From Setoptus koraiensis (Eukaryota > Animalia > Arthropoda), in NCBI GenBank assembly GCA_048013815.1, contig CM106585.1, forward strand, positions 14,322,001 to 14,386,000: a stretch of DNA of 64,000 nucleotides. The letters are read 5' to 3'. How positions within the stretch are numbered: the stretch's first letter is position 1; the number at the start of each line of letters is the position of its first letter. Made by a program: the position numbers and the translations under genes. Below are positions 1 through 64,000 of the stretch, piece by piece. The notes beneath the pieces are model-generated. The model was not told the origin of the DNA and did not search any database. It saw nothing but the letters and a program-made list of their open reading frames with translations.

Positions 1-1381
1 CTATCAGTTAGTGCAATAATAATAATGTTGCGTGGCCGCCGCTAGTGTAGTCATTAGGCTGCTGTAATCATAGCTCGCACTATTCCTTTGGTCGAATGGT
101 GTTGAGCTATTGTTGTTTGCAATAATTAGAGAGTGGTTCGATGGCTGGTGACATGATCCGAACAACCGGTGATGAGCGAATGAATTATTGTTTTTGGAGC
201 TTGCAAGTATGATGTGTGTGAGTCGTGTGCGTGAGTGTGTGTATATATATATATATATATGTGTGTGATAAACTCCTGATAAATTGAGTCTATTTCCGTT
301 CCTGATAGGCAATGTTGTTATTTATTGTTTTATAATGTCGTTTTTTCTTAATGAGATTGAAAATGTGACTCTGTGAATAGACTTCGGGGGCGCTTCTGTT
401 CCTCGAATGGGTTCACTAGGATCTTTTCTCGAATATAAAAATAATAGTAGTATGCATACGCAGACGTGATGTCTCTTGTTTTAAATAATATCGGGTTATT
501 TGCTTCGTTCATCGATTAATTTCCATTTAATATTACTATTGTCTGCTTTACAACGAGTGCTGTTGTTGCTGTTGCAAGAGATTGCCAATCAGGCAAGCAC
601 AATATTACAGAACGGAATAGCCAAGCCTCTTGTTGGACCCGCTTAGGCCGCAGGTATTATTATTGTTTTGTTCTAGCAAAGATTTTACTATTGATAATGG
701 TGACCATGTGTGTGTGTGTCTAAATAGTATATTCAATATAAATTAATTCTTTATCCGTTTATCCATCTGCTCGGCTCGCTGATCCAGTTGTTCTACATAT
801 CAGACTAGTGATGGTATAGACACACAAATAACACATATTTCACTAGTGTCATTTTGTTCTCTTGCTTCAACGTGTTTGTCTGCTATGCATTGCGAGCTGC
901 TCGTTGCTAGGAGACGTGCGGCACTGTTTGTCACAAACAGTTTGTGAGTGTGTGTGTGTGTGTGTGTGCGTGTGTGTGCGTGTGTGTGCGTGTGTGCAAG
1001 CGTTAGTGCGTCAATATCGAACTAACAGCCGAGTTGCTGCAGGCTGCAGCTGTACAAAAGGTTGAAATGTCGCTTGCAAAAAGCCTCTATTATGTGCAAT
1101 GTTGCACACATGTATTCACAAGCGCATGGCGCCATATCTATTCGTCTATACAGACTGCATCAGACACGAAATAGACAAACTCATGTGCGCAGTTTGGCGC
1201 GAGCCAACCATGGTACAATGTAAAAAGTGCACACGCTAACTAGACTAGATGTGACACTGTGTGCTTTGCATAAACTGTTGGACGTTGAACTGTTTCAATT
1301 GTGAATGAAATAATGGCGCCTCTAGTGAACAACCACACAATATAGTCGAATTATTGTTCAGGTATAACCAATGTTTCTTAT

Positions 1382-2109
1382 CTAATCAAAACTGAAACTC
1401 TTGCGCCATGCGTGTCTGCTTCGACGGGCCCTTCCAAGCAAACACTCAAGTTCATTATCCCTCAAAGTGCGAGACACAAGTTTGTTGATAGTTTTGCCCA
1501 AAGATATGAATAGATCGTGGAAGCCGAGTGAGAAAAGGCTCGAATCAGTTAGCGGATAAGTCTCCATAGGAATGGGTGCCTGGTAGATGTTTACTATAGA
1601 ACTAGACCTGATTGGGCACCATTCTTACAAGGAAACCCCGCCGGGTGATCCACTGGGATTAGGTTCTCGCTGGTCTGGTTCGACTCAGCTCGAGCAACTG
1701 AGTAAAATGAGCGCATCTAGCCCCAACTTTTTCCGACTTTTTGCAATAAATCGATGGAATTTTCCAATTTTCAGACCCCCCTTAGATTTCGTGGTTGATG
1801 CCTCTAGAGCATGAACAGATGAAAATAAGCAGATGAAAAATTTGAGGCAGTGCAGAAAGTTGGGAAAAGTCGTGGCTAGGTATATAGTCCACAATGAATC
1901 AACAGTAGCTTTTATGAACTCTGCTGACCGAGAGCTACGAGAAATGACCACCCTTACATCCGCTCTATCGCTATTGGTGCACCTGAAGCAGTAGCGATGG
2001 AATCGGATGGAACAGCCGGTGCGATGGGATCGGTAGGTTTGAGCGTAGCTGAGATAGCATCCGGTCCATCTTTTAGCATGGCGGATGGAGAAATAGCACC
2101 CCCATTCAT
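1382..2109 (-). pseudogene. Degenerate reading frame of unknown origin (possible TE or viral relic)
   Basis: ATG at 2109 (MNGGAISPSAMLKDG...), apparent frameshift near 1975, then one frame to 1382 interrupted by TGA 1687-1685 and TAA 1627-1625; no family recognised. Confidence 0.25.
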
Positions 2110-4010
2110 TAAGCACACAGATTTACGAAAACACGATTAAGGGGAAAACTCTATGAACTTTTTTGCTGCGAAAGGGGGAAAGAATGAAAATTGCATCTGT
2201 AAAGACCGGCTCGCTCCGCTCACCCGGCCTAAAAAAATGTTTTTGCGACCACCCTTTAAGTCCAAAAACTCAAGTCCAAGTCGTGAGCGCAGTGAACTTG
2301 ACAGCTGAACTGAGCTCTCGCGCGTTGGACTTGGCTGTTGGACTGGGTCCTCGTACAGTGGAACGGCTTGTTGAACCGAGAACTGGCTCGTTGGACTTCA
2401 TTGTCGGACTCAAGTTCTCGCACATTGGACTAGGTTGTTAGACTCACAAGTCCGTCAGGGGCGCTACAATCGCTGAAAAGAAATGCACTGCCAAGGCAGA
2501 GTCGGTGCTGTGGTGTGCAGTCTGAAATTCAGTTCAAGTCTCAGCTCCAAGTTCAACTTGGCACAGTCAAGTCCTGTGCTGTGTGTGTTTTTTCCAATGG
2601 CTTTCGCCCATTTCCTTTTTTTTTACGCCAGAGGTGCAGCGGGCGCTCAGGAGAGCACAGCCGAGGGTAAAGTGTATCGATAAATGTTTCAACTGGTTGA
2701 CGTTACTCAACAGATAGCTAGCAAACAACTAGAGGAGCTGCGATCACTGCACTCACTACTCTGACGGCAGTTCATCACTGGCAGTTTACTCACAAAACAG
2801 CTATACAGCATCACACACTGCAACTGACGCTCACTCACACTGCATATGAAAATCTGAGTGCGCCGCCCTTGCGGCTTCAAAAAGAAATGAGAGAAACGCA
2901 CACAGTACTGTGTGCGTTTTTTCCAATACACATCTTCGAAGTTCACCAATAATCCGCTAGGGCGGCGTTCTTGGATTTTTAATAGCAGTACACCTGTATA
3001 CCAGTCCGACCTGGAGTCGGGACTTGGGTGCTCTGAGTCAGCGACTTGGCCAGCCAAATCGAACATCCAGTCCGATGGCGCTAATACAAGTCGAGTCCTC
3101 ATCTTTGGATAGACATACAGAAAAGAACTACAGAATAGAATAGCATATGCTAGTTTCGTTGTAGCCGTCGTGTTGTCTTGTTGTTCCTTGCCAACGTTTG
3201 CCCCAATGAAAGAGAAAAAAGGGGGGAGCCAAAAAGAGAGCCTTGTTCATCACATTTCATCACATAATGGTTCTGCAAGATTTGTTCTTCCAATAGAGAG
3301 AGGGAGAAAGAGAGACAGAGGAAGAGAGACAGGGAAAGAGAGCGAAAACGACTGTTGCTATTACTAAGGATATTGATAATCATTTACATATGCAACTACA
3401 CTGATCGAACGACAACATATCGAACCAAAATCGACAAATCACAACCATTTCTTATAGAAGGATATAATCAAGGTCTACACTGACACGCACACTCACACAC
3501 AACCACAAACACGCAAACACAATCGTTGTATACGACGACGCTGTTCGCAAATAATAATGGAATCCTTGGATATGGACTTCAATCGAGCAAAAAATGTTAT
3601 TAGGTTTATTATTATTATTATCACTATATTGATGCCGATACGACTATCAAAGACACTAGTATAGATATTATTACCTATTCTATTACCATTGAATATCAAT
3701 CTTACGAAGTAACAGTAGCAATTTCAAATCCGACTTGTGGCAGTTCAAGATTTGGTAGTTCAACCGCTTTCACTGTACCAAAAGAAAAAGTACTAATTAA
3801 TGTAACCATATGGTACTTTCTATAAGTAATCCCTTGAGTCACTTTTTTGGTAGAAGTCAGATTTATATCGTCAACTTTCCCGCTGACGGAGTTCGAGCTC
3901 AAAACAAGGAGTATCAGAACAAGCAATTTAGTACCCACAACGCAACAACAACATCTGCCCCATTCAATAATGACAAATTGAATTCTATTGCCATCTTAGC
4001 CAAAATAAAT

Positions 4011-5546
4011 ATGTTCAGACGGACTCGATGGAAGACTCTACGTATAGTACTGCTTACATCAATTGTTTGGATACTTGCGGGATTTTGTATACTATTCTTT
4101 TATGTTGATTGTATAGGACCCTATGGTTGCGGCAATCAATCAACGTCCTCCTCATCGGCCATACAAAACGGTTCCTCACTCACGGCAGTCTATGGTGCAT
4201 TCTCCGGGCAGAGTCAACAACTTGTCAATTCTAATCAACCAACTGTACGATCTGATCAACAAACAGGTGCCAAAACCCTCAATATCAGAGGGCGTCTAAC
4301 TGACCAACTCAAGCTACCACCTTACCAAGATTCACAACTTAAGCTTTGGACCAAACCAGTCTTGAGCCAAAATCCAGCCTCCTGGCCGGGAGAAAGAGGC
4401 AAGGCAGTAGTAATAGGGCCAGAGGAGGAAAAGATCAAAAATGAACTTTTCAAATCGAATCAGTTTAATTTATTGGCCAGTGATAGGATTGCCCTGAACC
4501 GTTCGCTATCCGACGTGCGAATGCCACAGTAAGTATTACAATATGCTATCCACTTTTTGCTTTACACATAATTCCACCATGATCTAAACATCCTCTTATC
4601 ATTATTCTCTCATCGTGACAACAGGTGCCGCAATAAACAATTCCCCGACAAGTTGCCATCAACTTCCATAGTGATAGTGTTCCATAATGAGGCTTGGACA
4701 ACATTGCTACGAACTGTGCATAGTATTATTAGGACATCGCCTCCAGAATTGTTGGATGAGATTATTCTCGTAGACGATGCTAGTGATAGAGAGCATCTTG
4801 GTAACAAACTCGATGATTATACGGCCACTCTAGACACACCCGTCCATGTGATGCGCACCGGCGTCCGCTCTGGCTTGATACGAGCCAGATTGTTGGGTGC
4901 CAAAAAGGCCATTGGTCAAGTGATAACTTTTTTAGACGCTCACTGTGAATGCACTGAAGGCTGGCTACTCCCGCTTCTAAGCCGTCTAGTCGAGGATAGG
5001 TAAGTCATCTCTTGATTTATGTCCAATCGCCTGATTGGAGATTCTGTCTCTTTCTTTCTCTCTATCTCTAGTTAGCGATTATAAGTTTAGTGTGGCGTGA
5101 GATAAACAAACAAACAAACAAAGGAGCGTACCGTTAGGCTTTCGCTAGATTGTGTGTGTGGCGTGAGATAAGAAACTCGAAATGATAGGCTAACCATCTG
5201 TTGCTTTGATCCAATTACTTGCCACAATTGACCAGTTGATTGCTTTCTCTGGGAAGGCTGCTCAATCCTCGTAATCCTAATTGCATGTACACTTTACTTT
5301 TAATGATTGTACATACTACTTGTAGTGTGTACTACTTGTTTGGTACCTATTGACGACCAATCGAATGACCTCTGGCCATCTAAAGCAACAAAAACAATAA
5401 CAATCATCAATCTAAGTCGGCATCTACAATGGAACAAATCTTGTTTACATCGGCAGTGATGTGATTAGTTGCCGAAGATAGATAGATAGGTAGATAGAGA
5501 GAACTGGCTGGCTTTGTATTGCATGTATATATATATATGCTCTCTG

Positions 5547-5587
<41 letters not shown>

Positions 5588-6853
5588 TTATATATAGCAA
5601 CACATTTACAGGGCAGAAGAAGTCCTGTCCTATCTAATATTATTAATACTTAAATCTATTCTCCCTCTTTCTTATGCAGAACAAGAGTTGTTTGTCCTAT
5701 AATTGATGTGATAAGCGATGAAACATTCGAATATATACCAGCATCGGATATGACTTGGGGTGGCTTCAACTGGAAGCTCAACTTCCGTTGGTATAGAGTG
5801 CCACAACGCGAATTGGATCGTCGTAACGGGGATCGATCCCTGCCGGTCAGGTGAGTAGCTGAAGCATGTTGTTTTCTCGTTGTTAAACACATTTACTCAC
5901 AATATTCTCTCTGTTCTGTTTTGTTTCATTGTTGCTGCAATCCTGTGCTGTCTCAATCACATCATCATCATGAATTTTTTAGGACTCCCACCATGGCTGG
6001 CGGTTTGTTTTCCATGGACAAGGAGTATTTTGAATTGTTGGGCAAGTACGATGACGGAATGGACATATGGGGCGGCGAAAATTTGGAATTAAGTTTCAGA
6101 ATCTGGATGTGCGGTGGCTCACTAGAGATAGTCACTTGTTCTCATGTTGGCCACGTATTCAGAAAATCAACACCATATACCTTTCCGGGTGGCACTAGTA
6201 AAATTGTTAATCATAACAATGCACGACTGGCCGATGTCTGGCTAGATGAATGGAAGGACTTCTATTTCGCTATTAATACACCGGCCAAACTGATAGATCG
6301 TGGCGACACAACAGGCAGAAAACAATTGAGACAACAATTACAATGTAAATCATTCAGATGGTACCTACAGAATATTTACCCTGAATCGCCAATGCCACTA
6401 GAATATTACTCATTGGGCGAAATAAAGAACGTTAACACTAATCTATGTTTAGATACATATGGTAGAAAATCTGGCGAGAATGCAGCATTAAGTACGTGCC
6501 ATGGACTGGGTGGTAATCAGGTGTTCGCTTACACTAGGAGAAAACAAATAATGGCCGATGACAATTGTTTGGATGCGCCCAATCAAAAAGGACCTGTCAA
6601 ATTGATAAGATGTCATGGAATGGGCGGCAACCAAGAATGGTTATATAATCATAATGAGCCACAAAAGACTATTGTCCATATAAGGACGGGACTATGTTTA
6701 GATGTGCCACAACAACACAATACAAAAAGCTCTAGTCAACAAGATAAATCCGCCACATCAGCATCTAATCAACCTCAATTACAACCATGTGATGGCAGAC
6801 CCAGTCAGCAATGGAAATTGAAAAATAATTTTGAATGGCAAACAGAATCATGA
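4011..6853 (+). CDS. Pgant5: Polypeptide N-acetylgalactosaminyltransferase, compact copy A (Pgant5/GALNT1-13 subfamily); exons 4011-4528, 4625-4999, 5680-5850, 5983-6853; 644 aa
   Basis: Type II TM anchor ([24 protein letters not shown]), GT1 motif [14 protein letters not shown] motif [27 protein letters not shown]-terminal ricin-B lectin repeats ([11 protein letters not shown]). Three GT-AG introns (4529-4624, 5000-5679, 5851-5982) give a 1935-nt open frame. An in-frame upstream ATG at 3810 makes the start uncertain. Confidence 0.95.
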
Positions 6854-7247
6854 AGACGAGAATGTTTCCTTCCACCATGATACTGTGTATACATTACTAC
6901 CGCGAGGATATCCATTAGCTGTTAGCGGACACGATAGAAAATTAATTTAATAATTGAAGGATAGAAATTAGATATTCCACTATTGTCAAATGAAATTAAA
7001 TTAGAAACAAATACAAGATACAAACGAACTTGCATAATAATAATAACGCACACACACCAACACGAACCTAAGCAGTTCAATTTTGGCGCGCCCTCCATGC
7101 ACCAATGTTTTTATACAAATATGCAGAAATGGTCATTCTGCAATTTTGTTAGTTGTTGATTGACTTGAGATTGTCACTACAGTGAATACAAGATAAAAGA
7201 AACATAGATACCATTATTATTATTATTATTTATAACTTTAGATATTG

Positions 7248-7274
7248 AATAAATTGATCTATCTATACAATAAA
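7248..7274 (+). terminator. Candidate polyadenylation signals of GALNT copy A (AATAAA x2)
   Basis: AATAAA at 7248-7253 and 7269-7274, ~400 nt after the stop codon. Confidence 0.45.
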
Positions 7275-7409
7275 ACTCAAGTCAGGACTTGACTCAATTA
7301 ATAGTTGTCAGAATGGTGATTTGATTGGAAAAATTGTGGAATTTACTAGCCCTTTAACAACTCATTGCAACCACCCTTGCTTCGAATCGTAGAACAAAGT
7401 AACGTAGCC

Positions 7410-8324
7410 ATGGGTAAGGGTTACAATAATTTTATGTCCAAGAAGCCCTTTCATCCTGGATCTAGGGAGAATATGAAAAGGGTCTGGATTGCCGAGCAAA
7501 GAACCACCGAGTATCAGAAACAACAGGAGGAATTGAAAGCTCAGCAAGAACGCGAGCAAGAGTTGTATAATAATCGGCTTCTAGTCAGTAAAGAGAGCAG
7601 AGATAAATTGTCTCTTAATTTCATGTACGAGCCACCAGCAGGCTGCAAATCTAAAACCCAACAAAATAGCGATGAAGACTTGTTACAATTAACTGGCCTC
7701 AAGTCCACTGCCTCTTCCTCAACAGGGGCCAAGAAGGAACCTCAGTTCAAATTCGAATGGCAGCGTACAGCTCCGCGGGAGAGCTTCGTTAAGAATTCCA
7801 CTGAGATTAGAGATCAACCGTTCGGAATCGCTGTGAAAAATGTGCGATGTCTCCGCTGTGATAAATGGGGTCACTTGAACACTGATCGCGAATGTCCCTA
7901 CAATAATGTGTCCATGCTCGATACGGTGAGACAGGCCAAGGCCGAAGAGGAGCAGAAGGAAATCCTAGACATCAAACCCATTTTTAATCTTAGTTCACCA
8001 GTTACATCCGCAATCTCTAATTCAAAACCTTCAGTGGACATCAAACCCCCTATTGATATCAAACCATCCTTAGATATTAAACCATCCTTAGATATTAAAC
8101 CTTCTATAGATAGCAAATTCTATCGAGATGTCAAGCCGCAAATTGAGACCAAGTCAACACGAGAGATTGATTCATCTAGACATAGTAAGGATAGTAGTAG
8201 GAGGCGGAAGCATTCTAGGGACCGATCACGGCAGCGTAGAGAAAGTTCGAGTGAAAGAAGAAAACATAAGAAACACAAAAAACACAAGAAACACAAAAAA
8301 CATAAGAAACATAAATCTCATTAA
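7410..8324 (+). CDS. CIR1: Corepressor interacting with RBPJ 1 (CIR1) homolog, single exon, 304 aa
   Basis: N-terminus [30 protein letters not shown]...LNFMYEPP matches the CIR N-terminal domain; [10 protein letters not shown], zinc-knuckle-like [19 protein letters not shown], Ser/Arg/Lys/His-rich tail. ATG at 7410; AATAAA at 8357-8362. Confidence 0.92.
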
Positions 8325-8459
8325 CTTAACGTTGCGTTCTCGCACAAAATTATAAAAATAAATGGCTCTTAATTTGGGTGCATAGCTGAGTAAAATCCCC
8401 AGTACTTTCTCATTCAAGCCGGTAGAATAAATTTATTTAGAATAATAATTCTCAGAATA

Positions 8460-9813
8460 CTATTGCTTAGATGAAGTGTTCCCTGAACTCATGGATCTGT
8501 GCAAATGGACACATGTCCATTTATTATCCTTGCGATGCCAGATTCGAGTTTCTTCATATTGTTGCGTTTGGACACCAGATTTATCAGCTGATTGAGCTAA
8601 TCTAACGTAGGCAATTGAAGCGGCATCTTCAGAGAGCAAACAAACGCTCGGATTCAATATAATCGAATGAGATATCTTCTTGGATGTGGTTGGTGTCAGT
8701 TTGGCCTGATCAAAATAAAATCTATGAAAATCAATACCCTCGATTAGGTTCCCTAAACTTTCTGGCTCAAATGCGGTGATTGATGGCTCACATAGGCGCC
8801 TGTATTTATCGAAGTCGCAATTATCTATAGAATCCAGTACCTGTTCGGTTAATTTGATTATGTGATTGACTCGGGTTGCGTTGTTGGCGACAGTTGTGTC
8901 CTCTGTTGGAGCTATTATCTCATCAGGTTTAACACTAGACTTATTATTATTTGAGTTACGAGCCACAAGCATGGTGGTTATGATCGCCCCCTTGAGCTTT
9001 CTTCGTGCGTTGAACTTCTTCAAACAATCAACAGTCTCCTGTCTGTGTAGTGTAGATGCCACCCTTTCTCTATTTAGAATCCAGGTATGCTTAAGTGCCT
9101 CAGAAGCTGTTATTCTTTTGCCAGGGCTCACCTGTAGCATGAGATTAATGAGATTCTTAGCTTCTGGAGTGACTGTGTCCCATTCTGGAGTTGGGTAATC
9201 ATAGGCTCCATTTTTTATCTGAGCGTACAAATTGTACTGGTCCTCGTCCCAAAAGGGTGGATAACCGACCAGCAAAATGTAGAGGATCACACCTATTTGG
9301 CGATTTTTGATTTATGTTTGTGATACGATATTATGTTTTCATCCACGAAACGAGGCGAGACGATGGGCATTAGTTTATGAGTTTGTTGTTGGGGGGTAAG
9401 ATTGATTAATAACTGGATATTATCAACTGGCGACCGAGTACTCACCGCATGCCCAAATGTCCACCGGCTTCCCATAGGGCTCTTTTTTGATCACCTCTGG
9501 CGACAAATAACCTGGCGTACCCGCAAACCCGTACCAAGCGTTTTGTTCTCCCTGAACCTCGATGGCGAGACCAAAATCGGCCAATTTAACAGCGGCTCCT
9601 TTGGCCTTGCTGGCCAACAACAGATTCTCTGGCTTCAAGTCTCTATGAACAATATTGTTCAAATGACAATGCTGGACACTCTCTAATATTTGTTGAATAC
9701 AATGCGACGCGTCCGCCTCTGAATAGTATTCTCTAGCCACTATGTCTTCAAATAATTCACCACCTGTAACTAAATCAAATATAATATAGTGAAATGCCTC
9801 CTCTTGGATGGAA

Positions 9814-9816
<3 letters not shown>
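8460..9816 (-). pseudogene. CaMKII: CaMKII copy A, 5'-truncated (lacks first 84 codons); exons 9816-9446 and 9292-8460; downstream frame intact; pseudogene or non-catalytic subunit
   Basis: [20 protein letters not shown], autophosphorylation site RQETV, CaM-binding [11 protein letters not shown], complete hub ending HLHRS. GT-AG intron 9293-9445. Homology to copy B stops abruptly at 9816 where a (CA)n tract begins; no Gly-loop, catalytic-site Lys or ATG upstream. Confidence 0.8.
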
Positions 9817-9903
<87 letters not shown>

Positions 9904-9999
9904 GCACACACACACAAACTCACTCACACACTCACTCACACACTCATTCACTCACACACTCACTCACACACTCACTCACACACTCACACACACACACAC
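9815..9999 (+). repeat. (CA)n microsatellite grading into (CACT/CACA)n
   Basis: Direct reading. Confidence 0.97.
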
Positions 10000-11106
10000 T
10001 GGCTGTTTAGTTAGCGTCGGCTATCGAATATTCTCAACCGATCGAATAATTATTAGAATAAATATTCAAGATCACAAGACAACACAGTCTAGTAGATTGC
10101 TCATCTCAAGAATACGACGACGTATCTACTTAACGAGCATAATATCTGTTGTTGTTATTATTATTATTAATATAATTATTAATAGTTTGAGATTGATATC
10201 AATATTATTACCATTAATAATCCGCAAATATTCGCCGCATTGATATCCAAACTCAATGATCATGTAATCATTAAATAGTCAAATAGCAATACTTAAATTT
10301 CAAGAAACCAACACAAGATAAGCAGAAAGAAAATACAGTTGTCCATAATTCAAATGAAATCCAACCACAATATCATCAATTCACCGGCGTCATCAAACCA
10401 AAATAGGAACCAGCCATATTCGTTTATTATTATTACTATTTTTTCTTTTTTGATATTATAATGTAACCGCTATACTCTTCCATAGAATAATACTCAAATA
10501 GAGAGAAAGAGAAACAAAACATCAGCGAAAATTGTTTACAAAGGGTAGAGAAATACTCATCGTACTGTTACGAATAACACAAAAGCAACTCAGAAACAAT
10601 GAAATTTAATTTACACATGGGCGCCGCAAATGACAACAACTACACCTTGTATTGAACGCCTCATGTATACAGTCAATCTATTGTGATTACTGTCATTATT
10701 ACAATCAATTATTACTTTGATGATAGTGCACGATGATGGTGACATTATTATTATTACTTTTATGATTTTTTTCGCTTCTTCATTCTACGCATACATTCTA
10801 TACACTACATCACAACAATTACTTATACTGATAAGCAACTACTTAATGCCACTCACTACCAAAAGAAAAAGTACTAATTAATGTGACCATATGGTACTTT
10901 CTATAAGTAATCCCTTGAGTCACTTTTTTGGTAGAAGTCAGATTTATATCGTCAACTTTCCCGCTGACGGAGTTCGAGCTCAAAACAAGGAGTATCAGAA
11001 CAAGCAATTTAGTACCCACAACGCAACAACAACATCTGCCCCATTCAATAATGACAAATTGAATTCTATTGCCATCTTAGCCAAATTACTACCCTCCAAA
11101 ACAAAT

Positions 11107-11812
11107 ATGTTCAGACGGATTCGATGGAAGACTCTACGTATAGTACTGCTTACATCAATTGTTTGGGTACTTGCAGGATTTTGTATACTATTCTTTTATG
11201 TTGATTGTATAGGACCCTACGGTTGCGGCAATCAATCAACGTCCTCCTCATTGGCCATACAAAACGGTTCCTCACTCACGGCAGTCTATGGTGCATTCTC
11301 CGGGCAGAGTCAACAACTTGTCAATTCTAATCAACCAACTGGACAATTTGATCAACAAACAGGTGCCAGATCCCTGAATATCAGAGGGCGTCTAGCTAAG
11401 TACGATGATTCACCTGGACAGCAAGCCAACTCCTATTATAACAATATTTCTATTGATAATCAACAATCTACATTCGCAGCTTCCATCCTAAACCATCAAG
11501 TGAATAATTTGGATGATAGCAAACTCTCAGAATCTAGTTATGATGATGATCCTAACAGTAATAATGGGAGCAACAACAAAAAGCTTGACATCAATAACAA
11601 TTTGAGCAACGATATATCTATGCTGGAGTCTGAAACAAAGCAATCTCTATCATCAGGCCACAAAAAAAAATCATCACCAAAACATCTAATCATCGGCCAT
11701 GAATTGGATCACAATGATTCTTCAATAAACAACGCTTATCGATCTCCAACAACTGGCCAACTCAAGCTACCACCTTACCACGACTCACAACTTAAGCTTT
11801 GGACTAAACCAG
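11107..11812 (+). CDS. Pgant5: Pgant5-like copy B, coding exon 1 (TM anchor plus long Asn/Ser-rich stem)
   Basis: [20 protein letters not shown]..., near-identical to 4011-4359 apart from an extra 357 nt; donor CCAG|GTAAGT at 11813. Confidence 0.9.
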
Positions 11813-14800
11813 GTAAGTACTTTATATTTACCTTCTTGAGCATTCTAGTTAATCACTGGAGACTCACTAAGATAGTAGTAGACTAAGCAATTCTCAGAGG
11901 TTTTGATCGGTGAGAGTTGGTATAATCCTACCGACTGTTTTTTTTTTTTTAGTTTCTTGAACTGCGAAATTCTCTCTATCCTCAAATGAGCAATCTGTTG
12001 TCCAACTAAATCGTTCATCGGAGCTTACTCGCTTGTCCAAACCAACCAATGACCAAGCCAAATATATATGTCAGACGACATATATATTTGGCGCTGCAAT
12101 CAGACTTGTTTACTCTAATGCAATTAGTTGCTTCATTGACCTTGTAAGCTGGCCTCAGTATTGACCTACCATTAACTCTTCGTAGATATCTTATATCGAT
12201 GATCGTCGCTTCTTGCTTTGACCATCCAAGCAAATTATCTCATATGAAAGATGGAGAATTATCAGTTCACCTACCATCGAGAGAGACTCTCATTGTTCTT
12301 TTGTCGGAACAGCAAACTCCCTCGCGAAAGAACCATTCTAGATTCAACTTGAGGGCTACAAACAGGCGTTCATGATGGTCAAAAATCATCTTGAAGTCTT
12401 ATAATGAACTCACTTAGCAGTTTGGATTTAGATGGGAAAGCCCTTTAGCATACACCAAACTCCGAATCCAGTCTTACAACAAGCTGATTTGCTATAACTC
12501 ATTTGTTATAGCCAGCGCAACAAATCAACCGGCAATGATTGTGTTAGTTGAAGACTCAAATTGTATAGCTAACCTCATTCTTTGAAATTTAACATGGAAA
12601 GCATAAGCTTGGTTGCATGATCATAGTCATCATCATCGGCTTGCAAATAGTGCTGATGCTGATGATAATGGTGTGCATGGGCACCATTCGACATGTTGAG
12701 AAGCTAATTAAAATAACTCGTCTAAATAACACGGTTTAGTGATGCGCCATCAATAAATTATATCGCCTCGATTGTATTGGCTGTAGCATTCGTTTACCTG
12801 CCAGATCTTGCATATGTGTAGAAGTGCGAAACTATTAGTTAATGTGCTTGTTTAGTAATAGATGCGCTTGTTGCAAGTGGATATAGAAGTGCGATATTCT
12901 GTTCTGCGAAGTGTAAATTATCCATATCGAATGCTAATTCGCCAGTCAAGGTTAGTAAATTTTTAAGAGTCTAGCTATCCTCTCTAACTCGTAACTATCC
13001 GTCATCACCATCCTAAACGAGAACTTTTTGGCTCATGCTAGAACCGTTTGTAGTTTGTGAGTCTCAACGATGGCCTGTTTTTGATTGATTGACTAACAAT
13101 CCCATAAAAGATTGCGAATTCCGATATCGGTGGTATCCAGGCAACACAATGTAGGTCAAACCATTTGCCATTACAATATATTCTACAGTCAATACTGTAT
13201 CTAAACGTGTAGCCCTTAGCAACTTAACTATAACTTTTGAAAGCCCATACACCTGCTGTTTTGATTTCGATTAGCCAGCACACTCCCAAAGATATTATTT
13301 TTAATCTTTTCTGGATTTGTGTTTGATCAGAGAAGTGATGATGGTATGGTTCATCGATCAAAACACATGTTTTAGGATCCAAATGTGTTGAATCTGCAAC
13401 TCTGAGAGGCACAACATTGTTTGTTCAGGGTATACAAATCATATTTGCCACAAGCAATCTAATTAATCAACATTTTTTTATAGAAAGAGAATAGATTTGT
13501 TTGTGTGATACATTTGATAGGCATCTAGTTTATTTGACTAACGTGCTCATTATGTCGTAAGGTTTCCCCATGATTTGCCCGACCATGTAACCTAACATAA
13601 GCGCAACTGAGATCGGTTGTAGTCAGACTAAGTTCAGGTGGTTGACGGACTGTTTATTCTGTGTTGCGTTATTGGAGCGACGTGATTTTAGTCGAAAATA
13701 AAATCACTAGTATTACCATTGCTCGGCCAAAAATGTTTTGTGTGTTTAGCTGAATCTACCCATGTATTTACGTCATACTAGACATAAAAACATTCATATT
13801 TTGACATCTACATTAGATGACCATCATAGGAAATGTGGATTGGACTTATTAGATGACGATATAATAATAATGTGTAGCTGACTAAACACATACATCTCCC
13901 ATCATGTCCATTCAATACGATCAATGTCGTAGTGCGTCTACTGAAGGCATTGCTCAGACGACGATGTGTGATGGATAAAAATAGCCAACCATAGATGGTT
14001 ATTTTATGTCCACAGACAGAGCAGACATTCACCTCGAATGATGACGAACATCTCAATGTGTCATTCTTTGTGTGCCACAAAGCAAATTCAGAGAGTTATG
14101 TAATGTAGCGCTTTCTTTTTATTTCTTCTCTTTTTTCCCTATCTTACGTCACTTAGGGTCTCACAACAGCAGCTTTAATAGTTTCGAATGCTGTGAGTGG
14201 TAGACATTTCCAAGTCTATGAGCGATTGTTGTATGGCTAGGTGTCCCTGCTCGGCTATTTGGCGTTTTCTTTTTTTCCTCTTCTCGCCGTCAATCGTTTC
14301 TATTTTTTCCACTTCCCTTTATTTCTTTATTTCAATTCTTGAATAGTCACTTCTTAAATGGCTCGACAAATGTCCCGGTGTCCTATGTGGCCTGTCCAGC
14401 CGACCCCATCATTAAGTGGTAGTATTTACCTGAAAGTGTGCTTTTACTACCACCTCCTATACTGCAACTACTTCTTAAACTTGTTGAATTTTCTCATACT
14501 TACCTATCGACATCGCTCCGAACCATTGTATAAATGTTAATTGATTATTATTTAATCCATTCTTTTAGCGGAGGTAGAAAGAGACAGAGAGATAGCTACT
14601 ACTGCTACTCTCGAAGGGTCAATGAGTTGTTGATGTGTGTTTATGTGTGCTAACATGTAAGTCTATCCTTAGCGAAAGATTACGATAAAAGATAAGCCAG
14701 TTTCATTAAACTTACAAGCGCAAGTATGATATGTTGTCCTCACAAACAATATGATCATAATTTGTTAGCAGTTTGTTGAAGGATTGAAATCTACTATCAA

Positions 14801-16754
14801 CAAAGTCAATCGACCAAAACAATTGTTTGCACATACACACACTGGTTGTTGGTACTGCAATCGCCGATACAGATTGATCATTACAAGATCAGATTCTCTT
14901 GCAAATTACCTCCCTCTATCGGCTCTATCAATCAGCTCTAAGCATTCTAGACATTCGTGAGTAGTCCGGCAAGTATGGAAATCCGATTTGCGAACTAAAC
15001 TAAATAAAAATATAAAAAAAAAATGCAGCAGCAGCACCCTCGAGTTTAATAAGGACAGCGAACGAATCAGATTCATGCAAAATGATAAATACGATGCTGA
15101 GTGTTTGTTCTAAAAAGAGAAAAATCAAGGCTACTACCACTAACCGTGCCATGCTCTACATAACATCAATTGCGTTATTTAGAGAATGGCGTGAAATGAC
15201 GATACAAATAGAAATCAAGGCGCTATGTTTATATATTTTCTCTTATATTCATGTGTACTTGTACAGGTAGAAGTGTTCTACCATTTTATTGCTCACCTGT
15301 CCGCATATCATGCATGTGTCGATGGGAAGAATAGAATACAATTTATTTCTATGGCGATAAGCTAAGCGCACGCGACTCATGAATCAGACTTGTGAATACA
15401 CACAGGTAGCTGCTGTTAGGTAGTATGCAACAAATATACAGAGAGGTTGGTAGACCATCGCATCTTGTTGAGTTAATGAGAGAGAATGGAAATGGAAATG
15501 GAAATAATTAAGTCAGCTAGCGTCCTCAGCTATACGTGTTGTTTGTGCTAGGCTCTCATAACGAATATGGTTGTTTCGGCCTTTCTATATTATATGGCAT
15601 AGCAGGCTCACCATTGTTACTATGTCTAGACACCATTGAGAATAAGAGAACAAATTAAAATCTATCTCCATCCTGATTACAGTTATTACATCTTTCTCTA
15701 CCTGTTCATGAAACTAAACATACATCAGCATCAGCCACTTATTCAGTTGTCATTTTATGATATGCAATTTTTTCATACCAATTGACCGACATCACAGTTG
15801 AGTGACAGCTAGACTCCTGTTTTTGTTTCATCTATCAAAAACTGCGTTATATCTTGATTCTCTCATTTGCATAAGCAGTCACGTCATTTAGCTTATATGT
15901 CGTTTTTCACTCCTAATATTTCTTTATTTGTCGAATTTGGACATTTTTTAACATCCTATTCGAAAATCAGTTTAGCAAATGCGTCCGGTCACGCCAAGCG
16001 CAATGTGCAAATCTCCAAGCTTCATTCGACCTGAATCATATTACTAATTTTAGAAAGGGCGAAAAGTTACCTGAACCGAAGCATATTAGTGTGCAGTCTG
16101 ATAAAAATTTGCCAACTCAATATCAATTAATACCGCCAATCATCAATCCGCTTAAGGAATAAATGGCCAACTTTTTCTTTTTAATGACATGCTTCTGACT
16201 GATGGTAATCATTAATGGCGTAAGAGGGGACTCACCAGTTTGTGTGTGTGAGTGTGAGTATGTGAGAGTATGTGTTGTCGTTGTTACGTTATCGCGAAAC
16301 TATTGGAAAGCGACTTTATGTTTAATTCATAAAAGTAAAGAATTTATCCGTTAAACATGATGACCATTGTTGGATTAATGGCACTGTCAGAAGCCGTCTA
16401 ACCACCATTACCATGGTGTATGGTCAGACGAGCATAATTACTCTACAAAAAGAGAGACTAATATAATCCCTTTAGTTATTATAATTTATTAGTTAGCCTG
16501 GCCATACTGGTTTATCAACGGTCTATTCATTAATCAAATTCATTCCTGTATTCGAAGAAATGAAACTTGTAAATTCAGCACACACTAATTTTGCTCTATT
16601 GCCTGATGCCTTTTGCAACAAATAGTAAAAGTAGCCTTAGCATCACAGTAGCTATTACTTGGAATTAATCAAATCCTCATTTCTCTCTTTTTTCTTCTTC
16701 CCTTCAATCATTCTACTTTTACTCCATTCATCCGAACAACAACAACAACCAAAG

Positions 16755-16923
16755 TCTTGGGCCAAAATCCAGCCTCCTGGCCGGGAGAAAGAGGCAAGGC
16801 AGTAGTGATAGGGCCAGAGGAGGAAAAGATCAAAAATGAGCTATTCAAATTGAATCAGTTCAATTTATTGGCTAGTGATAGAATTGCCCTGAACCGTTCG
16901 CTATCCGACGTGCGAATGCCACA
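16755..16923 (+). CDS. Pgant5: Pgant5-like copy B, exon 2
   Basis: [18 protein letters not shown]...DVRMP; acceptor CCAAAG 16749-16754, donor GTAAGT 16924; matches 4360-4528. Confidence 0.9.
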
Positions 16924-17782
16924 GTAAGTGTTACAATATGCTATTTACTTTTTGCTCTACACATGGTTCCTTTGAGTGTTGCGCTCGTCAAATTTGAGAG
17001 ATTAGCATGTCAGTTGATAATTGTTCGCGAGACTGGACTCTCATTTAATTATATTCGAATGAAAAAACAGGGAAAGAGCAACTAGTTGCATTAACTACGC
17101 TTGCTTTGGATTAGCGTGTGCATGCACTTGCATTTACTAGCTGGCTTGACGAAAGTGGTCATCCAGCATATGTGAGCCACCAATGTTTGCCTAATGAAGA
17201 GAGTTTCCTTGTGTCAGTGTGTTGAGCATTGATATAACTGAACACAAAGGATGATAGCAATTGTTCTTGTTAATGACATAATCGACAAGGCAAGATTATA
17301 AATGACACAGACACACACAACCAACAACAAAAGATGCTTACCACTAGTGTAGGTTGATACATGGCCATGCTTACAAAGATTGGTCACACAGACGAGAAAG
17401 GGAGGGAAAGAATAATAACCAGTGATTAAATGTAGCCACAAGTGGTTGTTGTTGCGGTGGCGCTTGTGGACGGACAAAGGGGAATAGATTGTTGTTGTTG
17501 TGCAACTAAACTAATCAAGAATAACAGCATGCTACAAACAACAATGGTCAGTCTGAAAATGATGGATGGAGGGTCAGAATGGTCTTAATTCAATCAGGCT
17601 TATGCAACTTATCTGCAACACCCTGCTCTTTGTTCTTTAATAATTGAATCTAGATTATTTCTGTCTGAAATTGCGCAAGTTTTGTTTTGACGATGGTGGC
17701 AGTCATGATGAGTTTACGCAACTAAAATTTAGCATGATGATCTAAACATCTTCTTATCATTATTCTCTCATCGTGACAACAG

Positions 17783-17949
17783 GTGCCGCAATAAACAATT
17801 CCCCGACAAGTTGCCATCAACTTCCATAGTGATAGTGTTCCACAATGAGGCTTGGACAACATTGCTACGAACTGTGCATAGTATTATTAGGACATCGCCT
17901 CCAGAATTGTTGGATGAGATTATTCTAGTGGACGATGCCAGTGATAGAG
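17783..17949 (+). CDS. Pgant5: Pgant5-like copy B, exon 3
   Basis: [24 protein letters not shown]...DDASDR; acceptor ACAG, donor GTAAGC at 17950. Confidence 0.92.
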
Positions 17950-18165
17950 GTAAGCATTTTGCATAAACAACATCCCACAATAACATATCTCACCATGATA
18001 ATATTATTATCATCTCTAAGTGTTGAGCCTGTTATTTATTTATTCGATTGCTAGACAAAAGCCCACGCTAATTGTGTTGTTTACTCTATGTTTATCCATT
18101 GACCCTATGAATGATTTCATTTCTTCTCTATTTCTCAATTTGATTTATGCCACAACATCTCACAG

Positions 18166-18373
18166 AGCATCTTGGTAACAAACTCGATGATTATACGGCC
18201 ACTCTAGACACACCCGTCCATGTGATGCGCACCGGCGTCCGCTCTGGCTTGATACGAGCCAGATTGTTGGGTGCCAAAAAGGCCATTGGTCAAGTGATAA
18301 CTTTTTTGGACGCTCACTGTGAATGCACTGAAGGCTGGCTACTCCCGCTTCTAAGCCGTCTAGTCGAGGATAG
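18166..18373 (+). CDS. Pgant5: Pgant5-like copy B, exon 4 (DXH motif)
   Basis: HLGNKLDDY...[17 protein letters not shown]; acceptor CACAG, donor GTAAGT at 18374. Confidence 0.92.
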
Positions 18374-19542
18374 GTAAGTCATCTCTTGATTTATGTCCAA
18401 TCGCCTGATTGGAGATTCTGTCTCTTTCTTTCTCTCTATCTCTAGTTAGCGATGAGAAGTTTAGCGGGTGTGAGATAAACAAACAAACAAACAAACAAAG
18501 GAGCGTACCGTTAGGCTTTCGCTAGATTGTGTGTGTGGCGTGAGATAAGAAACTCGAAATGATAGGCTAACCATCTGTTGCTTTGATCCAATTACTTGCC
18601 ACAATTGACCAGTTGATTGCTTTCTCTGGGAAGGCTGCTCAATCCTCGTAATCCTAATTGCATGTACACTTTACTTTTAATGATTGTACATACTACTTGT
18701 AGTGTGTACTACTTGTTTGGTACCTATTGACGACCAATCGAGTGACCTCTAGCCATCTAAAGCAACAAAAAATAGATATATATACATCTATCTAACGTCG
18801 TAACTGTTCTTTTGTCTGACAATAGCAACATGAGCTACAAAGTTTACATGTATCGTCAAAAATTGTCTGACTGACATGAGCAGAGATCATTTTGTTTTCT
18901 TTATTGAAAAATGTCAGAGACACTGACCCAAGTGGACGTGTGTGCGTGAAGTATTCGTGTTTCTAGACCAATGACTAGCTTTCCTCTTTGTCTGTTTTAT
19001 CAATTGATCAGACATAGTAGTCTTTGCACACAGACACTGCAAAATATAGTTATTAATTATAATAGCCGATAAGCCAGTAAAATAACCTATTTTTTATATC
19101 TTTTCTCCTATTCTTTGGTCATCTCTAACTGAGTAAACCTTTGATTGGTTGCACATTTGATGGTGATGATGGATGGTTGAGACCAATGAATATGAGACTT
19201 AGAGATGATAAATCATTTGACTCCTGCCAAGCAATAAATGACATGCTGCTTGTAGCATGCGGTGTGGGATGATTGGTTTTGACGAGCTGCAAATTAATTG
19301 TTTTCTTTTTTACAATCCTCACTCACTCTCAAAGGGTGTTGGTGAACACTAATTGTTGCTTGAGGCATTCCTACGCCACCTCAATACCAAGATGATGATA
19401 CTAAACTACACGATGATAATAATCATCAATCTAAGTCGGCATTTACAATGGAACAAATCTTGTTTACATCGGTAGTGATGTGATTAGTTGGCGAAGATAG
19501 ATAGATAGGTAGATAGAAATGAAGAGATAGCTGGCTTTGTAT

Positions 19543-19546
<4 letters not shown>

Positions 19547-19576
<30 letters not shown>

Positions 19577-19590
19577 ATACAAAGCCAGCC

Positions 19591-19656
<66 letters not shown>

Positions 19657-19672
19657 TTATATATAGCAACAC
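19547..19672. repeat. (TA)n microsatellites in GALNT-B intron 4 (homologous tract at ~5525-5595 in copy A)
   Basis: Direct reading. Confidence 0.95.
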
Positions 19673-20297
19673 ATTTACAGGATGGAATAAGTCCTGCATT
19701 TAACAAAGTCAAGTTAGGAAATGCCGATGCTGAGATGCCGATTTGATTGCATCGCTAGTGTGCCATCGAACTATCATGGTCGGCGTCGTCTTAGTTGCTC
19801 TAATCTTTATAGATATGCAAATTACGTTTGCGTTCGCAAATTATCCAATGGAATAATGCAAAGAAAAAAGGAAGATGCCGCAATTCTGTTTTTCCTCTGG
19901 CCTTATCTTGTTAATGCTAACCAAATGAGCAAAATAAGAGTGAATTGAGAATATGTTAGACCCTCCTCAGGTGGCCTGGTCTTACCAACAACTATTGCGC
20001 TACCACTACTACCACAACAACCTGATTGATTGTTACAACTGAAAAGGTTGGAACAGTTCTATCATTCGTTATACACACCAATCTAGAACTCTCCAACTAT
20101 GTGTCTACTACAACATGCCAAGTTAACAGAGAGCGAAAAATGCTTCCTATGGTTGCCTGTTGCTGCCACTGAAACAGATCCATCTCAACAAACTGTAACT
20201 CGTCTTCTTGGTGTGTCTGTCGATTCTAATCTATTATTTAAATTGTTAACTATTATTAATACTCTCCTTAAATCTATTCTCCCTCTTTCTTATGCAG

Positions 20298-20468
20298 AAC
20301 AAGAGTTGTTTGTCCTATAATTGATGTGATAAGCGATGAAACATTCGAATATATACCAGCATCGGATATGACTTGGGGTGGCTTTAACTGGAAGCTCAAC
20401 TTCCGTTGGTATAGAGTGCCACAACGCGAATTGGATCGTCGTAACGGGGATCGATCCCTGCCGGTCAG
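20298..20468 (+). CDS. Pgant5: Pgant5-like copy B, exon 5; the rest of the gene is not in the assembled sequence (gap follows)
   Basis: [18 protein letters not shown]...WYRVPQRE; acceptor TGCAG, donor GTGAGT at 20469; I could not find the downstream RTPTMAGG exon in the window. Confidence 0.9.
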
Positions 20469-21046
20469 GTGAGTAGCTGAAGCATGTTGTTTTCTTGTTG
20501 TTAAAATGGAACCTTGTGTGTCTATGTATGTTACTTACTGGAAGTTGGTTACTACAAATCATCAAAAATGAAATGCAAGTAAGCAAGTTGCTAAGTGAGT
20601 CAAAAAGTTCAAATCATTAGAATTAGTCGCTCATCTGACGATCACGAATTGCTCCGTGACGAGATCGATTCTTATTGTGTGCGTTTGTATACGAATTAAA
20701 ACATGCATTTCACAGACGATGCTATCAATACATATCAGTACTCCTGACTGAAAGGAGGTCCATGTAACCGGAATTTCAACGTGACTATGCAGACAGTATA
20801 TGAAGAAAGAAAGAAAGAAAGAATCAGGTTTTGTCTCGTTTGGTATATTGTTATTGTTACTATTATGCCGGATAGTTGTTATATAGTTGAAACAATACAC
20901 ACATATCAAGAAGCCCATGAATGAGTTGATTATCTCTGAATTAATTCACACACTTGCTTACACATAGACACACAACGGTAGATTGACTTAACGGAAGAAT
21001 GCAAATAGAATTCTCAAGGAAAACCACTAAATTAGCTGTTCGTATA

Positions 21047-21546
21047 NNNNNNNNNNNNNNNNNNNNNNNNNNNNNNNNNNNNNNNNNNNNNNNNNNNNNN
21101 NNNNNNNNNNNNNNNNNNNNNNNNNNNNNNNNNNNNNNNNNNNNNNNNNNNNNNNNNNNNNNNNNNNNNNNNNNNNNNNNNNNNNNNNNNNNNNNNNNNN
21201 NNNNNNNNNNNNNNNNNNNNNNNNNNNNNNNNNNNNNNNNNNNNNNNNNNNNNNNNNNNNNNNNNNNNNNNNNNNNNNNNNNNNNNNNNNNNNNNNNNNN
21301 NNNNNNNNNNNNNNNNNNNNNNNNNNNNNNNNNNNNNNNNNNNNNNNNNNNNNNNNNNNNNNNNNNNNNNNNNNNNNNNNNNNNNNNNNNNNNNNNNNNN
21401 NNNNNNNNNNNNNNNNNNNNNNNNNNNNNNNNNNNNNNNNNNNNNNNNNNNNNNNNNNNNNNNNNNNNNNNNNNNNNNNNNNNNNNNNNNNNNNNNNNNN
21501 NNNNNNNNNNNNNNNNNNNNNNNNNNNNNNNNNNNNNNNNNNNNNN
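21047..21546. other. Assembly gap (500 N, likely a fixed-size placeholder)
   Basis: Run of exactly 500 n. Confidence 0.99.
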
Positions 21547-22579
21547 ACTGGATGATGACTAACACAATTGCGTCATGCAACAACTGCACCGCTCTGCATA
21601 ATATCTGGCGGATAATGTCTGGTTGTAGCGTTGTGGCGTCTAGTCTAGTCTAGTCGCTCGCTTTGTGGTCGCTTTGTATGGTGCAAGCACTATAGTCACT
21701 ATAGCAAATGCTTTCACAAATACCATACAAATACCATGCAAATAGAGCGCTAATACTGCGCTAATACCACGATAATACTAGGCTAATGCTGCATCGATGC
21801 TGGTGTATCTATTTGCGAGACTTTTGCGGACAGAGAGACAGAGAGAGAGAGACTTTTGCGGGCAGAGAGAGTCGGATCACGGTTTTGAGTGATCAGTGGA
21901 AAAGTGAGTGACACACAGCGAGCCCGACAAAATTGCCAGCGCGTCTAGCCAAGTTGTTTATCAGGGTCAAAATAATGGAGCATTATTCTAACATTTATTT
22001 CATTATTATTATTTATAGAGTGTGTATAATAAACGTAACGGTATAGATGTGTGTGTGTGTGTGTGTGTTGCAAGTATCTGATAGCTGTATGTGTCTCTCG
22101 TTTGTAAAGTATCCTCGTTTGACTAGACATGTATACAACACATTGTTGTTGCCGTTGTTGTTGCCGTTGTTGTTGCCGCTGTTGGTGCCGTTGTTGCGGC
22201 GGTTGTTGCTGTTGTTGTGTGGCCCATATACATACATACATAAATTGTTTGCTTGTTTGTTTGCTCGCTCTTGTCGCTGGCGCCGCCGCTCTTATTATAG
22301 CTGCTGTTTATAATAGAATAGAAAACGATATAATGGCGAGCGCGTATACTTAAAACTATTATCTTTATCGATCTTCGTGTGCTGCTCGGTCGTCGTCTCG
22401 ATGGCCCCCTCGCCGTCTTGTTGTGCATGTCTCTGTATGGATATCTTGCGGATATTATATTATATAATATCCAGTGATATTAGTAAGCCGTCGTTGCTAG
22501 TGAGCTTACAGTTGTTGGCAACGGTTGTTGTCTAACGCCCACGTGACGCGCGTGATGTGGATGTGATGTGATATGATGC

Positions 22580-22815
22580 AATGTGTGTGTGTGTGTGTGT
22601 GTGTGTGCACTACGCAGTGAGCCATTGCAGTAGAGGTAATAATGATAGGCATAATAATAGTACTAATAATGATAATAATAATAATGATGATGATAATAAT
22701 AATAATAATAGTAGCAGCAGCAGTTGTAATCATTCATAATAGTTCATCAATGGTTAAACAAAGCGGTTATTCATTGTCCTCCCCTTCGTTACATAATGTG
22801 CGTGCCTATATGCAC

Positions 22816-22848
<33 letters not shown>

Positions 22849-23151
22849 TGTGTGTGTGTGACGTCGAGCGGTCTAACGGTTAGATTGCTAGCTTTGATGC
22901 GGCGGTAATAGTAGCAGAGGTGGTAGTAGTAGTAGTGGTAGTAGTAGTGGTAGTAGTAGTGGTAGTAGTAGTAGTGGTGGTGGTGGTGGTGGTGGTGGTG
23001 GTGGTAGTCGTACAAGTGGTGGTGCTGCTGCTGGTTACAGTTGTTGCAAGAGAGTCGGTGAGTCGGCTAATTTGTTTATATTTATTTTCTACTGTTGCTG
23101 CTGCTCACTAATGATAGTAATCATGTCCAATCACCTAGACGCTTGGCATGG

Positions 23152-23220
<69 letters not shown>
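22580..23220. repeat. Cluster of microsatellites: (GT)n, (ATA/ATG)n, (GTA/GTG)n
   Basis: Direct reading; source of the spurious poly-I, poly-V and CV ORFs. Confidence 0.93.
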
Positions 23221-23554
23221 TGCACGACACGCCAATATGACGACCACAACCTCAGACTTGATCAGATTTTCAATTGGCGCCCAACAAACGACGCCAATAA
23301 ATGCAAAAACAAACAAACAAGCGAGCTGCTCAATGACAAAATTAGTTAATACTGGCTAATATATGATCGCGTTACATCATCGGCCAATGATGCAACGCAC
23401 CGGCCGATATGCGCGTTACATGTTACATAATAATACACAATGTAATGATGCCAGTGGCGGCAGCAGCAGCGGGCCCATATACAGCCGACTATGATATATA
23501 TGCCGCTATATGTGTATGCTCATGTATGTAATGTATGTGATGTGTCGGTGTGTG

Positions 23555-24762
23555 TCACTTGTGCCCACCAGGTGAGTGATTGGTGGTGATTGCGTTTGGC
23601 CCGTTGTTGGCGGCCGCCAGGGCCGCCGTATATAATTGATTGAACAATTGCTGTTGTTGCGTTGGTGAATTTAAATTGTTATTATTACTATTGGCCATCA
23701 CATAATTACTACTACTGCCACTGTTACTATTGCTAATAGCTTGCTGGTTGTTGGTTTGTTTGGCGGCATTCAACGGCATTACAACGGTATTACAACTGGA
23801 CTGGGGTGTGGCAGCGCCAATCAACGAATGGTGCTGCTGATGATACTGACTCTGTTGTAATTGGGCCGATGTAACGCTATTAATTAATTGTAAATTACTA
23901 TTGCTTAGTTGTTGTTGTTGTTGTTGCGGCTGGAGCTGCTGCTGTTGCAGCGGCCAGGGAGCCGGCGTTGTGGGCGCGCTCGCGTTGGGGCCCGTCGACA
24001 GCGATCTGTGCAAATGGACACAGGTCCACAATTGTTGCTGTTGCTGATTAACAATTCTGTGCCATATCCGGGTCTCCTCGCTTTGCTGTATCAATATCCT
24101 GTTAGTGGGCTTATCAACAGTTTGTGTCAATCTAATATAGGCTATGGAGGCCGCATCGTCAGACAGCAGATGCACAATGGGATTGAGCATGAGAGAAAAC
24201 TGATGCTGCTGCTGTTGTTGTTGTTGTTGTTGTTGTGATATATTGGACTGTTGTTGTTGTTGTTGCTGCTGATTTATGCTGGCCAGGGCCGTTGCGGCCG
24301 CCACCGCCGCCGCGGACACAATCTGTTGTTGTTGTTGCTTGTTGCTATCATTGCTGCTATTGTTACCTAATTGCTGCTGCTGCTGCTGGCTATTCTTATT
24401 CAACACTGTGTTTGTTGTTGTCCGCGTTGTGGCCGAATTGGGGCCGCCGGTGCCGCTGTTGCTGTTGTTGCCGGTGATGGCCACCACGGCCGCAACCGCG
24501 GCCGCCGTGGCCATGGCAACCAGGTGCTGCTGTTGTTCCTGTTGCTGGTGGCTTATGGTCAATTGTTGCTGTAACCTTTGTGTTTGGTCTAAATAGAACC
24601 TACGGTACTCTTGTGAATCAATCAAATTGCCTAAATTCTCTGGCTCAAACGAGGTCATTTGTGGGTCACAATAGCGCTGTATATAGGTGTCGTAGTCGCC
24701 ATTGTTCAGACAGTCAATCGCCTGCTCTGTCACCTTGATGATGTCCGCCTTTTTGGCCGCCA
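23555..24762 (-). CDS. CaMKII: CaMKII copy B, terminal exon: association (hub) domain with large poly-Q/N/A insertion and C-terminal extension
   Basis: AAKKADIIKVTEQAI...FEPENLGNL...LNPIVHLL...AYIRLTQ...SEETRIWHR...VHLHRS; phase-1 acceptor CTGACAG at 24763-24769; completes a 2505-nt frame (834 aa) with the exons at 50559, 49739 and 28134. Confidence 0.88.
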
Positions 24763-27700
24763 CTGTCAGTGTCAGTGCATTGGGTGCACATGGCACGGGA
24801 TTGTAAAATGAACGTAATTAATTAAACATTTGATTAAACATTGGCCACATACGCATGCGCGATGCGTACACAATCATCGGCAAATTATATGCAAATTAGA
24901 TTAGCGAGCTAGTAAATTAAATTAATTGAATATTTGCATTTAAGTAGACGAGGCATTTCAAACGAACAATCTGCCATATATTGGCTGTCAAATTTTAGTT
25001 GGTGGCGCCAACACAGGGGGCGCCCAAGTTTATTAGCGGTTTATTTACTATTGTTGTCAATTATACATTTTATAACTCAGTTATCAGTTACACACTCACA
25101 ACTTGTCGCACTGGCTGCAGCGTCGGCCAAACTCGAGCCAACTGACCGTCCCACAAGCCGAGCCACGAACTAGCCGATAACAGGTGAATGGGGGCCGGCG
25201 GGTGGTCATGCGATGAGGGGCAACTCGTTTTTGAGTGCTCTCCTCGGGTATGTGGAGAGAGTGTGTGCAATGCAAATATTGATTGTGGTGTGTCCGACGA
25301 CGCAAGTGAGCCATCGCAGGGACAGCAACCAATCATCAGTTTGTCATCATTATCAAGTGCGTATCGGCGCCATAATTGAATTATCGGCCGTAATGCAACC
25401 GACGATAATGTATAAACAACACACGCCGGCCAGTGGATGCGCCTGCATGGGCCCGGGCGTGCGGGCCCCGCTCAAGGAGGCGCCGACAAATACTGGAGGC
25501 TCGCGAATGGCGAGTGCATGCGAATAATTGGATCAAATAAAGGCCACAGACAATGGCAGAGACGATCGCGCCAGCGGCCAGACTGAAAATTGGCGACAAT
25601 GTTTATCTTGGCCTCTATGTACCTGTTATCTTGGCGTCTAGGCTGGCCGGCCGGCCGACCGACCGGATGGCCGGTCCGCTGACTGGCGAGCAGGCCGAGC
25701 ATAACCGGGCATAACCGGGCATAACCGGTATAACTGGTGGGCGAGTGAGGGCGGTCGCTCGGTGCGGCCGGCCTCAGTTTTGGCGCGCGCGCGTTATCAG
25801 CTTGTCTGCAGGCTCTCGAGACAGTGCACCCAGTTTGGCGGGTCTAGCGGGTGAATGATATGACGAAACGGATGTTGTCGTCGCTCGGATTGCGATTGCC
25901 AGAATTGCAATTCAATTCAATTCTGGTCTCGGTTTCGGTTTGTTTGTTGTCGTTTGCGCGCGCTGCTCAGTGGAGCGATTTGCCACGTTTGTGCCGTCGT
26001 TTGTTGCACTAAGCTCGGTGGTGTGGCACGTTGCACGTGCTGCCAGCTTGTCATGTTTGCCTACGTTTGCCGTTATGTTTTTGTCGTTGGCACGAGCTGT
26101 GGCTGGCGCGAGCTTTCGCAAGCGCGCGCGCGCGCTGACAATATTGTGCTGCGGCGCCCCCGCATGCGGCACGCTTGCCTTGGCGCCAACAAATCGGCCG
26201 CCGCCGCCGCCCGTGGGTATCTGTGGGCCGTCAATGGCCAGCATGAGGCCTTGGTGCTTGGTGCGACCGTACCCCGGGTACAGTAATTCAGTTGAGCCCA
26301 TTACCGCAATCTGCCCACTGGAGCGGTGTGTCGCGTTTGTTGCTAGTTGTGTGTGTGTGTCTGGCGGTATCGTGACACTTGCAGGTTAGCGGCGGCAAAC
26401 AACTTGCGACCATTAGCAGTGGCTAGCGGCAAATCTGATTAAATCGATCAGATCGATTTATCCAGCCATTCGAGACGATGCTTATAATGACGGCACCAAT
26501 GGGCCGGCTTTATAATGATATCAATTGTGCGCGCTTGTATCAATCGATGCGCGTCTCGAGATAAAAACGAAATGCGCGCCAATAGGTTAACACTTGCCAG
26601 CAGACTCTGTCGAACAGAGCGAGCTTGCCAGCAGACTCTGTCGAACAGAGCGAGTGAGATGTGAATACGGCGATAAATATCAATTTAATTTGATCCGATC
26701 CGATTCCATCCGATCGGGGCCCATCCGATCCCATCTGATCCCATCGGCCGCGATCGGATCGGATCAATTCGAGACCAGATGAGCGGACGGGCACAAGATG
26801 AGACGGCACGAGATCGAGCGACGCGTCAAGCCCGACGCCGCTGAACAGTTGTCGCGATCACTGTCGGCCGACTGGCTTTTTATGCCCGATGATCTTGATC
26901 CGTTGTGTTTGCAAATGTACGCGCCCGTTGCCGGGATGCGGCCCGAGCCAAGGCCGGCCCGAGCGACGGCCGGCCCGAGCAACGGGCTAATTATACACGT
27001 GATTCGCGCGCTGCTTGCTGCTCCAGATCACAGCGGCGACAAGCGGTGCGTGCCAATATAATTGAACAGCATCTCTAACAGGCGCCCCAATGTCCGCTTG
27101 CCAATTACAGGCGCAGTGGCTCGCTCGTGGTGGGCGCCGCAAGAAGAAAAAAAAAACAGAAATCTATCAAGCATGGACAGCTTACAGCGGCGCACCAGCG
27201 AGCTAATGCGACTCGTCTGACAATGCTGCCCGATCAAACAACAAACAATAATGCAGAGAACAGAGAAGCGCCAGAGGATAAAATCAATCAGCCTCCGAGA
27301 CGCTGGCTTGCGGCTCGCGCCAATCAGCTGACGATTGTTGTCATGATTGTTGCGACCACGATTGTTGGCATGATAGTCGTGTCGTGTTGCGCTGTTGCCG
27401 ACATTGGCAACACCAACACTTTGGACACTGGCCAGTTTGGCCGATAATTGGCCGCAATGAGCGTCGCTGGCGTTGCACAGCACGCAACCACTATCGCACA
27501 GTAGCGGCGTCAGTCGCACCGGGTATCATTGTCGGCGATCATTGTCGGCGATCATTGTCGGCGATATATCAGAGATAAATAGAAACAGAAACGATCTCGA
27601 GAGGCGCCACGGAAAGCGGAGTGAAATTGCCAAAAAGTGTCCGTCGCCGCTGTCAATGATAGCATTGATTGGTAGCAGATTAGTCAGTTGCCCGACATGC

Positions 27701-27804
27701 CAAATGCGCCAAATATGTCAAATGCGCCAAATATGTCAAATGTGCCGAATATGTCAAATGTGCCAAGCAAGCCAAACAAGCCAAATGTGCCAAACGAGAC
27801 TCAC

Positions 27805-28134
27805 CTTTTCGCGCCAGCTGACTCTGGTTGGCGGAAGTGGCCGGCACTGTTGTCGCCTGGCTAGCCAGCTGATGCTGATGGTGCTGCTGTTGTTGCGCAA
27901 TGGTATGTTGAGTTCCCGTAGAGCCAACAACATTCACTAATGATGTTGCATTCATTGATGACGCAACAACAGTGGGTGATGCGCTTGCCAGTGCCATGGC
28001 GGCGCCCGTTGTGTCCAATGGATCGTTTTCCTCAATTGTTGTGGTGGCGCTACCGTCGGAGCTCTCTTTCAATGTTACAGGTGACGCTTGCATTATAACG
28101 GTGTCCTCTTTGTTTTTGGCCATCATCGAGCGAC
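27805..28134 (-). CDS. CaMKII: CaMKII copy B, variable-linker exon (330 nt, phase 1-1)
   Basis: GRSMMAKNKE...KESSDGSATTTIEEND resembles the arthropod CaMKII linker (RSMITKK..KESTDSSSTTLEDDD); acceptor ATACAG at 28135-28140, donor AAAG|GTGAGT at 27804. Confidence 0.85.
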
Positions 28135-31100
28135 CTGTATAGAGATGTATGTACGATAGATATTTATGTATATGATGCATAGGTAAGATATGCCAGGCAC
28201 AGGGCCCCACATTGGCGCAATACGCGCGTGTATATGCACGTGCAGCACGTTGCGTACACGTGGTGGCAGCACAGTGCGCGGTTGTGTACAGGTGAGTGTC
28301 GCATAGCGACATGGCAAAATAAAATGAATTTTATATATTACATAATAATTGTTTGCGTCACACAATCAAGCGTCAGTCGAGTTGGACGACGAGCGAGAGC
28401 GGTCGCAATTATTAGCGCAATGTTGTCGCAATGTTGTCGCAACGTTGTCGCAACATTATCGCAGTGGTCATTTAATCCAGCGATGGCGTCCAGCGATTGC
28501 GTTGCGTCGGTGTGTTGTGCAGCGCAGTTGTTGTGTGGTGCAGTTGTTGTGCGGCATTGTGCAGTGTTATGTAATGTTGTCAAGTGCCAAGGCAGCGGCG
28601 GTCAGCCAGCGCAAAACGAAAATAGGCCAACGCAATGCCCAATCGAGATTTAAACAGATGAGCGATGTTTGCGTTGCGTTTTGGTTTGTCGTAGAGGTCG
28701 CAAGTTGTTGTGTTGCGCGTTGTTCACAGTGTAACCAGCATCAATTAGGTGGAGTGAATGTTGTTGTTGTTGTTGTTTTTAGATCAGCACATGATTGATT
28801 ATTTGTGTGCGGTTGTAACGACACATTGATCAAAGAACACCAACCATGAATGACGTAACCACACAACGCACACACGCACACATACAAATGAGTGATAGAG
28901 CAGTTCATCGTGAGATTAGATAGCCGAGGGGGCACCAATTAAAGCGATTGTGTTGCAATTGATTGTGTTTAATCCGATGGGTCGATCCGTTAGATCCGTT
29001 GGGTCCGTTGGGTCCGTTGGTTGCGTTGGGTTTGTTAGTTGCGACAGACGATGGTCGAAGCGCCGATCATGCAACAGCCACAGCGGATAATGATAATGCA
29101 GCGCAAATTGCATTTGGGCAGCATATGTGCGGCACAGTGAGAGCGGCACAGTGATAGTAAAAGTGGGAGAAACAAACAAAGAATTGTGGTCAGTTTTGTT
29201 TACATTGGTCATCTTGGCCCGTGCTACCTGTGCCCGAAAGTGCGCACAGATGAGGTCGTAATGAGCACAGATGCAGTCATAATGAGCACAGATGCAGTCA
29301 TAATGAGCACAGTTGTGCCAAATTAGTTGGCGATAGTTAGTGCTCGTGAATTATCTAATAAATCTTGAGTTGTGTCCGCAATGGTATCCGCATGCAATCA
29401 ATCCGTATCAATTCGTGCACAATACACATTACGCAACGTATATGCGCAATGTATGTACGCAATATATACGCATTATATACGCAATGTGTTTTGGTATTAT
29501 GTAACACCATGTTATCATATTTCATCATCATGGTCATGATGAGTTTACACAGTGTTTGTTTATAACGTAGCGTACACGGCCAATATAGGCTGCAATGGCG
29601 ATACAAAGTGTGTGTGATATATGCGCGGATAAGATAAGCAATGATGATACCTAGTGATAATAATAACAACATTGAGACAAGTGCCTCTGACACACACCCC
29701 GTTCAGGTAGCTGCAATATAAAGGTAATGTAATATCCGAAGCAACAGCATCTAATTCAATCTTAATTATTATCATTATCGGACAGGTGAGCAAGGTGAGC
29801 GGGGGCCGGCCGAGACATATGGGCGCGGGTACATATGGCCGGTAACGGGCACAGAGTGGCAAGTGACGAGCGGAGGTGATGATCAATAATTGATGATTAT
29901 CGCCTTGCCAGTGTCATTAGTTTAGTAACTAAAGTTTAGTTCATTTGTTGGCCGGCAGTGGGGCAACATCACTATATACTTTTGCTTTGTGATTTTGTTT
30001 TGTTTTGTTTTGTTATTTTGGGCCCGCTTGGGCCAGTTAGCAAGTGAGGCCCACAGTGAGGCTAATGAACTTGCAACTCTCCGGCAAGCATGCACCAGCA
30101 ACTGATAATTAAGATTGACTGCCGCTCGCTATTCACACTGACACGTATGCGCTACATAATATATTCATAAATTTCGTTTCATCGACCAGTGTTTGTGTTA
30201 ATACAGTATTAATGGTTATTCAATGGCATCATCCGGCGACAGCCATGTTATGTCACACACACAAACACATGCGCTGGTTATAGTTGGCTGGACATGTAAT
30301 AGTGACACAGATAGCTGCGCCATCTATATCACTATTAGAGGCCCGTAATAGTTTACTAATTTACAAACGCGCGACAAACGCGTTACGTAACACACTGCCA
30401 GACCGCTGCGCACCGCTGTGGACCGCTGTAGACTGGGCTGCTATCCGGCCGCCTACCACGAATAACGTACGCATACGGGCGGCCATTGTCCGCGCGTTGC
30501 CCGCGCGTTATCCGTGCCTTTTAGCCGTGCAGTTGTACCCGCAAATGTGCGCCCGCGTCAGTTGTCCGCGCGCCATGGCTGCACGGACAACTGGACATTA
30601 GCCCTTGTATAATAGGCTATCGCGAGGGTGCGTGCCTATGGCCAGTGTCATAAATTAGTGGCTCTCGACGCGACTCGCCAGTGAAAAGCTCGACACGAGT
30701 GCCAGTAATCAGCTTTATATTAAATAAATAAAGCGCCTTCTGTTCGTGTCTATTCCATTGTGGGCCCCCTCTTTCGAGGCTCGTGCGCGGCCCGCTGGCG
30801 GCTCGTTCGGCGGCTCGTTCTCGCGAAGGCTCGCTCGTGCGCCAGTCGGCTCGTGGCGCGCTCGGCCGCCAGTGGCTCGTGGCGCGCTCGGCCGGCCACT
30901 CGAGCCTCGTACCTGGCCGAACCTGTACGCCGGGCACAACAACAACAAGCGACACACACTAGCAGGCACACACACTAATAGTCTAGTTAGTGGGCCACGT
31001 ACAAATTGCACTGAAATGTGTGTTGCACGTGCCGGTGCGTATCATCGGCGGGCATCGCTTCCATAACGAAAATATTGTTGAGTGGCGCCGTCTAGATGGG

Positions 31101-34100
31101 CCCCCATAAAACTAATAGTGGTGCGTGTGGAGTGGTCGTTACCGGCCAGCACTTAACTGTTGACCGTTTCACGGACCCCATTGTGTGCGGGCGCCCGAGA
31201 GAGCGGCCCGAATAAACAGACTGGCCAAGATGATGAAATCTCTGCTCTTTGTTGTCGCTGTTGTCGGCGTTGTCGGCCTCGTTGCAGTTGTAAAATATAT
31301 CTGCTGCTCTCGGCATACAATAATGACCCAAGTGAGCCCCAAAGTGTGTCCCACTCTAAACATCATCTCACATCGGTGGATATGAGAGCCTCCAATTCGC
31401 AGATAATGTCGACATAATTAGACTACTGCGTCACTTGGCCGGCCAGATGGAACCACCGCCGGCCAGCGCCCGCAGTTACCTAATGAGACGCCTGGCGGCC
31501 GTGGCACGAGTGCCATAACAACTCCATTACACTTGCTCTACATCATACAAAATTGTGCATGCTGTAACTCAACATTTGGCCGCCACTCGTCGCAATTTAT
31601 GGCCAGCGGCGCACACTGGCGGCCGGCGCCACTGCCGCTGCTCAATCACTGGCGCTCCCAGCCAACAATCACTGGCGCACCGCTAATCGCCGCCGCTATC
31701 TGTCGCCAATCCATCGATGCGCCATTAGATTGGGGCCCATTGCGCACAACAAGATATCGCCGTGCTACTTCGTGCCATCATCTCACGGCCAAGATCTTGA
31801 TATCTTGTGCGCAACGGGCCCCAATTCTCGGACACAACATTCGGACCCAACTCTCACAACAATATTGCCCAACTCTCACAACAATATCGCCCGATTCTCG
31901 AGCACAACATTGCCCAATTTTAAGACGCAATATGTCGTTACAGGGCGACACGGGCGGCCGCCAAGTCGGCGCAGATACGCGACCATTGGTCTCACACTGC
32001 AACACTCACAGGCGAGGCCCCCTCCCTTTCGCGGCGGCCAGCGGGGATATTTTATGGCGAAGCCCCACTTTGCATAAGCTACTCAATTAGCGTGTGGGTG
32101 TGTGTGGCGATAAAAATGACCGCTCTTATATTTTATTTTTATGGCTCGCCACACACACACACAGACACGGCCGCTTGTTAGTGTCTTATTATTGGGGCCC
32201 CTTGTTGTTGCCAGCTCATGTGTGTGCCGCCAGCTACATAATAATAATGCCGAATAGCCCTGACACGAGATAGATGTCGCTGGCATTTCATACATCACCA
32301 AAATGGGTAATTGATGACATAAGAGCGCCGCCGAGCCGGCCCAATGGCGACAGTTATAACTGACCGTTATTTGAGTAACGAGCCAACCGCGGGGCCCCCA
32401 TTGTGGCTGTGCGCGGTGTGTGTTAACTCGTCCTTGCCGGCGATTCTTTTGCCTCGTTGCCTCGTTGCCTCGTTGCCTCGTTGCATCTCCGTCTCGCCGG
32501 CTCGCCGTCCGCCGTCCGCCGGCTCGCTGGCCCGTGTTGCCGAGGCCAATTGCGATTGCAATTGCAACCAACAATTATTTTTCGCGCCATTCTCCTGAAT
32601 GAATAGCCTGATTCATTATAATTCGGGCTAATATGCGGCTGCGAATTTCTCTAAAGTCTCCTGTCATTAATCTAGGCCGACCTCTCTCTTTCTATCGCTT
32701 GCTTGTTATTTTTGGGCCCCTACTATATACGGCCATTACTATATCTGCGGTGGCGGCGGCGGCGGCGGCGGCGGCGGCAACAATTAGCGATCAGTAATTG
32801 TTTCCACTTTGGCCAGCCGGCCGGTTGGCGGCCTCGTTGATGGCGCAGCAACAGTAACTAAAGGCGCCCGAAAACACCATTAGCGCCTAATAGATCCGCC
32901 ACACCGGACTGGCGGCGCTGGTCGCAACCAGTTAAATGATGAATGTATTGTCGGAGTGTCGGTGCGATTATGTTGTACGATTATATCATACGATTACATC
33001 ATACGGTTTTATCATGCGATTATATCATACGGTTATATCATACACGATTATGTAATACGATTACATTATACTATTTTATCATGCACGAGCACACGATAAA
33101 ATAATATACGTACCGTATATGATAAACGGTATGCCATGCACGGTGTATTGCACTTTTTAATGGGGGCGCCACCAACGTGAGGCCCGTGTTGGCGCACTTG
33201 TGCCAAGCTACAGCTGTTGTGCAATGTACGCTAAATTGTACAGATGTTTTGATAATAACAGCAACGGGGCACGATGTAATTATTTTATCAATTACATAAT
33301 GATAAACTAGCACCACTGTCATGCAGATGAGATATAGCCCTGGCCATACGACTCATAAATATGGCTCGCGATGCAAGCGAACTCATGAATACACTTATAG
33401 ACTGCAGCTATATTATTATGTTATTATAGTGTGCCTCGCCAGCCAGCACAATATCCACTCAAGCAATCCCGATATCCAGCCCAATATCCACTGGATGTTC
33501 GGCTGGATGTTCGGCTGGATGTTCGGCTGGATGTTCGGCTAGATATTCGGCTGGATATCGGGATTTAGTGAGGCCTGACGTGATGTACGATGACGCAATA
33601 TACCAACAGCAATGCAGCAATAGAGGCATGGGGCCGGCCGGCCGACAACAAAACGATCGGCTGCCAACGAGTGGCATGCCGGCATTCAATTGTCGATGGC
33701 AGCCATGCAGTTGGCTCAGCAACCGGCCCCCACTGGCAATTGAAACGCATCTCGCCAAATGCGCGAGATGCGTTTCAATTGCATCGCCATCAATTGATCG
33801 GCTCCACTGGACAAAATGATGGTATTTGGTTTGTACGTGTTTGTGCGGCGGCGGCGGCGCCACGAGCAGAGGAATCACAGTTGTCAGTGGCGAAAATCAA
33901 TCATGGTTCGCTCAAGCATGAAGCTATTTATTATGGGGCCCCGCCATTGTAAACTCTCTATTATCCGCACAGCACACAACATGGCAGAGCACAGCGCAAC
34001 ACGGCACAATACGGCAGAGCAGGGCACAACCAATAATCTATTAGGTGGCAAACAGACGCAATGTAATATGGTGGCCAATATCGCCAACCATTGCCAGTGT

Positions 34101-35044
34101 TTGGCCCCATTCGCTGGCGCGTGCTACAGCAACGCGATTTGCAGCGATTTATTTATATTTAAATGGCCACGTTGTGTGTTGTCCGCGCATAATGATGTAT
34201 GGGGGGGGGGGCGGTGGCGAGAGGGGCAGTTGGACGAGCTCGACAAATAGATCCCAGTCAATGGCCACTTTTCGGCCTATTAGCGGGGCCCGACGATATT
34301 AACGAAGGTCGGTCGGGCCCGCATTACACAGTGAGCTGACTGTTAACCGGCGGCCACGTTGAGCACCCACACAGAACCGTGGCGACTTTGTTTGCCGTTT
34401 GCACCGCCAGGGGAATACAGTCACAATTGAATATCACTGTGAGTCCCTGATATTCATTCAGTGATATATATATATTCAGCTGAACTAAACGACAGTTAGC
34501 TGTTAGCTGAATATATCACTGTGAGAGCATGATGACGTAACAACGTATCAGCCGATGAAGAGCCGATAAAAAGCAGTTGATGTTGTTTTTTTTTTTTTCG
34601 TTCTGCTGCTGCTGCTGCAACAAGTCTGACAGCGGTTGGCTAGGCGGCCCATGAGAGGATGCACACAGTCGTTACCGGCCGGATGAGGCCATTCTGACAG
34701 ACAGGGGGCGCTTTCGGGTTCATGCCAACAGCCGAGAGCCAGCGGCCGAGGGTGCAGCCAACTGGCAGCAAGCTGCTGTCTGTGTGATTTTGGCCAATTA
34801 GATGAGAGTGACTGGCACTAGAGGCTTGCAAATGGCGATGAGATGAACTGAATTATAATTAGGCCGGCGCTGTTTTTGTTGTTGTTAGCCGGTAATCAAA
34901 AGAGTGAAAAGAATGCGCGCCAGCATTTCTAAACATACTCGCTCGTTCGCTCAACTAGACAGGCTGCCGGCATATTTAGGTTGCGTCATCGTTTTGGTTC
35001 GTGCAAAGCTCGCCGCAACATAACAAAAAACGGCAACAACAACG

Positions 35045-35081
<37 letters not shown>

Positions 35082-36182
35082 CTGCAAATTTGGTTGTTGG
35101 TGTCAGGAAGAAAGGGAGCGCGCGCGACGCTTGGCACGCACAAACGCACAACAATAATCAGAGTAGAGGAGAAAAAATGTACGGGCGCCAAGTGACGGGA
35201 GCAGCGGGCCAAAAGGGGGGGAGCCAGTTAGGCCAGCGAGCGAGACAGAGCAGATTGGCCGCTGAATGGCGCACATTGAATGTGCAGCGGCTTCACTTCC
35301 GCCTTATATTGGTATATCCGTTTGATAGTGGCATGCTGCTCAGTGTTATTTGTTTCAATCAGCTGCTGGCTGTTGAACCCTTTATCCGGCCCAGCTCAAC
35401 AGCAACAACAGCAGCAGCAACAACAACGACAACAACAGCAGCAACAACAACAACAACTGCACTGTGCATTGCACAGTGTGTAACCGTAGCTGTTTGGCCG
35501 TTTGTTTGTGTCGTTTTGCGCCACTTTGAGTCGTCGCACCACACACGCACACACCCACACACGTACACACACACACCGACACGAGTTGTAGTCACGAGTG
35601 ACTCAACACAATGGACGAGCACCAGTTTAAAGCGAGTTTTCAGCGGCACACACACACACACACACACACACACAGCCTGTGCGAGCTGGATATTACGTAA
35701 TGCGCGCAATACGTAATGCGCGAGCAAACAAACTGACAAGCAGCGAGACAGCGCGCAAAGATGCAAATCAGCAGTCTTGCCACACAATGTGCACAGCCTG
35801 GCCAGACTGTGCTGCCAGTTAGCAGGCGCAGGCACAGGCCAGCCAGAGTTGGCAAAAGTTTGTTGTGCGCCTAGCTGCGTTCGCGAGTTTAACAACGAGA
35901 ATCACAATTCGTTTGCGATCGCTGCCGAGCAATTGCGATTGAGTAACTGTAACTCACATGACACTGACGCGTGAGTTAGTTGCTGATGCAAGCGCGTGCT
36001 GTTGCGCAACAACTTGCAACAAGCACGCGCTGCCACGTACGCGCGACCGTGTAATGCTAGATTAAACATCATGAATCATCACACATAGAGGGCAGTGTTA
36101 GATTGTCATTATGCTTATGCAGTTATTGTTAGATAGATAAGCAACACGATTAACGAGCACACAATAATAACAATAGTATTAC

Positions 36183-37361
36183 CGTTTTTCGCTTGCTGCT
36201 GCTGCTTCTGGCTGTTGCTTGTGGCGCCGCCTACGTTAAAGGCGCTTATTATCATATTTGACATGGAGTGAATGGACGAAGCAGATGATTTCTTTCTTGT
36301 CTTATTGCTATTGCTACTCTGTTGCTGCTTGTTATTGGACGACGACTGGTCTAGTTGTTGATTGCTGGACTTGTTTTGGCACAATGACAATGCAGACGCA
36401 CTACACTTGAGACCCGCCGTGGGTGCGCTCTCGGCTGGGGCGTTGCGTGCACCGGAAGTGTGGCCGGCCTGACCACCGCGGAAGGTGTTAATTAGAAATT
36501 GCTGAATAGAGTTGGTGGAGAAGCGCCTATTGTTGCTGTTGTGGCTGTTGGGGCTGTTGGGGCTGTTGTGGCCGTTGTGGCCATTTTGGCCATTTTGGCC
36601 GGCAGTGATATTGCCAGCGCTATTGGTCAGCTGCGGGTTTGTATTTGGCGCCAAAAGTGTGGACGCTTTCGGCTTGGCGCCCATTGTTTGAATGTAGTTG
36701 GTGTTGTTGTTGTTGTCGGTGTCGGTGTCGGTGTCGGTGTAGCTATTTGACGAGTGCAGCTCACTGCTATTATTGTCTAGACCATAGTTGTATAGACTGG
36801 CTATATCGCCAATATAATGGTTGTTGTATTGTTGTTGTCTATCTAGTTGCTGTGGCAACGACGCCACCAGCTGATTATTACCGTCGACAGCCAATGGCAC
36901 GTTTCCCGTTGACCTAGATGCAGCAGTTATTGCGCCGCCGATATGAAGCTGCTGACTAAACGATGATTGGCTGCTGTAATCACTATCTGGGCTATTGGGG
37001 CTATCACTTGTAACTTTTTGGCCACTTCCGCTTCCCGTCTGGCGGCGCTCGTGCAATGATTGTGGATGTTGCTGCTGTCGGTGTTGTTGTTGATGCTGTG
37101 ATTGTTGTTGTTGTGGTTGCGTTCTTCTGTCGTTGAGTAGCCGGCTCAATAGCGTGGTCATGTTGTTTTGCAAATAATTCAGGCAGGTTAACAGGGCAAA
37201 CAACAAACAAATTGTTGCCACTATTTTCACCAACACCAATTGCGGGCTCAGAGACTCTATTTGCTCCTCGTCCAATGCTAGTTCTAGTTGCTCTAATTCC
37301 TCTATTTGGCCCTCGAACAGAGGCGCCCCGCCGGCCGATTGTATATCCGTGATTTTGAATA
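36183..37361 (-). CDS. Putative alternative exon in CaMKII intron encoding a hydrophobic (TM-like) segment and a long Gln/Asn/Ser-rich region
   Basis: Lies within the 36115-37428 open frame (1.3 kb), which has the same low-complexity style as the CaMKII exons; phase-1 donor AACG|GTAATA at 36182; candidate phase-1 acceptor CTCAAG ending at 37362 (others possible); hydrophobic run LVLVKIVATICLLFALLTCLNYL at 37239-37171; no ATG upstream of that run. Confidence 0.55.
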
Positions 37362-40300
37362 CTTGAGCGAGCCGATTAATTAACTGGCCAGACGCCACCG
37401 GCCAGACGCCACGTGCACCGGCACTCACAATTGGCGAGGTGTCACCGGCGAGCGATTTCGAGCTATTTTAATTGGCGCAACGTGCCCCTCAATTCGCACA
37501 CGGCATGCACCACGTCTCTATAGTGCTACAGTGTTGCCAATCGGATCTGCCGCCATACTTCCTGTTTGAGTTTGTGTGTGTGTGTGTGTGTGTTGATATC
37601 TCTGACAAAGCCTCGTGAATACAAGCTAGCTGAATATAACGCTGGCCCAATATAGCGCTAAATATGAGGCTCCACGTGGCAGCACAATTGGCGCACAGGG
37701 ACACGTTTTGAGCTGTTGGCACGCGCAACATTCATTTGCATAATTGATACGACGATATGTGTGAGGGAGTGTTTATTTAAGCGTGGCCAACATGACTTAT
37801 TTCGACTCAACTAACTTGCATTGTACTGGCCGGCGCGTATAATATAACTAGAATAGCTATCGTGTCACCGTCGGCAAGTGTCAGCCGAGCGATATGTCGT
37901 CGAGTCGTGGTATCTTGGTGCGACGAATTCAGTTCGAATGGCGTATGAATAAGTGGCCTCTTTGAGGATTTGGGCCCTTATCTATTTATACGGCCACATG
38001 CGATATGCGATATAATTATCACGTAATTTTCGATTCATGTCATGTCATTTATTTATGTCATTTATTTATGTCATTTATGTGTGCCGCTGGTGAGTCGAGT
38101 GTCCACTAGTGATTGTGTCATTGTCGTCGTCGTTGCTGTTGCTGTTGTTATCTAATACGTGCTATTACGTAACTTGCTATGGCTTGATGCTGCTTGTTCA
38201 CAGTTGTTGCGCAATCACAACCATCACCGGCCCTTCTAATGATTGCCCGTCTATCTATTGTTGACAACTTCTCTCTACTTTGTTATGTATGTGTGGCTGG
38301 TTATTAATTAGCGCTTGCCTGAGCTTGACAAAACTAGACTCAAAGTTGTGGTGTGTGCTTTTCAAATCGATTGTTGGACCGTTGGAAGGGCAATTGACAC
38401 AAAAAGAAATAACATGGCGCAGTTTGAAATGTTGTAACGACGACTGGGTGTCATTAATGCTGTCTATTATTGCATCTGCTTGCATATACAACAAACATAA
38501 CAGATATGAACAGAGAGAGAGAAAGAAATTATTTTAAGTCGTCGCCACTGAACGGGCCGCCGCCGCCGCCGTGAGCCGACAAACAACAGCAACGACAGCA
38601 ACAACAGCAACAACAACGACAACAGCGAGCAATGAGAGTCTCGGGCGGGGAGTTGCCACTGCTAATGATGAGCCCGAGCTCGCCAAAACGCGCTGAAATG
38701 CCAAGCTCGACTCGGCGGCTTAGCTTGCCAAAACAAAACAAAACAAAACGTGAGCATGGTTGGGGCCGAACGGCAAGTGCGAACGGCGATGCAATTGGAA
38801 ATTGCTCAAGTTGCTGCTGCCGTGTGAGCTGCCGTAAAAGAAGCAGCAAAAACATGAGATAAGCATGAGACGCCTTGATACAATCTCAATGTTTCTCTTG
38901 CCACCATTATCTGTCTGTTGTGTGTGCCCTTTACGGGCTCTTGTTTGCGGCAAGCTCCCGATTTACATGACACACACAACTCACACAAAATTGTGCGGGC
39001 CAACAATCATATCGCACACACGGCACTGTGCAAAGTGTATTTCGCATGTTATTTCACATCATCATCATATAAATAAAAGCGATTTGCATAACGCAACTAG
39101 GCGCTTTTGTGTTGTGTTTTGCGTTGTGTTGAATGGCGCTCTCGCTCGTTGCCAAACGCCACCCAAGTGACACACCGGTCGCCCTGCATGAATGTGGTTG
39201 CTCGCCACAGAAAGAATTGACATGCCAATAGGAAAATATTCGTCCGCTTTCGTTGGATATTTTAGCGTATTTTCGCATTCTCGTATTTTCGCCTATTTTT
39301 GCCAAAATACGCCGAAAATGCCCAAATGCGACACGGCGACATTGCGAGCGAGCCAACGCGTTGCGTTGCGCGCACACAGCAGCACTATGAGCACCTAGCG
39401 ACTTTGCGACTTGGCACGCCAGCCCGACAACAGCAGTGCTGTCGCGCCCCCTAGTTGCGCCCAGCGAAACACGACGGGATAGCGATCCGCACCGCGAGCG
39501 ATCCGCACCGCGAGCGATCCGCACGATAAGCGACAAATCTGAATCTTATCCGCCGAGCATTGCGCCAAACATGTCGCTGTTGGCCGCGCGATACACCTGA
39601 GCAGTCAGGGCCAATAAATGGCTGTCTTATACGCTGGGTCGTTGGTTGGTTTATTGGGGGGCGCCAGCGAGCCGTCACTGGCCAGAGCATGCGAGAGAAC
39701 GCGCCTGAGAATAAGCGGCTCCGAGAATAAGCGGCTCCGAGAATAGGTGAGGCTGAGGATACGTGAGTCTGAGAATTCGTGAGAGAGGCACCAAAAAGTG
39801 CATAAAATATATAGTGATACCAATGCTGCGAGACAAGATTTATGATTGTGTTGCCGGCGGTGAAAACGAGATGTGCCAGCGCAATCTTTTTTCATTTTTT
39901 GACAGCAGTTCAATTGGTGGGGCCCGACGCAAGTGCGGCGCCCGCGCACCCATTCAATACATGATTGATAAACGATTGAGGCGGGGGCCGCTTCGTCTGG
40001 CCCGTCTCCACAAACAAGTTTGTGGGGCCGTCCGCTAGTGGGCGACTAGAGGCAACTGGAGCAGCCAACACAATGGTATCGCGCAGTTGCAGTTGGCGCA
40101 GTTAGGGGGCCCTTTGCCGCCGACATCAGTGCAATAGTAATGCGAATTGGGGGTGCCGAAGCAAGAATGCGATTGATAAGCCAGGTATGTCACCATCAGC
40201 CAGTTTGGCCGGCCTATTCACAGTGGCGCTCACAGCGGAATCAGTCATCTCCGACGGGGGCGACACTCTAACGGACAAACTCAGTCGGCCGGCGTCTCGG

Positions 40301-43300
40301 GCATTGCGGGCCTCTTAAGTGGCCTCTGTCAATCACTTAAGTATCTGGCGCGCTGACTTTCTCTCCGTCTGTCTCGTTGCCAAGATAATGGATCAGACAG
40401 TGTGGCCCCACGCACAATGGGCCCCACACCAATGCTGCCAATTGGTGGTGCCAGTCGCCAGATATTGGCGGCATATGTGGCGCGCGGCGCCACCAACGAT
40501 TGTTGTTCAAACAATTGCGCGTTCTCCCACGACCGCTCTCCCACTGCCAGTTGGTGGCTGGTCGCCGACTGACAGTTGGTAGCTGGTGGCCGGCTGCCAG
40601 TTGGTACCAGTTAGTCGGTGCCCAAAGTGGTCGGCACCCAGCCGAACAAAGGGGCCCCAGCCGAATCGTCGCGCAGCCATTGATGGATGGAGTCTAATTA
40701 GGCGTCACAACAGCGCCACCAGCAGCGCAAACGCCGAAACAATTGAGATCAGATTAGTCAGAGCGCGTGCTATGTGCCAGCGACAAGCCGCCCAACTGAT
40801 AATGCGCTGCATTACATAACAATAACGATAATAATAATAATAATATCGATCTGTTATGGCGGCTTAGCAGTGTGTCGCTCAATTAACATTAATGCTTAGT
40901 ACCAGCTTAGCTGGGCCGCTCTCGATGGGGCCCCTTGGAGAGTGGGCCCGGCGACAATGGCCGCCGACAATGGCTGGCCAGCGAGACTTAGCCTTCGATG
41001 AATCACACAGATTATTTATTCAACTCACTCGCTTTGTTTTGGGCCCCTTTGTCTCGGTGTTTGCGTTTGCAATACACGAAAATAGACAACATTACGGCCT
41101 ATTATGAATGAATCTCTGCAAAACTCGCTCAACGCATCTCGCGCCCTCGCCGCAGATTGCGACAGCACCCAAGCCGGCGCAAACAAATACCAGCCAGCCA
41201 GCCTTGCCAAAATTATCTCTCTATCAGCTAAAAATGGCTGCTCGCCACTTAACAGAGCAGTGAACAAAAGACAAATTGAGGCGACTATTTTTGTTATTTG
41301 CCCATAGGCCTATTTGGCGCCGAGAGCCAACGGGATCCGTTGAAGGGATAATCGCAAGCCGACGCTGGTGGCGCCATCTCACGCCTGGCCAGAGAGTCTC
41401 AAGGGAAAAGTTTTTTCTCAAACACCATAATAGTATTATGATAATACACACATCGATGATTTATGAAAAATATCAACCAACTCACAACTTAGACGCAGAG
41501 TTAAATCCCGTTAAAATCCGCATGCAACGTATGGCGTACCCCAGGGTGCATCCATTCACATTCACGGGTTTGCGGTGGCCGATAGTCAGTGAAGAAACTC
41601 GCCAGACGAGAACCAGACAATGGTGAGCAAGTCTGGTAGGCATGTCCAGTTTCAATTTGCATATTGAATATTGAGAAAGGGGCCCCTGTGTGGCAGCCAT
41701 TTCCCTGGGCAGGTTAGGGCTGGCTCAGAGGGGCCCCGGGGATTAACATGTGTGCGGAACGGAATTCATGTCAAGATTAATATGATGAAAATGAAAAAAC
41801 GTAGCAAGCGAGGTAATTGGCCCCTATGAGTGGCTCGCTGATTAGGCCACCACATCACATACGCCACATTTACATTGGCGCTAGAGACCTGGGCCAGTGC
41901 AAAGAATCAAAGGCGCTGCTACGAGCTTGGCGAGAATGGAAGTCCCCGTAGAAGAAGGCAACATCGTCTGCTAGACGATGGGCGTAATGTCAGACAGAGA
42001 CAATTTGCCCAAATTTAGTTACACGGTCATCAGATCGGTGCGAATGCACTCGAAAAGATTTCACTGTCCTTCGGAGATTCAAACAAGTCGGAATGGATGT
42101 CGATTCGATTTAATCAGTTGCATGTCTTGCAGACTTGTGACTCATGAGTTATGACAGTTTCTAGGGGCACAAATGCAGCACACGTTCGCCTGGCCTCTAT
42201 CCTCTGGCCCAGTTTAATGTAGTGCAAAAATGTATACAGTTTGCTACATTCGAAATTACATCTATCGTTAGATTTATCCGTGTGCAAACATCGTATTGCG
42301 ACTCAAACAATTACGTTTGTGGATGCTGGCCACGAGATTCCGGCTGGCTCTGTTTATCCTGTTTCGCTGGATGGAAAAATTTATAATTCAATTCATGCGC
42401 CAGAAATTTGTCACATTAGTCATGCTTTGCTCGGCTGGCTCGGGTTCACACAAGCGATGTATGTGACCCAAATCAGCACAAAACCAAACACAAACATTGC
42501 CCGTGTGTGGGTCCGGCCCGAATCATGCAACCAATTTGGCCGCCAGCATGATTTGGGCCAGCGCGGCCAGGTGTCGCCCCGTGCCCCGCACGCAAACTCC
42601 CCTCGAAAAGCTGGCCGGCCGAGCTGGCAATATGGGTGCCCCATTGGAACAATTGGTCACCCATATTGCCCATGTTCGAACTGGGTGCAGCTCGCAGTGG
42701 GCAGAGAATCGTAAATCAATTGAGTGCACTCGTTGGGGCGCACATTTTCATATTTTGGCCCCGCTCGGCCGGACAAAATATGCCGGACAGGCTGCATGGA
42801 CGACAGCTGGAATAAATTGGACGATGCAAAATGAGGCCGAAACGACGATCGAACGCACAGCGTCGCAGTCAAATCGATTGTCGCTTCGATTGAGCTTGTC
42901 AAGATCAAAGTGCCAAATTCAAGTTCGAATCGCCAACCGTCACTGATTCGCAACAATCCGGGCGAGAGGTGGCAGCATATGACACAAATATGCTGCAAAT
43001 ATTATCGTCGTTATATTATATTGGAGCCGGTTGTGGCGCGACCGTTCAGTGACAGGAAAAGCCAGCTTAAATTAATGAATTTGTATCTCTTGGTATCGTG
43101 TCATCGATCGTCACAGGATCTTCGACAGGCGCAATCTACAGTGAGGCTCGCAAGGGTATCGACATGCAATAATTTATCTGTTTATTGCAACAACAAAAAA
43201 AGTGGGCAAATAAATAATGAGAATTCGTGCTCGGCTCGCCAACGTAAATCGGGCACAATTCTCGAGATGCCTTGCGAGTTTTTTGCGCCAGCTAACTAGG

Positions 43301-46274
43301 TTTGCTTGGTGTCATTTTGAGCGTTGCTACGACCACCAGACAGCCAGCAACAATGACGAAATATTTACAACAACAACAACAACAAAAATTTCGAGAGCCA
43401 AAAAGAAGTTAAATAAACATATCTCGAGCACGACAAGCGGGTCGCCGGCTCGAGAAGGGGCCCAAGGGGGGCCCAAAAGAACAATCGAACGGTACCGACC
43501 GACAGTTTGCAATATCGGAACAAGAGGGGCAATGCGGAAATAGGTTTGCGCGTTGCCGCTGTAAACTACATCGAGATGGCACAATGGAACAAGTGAGGCC
43601 GGTTTCGCGCCGAGGGTGCCAAGAAGCGACAGCGAGGGCCGACAACAAGAGGCGACGACGAGGCGCGCCAGAGAGAAGCAAAAACATAAATAATCATATC
43701 ACAATCATATATTTTTTCTATTATTGGAAGAATGTTTTTTGTTCATTTGAGATTAGGTGGGCGAAGTGCGTGTTATATTGTTGAAAATGTAAAAAAATGG
43801 AATAAATCTATCGCTAGCGACCATGGTTGGCGTTGGAGAGTGAGCAACCACGAGATAGCGACTCACTATTAGAGATATAGCGTCGGACAAAGAAGTAATA
43901 ACACTTTTGGTGGCGTCTCGCGCAGTTGCGCTTGTGATTGCAGCGACAGCCAGCAGAGCGACAGAGCAAAGCAAATAGCGGCTCGTTAGACAGTCGCTGG
44001 CACGCCGGGGGAGCCCCAGAAGCAGCCCAAAAGGAGCCCCAAACGAGGGCCCAATTGCTCGATTTTGTGGGATGGGCGGTGGCGGGGCGAGCGGCTCGTG
44101 TGTTTGTTTAGCGGCCCGCGAGTGAGCCGGCGAGGGCGCCAATAAACAATAAGTAAAAAACGCACAATATTTTGTTGTTTCGAGAGAAAAGGGGCCAAAC
44201 AGAGAACGGGGGCCGGCGAGTGAGAAGGGCGAAAAAAGATTCGCGGCGTTTCGTTCCGTTTCGTTTGCGTTTGCATCCGTTTGTTTGGCTGCGTATTGCG
44301 CAAACACACGCGACAAGGGTGCGTCGTCTCGGATTTGTGTGTCAAGGTGAGCATGTCGACGACAGCGACAACAACCGAGCAATCGGCATGAGATCGGCGC
44401 CGGGCGGCAAAAAACGGCGACGCATTCTCCATTTCGCTTGATGGAATTCTGCGTTGGCGGGCGCACCAAGTTGCGTCACCGTTGCCTCTGGCTGGCGGCG
44501 ACAACTAGCGCCGACGAGCGAGCCAAAAACAGAGCGACTGACAACACTTTTTTTTATTGGCTTTTGCTCGCTGTTTGTGTGCTGATTCTCTGATTCTCTA
44601 ATTCGCGGATTCTTTGATTCGCGGATCCGCTGATTCGCTGACTCGCTGACTCGCTGATTCGCTGTTTGTCTGATTGTTGTTGCGTCGTCTCGCGGCGCCC
44701 GCAATGGTGTCATTGTCGGCCGGTGACTGCGCTAACAACTAACGGCATAACGGCATTTACAATCATAATTGCTGCCAACGAGATTGCAAAAAATGTTAAT
44801 TGTTTGACGCTCTAGGTGCCCGTCGTGTCTCATCACAATCATACTGAGCGAGCGACTGGAAATGGCGAAATGATGATATCGTTGCGACGCGGCCCCTTTC
44901 GCTGCTGCGGGCCCGCAACGGCGGCGCTCATATAAAACAAAAATATGCGCTCTCAGACGAGACGACGACGACAACAACAACTTTTGCGCCAGCAACAACA
45001 ACAACAGCAACAGCAGCAACAACGACAACTTTTGCGCCACAACGGAAGCCGGCAACAACTAGCGCTAAGTGCACACACAATTACATAATTAGCGCTCGTA
45101 TCATTGTTAATTGGGCCCGCCGAAGCGCTGGCTGGCTGGCTGGCTAGCGGAGCGGCGCTTTAAACTTGGCCGCTGGCGCCAACTGACTGGCTAATAACAC
45201 TAATTCTTTGATAGATTACACTTGTGCAACCGACGCAACAAAAGCGAAATCGCGCACTGGCAACCAATGCGAAACGGCGCTCGCTGCTGGATTTTGTTGC
45301 TGGATTTTGTTGCTGGATTTTGTTGCTGGATTTTGTTGCTGGATTTCGCTGCTGGAATTAGCCGGCTGCGAACAGTAGCTGCTGCGAAATCGCACTTTTT
45401 CTCGGCGCACAATGGGCTCGATCATTAGGCGACATTGTGCCGCTTATTATGTAACCGGCTCAAATTCGACCTCAGCCAGCACAGACTCGACAGCGAGCGG
45501 GCGAGACTCAATTGTAATTGTAACTCGCTAGGCACAATCTTGCAAGCGCAGATTGCGTCAGTGCGCATATATCACAGTTACGTATATATCACACAAATAC
45601 ATGTGTGTGATATATGATAATATACGATGATAATATACGATGATAATAAAGGAGACACAAGGCACAAAAACATGATGACGGCAATAATGTAAGCGATAAT
45701 TTAATTTTGATAAAAAGCAACTCGCTCCAATCGGACGGTAGGCGGCGCGCCACTGTCGGCTCAAGCGCGGGCGCCACTGTCGGCTCAAGCGCGGGCGCCA
45801 CTGTCGGCGCAATTGTGGACGCAACTGTCACTGGCAGTGGCGCAATTTACAGTGCAAAGTTTACACTGTGTGTAACTGCACCGTCTGTAAGTGATATCAG
45901 CCAGTGATCACATTTGCTCACTGAGCAGCGCCGTCACATAGCGACGCACGCGACTTGGCCAATGTCGCTAGGTGCCCGCGCCGCGACCTGTGACCTGCAA
46001 CAAACTGACTGTCGCAAACAAGTTTCAATAAGTAAACAACAACAACACGCCTGGCTAACCCCGTATAATGGAGCCAGCAAACATCATTATCGAATGCACC
46101 GCAGCCTCTCAACTGTCTTGTCCATCGTCCATTATTAATGCCCTCATCTCATCAAGCTCGCACCGCGCCGCGAATTGCCACTGCCGCCGCGCTGTTGCGC
46201 AACGTCTCCGCTGGGCCCACTTGGCTCTGACGAAACACTGACATGTTGTCGTTGTCGCCACTGTTGTTGCGTCA

Positions 46275-46291
46275 CAGCGTCAAGTATGAAG

Positions 46292-46339
<48 letters not shown>
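46275..46339 (+). repeat. (CA)n microsatellite
   Basis: Direct reading. Confidence 0.95.
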
Positions 46340-46362
<23 letters not shown>

Positions 46363-49300
46363 TTAGTTCATAGTGCCACTGCAGTGCAATTACATAACTG
46401 GGTGGCGCCCTCTGGGGGAGGCCGACTGCGCCACTTGTGTGCAAGTGGCGCAAATTTGTTGCAGTGACAGAGATAATAAATTTGCGACGAAATTTGTTCA
46501 AGTGGGCGCCCGCTCCAACAAGAGTGTCCGGCCGACCACAAGCGGCCCGTCGAGGGCCCCTCAGTCACCGGCAGCCCGCTGCTTTCAAACGCCGGTTCAG
46601 CCGACAACGAGAGCGCCGGTTCAACTTGTCGTGCCTCACAAGTTTTGTTGGGCCTCGTTGTCGGCGGTTGGCGTCGGGCCGCGTTTGCAAATAATTGCGC
46701 ACCGGCCCGCAGCCGGCATCGTGGGCATCATTTTACAGCAAATAATACCCCGCGCAGATGATTATCATGTAATCCGTTACTTCGCTTCCGCGTGTCGTCG
46801 CCGGTCGGCCCAATTGTGCCCAGCCGGCCAGCAGCGCTGACCAATCTGGCCAGATTAGCGCCACCCTACAACCATTGGACAACACCTCCGACTGGATAAT
46901 TGTTGACATGGGACTTGCTTGCGCCACACGCGCTGGCCCCACTTGCCACAACAATCCGCTTGGCCCATTCTAGAGCCAATTCTGTCCGCTGGGGCATTGT
47001 TGTCGCAACACAATGACAATGCCAACTGCCGGCTTGCTACAAAAATACTCAACTACTACACACTTATTGTAACCCTCTGCCCGCTCCCTCGCTCCCTTCA
47101 TCGCCTTCAATCTGTGGCTCGCGCTGCCTCAATCGCGAGCCGGCTCAGTGTTACCCATGGGTAATTACAAGATTGCGGATCTGTCGCTCTCTGAGGACAC
47201 AACCGATATGTTGTGCAGTTGAGAGGGGCGACGACACAGAGACAAATTCATGCAAGCGCCATGTTCACGTGTGTACGTCGGGGCTTGCCATTTCAATTAA
47301 ACACGGGCCGGCTAATGGGCCATTTGTCTCCACTGGCGGCTGATAGCTCAACTAGGGAGCGCCGCTGCGAGGGGCGCCATCAGAGCGCGGCCCGATCGGG
47401 CATCTTGCGGAATACACGGGCAGCACAATTTGAGCATACAAGTTGTTGTATGATACAACAACAACCAGCAAAAAAAAAAAAAAAAAATAAGCGCAATTCA
47501 ATTGTGTCGTCGGCAATCCGTCATTGGCTGACAACGCGGACCATACGCCAGCCGTTGCACTTTGCCCGATTGTTGTGCACATTGTAAGTAAATGACCATC
47601 CACCAGGGTGCAGCACCGGATGCGGAAGTACCAGGAAGTGGAAGTGGCGCAACGGCAGCTTGCCATGTTAATGATATGCGCGACACATGATCAGTATTTG
47701 TGTAACACGGCGCAACTCGGCGGCGTAGCTCGTCGGGTACGTGGGCGCGCTGGGGTACCCCTGCGAGTTGCAATGCGTACGTTTTGTTACGCAATTTGTT
47801 TGTTGTTGCGCGTGCTGCGGCTGCTGGTGGCGCCTCTATCGCTGATCATGATCAATAGTAGCGTAATAGTTGAATTATCAAATTCACATCAGCAGCTACG
47901 CGTCGGCATTCGGATAAGACTGGATAAGAGCACGGAATTTGAGGGAGAAAACGACACTAAGTTAGACCAAAATTAATGGTCTAGCCAGCGACGGGCCAAG
48001 CGAGCGACTGCGACGGCGGCCGCTGTTATTATCCGTTGTGTATCGTCACTGATAGGCGAGGCCGCTCGGTAACGAGCCTACAGCGTAAGCCAATAAAACA
48101 AGTTGTTGTTTGTATTTAAAACGACGACGACGACACAAACAATTGCGCAGCTTTACAAAAAGAGCTCGCGCGTAAATCACAAGCGCAAACAATGAGCCGA
48201 ACGCAAAAAGTTCAAATGGGGCCAGCTATGGAGGCCCCTTTTAATCGCTCCATTGATCACTGCCGTGCATTGATCAGCGTCGTGCGTTGATCGGCGCCGT
48301 GCATTGATCGCAGCGAGAAAGGGTGAGAGAGAGAGAGAGAGAGATAAATTAATCAAATGAACGGCGGATATGTGCGCCGCCGTCTAAATAATTGAGAAAG
48401 TGGCGCGCTGATGATTTAGTGCAAAATAAAATTTGAATATTCATAATGGGGCCCGCGCGCCCGGCCGGCCGCCAAATGAATGAGCTTGCTCTAGTGAGCG
48501 GGCCAACCAGTAGAAGGCGCCACCTGTCAGAGGTGCACTGAGCTGGCCATCAATCATCATGATGATGGTAGTAGTAGTGGCAAAAATCATGCTCCTCTAC
48601 CGTACTCTACACTGTATGTCTCTCTATGCCAGTTGCAAATGCTATTACATAACAGTATTACATAACAGTATTGCACAACAGTATTGCACAACAGTATTGC
48701 ACAACAGTGTTACACAACAGTACGCGCGACAACAATAGCACAGGTGAACTGCACAGTGTGCAGCGAAAATGGATAACGAGATTGATAGGTTGCACAGCCA
48801 GTCGGACTCAAAATGATGAGGCCCCGCGCTGGTTTCGCCAGTCTATTAGTGGTGATTAAATGATGCGGCGATGTTATCAATATAACAGTGCAGTTATTTG
48901 GGCGCGTTGCGGCCACTAGATCGATCATGAGCGCTCCAGCGGATCGGCTGATCCCGAGCGGGCTTTGTATCTGTTTAAATCAGCGATGACACCTAATTTA
49001 GTTTAGTGTGTCGCCCATGTTCATAATTGGCACATTAGTTGTACTAACACACTTGACAACAATCGATCAGGGACGCGATTTAGCCGATCCTCTACATGTT
49101 AACAGATCCAGTGGACGATATCGGCGCGGCCCGACGAGTTGTGCGCGCCGGATATAATGGATGCTGATGCGAATTGATGGCCCGCTGACCGGCAGTAAAT
49201 TTGGCCCCGGAATGGTGGGGCGCCAACACTAATATACTGCTAATGTAACACGGACAATGGCTAGTTGGCTCTCTAGTTTCTCTAGAGTTTCGCCAGCGCA

Positions 49301-49394
49301 AGCGTCAGAGATTCGCGGCCCAACTAGCGGGCCAACTAAAGCCGAAATTGGTGACAAAAAATGCATGTGACATAAATGTTGTTTGTGCACTCAC

Positions 49395-49739
49395 CTGAAA
49401 AATTCCTAGTAGCTAACATGGTGGTTAAAATGGCGCCCTTGAGCTTTCTTCGTGCGTTGAACTTCTTCAAGCAATCAACAGTCTCCTGTCTGTGTAGTGT
49501 GGATGCCACCCTTTCTCTGTTCAAAATCCAGGTATGCTTAAGTGCCTCAGAAGCCGTTATTCTTTTGCCAGGGTTCACCTGTAGCATGAGATTAATGAGA
49601 TTCTTGGCTTCTGGAGTGACTGTGTCCCATTCTGGAGTTGGGTAATCGTAGGCCCCATTTTTTATCTGGGCGTACAAGTTGTACTGGTCCTCGTCCCAAA
49701 AGGGTGGATAGCCGACCAGCAAAATGTAGAGGATCACAC
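49395..49739 (-). CDS. CaMKII: CaMKII copy B, exon 2 (kinase C-lobe end, regulatory segment)
   Basis: [18 protein letters not shown]...[32 protein letters not shown]; acceptor AATAG at 49740-49744, donor GTGAGT at 49394. Confidence 0.95.
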
Positions 49740-49937
49740 CTATTTTGATTTATATTTGTGATACATGGATATTATTTATTATTATTTTTCATTCACGAAA
49801 CGAGGCGACACGACGGGCGTTAGTTTAGGGTGCCAGCATTTCAGTTTACGGGACAGCATTGCATTGAGCTTTTGCCAGGTTGGGCCGGATAATTGGGATT
49901 ATCCGATAACATTTAATTAATATTGTCAAGTACTCAC

Positions 49938-50559
49938 CGCATGCCCAAATGTCCACCGGCTTCCCGTAGGGCTCTTTTTTGATCACCTCTGGCGACAAAT
50001 AACCTGGCGTACCCGCAAATCCGTACCAAGCGTGCTGTTCGCCCTGAACCTCGATGGCGAGACCAAAATCGGCCAATTTAACAGCGGCTCCTTTGGCCTT
50101 GCTGGCCAACAACAGATTCTCTGGCTTCAAGTCTCTATGAACAATATTGTTCAAATGACAATGCTGGACACTCTCTAATATTTGTTGAATACAATGCGAC
50201 GCGTCCGCCTCTGAATAGTATTCTCTAGCCACTATGTCTTCAAATAATTCACCACCTGTAACTAAATCAAATATAAGATAATGAAATGCTTCCTCTTGGA
50301 TGGAATCATGTAAACGGACTATATTTTGATGATTTAATTTCCTACAAATGCGCGCCTCACGTTCTAATTTTTGAAAATCACGACTAGACAATTTTTTGGT
50401 GTTTATTATTTTGGCCGCATACTCTTGGCCAGTAGACCGTTTAACGCATCGTTTCACTATGGAGAAGGCTCCCTTGCCCAGCTCATTGAGAACCTCATAA
50501 TTATCACTGAATCTTGTGGTAATAGCGGGCCCAATGCCGCCCTGGCCCGCGTTCGTCAT
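49938..50559 (-). CDS. CaMKII: CaMKII copy B, coding exon 1 (kinase N-lobe to subdomain IX)
   Basis: ATG at 50559; [65 protein letters not shown]; donor GTGAGT at 49937. Confidence 0.96.
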
Positions 50560-50720
50560 TGTCAGCTTGTGTTGTTGTTTGTGTATTGTTGTCGTTCTGT
50601 TATTACTATTATTATTATTATTGCACCGTTGTTATTATTATTAGGTAATGCACCAGCATATGATTGTAATAAATTGTGAGTGTATAATTGAATTGATACT
50701 GTGATCACTGAATCACTGTG

Positions 50721-51323
50721 CTGTGCAATTAATTTTAATTAATTAATAATAATTAGCGATTGGTTGTTGTCGCTGACGAATGAGCAGTGGGGGCTGTAAT
50801 GAGTAGGTATGTGATATTACTATTGCTCGCTAATCGACTATTCAAAAGCAACGCACACTCACACACGCTCTATCTGACCAGTCAGCTGACCGGAATGTCG
50901 CAAACAGCTCGAGGGGTCTAAATGGCGCTGCCTAGACACTGGCTGTCATGTTGAATAGAGTAGCACGATATTAGCTTGATATTGTGTCGTATGGTTGAAT
51001 GGTGTTGTTGTTGGTGGTGGTTGTGGTGATGTCAGTGATTGCGAGTATTGCGTTGTGTTAATTGTTGTATCATGGTTGTGCACTGCACACTGCAACAACT
51101 GCTGTTGGCTGTTGAAAAATTTGCCGGAGCTTGCGTCATTGATACAATTGTAATGCTGCGGCTGCTGTTGTTGTCAATATGGCACAAACACAGTTATGTA
51201 ATGTAAATAATTCTTCTCTAAAATACTGTACACTGTGCCTCTCATAGGTATTTGCGGCCTGAGCAGCTGTGCACAACACAACAGTGTATGAAATCTTTTT
51301 ATTATTTATGATTATTATTTTAC
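50721..51323 (-). other. Possible 5'-UTR intron of CaMKII copy B
   Basis: Donor-like CCAG|GTAAAA at 51323 and AT-rich acceptor TAATTGCACAG ending at 50721 on the minus strand; no transcript support. Confidence 0.3.
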
Positions 51324-54300
51324 CTGGCTGATACATTAAAGCTTCAGCTCGGCTAATGCTTCAAATGACGATTTTATTATTATTTTGTGTTGTTGTATTG
51401 CTGCTGCTGCCGCGACGACCATTTAATCTAATCTGTTTCTCTTTTTCTCTAAGCACATTTATGTTATTATCATTATGTATCACGATTATGTTCAAATAAA
51501 ATATGTTGTTGTTGTTGTTGTTAATAATGTAGCTGCTGCTGCTTCACTTTGCACTGTTGTTGGCAATCTAGTGGATATTTGAGGTTGCTGGCGATGCCAG
51601 TAATAGAAACATTGTCGTATGTGTGTGTGTTGTTTTTGTTGCTGTTTTAAGTGCTGCTGCTACTTCGAACGCTCTACTACTATTGCGACGACGACGACGA
51701 CGACAACGACAACGACGACAACGACAACAACAACAACGACGACGGCCGCTATATGACGGCTGCTATGTGATACGAGCTTGCTGCTGCTGCTGCTGATATT
51801 GCTGCCGTTTGTGTTGCTGCTGCTGCTGCCGATGATGATGATACGACCTCGCGCCTACTCATATGAGACACATAGATATACATTTTGTTGGCCTGGCGCA
51901 CTCACACAACAACAACCGCGCCAACAACGGCATCCACCATGACGCCGACTAGCAAGCCACCGCGACACCACACACAACAACGCGCACCGTACCCCGCGTG
52001 CGGTGCCCAGCCAACGGGGCCCGCTCGATGGGCACCGCAAGGGCCGCCTCAGAGCCGTTTCAGCCACATAAACGTAGCAAACAAACGATGCCCGCCGGCC
52101 TACCCCGTGTGTCCAGCCCGCGGTGTGGTACCCGCGGTGCGGTGCCCGCGATGCGTGTGTCAGCCCAAACTAGTGGCGAGTGTGCGCAGTGCGCTCGCAA
52201 CCAAGCCAGATACTCGCCACTACGCCGACCATAGCGACTGTGGCGACTATAGCGACTCACGGGGGGGGGGGCTATAGCGACGTTCGCGACTCGCTCCAAT
52301 GCGGCAAAAACGCAATAACACGGCACACTGTTCCCGCAATGTGGCCTCGCTCGCGGCCCGGAGCATGCGCGCCCGCTCGTCGACTCACTACTGTGAGCCT
52401 ATGAGCCTGTGCGTGCGTGCGTGTGTGTGTCTTAATTGTGTGAGCCAGCCAGCATTCCCGGAGGCGAGCTCTGTTCCGACGAGCAGCTATCGCACATTGT
52501 GGGGCCCGCCAGCACACAGCCTGCCGAGCACACGGTCCGTCGGAACAGGCCGACGAGCGGGGGGCGCACACGAGCCGGCGCAATTTTACCATTTTACGTT
52601 CATTTCGTGCATGTGCACATCGGCGCGCCCGACAAGCGACCTGGGACTCGGCTCGTCGGGGGCCAGTTGGGGCCCGCCGACGGGTTGGCCCCAACTGGCG
52701 CTGTTGTCAGTGTCGTCGCTCTTTCTGTGCCAGGCACTGTCACAGGCGCCAGAGTACTCAGAGATGAGCAGCTCATTAACTCACTAACTCACTGTCGGCT
52801 ACAACTGCTGAATAGACGTAATTTACGTGATACGTGCAACGTGCAACGCCAACACACTCCTGTCAGTGGCACATTAGCACGCGCACAGAAGTGCACATGG
52901 GCGCTTTTTTCAGCCGTTGCGCCGATGTGTTGGCGCTATATTATCGCGTGTTAGCATATTTACGCGCCACACAATTTGCACAGGCCCGTTGGGTTACGTA
53001 AGCGCACGGCGGCGCGTTACACGTAACCTAACGAGAACTAACTAAAGAACTAACTGGCGCAACCTAAACAACTTGAGATGACCATTGTCGTCTTGTCGTT
53101 GGTTTAAACAACCGGAAGTGCCCAAATGATTAGCGAAGCGGGCGTCGGCCGTTCACCCGGCCTTGGCGAGTGGTCGCGCAAAACGCTGTTGAAATGGCGC
53201 CGAAATCGAGGCTACATCCGATCAATCATATCATCGTCAGACGATCGGCGCGCAACGCGCCGGGCCCCGCTGATTGGTCGCGATGTGCTTACGTTACCAT
53301 TAGCGACAATCGCGCCCCATACACACACACACGCACAAACTAAGATGGAGCTGTCACGAGGCGAGTTAATTCCGAGGCGAAGTGAGCGAAATCGCCCGGC
53401 GACAATAGCAACATTTGTGTGCAGCGTTGCGGCAGTGGGGCCCCGGCGGTGGCGGCCAGCGAACCGCAATATGGCGCGCTGTTCAAGCCGGACCAGTGTC
53501 GCTGGGGCGCGTTGTGCCATTGTGCGCCGACGGCACAGCAGCAAATAGTGCACATATGATGTACGAATGATATATGAATATAATGTAATATTTTTTTTTT
53601 GATATGGCAAGGATATGGCGCGCATATAGCGGGTACGTGGCGCGCATATAGCTGGTACGTGGCGAGGACATAGCGGCGCTATAGCGGGGACATGGCGGCC
53701 ACATTGTGAGGACATAGCGGCCACATTGTGAGGACATGGCGAGGACATTGCGACAACATGAGCTGGCGCCCGAGCTGGTGGTGGCGAGCCAAGCGTAACC
53801 GCCTACGATAATTGCGCCCGACTGGCAGCGCCGCGAACAAAAAAGAAGTAAAGTGTTTCCATGTGCGAGCGTTGGCTTGCTTACGTAACGCCGTCGACGA
53901 GGGGCGACTTGAGCCAGGCTGCGCGCTCTCATCGGGCCGGCCCGGCTCGACAGAACGAGGCCAAGAAAAGAAAGTGCGGTGAGATTTACAGGTGAGCTTT
54001 GTGTGGCTGGCTGGCGCCATTGTGTTGCGTTGAGCCGCTTTCATCGTTGTCGCCGTTCACCGTTATGAATGCGATTGTTGAAAGCGACCCGCTCAGGTCA
54101 TTCACAATGGGTGTGCGTGCGTGTGTGTGTGTGTGCAGTGGGGCCCCAAAAAGTCCATATCGTCGCCGAGGCCGTTGTGGTTGGCGCTGTTGTGGTTGTT
54201 GTTGGCGCTGGCGTTTCTGATGAACGGCGCTGCCGTTGCTGATTATAACGACCGACGGAATAAGTAGCGGGCTGGCAGTGAACGGATAAATGGGCAACAG

Positions 54301-56709
54301 CATCAGGCCAACAGCAGGCCGGCCCGCGCAGCTAACAAGCTCCCACACGGTGGCGCACAACGGGCGCCTTGCGAAAAGTTATAATATTCCGACAGTGCGC
54401 CCGCCATTTCGCCCGCTATTCCGCCGTTCTTGCGCGAACGGCTATCCAGTCAGCCAGCTAGCCTTTTGCCAGCCAGCCAGCCAGCCGGCCAGCGAGATAA
54501 ATACGCAATCTCGGGCGCGTTTGTTCAACTTGGCCCCGCAACTGCGACGGGCTCGCCGGAGTGGATAAACGCGAGAGTGGCCCGACGCGCGCGCTAAGCC
54601 AGCGACTGTGCGCGCCAGTGGGGCCCGAATGGCGCCCCTACTTTGCGCCTCGCCTCACCTTTCTTTCGGTGGGCGCTGCTGCTGCTGTTACCGCTGGCCG
54701 TTGCGCCATAGCAGTGGCCGTCGTGTCATCGTGCTGGCGCCACCGCCGCCATCGTGTCGCGCGGGCCCCGAAATGTGTGAGATTTAAGCACGCCATAGCG
54801 CACAACAACTTAACAAGTATATGGCATGTGTAAAAAAGCCACCAGCAAAACACGACCGCCAACAGTTATGTAATGCGTTTATGGCCGGGCCCTCGATTGG
54901 TCTGGTGGCGCCGTTTCTGGCCGACTGCGTGTGTCGAGCACCGCGTGTGCGTTTATCCGTGTGTTCGCGGGTCCATTAGCGGACCGCCGATTGAGCAAGG
55001 TGAGCCCGCCATTTGCGCCAGCGCAAACATTCTGGCCAACTGCACGCCAAGACGAGCGCTCTGTTATGACCAATGTCGGCCAATGTCAGCCGATCGGCCG
55101 CTCGGTCGGTCCGTCGGTCGGCAAGTCGGTCGGTCGGCAAGTCGGCCAGTGAGAGGTCGAGCGAGGGCCAAAGATCGACAGCCAAAGACGCAGCGGATTG
55201 GGTGCCGCTGCGTGGCGGAAGCAACTGCAGTTTGCAGTCATTTCCAGTTCCAAATCGAATTGGAAAGGCCAGTGGCGGCCCCGGGGCGAGCGAGCGGCCA
55301 GCGGGCCCCACTGACATCAACATCGATCTTTGTCAATCGCTTTCTGCGTTCGCTCGGCGAGCGCGCCCAATGCGCCTGTGCGCCACTAAATTGCAGCTAT
55401 CTCTTTTTCCACTCATCCGGTGGCCAGTTCATTTTTGCCAGCCCGCCATTCGGCTCGCCCGCCGTTCGGTCGCTCGACCGCTCAACCGCTCAGCCAGAAA
55501 TAGCAGTGGGCCCGAAATGAGGCCCGACGCGACACAAATGGGCCACGATTTGCAAAATAAAAATAAAAATGAGGCCTGTCATGGCGTTTCGACTGTCAAG
55601 TAGCAAACGATTGATAACATCATAGAGGCAACGCAGTTACGGCGTTCGCGCTTGTTTTAGTTGACGCCAGATGATAATTTATGACTGCCAGTGAGTGGCT
55701 TGCTTTTCGCGGCCATACACGCGGGCTTTTGCGAGCCCTCGGCTTTTCGCGGATTTCGTGGCAATCATGAAAAGAGTCAGACAATCGTAAAAGCGACCAA
55801 AAGCCGAAATTGTATAGAAACAGACAATTGGAGCAACAAAAAAGCGGCCACCCAATGTGAACCGATTGTGTTCAGGTAAGCGAGGCCTTGGCCCCGTTGG
55901 CCGGCCAACATCATCACCTGTCGTAGGCAGTCGTAGGCATGCAATGGCTCGCCAGTCCCACGATATTGTCTCAATTGTCTGCATTTCCTGGCCTGACATT
56001 CTGACACATCGTCATGCATTCTCGCTTAGACCGTGGCATGCGGGCGCTCGTCCGCTGACCCGCTGGCCCCACTATTTGGCGCCAGTTACTGGCGCCACAA
56101 CAACAAATAGCAAATCGTCCATCATTAGTTTGATACACGGCTTTTCGATAAGCTGTTGCCAATGTAACAAGTCCGACTATTTTTAACTTTATTTTCAACT
56201 TTGGCGAAGCTCTAATACACTTTCGTCAATACAAATTACTAGATATCTGGCTGTATATGGTGCCGGGTCGTCTCGGATTTCTGCGCCGCTTGGATATATT
56301 TGGCGGCGGATATTTTTTGTGCGCATTAGCTGACGAGTTCGCGATTCGCAAACATTGTGTGTCAGTTGCGATTTGCCAGGCAAACTTGAGCCAGCCGCGC
56401 TCTGATTTGCCACACGCAGTCAAGCGACCAGTTATCGACTGTCGAGAACGTTTCCACTCGAGAACATCCGACAACAAGGCTTGCAAGTTGCAATATTATC
56501 CTATGCCGACCCGTACCAACGATCGAGACGAAAAAAAGTTGGAAAAAAGGAGCCGAAAATTGTCCCTTGCTTTTTCCCACCAAATCTCTGTGTCTCTGTC
56601 CGTTGCCGAAACTATCCGCTGTTTACCAAATCTGCTAGAGTATCCACCGAACGATTGCTATATCGTATGACTATCCGCACACCATGCTGAAATGTCAAAT
56701 ATCGCCGCA

Positions 56710-56940
56710 CGGAGCCGGGTTGTGCAAAATTTTTTTCAGTTTTTCGGACAGTTTTTCGGAGAGTTTCGGAAAGCTTCGGAGAATTTTAGAGAATTTCGGA
56801 GAGTTTCGGAGAATTTCGGAAAAATTTTTTCGGAGAGTTTCGGAGAATTTCGGAAAATTTTTTTCGAAGAGTTTTTTCAAAGAGTTTTTTCAGAGCGTTT
56901 TTCAGAGAGTTTTTCAGAGCGTTTTCCAGAGTTTTCTCTT
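56710..56940. repeat. Degenerate ~10-nt minisatellite (TTTCGGAGAR)
   Basis: Repeated tttcggagag/tttcggagaa/ttttcagag units. Confidence 0.85.
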
Positions 56941-59900
56941 ACTTTGTGCGCCCAATTTTCGCGTGTCGAACAGAGTTGTTGCCCTCATGGCAGCGTCGTT
57001 TTTTCGCCCCCCCCCCCCAAAAAAATATAATGTCGACGAGATGGTATCGGTGAGCGCGAGCACTTTCCGAAAGCATCACTGCTCAATGGCCCGATGGTAA
57101 ATTATTCCATTAGCCTAAGTACTTATAATGAAAGTGCTTAACTTATAATCTTGCCATTCATCAGTGGGCGCCTGTTGATGTGGCACGAAAAATTCAGGAG
57201 CCGCTAGATTTTTCGCTAGGCAACCGATTTTTATATCGGGCCTAGCGAAAAATCGGCAGTGTGCCTAGCGTGCACACTGCCGCCCACGCGGCCGCCCAAT
57301 ATATCGCACACAAGGCCACGTTACGTAACGGTGGCTGTGCAAACATGACGATGTACATGGGAGAGCCGAAAATTGAGTCAGTTTATTTGTAACATGTGCA
57401 GAGACAGAGATTTTTGTGGGAAACGCATGGAAATGCGCACACTCTCTTATTTAATAAAATATTTATATTGTAGGCATGCACGTAAAAATGTTTATGTTAA
57501 TACGAATGACTTGTGTCACGCCGTCTCGCCACCGCGTTCACCATTCGAGTGTTCGAAAGTGAATTCGATTCGAACCGATTCGCGGCTCTTCGATGTCTTG
57601 CAAATCGGAACATGCGTGCGTGTTCTTGTGTTCGCTTATTCGTGTCAGCGTTGGTGTCATCCAATGAGACTGCATAATTTGTTTTGACTTGGGTGCGCGT
57701 GACCGTCGGCTGCAGCTTGCAAGTTGTCATAGGAAAGTGCTGCCATCGAGCGAATTACAACCACTTAATCAGGTTGCCTCGTTATCATACTCACAATGTA
57801 CATACATACAATGCAACAACGTAACCTCTCTATTGCGCAACCTTGATTATTATGGGGCAATCCGATTGAGTTTGTGGATTACATAATACATAGTGCTATA
57901 CTCGTATATGGCTCGCATAGTGCGATATAAGAGCGATTTCACAACTTATCGGCTAATTTGAATAATAACAATTATAATTGCAACATTTAAATGAACAATC
58001 TCCGCGAATGAGCGAAATAATTAATTACAATTTGTTCGCATGAGAGTGACACGATAATTACTAATTAATAATTACGTTTGCAGCAACCAACGTAATTACC
58101 CAGCCCGGCAATGCGATGAATATAATAAAATGAAATGAATATAATAACGCAATGATGAATATAAATCGCTGTTACGCGAACGCGTTCGTTTCATTGCCGA
58201 CGAATGCGGTTGGCTTCTCGAAAAAACAAGTTGTTCAATTCAACAAAACCGAGTTATACAAAAAGTGAGCAATTGCGCGCTAATACAGTGTTATTAGCGG
58301 TCTATGTGTAATTTACACAGTGTAAAATCTGATTCGATGTCTCCCGACAAAGTTTGATATTGGATTGGATTTGATTTGATGACAATTGGCATAATTGATT
58401 TCGATTGAACGAGCGCGGACAGCGACTGCTCATCGACAACAATGTGCAATGTCGCAAATTACGTCAGGTCACCATTATTGGGCTTATCACAATGTCAAAT
58501 GAAGACAGCGCACTTACCGGCTGCCATATGGCACATATTTCACATATTTTTGTTGTGCTGCTCAACGATGTTGCATAACGGGATCGTTGGGCGGCCTTGT
58601 GGGCAAACTGGCCACTAGCAATGGCGCCAGCAATGCCGCCAACAAATGCTGGCAATGGCCCATGTCAGCAATCATAAATTATTATGCGCAACGATCGTTA
58701 TGCCAACAGCAACATTTCTGAAAGTGCCGGGCCAAGTTGCAATGTCCGGCCCGAACACAATTTGTTTGGCGGTTTAATTGAAACATTGCACACACAAACG
58801 CGTAGACACAATCGGCCAGATCGCATCTGATAAGCTGGATATTATCCAGTGGATAAGCTGCATGTTATCCAGTGCATGAGCTGCATGTTATCCAGTGGCT
58901 GAGCCAGAGAGGACGATGGAATTTATGCGACTCGAGTTGCCGTCATAATCGACCTAATACTGACGGCGGACGCTGTCAGTATTACGATTACGATTATTAT
59001 TGTTATTGGGGCCCGTTATTAGTGGCCGGTGCTGGCACTTATTTCATGGGCGCCGTCTCGCCGACCAGTGGTCGGCTTGTATCACTCGACATGTATATAA
59101 ATGTATGGCGATGGCCTGGGAGCCGCGAGCCCGAGACCGAGAGCCCGAGATCGAGCGGGCGCAACAGCGGCACTGCCGAGCGATAGATGGTTGTTGTATC
59201 GGTGTCGGCACGAGCGCTCGCCGGTGCCACTCGCACCTGACCGACATGATAATGGGCAGAGACAACGAGAGCATTATTATCATATTATCTGTCAGGTGGT
59301 TGAGTTGTTGTGACGCAAGCGAGCCGCGCTAAATTATGACGGTTATGACGGGCGCAACAATGAGAGTTAAATGAGAGTCGGCTTGTCGTTATTCGAGGCG
59401 CGTCGTTTGCGAGCCGAGGCCGTATTTTTAAGCGGCACGAGCAGCACGAGCAACACGAGCAGCACGAGCAACACGAGCAACACGAGCGGCAACATTCAAT
59501 TGTTTGTCGGTCGTTAGCGCTCGCTATAAGTCGGCGCTATGTAACGGCAATTGGCTCCAATGCTGCAACTTGTAACGCAACTTGCCGCAAGTCGCCGGTT
59601 GCTCAAGTTGGCCAAGTCACTCAAGAATGGCGCGTTACGTCAGTGGATGACGTAACTCATTCTCAGCGTTTCTCATCATCGACAAACCACTGCTTGCAAC
59701 AGCAGCGACAACACCGCGGCGACCGCGGCAACAACGACAACCGCGCCGCATACACAACAACAAGACTATAAATAATGTGGCGCCAATTCCATGTTGTTGT
59801 TGCCGTCGATGTTGTTGTTGCCGTCGTTGTTGTCGAGCCGGCATGAATAACGAGCCCTAGAGGGCCCATTGAGTTGTGCCGCTCGACTCGAGTGAGCAGC

Positions 59901-60005
59901 TCAAGTGAGGCCAGCTGCCGGTGAACTTGATTGGTACAAGTGGTCGCTATGTCCCAGCGCGTCGCCGGGACATCAAGTGCGCCGGCCGGCTAACGGCCCC
60001 ATGTA

Positions 60006-60045
<40 letters not shown>

Positions 60046-61325
60046 TGTAATATCCATCGGATATTGCGCGCCCCAGCCAGCCAGCCCGTGCAAAAACATG
60101 GCAACCCGTGCAACTGCATAACATGCATATCTAACTGCTTATCTAACTTGTAAGATCGCCCATGAGGGCGCTTCAGACGATTAGTTTGTCAATTTGGCAG
60201 TTTGGCGCATCGCCGCATATCCACTGTATGTATTATACAGTGTATAAGCGCTGTAAAACGTGAGCCCCGGGTTTGTTGGTTGTGATGAGACGAAACGGCC
60301 CCATCTCACGCATCTTATCTCTTGCGTCTCGTTTGACGCGTTTGAGTAGGTGCATGTAAGTGTAAATGTTGACAGTGCCAAAGTGCGCCCCCGAATATCG
60401 ATATTTATGTCGATATTTATGTTTTCGGTGGCACGACAATTCATTCGTTTCGTTGGGGCACGTTGATCCACGTGCGCCACTTGAAGCGAGCTAGACGCGC
60501 TCAAGTTTACAAGTTGAACAGCCAGTCAGAGTTTAAATTGAGTGAGTTATGGCTAACTAACAAGTGCCAGTCACGGCGAGCCGCACGTGGTGCCTCTCGC
60601 CACTCCGAGCCCATTCCAGTGCCATTCCAGTGCCGTTCCAGTGCCGTTCCAATGCCCTTCCGATGGGGCCAGCCTCGAGCTCACGTGTCGCACGAGCTCG
60701 CACGAGCTCGCATTGTCTGGTATCATATTGGTGTCGTGATGGCAGTGTTGCTGCCGGCGCCAACATTTTGAAACATTTCGCCGGCAGATCGCCGGCAGAT
60801 CGTCGGCAGGACCCCGTCAGCGGTCAGGATGGCCGCTGGCACTATTGCGCGAGATTATTTATTATTTGTTTATTTGTTTGCGACGACTTTGCGATTGTGC
60901 CATATCGACGCCGTCGCCGGGGCACCGGCGAGCCGTCACTCGATATTGATATATCGGTGGCGCAAGTTGGGGCCCGCGAATCGAAGCCGCGCGATCCGTA
61001 TGGCGCTCGCTCTCCTCGCCGGGCACCTCGCGCGTGTGTGTGCGTGTGGGTGTGTTTTAATTTTGCCGCGAAGCCTCGGCCGCGCGACATCCCGGCATCT
61101 TGACATTTAGCCCATTTGGCCATCTCTGCCGCATCCGTGCCACGTTCACGGGGCCCCGGATTCCATGGGGCCTCGGATTTCGTGGGGCCCAGGCCCCGGC
61201 CACAGCGACGCCGATTGTGTGGGCCGGCCAGAGGCGATGCCCGGCCCCCTCCCAGCAAAACTCATCTAACTCATTGGCGAGCTGGCTTGCAGGCCTCATC
61301 CGTTTGGTGGCGCATGAAATGTGTG

Positions 61326-61366
<41 letters not shown>

Positions 61367-63899
61367 GTGGGGCCCCGCGAGAGAAGCACCTAAGGCGACG
61401 ACTAACATTATCTGCGACGCCACCAACTCAAACAGGGGCACGCTCGTTCCGTCTGGCCATTTCAAACTATTGCCGGGCAAACAATGCGCACATTGGCCGC
61501 TCTGCTAGAACAATTATTTATATTTATATTTATCCGAGCGACTGTTTGCCAACGCTGCACGTAGTCGCAGATAAAGCCACTCGGCTGCTACCGTTGCCGA
61601 GACGCATTATAACAATATACAAGTTGTCTAGTGGCAGCCCATAAGTTTCGCGGCACATGTAGCCGCGAATGTGCAAATGGCGCTGGACGCCATTGGAGCA
61701 GTGATGCGCTTGCAGTTGGGGCCCCCGTAAGCCGGCACGACGCCTCGTTGGGGCCAGAAGGGATTCGCCAGTGTTCGATGGGTTTGAGCACGTTGGCCAG
61801 CACGCTCTTCGGTGCCTGGTTGCGTGGCCCGGCGCTAGGCGGCCAACGCGGGGACACCTAGCGGCGTGAGCACGGGTTACACCGCCGGGGATACGAAGCC
61901 GCGACTCTGACACAAATCGCGGCGATCGGACTGGCGCGCTGGGGGACCCTCCGCAGCTGAGGTGTCGCAAATGGCCAGCCCACTAATTGATTGAACGAGC
62001 GGTCAGTTGTTGCCGCAACCGACCGCTAGAGACCCGCCAGTAGAGACTGTCCAGTGGAGACTCTTCTGTGGAGACTGTCCAGAGGAGACTCTTCACTAGA
62101 GACTGTCCAGTGGAGAGGCCCCAGCCCAGCCGCCCCCTAGGAGCCAGGTCAAGGACTCAAGATTGATGCGCGATCGAGTTGTGAGTCACGTGGGGGGCCT
62201 TGGGCCGCCGACAAAATTTCATCCGGCTGTGGGGCGCTTAGCAGCCAAATGAGATTTCTGACGCCCTAATCATGGACGCACCGGAGCACGCGGTCGGCCA
62301 ATTTGCGCAGAAATTGGCCGGCATCTCGCAAAAATCGCGTCGGTTCTCTGACGACGCTGTGTCGCCCCAGTGGGGCCCAGAATGTGTGCAATGGGCCGCC
62401 TGGCGTGTGTTTCAACTGGCCAAACCAACCAACTCAGCCGGTATCCGCTGGCCACTGTATTCACAACCTGTTTGTGTTTGTGCAGCACGGTGTACGGCGC
62501 GGCGCGGCGAGCGTGCGGATCACGTCGGCGCTGTTGTTTGGGGCCCCGCTTGATAACATCAACACTGTGGCGGCAGCAGCAGTATCACTCGTGAGCGCTG
62601 GTCAAGGCCACCCGAGGCAGTGTTATATAATCGATATTATATAACAATCATCAGTTGTGAGTGTGTACATACATCACATGGGTGCCAGCAGCGCTGTTGT
62701 TGGCCACTGTTAGAGCTCAGTTTGTGCTGAGTATAATGCAATAAATCAATTGATCGCCTGGCTCGGCTCGCTGGCGCGGGAGCCCCAAAACAAACACACA
62801 CCAGCTAGCAGTTGTCTTGGCGGTGTTGTGCGCATCAGCTGTTGGCAGCGAGGCGCGATGTGGGGCGCCAATGATGGCACAGCGAACAGATACAGCGGCA
62901 CCAATATTATACACTGTTGTATACACTGCAATGCAGTGACTGCATACAGCGACCGGCCCAGACCCAAAACGAGCGAGTTTACTGGCCCGTTTATCGGGGC
63001 CCCCGCTAACGTGGGCCGGCCTCAGGAAGTGATGCCTATGCCTAGGCAGCAGAAGGGGCCGTTGAAAACTGTTTCACGGGTCGCTTTTTTGTTGCTTGTG
63101 CTCGGTTGGTTGGCCGACTCAAGCGGGTTCAAGTGACGACCGATGCGCGCCACAACTGCCTATGGGGCCAGTTTAAAGACGCAACAACGGACAGGTGAGA
63201 GCCAGAGACGTGGCCAGCGAGAGCGAGAGAGAGAGCGAGCAAAGAAAACTGGACCAGACCAACGCTCTGGCCCATTTATCATCATCATTCATGGGGCCAT
63301 CACACAGCGGCACGCCAGCCAAACTAATACTGTTTGCATGTATCTGTTTGGATGTAAATAAGCTCGTTACGGCTGCAGATATAATAAAAATGATGATAAA
63401 TGAGCGCAGCCAGCCTATCACAGCTTAAGCTGTGCCACATCAGCTGACGATATGTGGGCCCCAAAGCTGACGATATGTGGGCCCCAAAGCTGACGTCACT
63501 TGTTTGTTTGTATGTGTGCTTACCTGTTTGTTTGTTCTTTGTGTCTAGCCACGTCTGTCAGCTTGTGTCAGAGCTAGCTAAAGCTGGGCTGTGTGTGTGT
63601 GTGTATGCGTTTCATGTGGGGCCCGGCGGTTGTTGTATCTAACGACGAATCTTAAACGACGAAGCGAGCAAAGAAGCGGCTCGCCAGTTAGTCATCGGCT
63701 CGTGCTGTCAGCTGTGTGTGTGTGTGTACGCGCTGAGTCTACCTGAGAGATACACTGTCTGACTAGTCAGTGTGCATAGTAGACAACGCGTAGAGACGGG
63801 CAAATATCGAGCCAGCGAACTGACACTGTTTGCCGAGGCACCGAACAGCGTCATCCAGCAACTGGCAGCAAAAGGGCCCAAGGGGCCCGCGCAAACTGA

Positions 63900-64000
63900 G
63901 CAGCCGAGCCAGCCGAGCAGCCGAAGAAGCCGAAGAAGCCGGAGAAGCCGGAGAAGCCGGAGAAGCCGAAGAAGCCGGAGAAGCCGGAGAAGCCGGAGAA
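63900..64000 (+). repeat. 9-nt tandem repeat (GAAGCCGGA/GAAGCCGAA) running off the window end
   Basis: Direct reading. Confidence 0.9.

Follow-up and report, generated by a model that had tools for sequence, protein, structure and literature searches.

Evidence for exact, recent loss of two introns from one copy of a young GALNT duplication beside tandem CaMKII paralogs in the mite Setoptus koraiensis

Introduction

Massive and mostly exact intron loss has been described in eriophyoid mites from the genome of Aculops lycopersici, and its authors propose that the losses were mediated by reverse transcriptase (PMC7738191). It has been stated that how and when these introns were lost can be resolved only by comparisons over short evolutionary distances (PMC7738191), and a preprint on Floracarus places most of the intron losses deep in the tree (10.64898/2026.08.24.746826). 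The locus described here, from Setoptus koraiensis, an eriophyoid-type mite, resembles these cases in the exact removal of conserved introns from compact genes of an intron-poor lineage, leaving the protein unchanged. However, the states compared are two copies in one genome, with a dS of about 0.07, whereas the earlier comparisons involve species that are hundreds of millions of years apart. Copies that are ~3% apart, with and without two ancestral introns, provide a comparison over a short distance and show that loss has continued recently.

Reverse-transcriptase-mediated loss proceeds through recombination with spliced cDNA, and is classically biased towards the 3′ end, with adjacent introns removed together. 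Canonical metazoan CaMKII, the second protein of interest at this locus, is built from a kinase, a regulatory segment, a variable linker and a hub.

We analysed 64 kb of genomic DNA (GCA_048013815.1, CM106585.1: 14,322,001–14,386,000, forward strand), and this whole stretch is referred to as the window. A first-pass annotation had read it as a block in the order GALNT(+)…CaMKII(−) that occurs twice, with one copy shrunk about 6-fold.

Results

Self-BLAST of the window revealed two collinear homology blocks on the same strand, far above chance. The first aligns 3776–5887 (copy A) with 10857–20505 (copy B) in seven collinear pieces of 76–98% identity, and the second aligns 8970–9816 of copy A with 49417–50308. 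Mismatches made up 3.1% of the 2,886 aligned bases; the second block scored 87% in BLAST owing to gaps in its intron, as its mismatches number only 36. The high identity reported earlier, which extended to intron ends, was evident in the GALNT blocks (~97%, collinear, intron ends included). Copy B is 4.6 times the length of copy A and is longer in every aligned block. Positions 5888–8969 of copy A have no assembled counterpart in copy B in the self-BLAST of the window, and an assembled twin exists for only 2.1 kb of the 6 kb of copy A. Homology begins at 3776 and 10857, and the sequences preceding these positions are unrelated to each other. Allelic haplotigs are expected to have homologous flanks, which are absent here, and we therefore rejected the possibility that A and B are haplotigs. 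A search for functional RNA in the retained introns revealed no Rfam family and no tRNA in the window.

GALNT copy A (3810–6853, + strand) was predicted by a splice model to comprise exons 3810–4528, 4625–4999, 5680–5850 and 5983–6853, with 711 intact codons. Its introns of 96, 680 and 132 bp are all at ancestral positions, as matched to Capitella and Apolygus. Pfam domains Glycos_transf_2 (PF00535), Glyco_transf_7C (PF02709) and Ricin_B (PF00652) were detected, in keeping with a polypeptide GalNAc-transferase (GT27), which has a GT-A catalytic domain and a ricin-type lectin domain. In copy B, the first five exons were found (10891–11812, 16755–16923, 17783–17949, 18166–18373 and 20298–20468; 10891–20468, + strand) in an open frame, and the catalytic domain is assembled for its first part only. 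Predicted introns of copy B measure 4942, 859, 216, 1924 and >578 bp, and all splice sites are GT..AG. The catalytic exons of A and B differ by 12 synonymous changes and 2 that are non-synonymous (neutrality rejected at P = 1.3e-6), giving a dS of 0.077 and an omega of 0.048. As judged from these sequences, GALNT has undergone a young duplication, with an age corresponding to a dS of about 0.06–0.08, and purifying selection acts on the catalytic exons of both copies (omega 0.05).

Two whole introns of GALNT-B are absent to the base from GALNT-A. The 4,942-bp intron S1 (11813–16754, + strand), which interrupts the Val of KP|VL in phase 1, is missing at 4359/4360, and the 216-bp intron S3 (17950–18165, + strand), also in phase 1 and following DASDR, is missing at 4791/4792. 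Both junctions are base-exact, with a 2-bp AG at each as the sole ambiguity. Capitella has an acceptor at the position and phase of S1, seen in an extended Capitella exon, and an intron of the bug Apolygus occupies the position and phase of S3. Since both positions are ancestral, copy A lost both introns precisely, after the duplication; S1 and S3 are thus true and exact losses from A of recent date, and B preserves the state that preceded them. One relative, L003, has the A state at S0 (described below), S1 and S3, as well as a 96-bp intron 1 like that of A, so that parallel losses are needed in the L003 lineage. Intron gain in B had been considered, as L003 and Capitella seemed to be devoid of these introns, but was dropped when Apolygus and the extended Capitella exon showed that both positions are ancestral.

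The base-exact deletions, which left exons and frame untouched, are as expected of reverse-transcriptase-mediated loss. Unlike the classical pattern, however, it was the first and third introns that disappeared from GALNT-A, while the 96-bp second intron between them and the two 3′ introns (4 and 5) were kept. The lost introns are therefore non-adjacent and one of them is the 5′-most, showing neither adjacency nor a 3′ bias. We tentatively suggest, at somewhat less than even odds, that introns are still being lost exactly in this mite, in a process that can be followed inside a single genome and in a pattern that classic 3′-biased cDNA recombination does not predict, pointing to very short conversion patches or another form of splice-site-guided deletion, for which the unconverted twin B serves as a control.

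The remaining segments specific to B comprise one exonic and several intronic stretches. S0 (11395–11751, + strand) is a low-complexity, Asn/Ser-rich stem segment of 357 bp that is in frame in GALNT-B and absent from both copy A and L003. Comparison of junctions placed S2, S4 and S5 inside introns, at 16965–17736, 18772–19415 and 19682–20266 (region 16965–20266, + strand), and at these junctions copy A carries 9, 2 and 36 unrelated filler bases, respectively. S6 (20506–21046, + strand) is intron sequence of B that runs up to an assembly gap, as similarity between the copies ends at 5887 in A and 20505 in B. Whole introns, intron middles and an exon segment are therefore all missing from the compact copy, as had been described. 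A transposon (introner-like) origin of the B-only segments was rejected, since no TIRs, TSDs, transposase or TE ORFs were present, nor further copies in the 64-kb window. The direction of change is demonstrated for S1 and S3 only; at S2, S4, S5 and S0, copy A is the shorter, and these are given as presence or absence.

Copy A ends on the right in a pure (CA)42 tract followed by an imperfect CA-rich tract (9815–10000), and an AT-rich spacer of 31% GC (10001–10856), which resembles nothing else in the window, separates it from copy B. The junction between A and B thus comprises 1,040 bp of CA repeat and spacer. A single contig from run X2 extends from 9958, inside the CA tract, to 10915, and no contig in the DNA runs X1, X2 and X5 crosses either the (CA)n tract (9804–10009) or the gap. 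Tracts of (CA)n are present at six places in the window. The gap itself (21047–21546, 500 N) lies inside an intron of GALNT-B, so that no reading frame crosses it, and GC content is about 30–38% before the gap and 44–54% after it.

Read-derived contigs provided information on the missing part of copy B. Contigs break at 5884 in 3/3 DNA runs, and in X1 and X2 the core at 5884–9018 is covered ~2x as deeply as unique sequence, with unique sequence, core and kinase at about 1 : 2 : 3; word depth in contigs is no direct measure of copy number. A 66-nt junction piece specific to A is at single-copy depth. In X5, depths were erratic and a 2:1 pattern was absent. Depth in X1 and X2, along with the break in all runs, suggests that the GALNT 3′ exon, CIR1 and an intact compact CaMKII of copy B lie unassembled in the gap. 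Each of the three DNA runs, from different samples, contains A-specific, B-specific and spacer-to-B contigs. Copy A is not the product of transcript contamination, since it retains three introns and intergenic DNA, and 0.88–0.94 of its words are present in the DNA runs. Variant contigs in X1 that might have been taken for alleles were either copy B or CaMKII-L cross-mapped, or mixed A/B contigs produced by bubble popping.

Downstream of GALNT-A, the single-exon gene CIR1 (7410–8324, + strand; Cir_N domain) ends 135 bp from the stop of a convergent, compact CaMKII, here called CaMKII-S (8460–9815, − strand). CaMKII-S of copy A consists of a partial kinase exon K1 (9815–9446), a 153-bp intron, and one exon (9292–8463) that includes K2, the linker and the hub. 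It extends from codon 82 to the end, the first 81 codons being cut off at the (CA)42 tract. Two RNA contigs map to it (8538–8800 and 8852–9116). Its hub is 70% identical to that of Aceria tosichella CaMKII and belongs to the S clade of the hub tree (support 99/91). A tail-to-tail pair of CIR1 and a compact, intron-poor CaMKII is also found in the relatives L001 and L002, and hence that part was not shrunk here; the arrangement of compact CaMKII and CIR1 is ancestral.

The CaMKII beyond the gap, CaMKII-L, is predicted to span 27 kb (23558–50559, − strand), with K1 at 50559–49938, K2 at 49739–49403, a linker exon from 28134 and a hub exon in the ORF 24796–23558. Kinase, regulatory segment and hub (CaMKII_AD) all occur in the expected order, with phases that agree across the predicted joins, and the predicted join of K2 to the linker exon is in frame. 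Like canonical metazoan CaMKII, it has a kinase, a regulatory end (ATRNFS), a KES..TTIE linker exon, a hub and intron positions shared with Lottia, namely those after WACG and after ATRNFS; CaMKII-L keeps ancestral introns that CaMKII-S lacks. Unlike the canonical protein, its hub (24742–23978) carries a Q/A-rich loop insert of 130 residues and is followed by a long Q-rich tail, and a second, compact paralog adjoins the gene. This hub, the only one past the gap, shows 55–65% protein identity and no DNA similarity to the hub of copy A, and in the hub tree it belongs to an H clade (100/99) that is distinct both from the S clade and from a clade of canonical hubs (99/97). The Aceria-like contig L007 bears a kinase exon with 98.5% identity to Aceria CaMKII, and on it a gene with the hub insert lies 1.3 kb upstream of a compact CaMKII on the same strand. 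The linker exon is conserved among the window, L007 and L009. A search of the 10 kb preceding the hub-insert gene of L007 revealed no kinase exons, and a metagenome scan did not recover an Aceria-like contig upstream of that gene. A further candidate, L012, turned out to be an insect-type CaMKII. On this evidence CaMKII-L appears to be a separate, old and long paralog of ancestral structure.

Discussion

The first-pass annotation held that the block from GALNT to CaMKII is present twice, in before and after states of compaction. The duplication and the side-by-side comparison hold for the 5′ part of GALNT, a young duplicate with two exact intron losses in A, but not for the CaMKII and CIR1 part, as the CaMKII beyond the gap is a separate, old gene. 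That part made up most of the supposed size difference, and the 40-kb extent and 6-fold ratio were consequently not upheld; the real contrast, within one gene, is between 2.1 kb and 9.6 kb.

We propose the following account, to which we assign a probability of roughly 0.65 as a whole. Two tandem CaMKII paralogs, the long CaMKII-L and the compact CaMKII-S lying tail-to-tail with CIR1, would predate the split from Aceria. A local head-to-tail duplication may then have copied a region that begins 34 bp before the GALNT start codon and reaches codon 82 of CaMKII-S. The left copy, A, would have kept the native upstream region of GALNT and been left with a decapitated CaMKII-S, and the right copy, B, would start at 10857 and end within the assembly gap. 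After the duplication (dS about 0.06–0.08), GALNT-A would have lost two ancestral introns exactly, most likely by short-patch recombination with spliced cDNA. Outside the block duplication, the kinase exons of CaMKII-S and CaMKII-L may have evolved in concert by gene conversion.

It could instead be argued that the whole of 10857–50307 is an uncompacted twin of 3776–9816, with A shrunk ~6-fold over GALNT, CIR1 and CaMKII, as the order GALNT(+)…CaMKII(−) recurs and the kinase exons share 95.5% DNA identity, parts of their intron included. This is highly improbable, given that the hub of B falls in a different, old hub family, that the hub-insert gene adjoins a compact CaMKII in the Aceria-like contig as well, that the compact CaMKII–CIR1 pair already exists in relatives, that ancestral introns are present in the long gene and absent from the compact one, and that dS is unequal in K1 and K2 (p = 0.008). 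Equally, A and B might not be neighbours on the chromosome, being haplotigs or the product of a false join, made at the (CA)n tract or during scaffolding. The stretches that no contig spans (9804–10009 and the gap), the jump in GC at the gap, its 500 N, which denote a scaffolding join, and the (CA)n tracts at six sites in the window would allow this. We nevertheless consider such an artefact improbable, since copies with unrelated flanks cannot be alleles, contigs specific to A, to B and to the spacer and B recur in three DNA runs from different samples, and CaMKII-L precedes CaMKII-S across the gap, as it does in the Aceria-like contig.

The extent and direction of the change in GALNT also need to be considered. 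If only the 5′ part of GALNT was copied, B would be a truncated fragment, the gap would hide nothing more and some other cause would have to account for the twofold depth seen in the core; just five exons of B are assembled, contig depth is unreliable, and X5 lacks the 2:1 pattern. We find this unlikely, as an omega of 0.05 in the catalytic exons of B fits a dead fragment poorly, a contig break exactly at 5884 in every DNA run needs a second sequence entering there, and the A-specific junction piece is at single-copy depth. Another possibility is that B expanded while A did not shrink, in which case the stem segment of 357 bp, the middles of introns and the small indels would be insertions in B. 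L003 lacks S0 and has a short intron 1 like that of A, S0 is low-complexity sequence of a type that grows by slippage, and the hub of CaMKII-L also shows Q-rich expansions. Such expansion is ruled out for both whole introns, these being ancestral; for the rest it seems a less probable course, as no B-only segment bears the hallmarks of a TE, and the greater length of B in each of the blocks is what deletion bias in a streamlining lineage would predict. With S1 and S3 lost from copy A, the GALNT pair represents a modest instance of genome streamlining still under way. Use of the locus as a case of 6-fold compaction would compare two different genes.

The kinase exons of CaMKII have a history of their own. 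Those of CaMKII-S and CaMKII-L show 95.5% DNA identity within this genome and 74–76% identity to L002. The dS per segment, which had been set as a check, was 0.08 in K1 and 0.29 in K2, and the hubs show no DNA similarity. The difference between K1 and K2 led us to reject a single age for all of the homology. Gene conversion is the most likely source of the likeness between the kinase exons of the two genes. Their tandem arrangement, one long and one compact, with similar kinase exons and long-diverged hubs, provides a separate lead for CaMKII biology.

Intron loss in one of two GALNT copies

Comparison of the window with itself revealed just two non-microsatellite homologies, both collinear and on the same strand. 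Block 1 relates positions 3776-5887 of copy A, the left copy, to 10857-20505 of copy B, the right copy, in seven pieces, and block 2 relates 8970-9816 to 49417-50308. Copy A differed from its counterparts at 89 of 2,886 aligned bases (3.1%). The duplication proposed in the first-pass annotation is real. Only 36 mismatches were found in block 2, whose BLAST identity of 87% reflects gaps in a short intron. Positions 5888-8969 of copy A had no DNA-level match anywhere in the assembled window, which contains a single gap of 500 N (21047-21546).

Pfam matches and splice modelling placed three genes in copy A. GALNT-A is intact, with 711 codons in four forward-strand exons (3810-4528, 4625-4999, 5680-5850 and 5983-6853). 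CIR1 is a single forward-strand exon (7410-8324) and is convergent with the compact CaMKII-S on the reverse strand (9815-8463), which begins at codon 82, abutting a (CA)42 tract. In copy B, five GALNT exons are assembled on the forward strand (10891-11812, 16755-16923, 17783-17949, 18166-18373 and 20298-20468), with an open frame and GT..AG at all splice sites, followed by intron sequence as far as the gap.

Over the comparable span GALNT-A occupies 2,112 bp and GALNT-B 9,649 bp, a ratio of 4.6. The compaction claimed for this gene is genuine. Two entire introns, 4,942 and 216 bp long, were present in B only, their absence from A being exact to the base with AG alone ambiguous. Also restricted to B were three segments of 549-763 bp within introns common to both copies, where the A junctions hold 2-36 unrelated filler bases, and an in-frame 357-bp Asn/Ser-rich segment of the stem. 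B was longer in each aligned block, with 139 extra bases as against 26 in A. A search of the B-only segments for inverted repeats, target duplications, transposon ORFs and, within the 64-kb window, further copies found none, and neither an Rfam family nor a tRNA was found in them. Comparison of the catalytic exons gave 12 synonymous and 2 non-synonymous changes between the copies, with a dS of 0.077 and an omega of 0.048 (P = 1.3e-6 against neutrality), so that both GALNT copies have evolved under constraint. The first 48 bases of retained intron 1 (4529-4576 and 16924-16971) carry 7 differences (15%), compared to 1.5-3% in other non-coding blocks.

The two whole introns could represent either gain in B or loss from A. 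Gain was considered because the contig of a relative, L003 (74-84% identical in protein), has neither of the B-only introns, and Capitella teleta has none where B carries the 216-bp one. This was overturned by the bug Apolygus, which has a phase 1 intron following DASDR, exactly where the 216-bp intron lies, and by Capitella itself, where the exon read upstream of the annotated start reaches a clear phase 1 acceptor within the Val of a VL dipeptide, matching the 4.9-kb intron in position and phase. All three introns kept in GALNT-A also coincide with Capitella intron positions. The Apolygus and Capitella matches thus settle the direction of change for both introns, which are ancestral and were lost to the base by GALNT-A. 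The L003 lineage lost both independently, along with two introns still present in both A and B. Because GALNT-A lacks the first and third introns and retains the 96-bp second one, the pattern does not fit classic 3′-biased cDNA recombination, and this mismatch is what we find most intriguing about the locus.

The GALNT gene of L003 (9404-12049) has a 96-bp intron at the site of GALNT-A intron 1, and the other four introns seen here are gone; its lectin domain has two introns without counterpart in the window mite. Intron loss is therefore lineage-specific and ongoing in the group. The annotated start codon of the Capitella GALNT protein model P0144 (440-500 of contig L005) lies inside an exon. 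Upstream of this codon, frame and homology persist for 12 codons as far as a good acceptor, and the public model is therefore 5′-truncated.

Two distinct CaMKII genes

We then analyzed the hub (the CaMKII association domain) encoded beyond the gap at 23978-24742. It forms part of a 413-codon ORF, one of its loops being interrupted by a Q-rich insert of 130 codons and its tail also being rich in Q, and shares 51-57% protein identity with the CaMKII hub of Aceria tosichella and 55-65% with the hub of copy A; the latter two are 70% identical. An exhaustive protein search identified a hub family in which this loop carries an insert. A tree of hubs resolved three well-supported groups, namely the insert family including the 23978-24742 hub (100/99), the hubs of compact genes including those of copy A and Aceria (99/91), and canonical hubs (99/97). 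The 100/99 clade comprises 15 hubs whose loop insert is large and Q/A-rich, and the proteins recovered are unnamed.

In the Aceria-like contig L007, which has a kinase exon 98.5% identical to that of Aceria CaMKII, a compact CaMKII is preceded on the same strand, at a distance of 1.3 kb, by a hub-insert gene, the relative order found in the window. A linker exon upstream of the hub (GRSM.AKNKED...KES.D) is conserved in L007, in L009 (a further hub locus) and in the window, with its start at 28134 in the last of these. The second kinase exon (K2) of the long gene ends in phase 1 after ATRNFS with a strong donor at 49403, and would join this linker exon in frame. In Lottia, introns occur at the two corresponding sites, one following WACG and the other following ATRNFS, and the linker opens in the same manner. 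Taken together, the hub family, the linker exon, the in-frame fit and the Lottia introns indicate that 50559-23558 on the reverse strand is one predicted long gene, CaMKII-L, of ancestral structure, and that CaMKII-S adjoining CIR1 is a second, old paralog. The annotation, which had described about 6-fold shrinkage relative to a block of at least 40 kb, is wrong on this point because it pairs these two different genes.

Its proposal that the CaMKII/CIR1 part had shrunk in this genome also fails. In relatives, CaMKII-S is already compact and tail-to-tail with CIR1, as a 474-codon single exon in L002 and with one short intron in L001, and its compactness was therefore not produced here. Eriophyoid-type mites appear to hold two CaMKII genes in tandem, a long one with an insert hub and a compact one just downstream (window 23558-50559, reverse strand; L007 9087-12883; L009 3067-4789). 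In the 21 kb that separate K2 from the linker exon, a 437-codon open frame at 36115-37428 (reverse strand) contains hydrophobic stretches and Q-rich runs, and it matched nothing in Pfam, L007 or L009. This frame may represent an exon or a nested gene, or be without significance.

The kinase exons of CaMKII-S and CaMKII-L are 95.5% identical in DNA within this genome, but only 74-76% identical to those of L002, while the hubs show the reverse pattern. The similarity between 8970-9816 and 49417-50308 stops at the ATRNFS donor of CaMKII-L, with no DNA similarity past K2, and dS between the two genes was 0.083 in K1, the other kinase exon, and 0.288 in K2 (p = 0.008). We infer that gene conversion confined to the kinase exons has probably kept the two genes in concerted evolution.

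Support from sequencing runs and the probable content of the gap

Several runs from different samples and studies contain 0.88-0.98 of the words of 5400-11400, and we placed contigs from three DNA runs (X1, X2 and X5) and one RNA run on this region. X1 and X2 yielded an identical 3,135-bp contig over 5884-9018, and X5 a contig over 5884-9203. One contig of X2 extends from 9958, within the CA tract, across the spacer as far as 10915, a stretch also covered by X1 and X5. Independent DNA samples therefore contain copy A, the spacer and copy B, and copy A is not an RNA-only product. No contig among the DNA and RNA runs examined spans 9804-10009, and the join of copy A to the spacer is thus putative. 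Loose contig ends at 10857 and 5649 were rejected as separate sequence, being copies A and B cross-mapped, as was an X1 variant at 8994-9157, which is cross-mapped CaMKII-L.

Word depth in X2 was 83-122 for A-specific and B-specific pieces and the spacer, 164 for a piece common to A and B, 226 for the core (5884-9018) and 329 for the kinase contig, with corresponding values of 84, 120-148, 188 and 315 in X1 and erratic values in X5, although contig word depth does not equal copy number. All three DNA runs had a contig break at exactly 5884, and the A-specific connecting piece (5848-5913) had single-copy depth, which indicates a second sequence entering at 5884. The kinase contigs extend at least 287 letters past 9803, too far for pure repeat in a 31-word graph. 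We put at about 0.6 the probability that the gap contains the unassembled rest of copy B, nearly identical to A and comprising the last GALNT exon, CIR1 and an intact CaMKII-S.

Only two contigs, both thin, were obtained from the RNA run (8538-8800 and 8852-9116), and they show that a compact-type CaMKII is transcribed across its intron-less K2-to-linker region. Contigs of X5, which bears the same organism label and comes from another sample and study, diverge to non-window sequence at 6550, 9174, 9626, 10494 and 10743, with erratic depths; these departures may reflect structural variation between strains or artefacts of amplification. GC content is approximately 30-42% left of the gap and 44-58% right of it, a step of more than 10 points across 21047-21546. 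The left flank is AT-rich GALNT-B intron, and the sequence to the right, 3′ of CaMKII-L, is GC-rich with GT and GTT/GCC repeats.

Follow-up and report, generated by a model that had tools for sequence, protein, structure and literature searches.

The question raised by this locus is whether a large open reading frame, buried in an intron of a CaMKII gene, is a membrane-anchoring first exon of that gene or a gene of its own. We analysed a stretch of 64,000 nucleotides of the Setoptus koraiensis genome (assembly GCA_048013815.1, contig CM106585.1, positions 14,322,001 to 14,386,000), hereafter the window, in which positions are counted from the first letter. A first-pass annotation of the window had proposed three possible products of this frame: an alphaKAP-like protein made of a transmembrane segment, the linker and the hub, a full-length kinase with a membrane-associated linker, or a hub-less kinase anchored in the membrane. 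We argue that the frame would serve CaMKII as an alternative first coding exon, spliced in phase to the exons for linker and hub, and that it would be an analogue of alphaKAP; on the sequence evidence set out below, we give this reading approximately an even chance (about 0.5).

The 1.3-kb open frame that had been noticed on the CaMKII strand is real, and it is even longer than was thought. On the minus strand, positions 37467 to 36115 form 450 codons without any stop, whereas each of the other five frames contains 16–28 stops, and the codon score of the frame (-0.03) is the best of the six, the others ranging from -0.27 to -0.43. In the list of open reading frames the entry spans 36115..37428 on the minus strand (437 amino acids counted from a GTG), but the true opening is at 37467. 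A paralogue of the frame was searched for within the window, and none was found. The membrane-anchor exon is real, coding and conserved, and the copy in the window is a very divergent, expanded member of its family. The coordinates of the features discussed here are collected in Table 1.

Table 1. Features of the anchor exon and of the surrounding CaMKII gene in the window (a slash marks a splice boundary)
Feature	Positions	Strand	Remarks
CaMKII copy B, kinase-end and regulatory-segment exon	49396..49737	-	donor TCAG/GTGAGT, phase 1
Raised contig depth in X2/X3; possible transcription unit	35702..38581	.	depth 44-89 against 6-18 on either side
ATG-started 80-codon frame	37489..37731	-	same frame as the main open frame; possible original N-terminus
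Candidate 96-nt in-frame intron	37463..37558	-	GAA/GTATGG ... TTAAAATAG/C; would remove both stops
Anchor-exon coding frame up to the donor	36183..37467	-	428 codons; 0 stops; family-profile match E 1e-13, two colinear blocks
Predicted transmembrane helix LVLVKIVATICLLFALLTCLNYL	37171..37239	-	19-residue Kyte-Doolittle mean up to 2.66; conserved in the family
Juxtamembrane motif MTTLLSRLLNDRR	37123..37161	-	family consensus MTNFISKILGGERRRS; Met invariant in the family
Weak internal duplicate of the RRxSRSSIHS-type motif, RRFSTNSIQQFLINTFRGG	36472..36528	-	duplicate of the motif at 36226..36297
Basic, Ser-rich conserved motif RKKSSASSIHSMSNMIISAFNVGG	36226..36297	-	family consensus RRxSRSSIHSVSAxLLGAFTGG
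Phase-1 5' splice site ACG/GTAATA	36178..36186	-	last exon base 36183; G/GTAA in 11/11 loci
Read-through tail: second hydrophobic run and stop	36115..36182	-	most likely intron sequence
CaMKII copy B, linker exon	27805..28134	-	330 nt; both ends in phase 1; candidate partner for splicing
CaMKII copy B, hub (association domain) exon and stop	23555..24762	-	phase-1 acceptor; CaMKII_AD E 1.1e-28

The anchor exon is one of 15 members of a family that has no annotation, and its relatives are known solely through contigs of public sequencing runs, which are unannotated as well. One relative was recovered by an exhaustive phmmer search against 1.84 billion representatives, and 13 further ones by word searches, which covered proteins of up to 562 amino acids, when the products of a join between anchor and hub are expected to be longer. 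A word search with the whole frame, which was swamped by Q/N/S-rich words, gave no relative, and an exact look-up of the partial products expected from the run contigs returned no record. The family has in common the transmembrane helix, the motifs MTNFISKILGGERRRS, STLSLPRNS and RRxSRSSIHSVSAxLLGAF, and an end of homology at G/GTAA; the conserved blocks keep one order across members in both alignments, A1 and A2. The profile that the window frame matches (Table 1) was built from nine relatives, the window copy being excluded. The conservation of the frame, which the first-pass annotation had suggested looking for together with a dN/dS ratio, is seen across the 15-member family, and dN/dS amounts to 0.20 between L008 and L011, the one close pair; as far as substitution ratios go, purifying selection on the frame is shown for this pair. 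The run SRR29837433 contains two family members, which makes a copy outside CaMKII possible. In Pfam, the window frame obtains sub-threshold matches only, all of them on the helix (RHEX/DUF4692, TMEM9, Ctr and DUF4834, at most 15 bits against curated cut-offs of 25–33), and the relatives have no match save a sub-threshold one to Zip in P0001. What the frame shares with these four Pfam families is one transmembrane helix with a polar tail behind it, and the likeness is limited to the helix.

The hydrophobic run claimed at 37239-37171 is present and conserved in the family. The flanks of the helix are predicted to be acidic on the N-terminal side and basic on the C-terminal side in 15 of 15 members, and these charges are predicted to place the part of the protein that follows the helix in the cytosol.

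At its other end, the frame runs into the phase-1 donor AACG/GTAATA that had been pointed out (GT at 36182-36181), and family homology ends exactly there. The glycine codon at the donor is GGT in 11 of 11 loci, whereas GGT makes up only 23% of the glycine codons in these frames; under a rough assumption of independence, this would occur by chance in ten lineages with a probability of about 4e-7. Judging from these comparisons, no other nucleotide feature of the family is conserved as strongly as the phase-1 donor. We considered the conserved blocks downstream of the donor as private exons and rejected them: they are non-coding elements, with stops and indels in all frames, and no private 3' coding exon was found. 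Over the next 2 kb, neither AATAAA nor ATTAAA occurs in the window, L001, L013 or L015.

The location of the exon between the regulatory and linker exons of CaMKII, as had been claimed, is borne out. It sits inside a 21-kb phase-1 intron that extends from the end of the regulatory exon (49395, TTTTCAG/GTGAGT) to the start of the linker exon (28134, tatacag/GTCGCTCG), both junctions being in phase 1, and the CaMKII_AD hub is intact. The known CaMKII exons of the window occupy 49396-50559, 27805-28134 and 23555-24762. Among solved structures, Drosophila CaMKII comes nearest to the kinase exon, by a small margin. In the window, L001 and L007, the CaMKII regulatory exon precedes the anchor exon on one and the same strand; further downstream come the exons for linker and hub in the window and in L001. 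In L001 the intron measures only about 10.7 kb. Besides the window, only the contigs of these two relatives allowed the CaMKII exons on either side to be checked, the contigs of the others being too short or having no CaMKII exon within 4–10 kb; the intron position is stable in the three lineages where it is checkable. Since the host intron, the linker acceptor and the hub acceptor are all in phase 1, the frame is kept on joining either exon to the anchor exon. It must be counted against our main reading that such a phase match has a one-in-three chance.

The anchor exon ends at a splice site that fits the exons of the assembly domain, so that a kinase-less membrane anchor may result. In the family the exon is an initiator, with its own ATG, a variable acidic N-terminal part, one transmembrane helix and a remainder predicted to be cytosolic, in which two conserved basic, Ser-rich RRxS-type motifs come after the helix; the exon closes with a phase-1 5' splice site that is weak yet conserved. 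Transcription would start from an internal promoter. A cluster of GCCAATT is not significant window-wide, and a scan for bacterial-type promoters was discarded as irrelevant for this genome. Upstream in three relatives lies an element of 60 nt that the window does not have. The most likely splice partner would be the phase-1 linker exon (28134), or else the hub exon (24762) directly, and the product of the join would be a kinase-less membrane anchor extended by linker and hub, which may co-assemble through the hub with full-length subunits and hold the holoenzymes at the membrane. Among the three products first envisaged, the alphaKAP-like one is the best supported, by the ATG of the relatives, the position, the phase and the donor; on the contrary, the window copy lacks an ATG upstream of the helix and lies on a very long branch, and the X2/X3 cover at the donor is unspliced, all of which we count against it. 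At slightly under even odds, we would extend this proposal to a convergent alphaKAP-like product, in which an internal first exon, a type-III-like anchor, RRxS phospho-motifs and a weak conserved donor joined to linker and hub would give a free membrane phosphoprotein when unspliced and a holoenzyme tether when spliced; the lineages concerned number at least about ten and are arthropod-like, as judged from the contigs of public runs.

The alternative that survives best, which we consider possible if doubtful, is that the exon is a stand-alone nested gene, coding for a small single-pass membrane phosphoprotein within the CaMKII intron and never joined to CaMKII exons. Its transcript would be unspliced and end in the intron, or be joined to a private 3' exon that escapes detection through its small size or its variability. 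The cover in sequencing runs bears on this point. None of the runs that contain the stretch is recorded as RNA. The X2/X3 depth is raised over the region, when that of X1 is flat over the same stretch (129–212); X2/X3 are called RNA-like from their uneven depth, and they are seen as contigs, which hide strand, ends and rare joints. One X2/X3 contig, from 36591 to 35702, crosses the donor colinear with the genome at a mean depth of 84, against 89 for the exon contig, and no joint is seen at 36183 in the X2/X3 contigs: if X2/X3 are RNA, it is mostly unspliced across the donor. Past 35702 the depth drops, to 15 by 35026, as it would at a 3' end. Such cover, equal on both sides of the donor, looks like a single unit of about 3 kb, unspliced and running from 38581 to 35702 or beyond. 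The relatives' own ATG also fits a nested gene, as does L013, whose unspliced frame closes directly past the donor (NGN-stop) and which shows no CaMKII exon over 9.8 kb upstream and 4.2 kb downstream. No spliced product was found among the recovered proteins (up to 562 amino acids); a profile search for longer, spliced products, whose upper limit of 562 amino acids is probably under the expected size of the join, gave unspliced ones only.

A nested gene explains the end of the exon less well. Protein constraint alone does not account for an invariant GGT at the last conserved codon, the C-termini past this codon are unrelated, a conserved coding block downstream is absent, and four lineages lack a canonical poly(A) signal over the next 2 kb. 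Moreover, X2/X3 are RNA-like by their depth, their library type not being on record, and the word searches stopped below the expected size of a join product.

A third reading, which we regard as improbable, is that the copy in this genome is a decaying relic: its N-terminus would have been lost by stops or a frameshift, the ancestral protein would no longer be made, and the remainder would be open only through youth or low complexity. In the window copy, an in-frame ATG upstream of the helix is indeed absent, the first Met being at 37161, directly past the hydrophobic run. An upstream frame of 80 codons does start with ATG, but two in-frame stops, TGA (37491-37489) and TAA (37470-37468), separate it from the main frame. 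The candidate intron of 96 nt that would remove both has an acceptor resembling the known CaMKII exon-2 acceptor (TCAAAATAG/G), and the X2/X3 contigs run into it colinear with the genome; an enumeration of the upstream ATG exons and introns able to feed the anchor frame gave many candidates, all of them weak. A KIAR-type N-terminal motif is present in the window, but in another frame. In the family tree the branch of the window copy is very long, no relative has motifs as degenerate, and of five variants that the runs show over it, three change a residue. Against decay, the copy keeps 450 codons free of stops when every other frame has at least 16, its donor is intact, it still carries its transmembrane helix and the two motif blocks in unchanged order, and the cover of the region is raised and RNA-like.

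The second product proposed in the first-pass annotation, maybe specific to this genome, is not supported and looks very unlikely. In this case the exon would be a cassette, entered through a phase-1 acceptor at 37363 or 37303 to give a full-length kinase with a membrane-spanning linker. The missing ATG of the window copy and the two phase-1 AG sites are compatible with a cassette, and the resulting exon, 37361-36183, would be symmetric (1179 nt). The AG claimed at 37363-37362 does exist in phase 1; however, it scores poorly, as does the site at 37303 and every other AG between 37467 and 37240 on a simple acceptor score, which is too strict for this genome, where acceptors are A-rich, as is that of CaMKII exon 2. 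In 10 of 10 relatives with DNA, a single in-frame ATG heads the open frame, and an in-frame stop sits 0–32 codons upstream of it, which disfavours a cassette exon. The X2/X3 cover begins to rise about 1.2 kb upstream of the frame and extends as far upstream of the acceptors at near-exon depth, which fits an internal start rather than a cassette; the step in depth suggests that this start would lie near 38.6 kb. Last, the topology would be awkward, with kinase and hub both cytosolic and the transmembrane helix between them.

The third product, a hub-less kinase anchored by the read-through tail, is hardly likely: this tail (36180-36115, NTIVIIVCSLIVLLIYLTITA-stop, Kyte-Doolittle mean up to 2.93) exists as claimed, is strongly hydrophobic, and could be translated from the unspliced X2/X3 cover, but it is missing from every relative, where the tails past the donor comprise 0–23 residues with no relation between species, it is most likely intron read-through, and the product would require the unsupported acceptor of the cassette as well.

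In vertebrate muscle, alphaKAP holds CaMKII holoenzymes at the membrane by means of a short anchor. The original alphaKAP papers are those of Bayer et al. in 1996 and 1998, as cited in PMC5882894. alphaKAP is an alternative-promoter product of Camk2a that is devoid of the kinase domain and keeps the whole association domain (PMC5882894); it is the sole kinase-less CaMKII product with a whole hub that we met in a literature search, in vertebrate Camk2a (PMC5882894), and the search found no invertebrate counterpart. The exon described here would resemble it in being a first exon of its own inside a CaMKII gene, past the regulatory segment and on the same strand (window, L001 and L007), in the absence of the kinase domain, with a hydrophobic membrane anchor, here predicted, at the start, and in the continuation into the linker and the whole association domain, here by phase only. 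No sequence relation to the vertebrate anchor was found, the phmmer search of the 1.84 billion representatives giving one unannotated contig product, so that we speak of an analogue and not of a homologue. The present exon is also far larger (about 180–430 codons), its helix is internal, preceded by 46–264 residues, and it carries conserved RRxS-type motifs.

The variable-region linker exons of CaMKII share with the anchor exon the position between regulatory segment and hub, and a phase-1 donor like that of the 330-nt linker exon; unlike them, it has in the relatives a start codon and an upstream stop in place of an acceptor, and it encodes a transmembrane helix. Sense-strand genes nested in long introns are similar in having a frame that starts with ATG and maybe a transcription unit of their own within the host intron, but the frame described here ends at a conserved donor whose phase is that of the host intron, and neither a private 3' exon nor a poly(A) signal was found.

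If our main reading is true, a second, unrelated exon would do the same job in another phylum, which would be a case of convergent gene architecture, and would point to a kinase-less hub subunit as a solution that recurs for tethering the dodecamer. Such an exon would moreover provide a separable genetic handle on the localisation of CaMKII, since one exon could be removed while the kinase is left intact. Even if the exon is a nested gene, it would represent an unannotated, conserved family of membrane phosphoproteins that has been kept in the same CaMKII intron.

The minus-strand frame that the first-pass annotation had listed as 36115–37428, in an intron of CaMKII copy B, is open from 37467 and thus spans 450 codons. 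There is no stop in this frame over the stretch 36115–37467, against 16 to 28 in each of the five other frames, and its codon score is the best of the six when the known exons of the window are taken as the standard. The hydrophobic run of 23 residues announced in the same annotation is present (the 19-residue Kyte–Doolittle mean reaches 2.66), and so is the second hydrophobic run, at the end of the frame. There is no in-frame ATG upstream of the first run in the window frame, whose first Met (37161) lies just past it. Within the frame, at 36472–36528 (−), the RRxS...AF.GG motif recurs in weak form (RRFSTNSIQQFLINTFRGG), an internal duplication unseen in relatives.

Pfam gives no match above threshold with the window frame or with its relatives, and a word search with the entire frame was swamped by low-complexity words. 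An exhaustive search returned a single protein, P0001, a product of 192 aa encoded on public sequencing-run contigs; its similarity to the window frame falls into two colinear blocks, one with the helix and the next residues, the other Ser-rich and close to the end. Searches seeded with P0001 and with the relatives' alignment extended the family to 15 members, all of which derive from unannotated sequencing-run contigs; this protein family is unannotated. In the alignments, a variable N-terminal part of 46–264 residues is followed by one hydrophobic helix, MTNFISKILGGERRRS, a short spacer, STLSLPRNS, RRxSRSSIHSVSAxLLGAFTGG, another short spacer and N-G, where the similarity ends in every member. 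The frame is conserved in relatives, contrary to what the first-pass annotation had considered as a refuting case: a profile of nine relatives, built without the window sequence, matched the window frame alone in the six-frame translation (E 1e-13, two blocks in order), and L008 and L011, the closest pair among the relatives with DNA, give dN 0.048 and dS 0.24, a ratio of 0.20. No member is more divergent than the window copy, whose end branch in the family tree measures 3.7 changes per column and which has about 250 additional Q/N/S-rich residues. Two clearly different members, P0004 and P0014 (contigs L011 and L016), come from one run, SRR29837433, so that either each genome has two paralogues or the sample was mixed.

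The phase-1 donor is found where it had been placed (ACG/GTAATA, last exon base 36183). All 11 loci with DNA have GGT as their last conserved codon, with AA behind it (G/GTAAT or G/GTAAA), while GGT makes up only 23% of the Gly codons elsewhere in the family frames; the chance of GGT in all ten lineages is roughly 4e-7 if the lineages are treated as independent. Beyond the donor the frames continue for 0 to 23 codons (the stop is immediate in L013) with sequences that are unrelated among species. The hydrophobic tail of the window has no counterpart in any relative, and is therefore best read as the beginning of an intron. Measured against the usual consensus, with its T or A at +5 and C or T at −2, this donor is weak, a trait that is itself conserved. 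Judged from its sequence, the window frame is a coding exon, with a splice donor as its 3' end.

The host intron described in the first-pass annotation was confirmed. Its two ends are in phase 1, both in the window and in L001; on this 12.4-kb contig, which belongs to a distant relative, regulatory exon, anchor exon, linker and hub follow one another on a single strand (see table). In L007, from a third lineage, the end of the regulatory exon (2–100) and the anchor exon share a strand, the former 8.1 kb upstream; the remaining contigs are too short to judge or contain no CaMKII exon within 4–10 kb. Joining the anchor exon to the linker would preserve the frame and the junction residue Gly. Although long Q-rich inserts interrupt the hub of copy B, it is still recognised as CaMKII_AD; the linker is a long, disordered exon, with the same trend in L001. 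The window also contains a duplicated GALNT gene and a second, compact CaMKII, copy A, which has no intron between regulatory segment and hub and therefore no anchor exon.

Positions of the features discussed (window coordinates unless a contig is named)
Feature	Position	Strand	Detail
Copy B regulatory exon	ends 49395	−	donor TCAG/GTGAGT, phase 1
First hydrophobic run	37239–37171	−
Second hydrophobic run	36174–36118	−
Copy B linker exon	28134–27805	−	330 nt, phase 1 at both ends
Copy B hub exon	23555–24762	−	begins at 24762 in phase 1; recognisable CaMKII_AD domain
Run of N	~21000–21560		assembly gap
CaMKII copy A	8460–9923	−
GALNT	3810–6853 / 10891–11886	+
L001 regulatory exon end	2–46
L001 anchor exon	4928–5477
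L001 linker	from ~10731
L001 hub	11682–12404
X2/X3 contig	33800–34114		depth 5.7
X2/X3 contig	34226–34612		depth 7.2
X2/X3 contig	34586–35026		depth 15
X2/X3 contig	35702–36591		depth 84
X2/X3 contig	36711–37092		depth 89
X2/X3 contig	37063–37484		depth 63
X2/X3 contig	37605–38581		depth 44
X2/X3 contig	38630–39514		depth 18

Ahead of the helix, each of the ten relatives with DNA has exactly one in-frame ATG, which heads the open frame; an in-frame stop precedes this ATG by 0 to 32 codons. Such an arrangement marks a start codon rather than an internal exon. In the window, an ATG-started frame (37731–37492) in the register of the window frame is severed by TGA (37491–37489) and TAA (37470–37468). 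Excision of a candidate 96-nt in-frame intron (37558–37463) would take out both stops; its acceptor, TTAAAATAG/C, resembles that of the known CaMKII exon 2, TCAAAATAG/G, but contigs of the RNA-like run reach into the candidate intron. Three GCCAATTR motifs lie in the 265 nt directly upstream of the frame (37428–37692, −), of 13 window-wide, a count that is not significant. About 60 nt are near-identical among divergent relatives 1.4–1.75 kb 5' of the anchor exon (L008:5340–5400, L009:290–350, L011:70–130); this element, which has stops in all frames and is not in the window, is probably a CaMKII-intron enhancer or promoter element.

The most economical model, to which we give a probability of about 0.5, is that of an alternative first coding exon which would be joined in phase to linker and hub, yielding a kinase-less, membrane-anchored hub subunit. 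The helix has an acidic N-flank and a basic C-flank in 15 of 15 members, and by the positive-inside rule the part that follows it would lie in the cytosol; there, basophilic kinases could reach the RRxS-type motifs, and the hub could meet cytosolic CaMKII subunits. Such an alphaKAP-like product had been the first option of the first-pass annotation. The conserved exon, its donor and its position in CaMKII are solid, and the phase and the relatives' ATG agree with this option, but the join to linker and hub is a proposal, absent from the one RNA-like data set, and the window frame lacks the ATG.

No run recorded as RNA was found to cover this stretch, and three runs of unrecorded kind do. The contig depth of X1 is flat (129–212 across 33800–39799), as expected of DNA. 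X2 and X3, filed under two organism labels and two studies, are one data set (near-identical record counts and depths), with no library type on record; their depth is very uneven, and they are probably RNA. The transcribed unit would then have one limit at about 38.6 kb and the other between 35.7 and 35.0 kb. The contig 35702–36591 spans the donor unbroken, at a mean depth equal to that of the exon contig, so that most of this RNA would be unspliced at 36183. Nothing else speaks as strongly against efficient joining to CaMKII exons in the sample concerned; the unspliced cover agrees with a donor whose weakness is conserved, and equally well with a stand-alone nested gene for a membrane phosphoprotein, a reading that we regard as possible, at about one chance in three. 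Some findings downstream count against a stand-alone gene. Pairwise comparison of the relatives' sequences 3' of the donor, in search of a private second exon, gave a block conserved between L001 (7500–7660) and L010 (3300–3530), about 2 kb from the donor, and blocks conserved between L013 and L015 at 1.7–4 kb. What these blocks conserve is nucleotide sequence, every frame being broken by stops and by indels that are not triplets, and they were rejected as private exons in favour of regulatory-type elements; one has a TTACGTAA core, another TTTGCAT and TGATTGATTAG. The CaMKII linker and hub are the only coding blocks conserved 3' of the donor between the window and L001, and in the window, L001, L013 and L015 alike, the 2 kb after the donor contain neither AATAAA nor ATTAAA, which is weak evidence taken alone.

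Around 37440–37475 (−), in frame +2 relative to the open frame, the window encodes IKIARNRSPVTP, similar to a motif, KIARGSRPKLP, that the long relatives P0013, P0004 and P0012 have at the N-terminus. Such a motif in a different frame at ~37475 is a hint of a frame shift in the N-terminal part of the window copy, and the copy may therefore be decaying in this genome, which we consider unlikely. The two other options of the first-pass annotation are together less probable still: a cassette exon in a full-length kinase is at odds with the poor simple score of the proposed acceptor (37363–37362), shared by every AG from 37467 to 37240, with the relatives' start codon and upstream stop, and with X2/X3 cover that begins about 1.2 kb 5' of the frame and, if RNA, fits an internal start, while the hub-less kinase would end in the tail that no relative shares.

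A kinase-less, membrane-anchored hub subunit has been described in vertebrates, namely alphaKAP, produced from Camk2a (PMC5882894); in the literature searched, whose coverage was partial, no invertebrate counterpart was found. Its arrangement is that of the anchor–linker–hub product proposed here, whose join we infer. The exhaustive search detected no sequence relation between alphaKAP and the anchor exon, and if the alternative-first-exon model is true, the arthropod product would be an analogue of alphaKAP, not a homologue.
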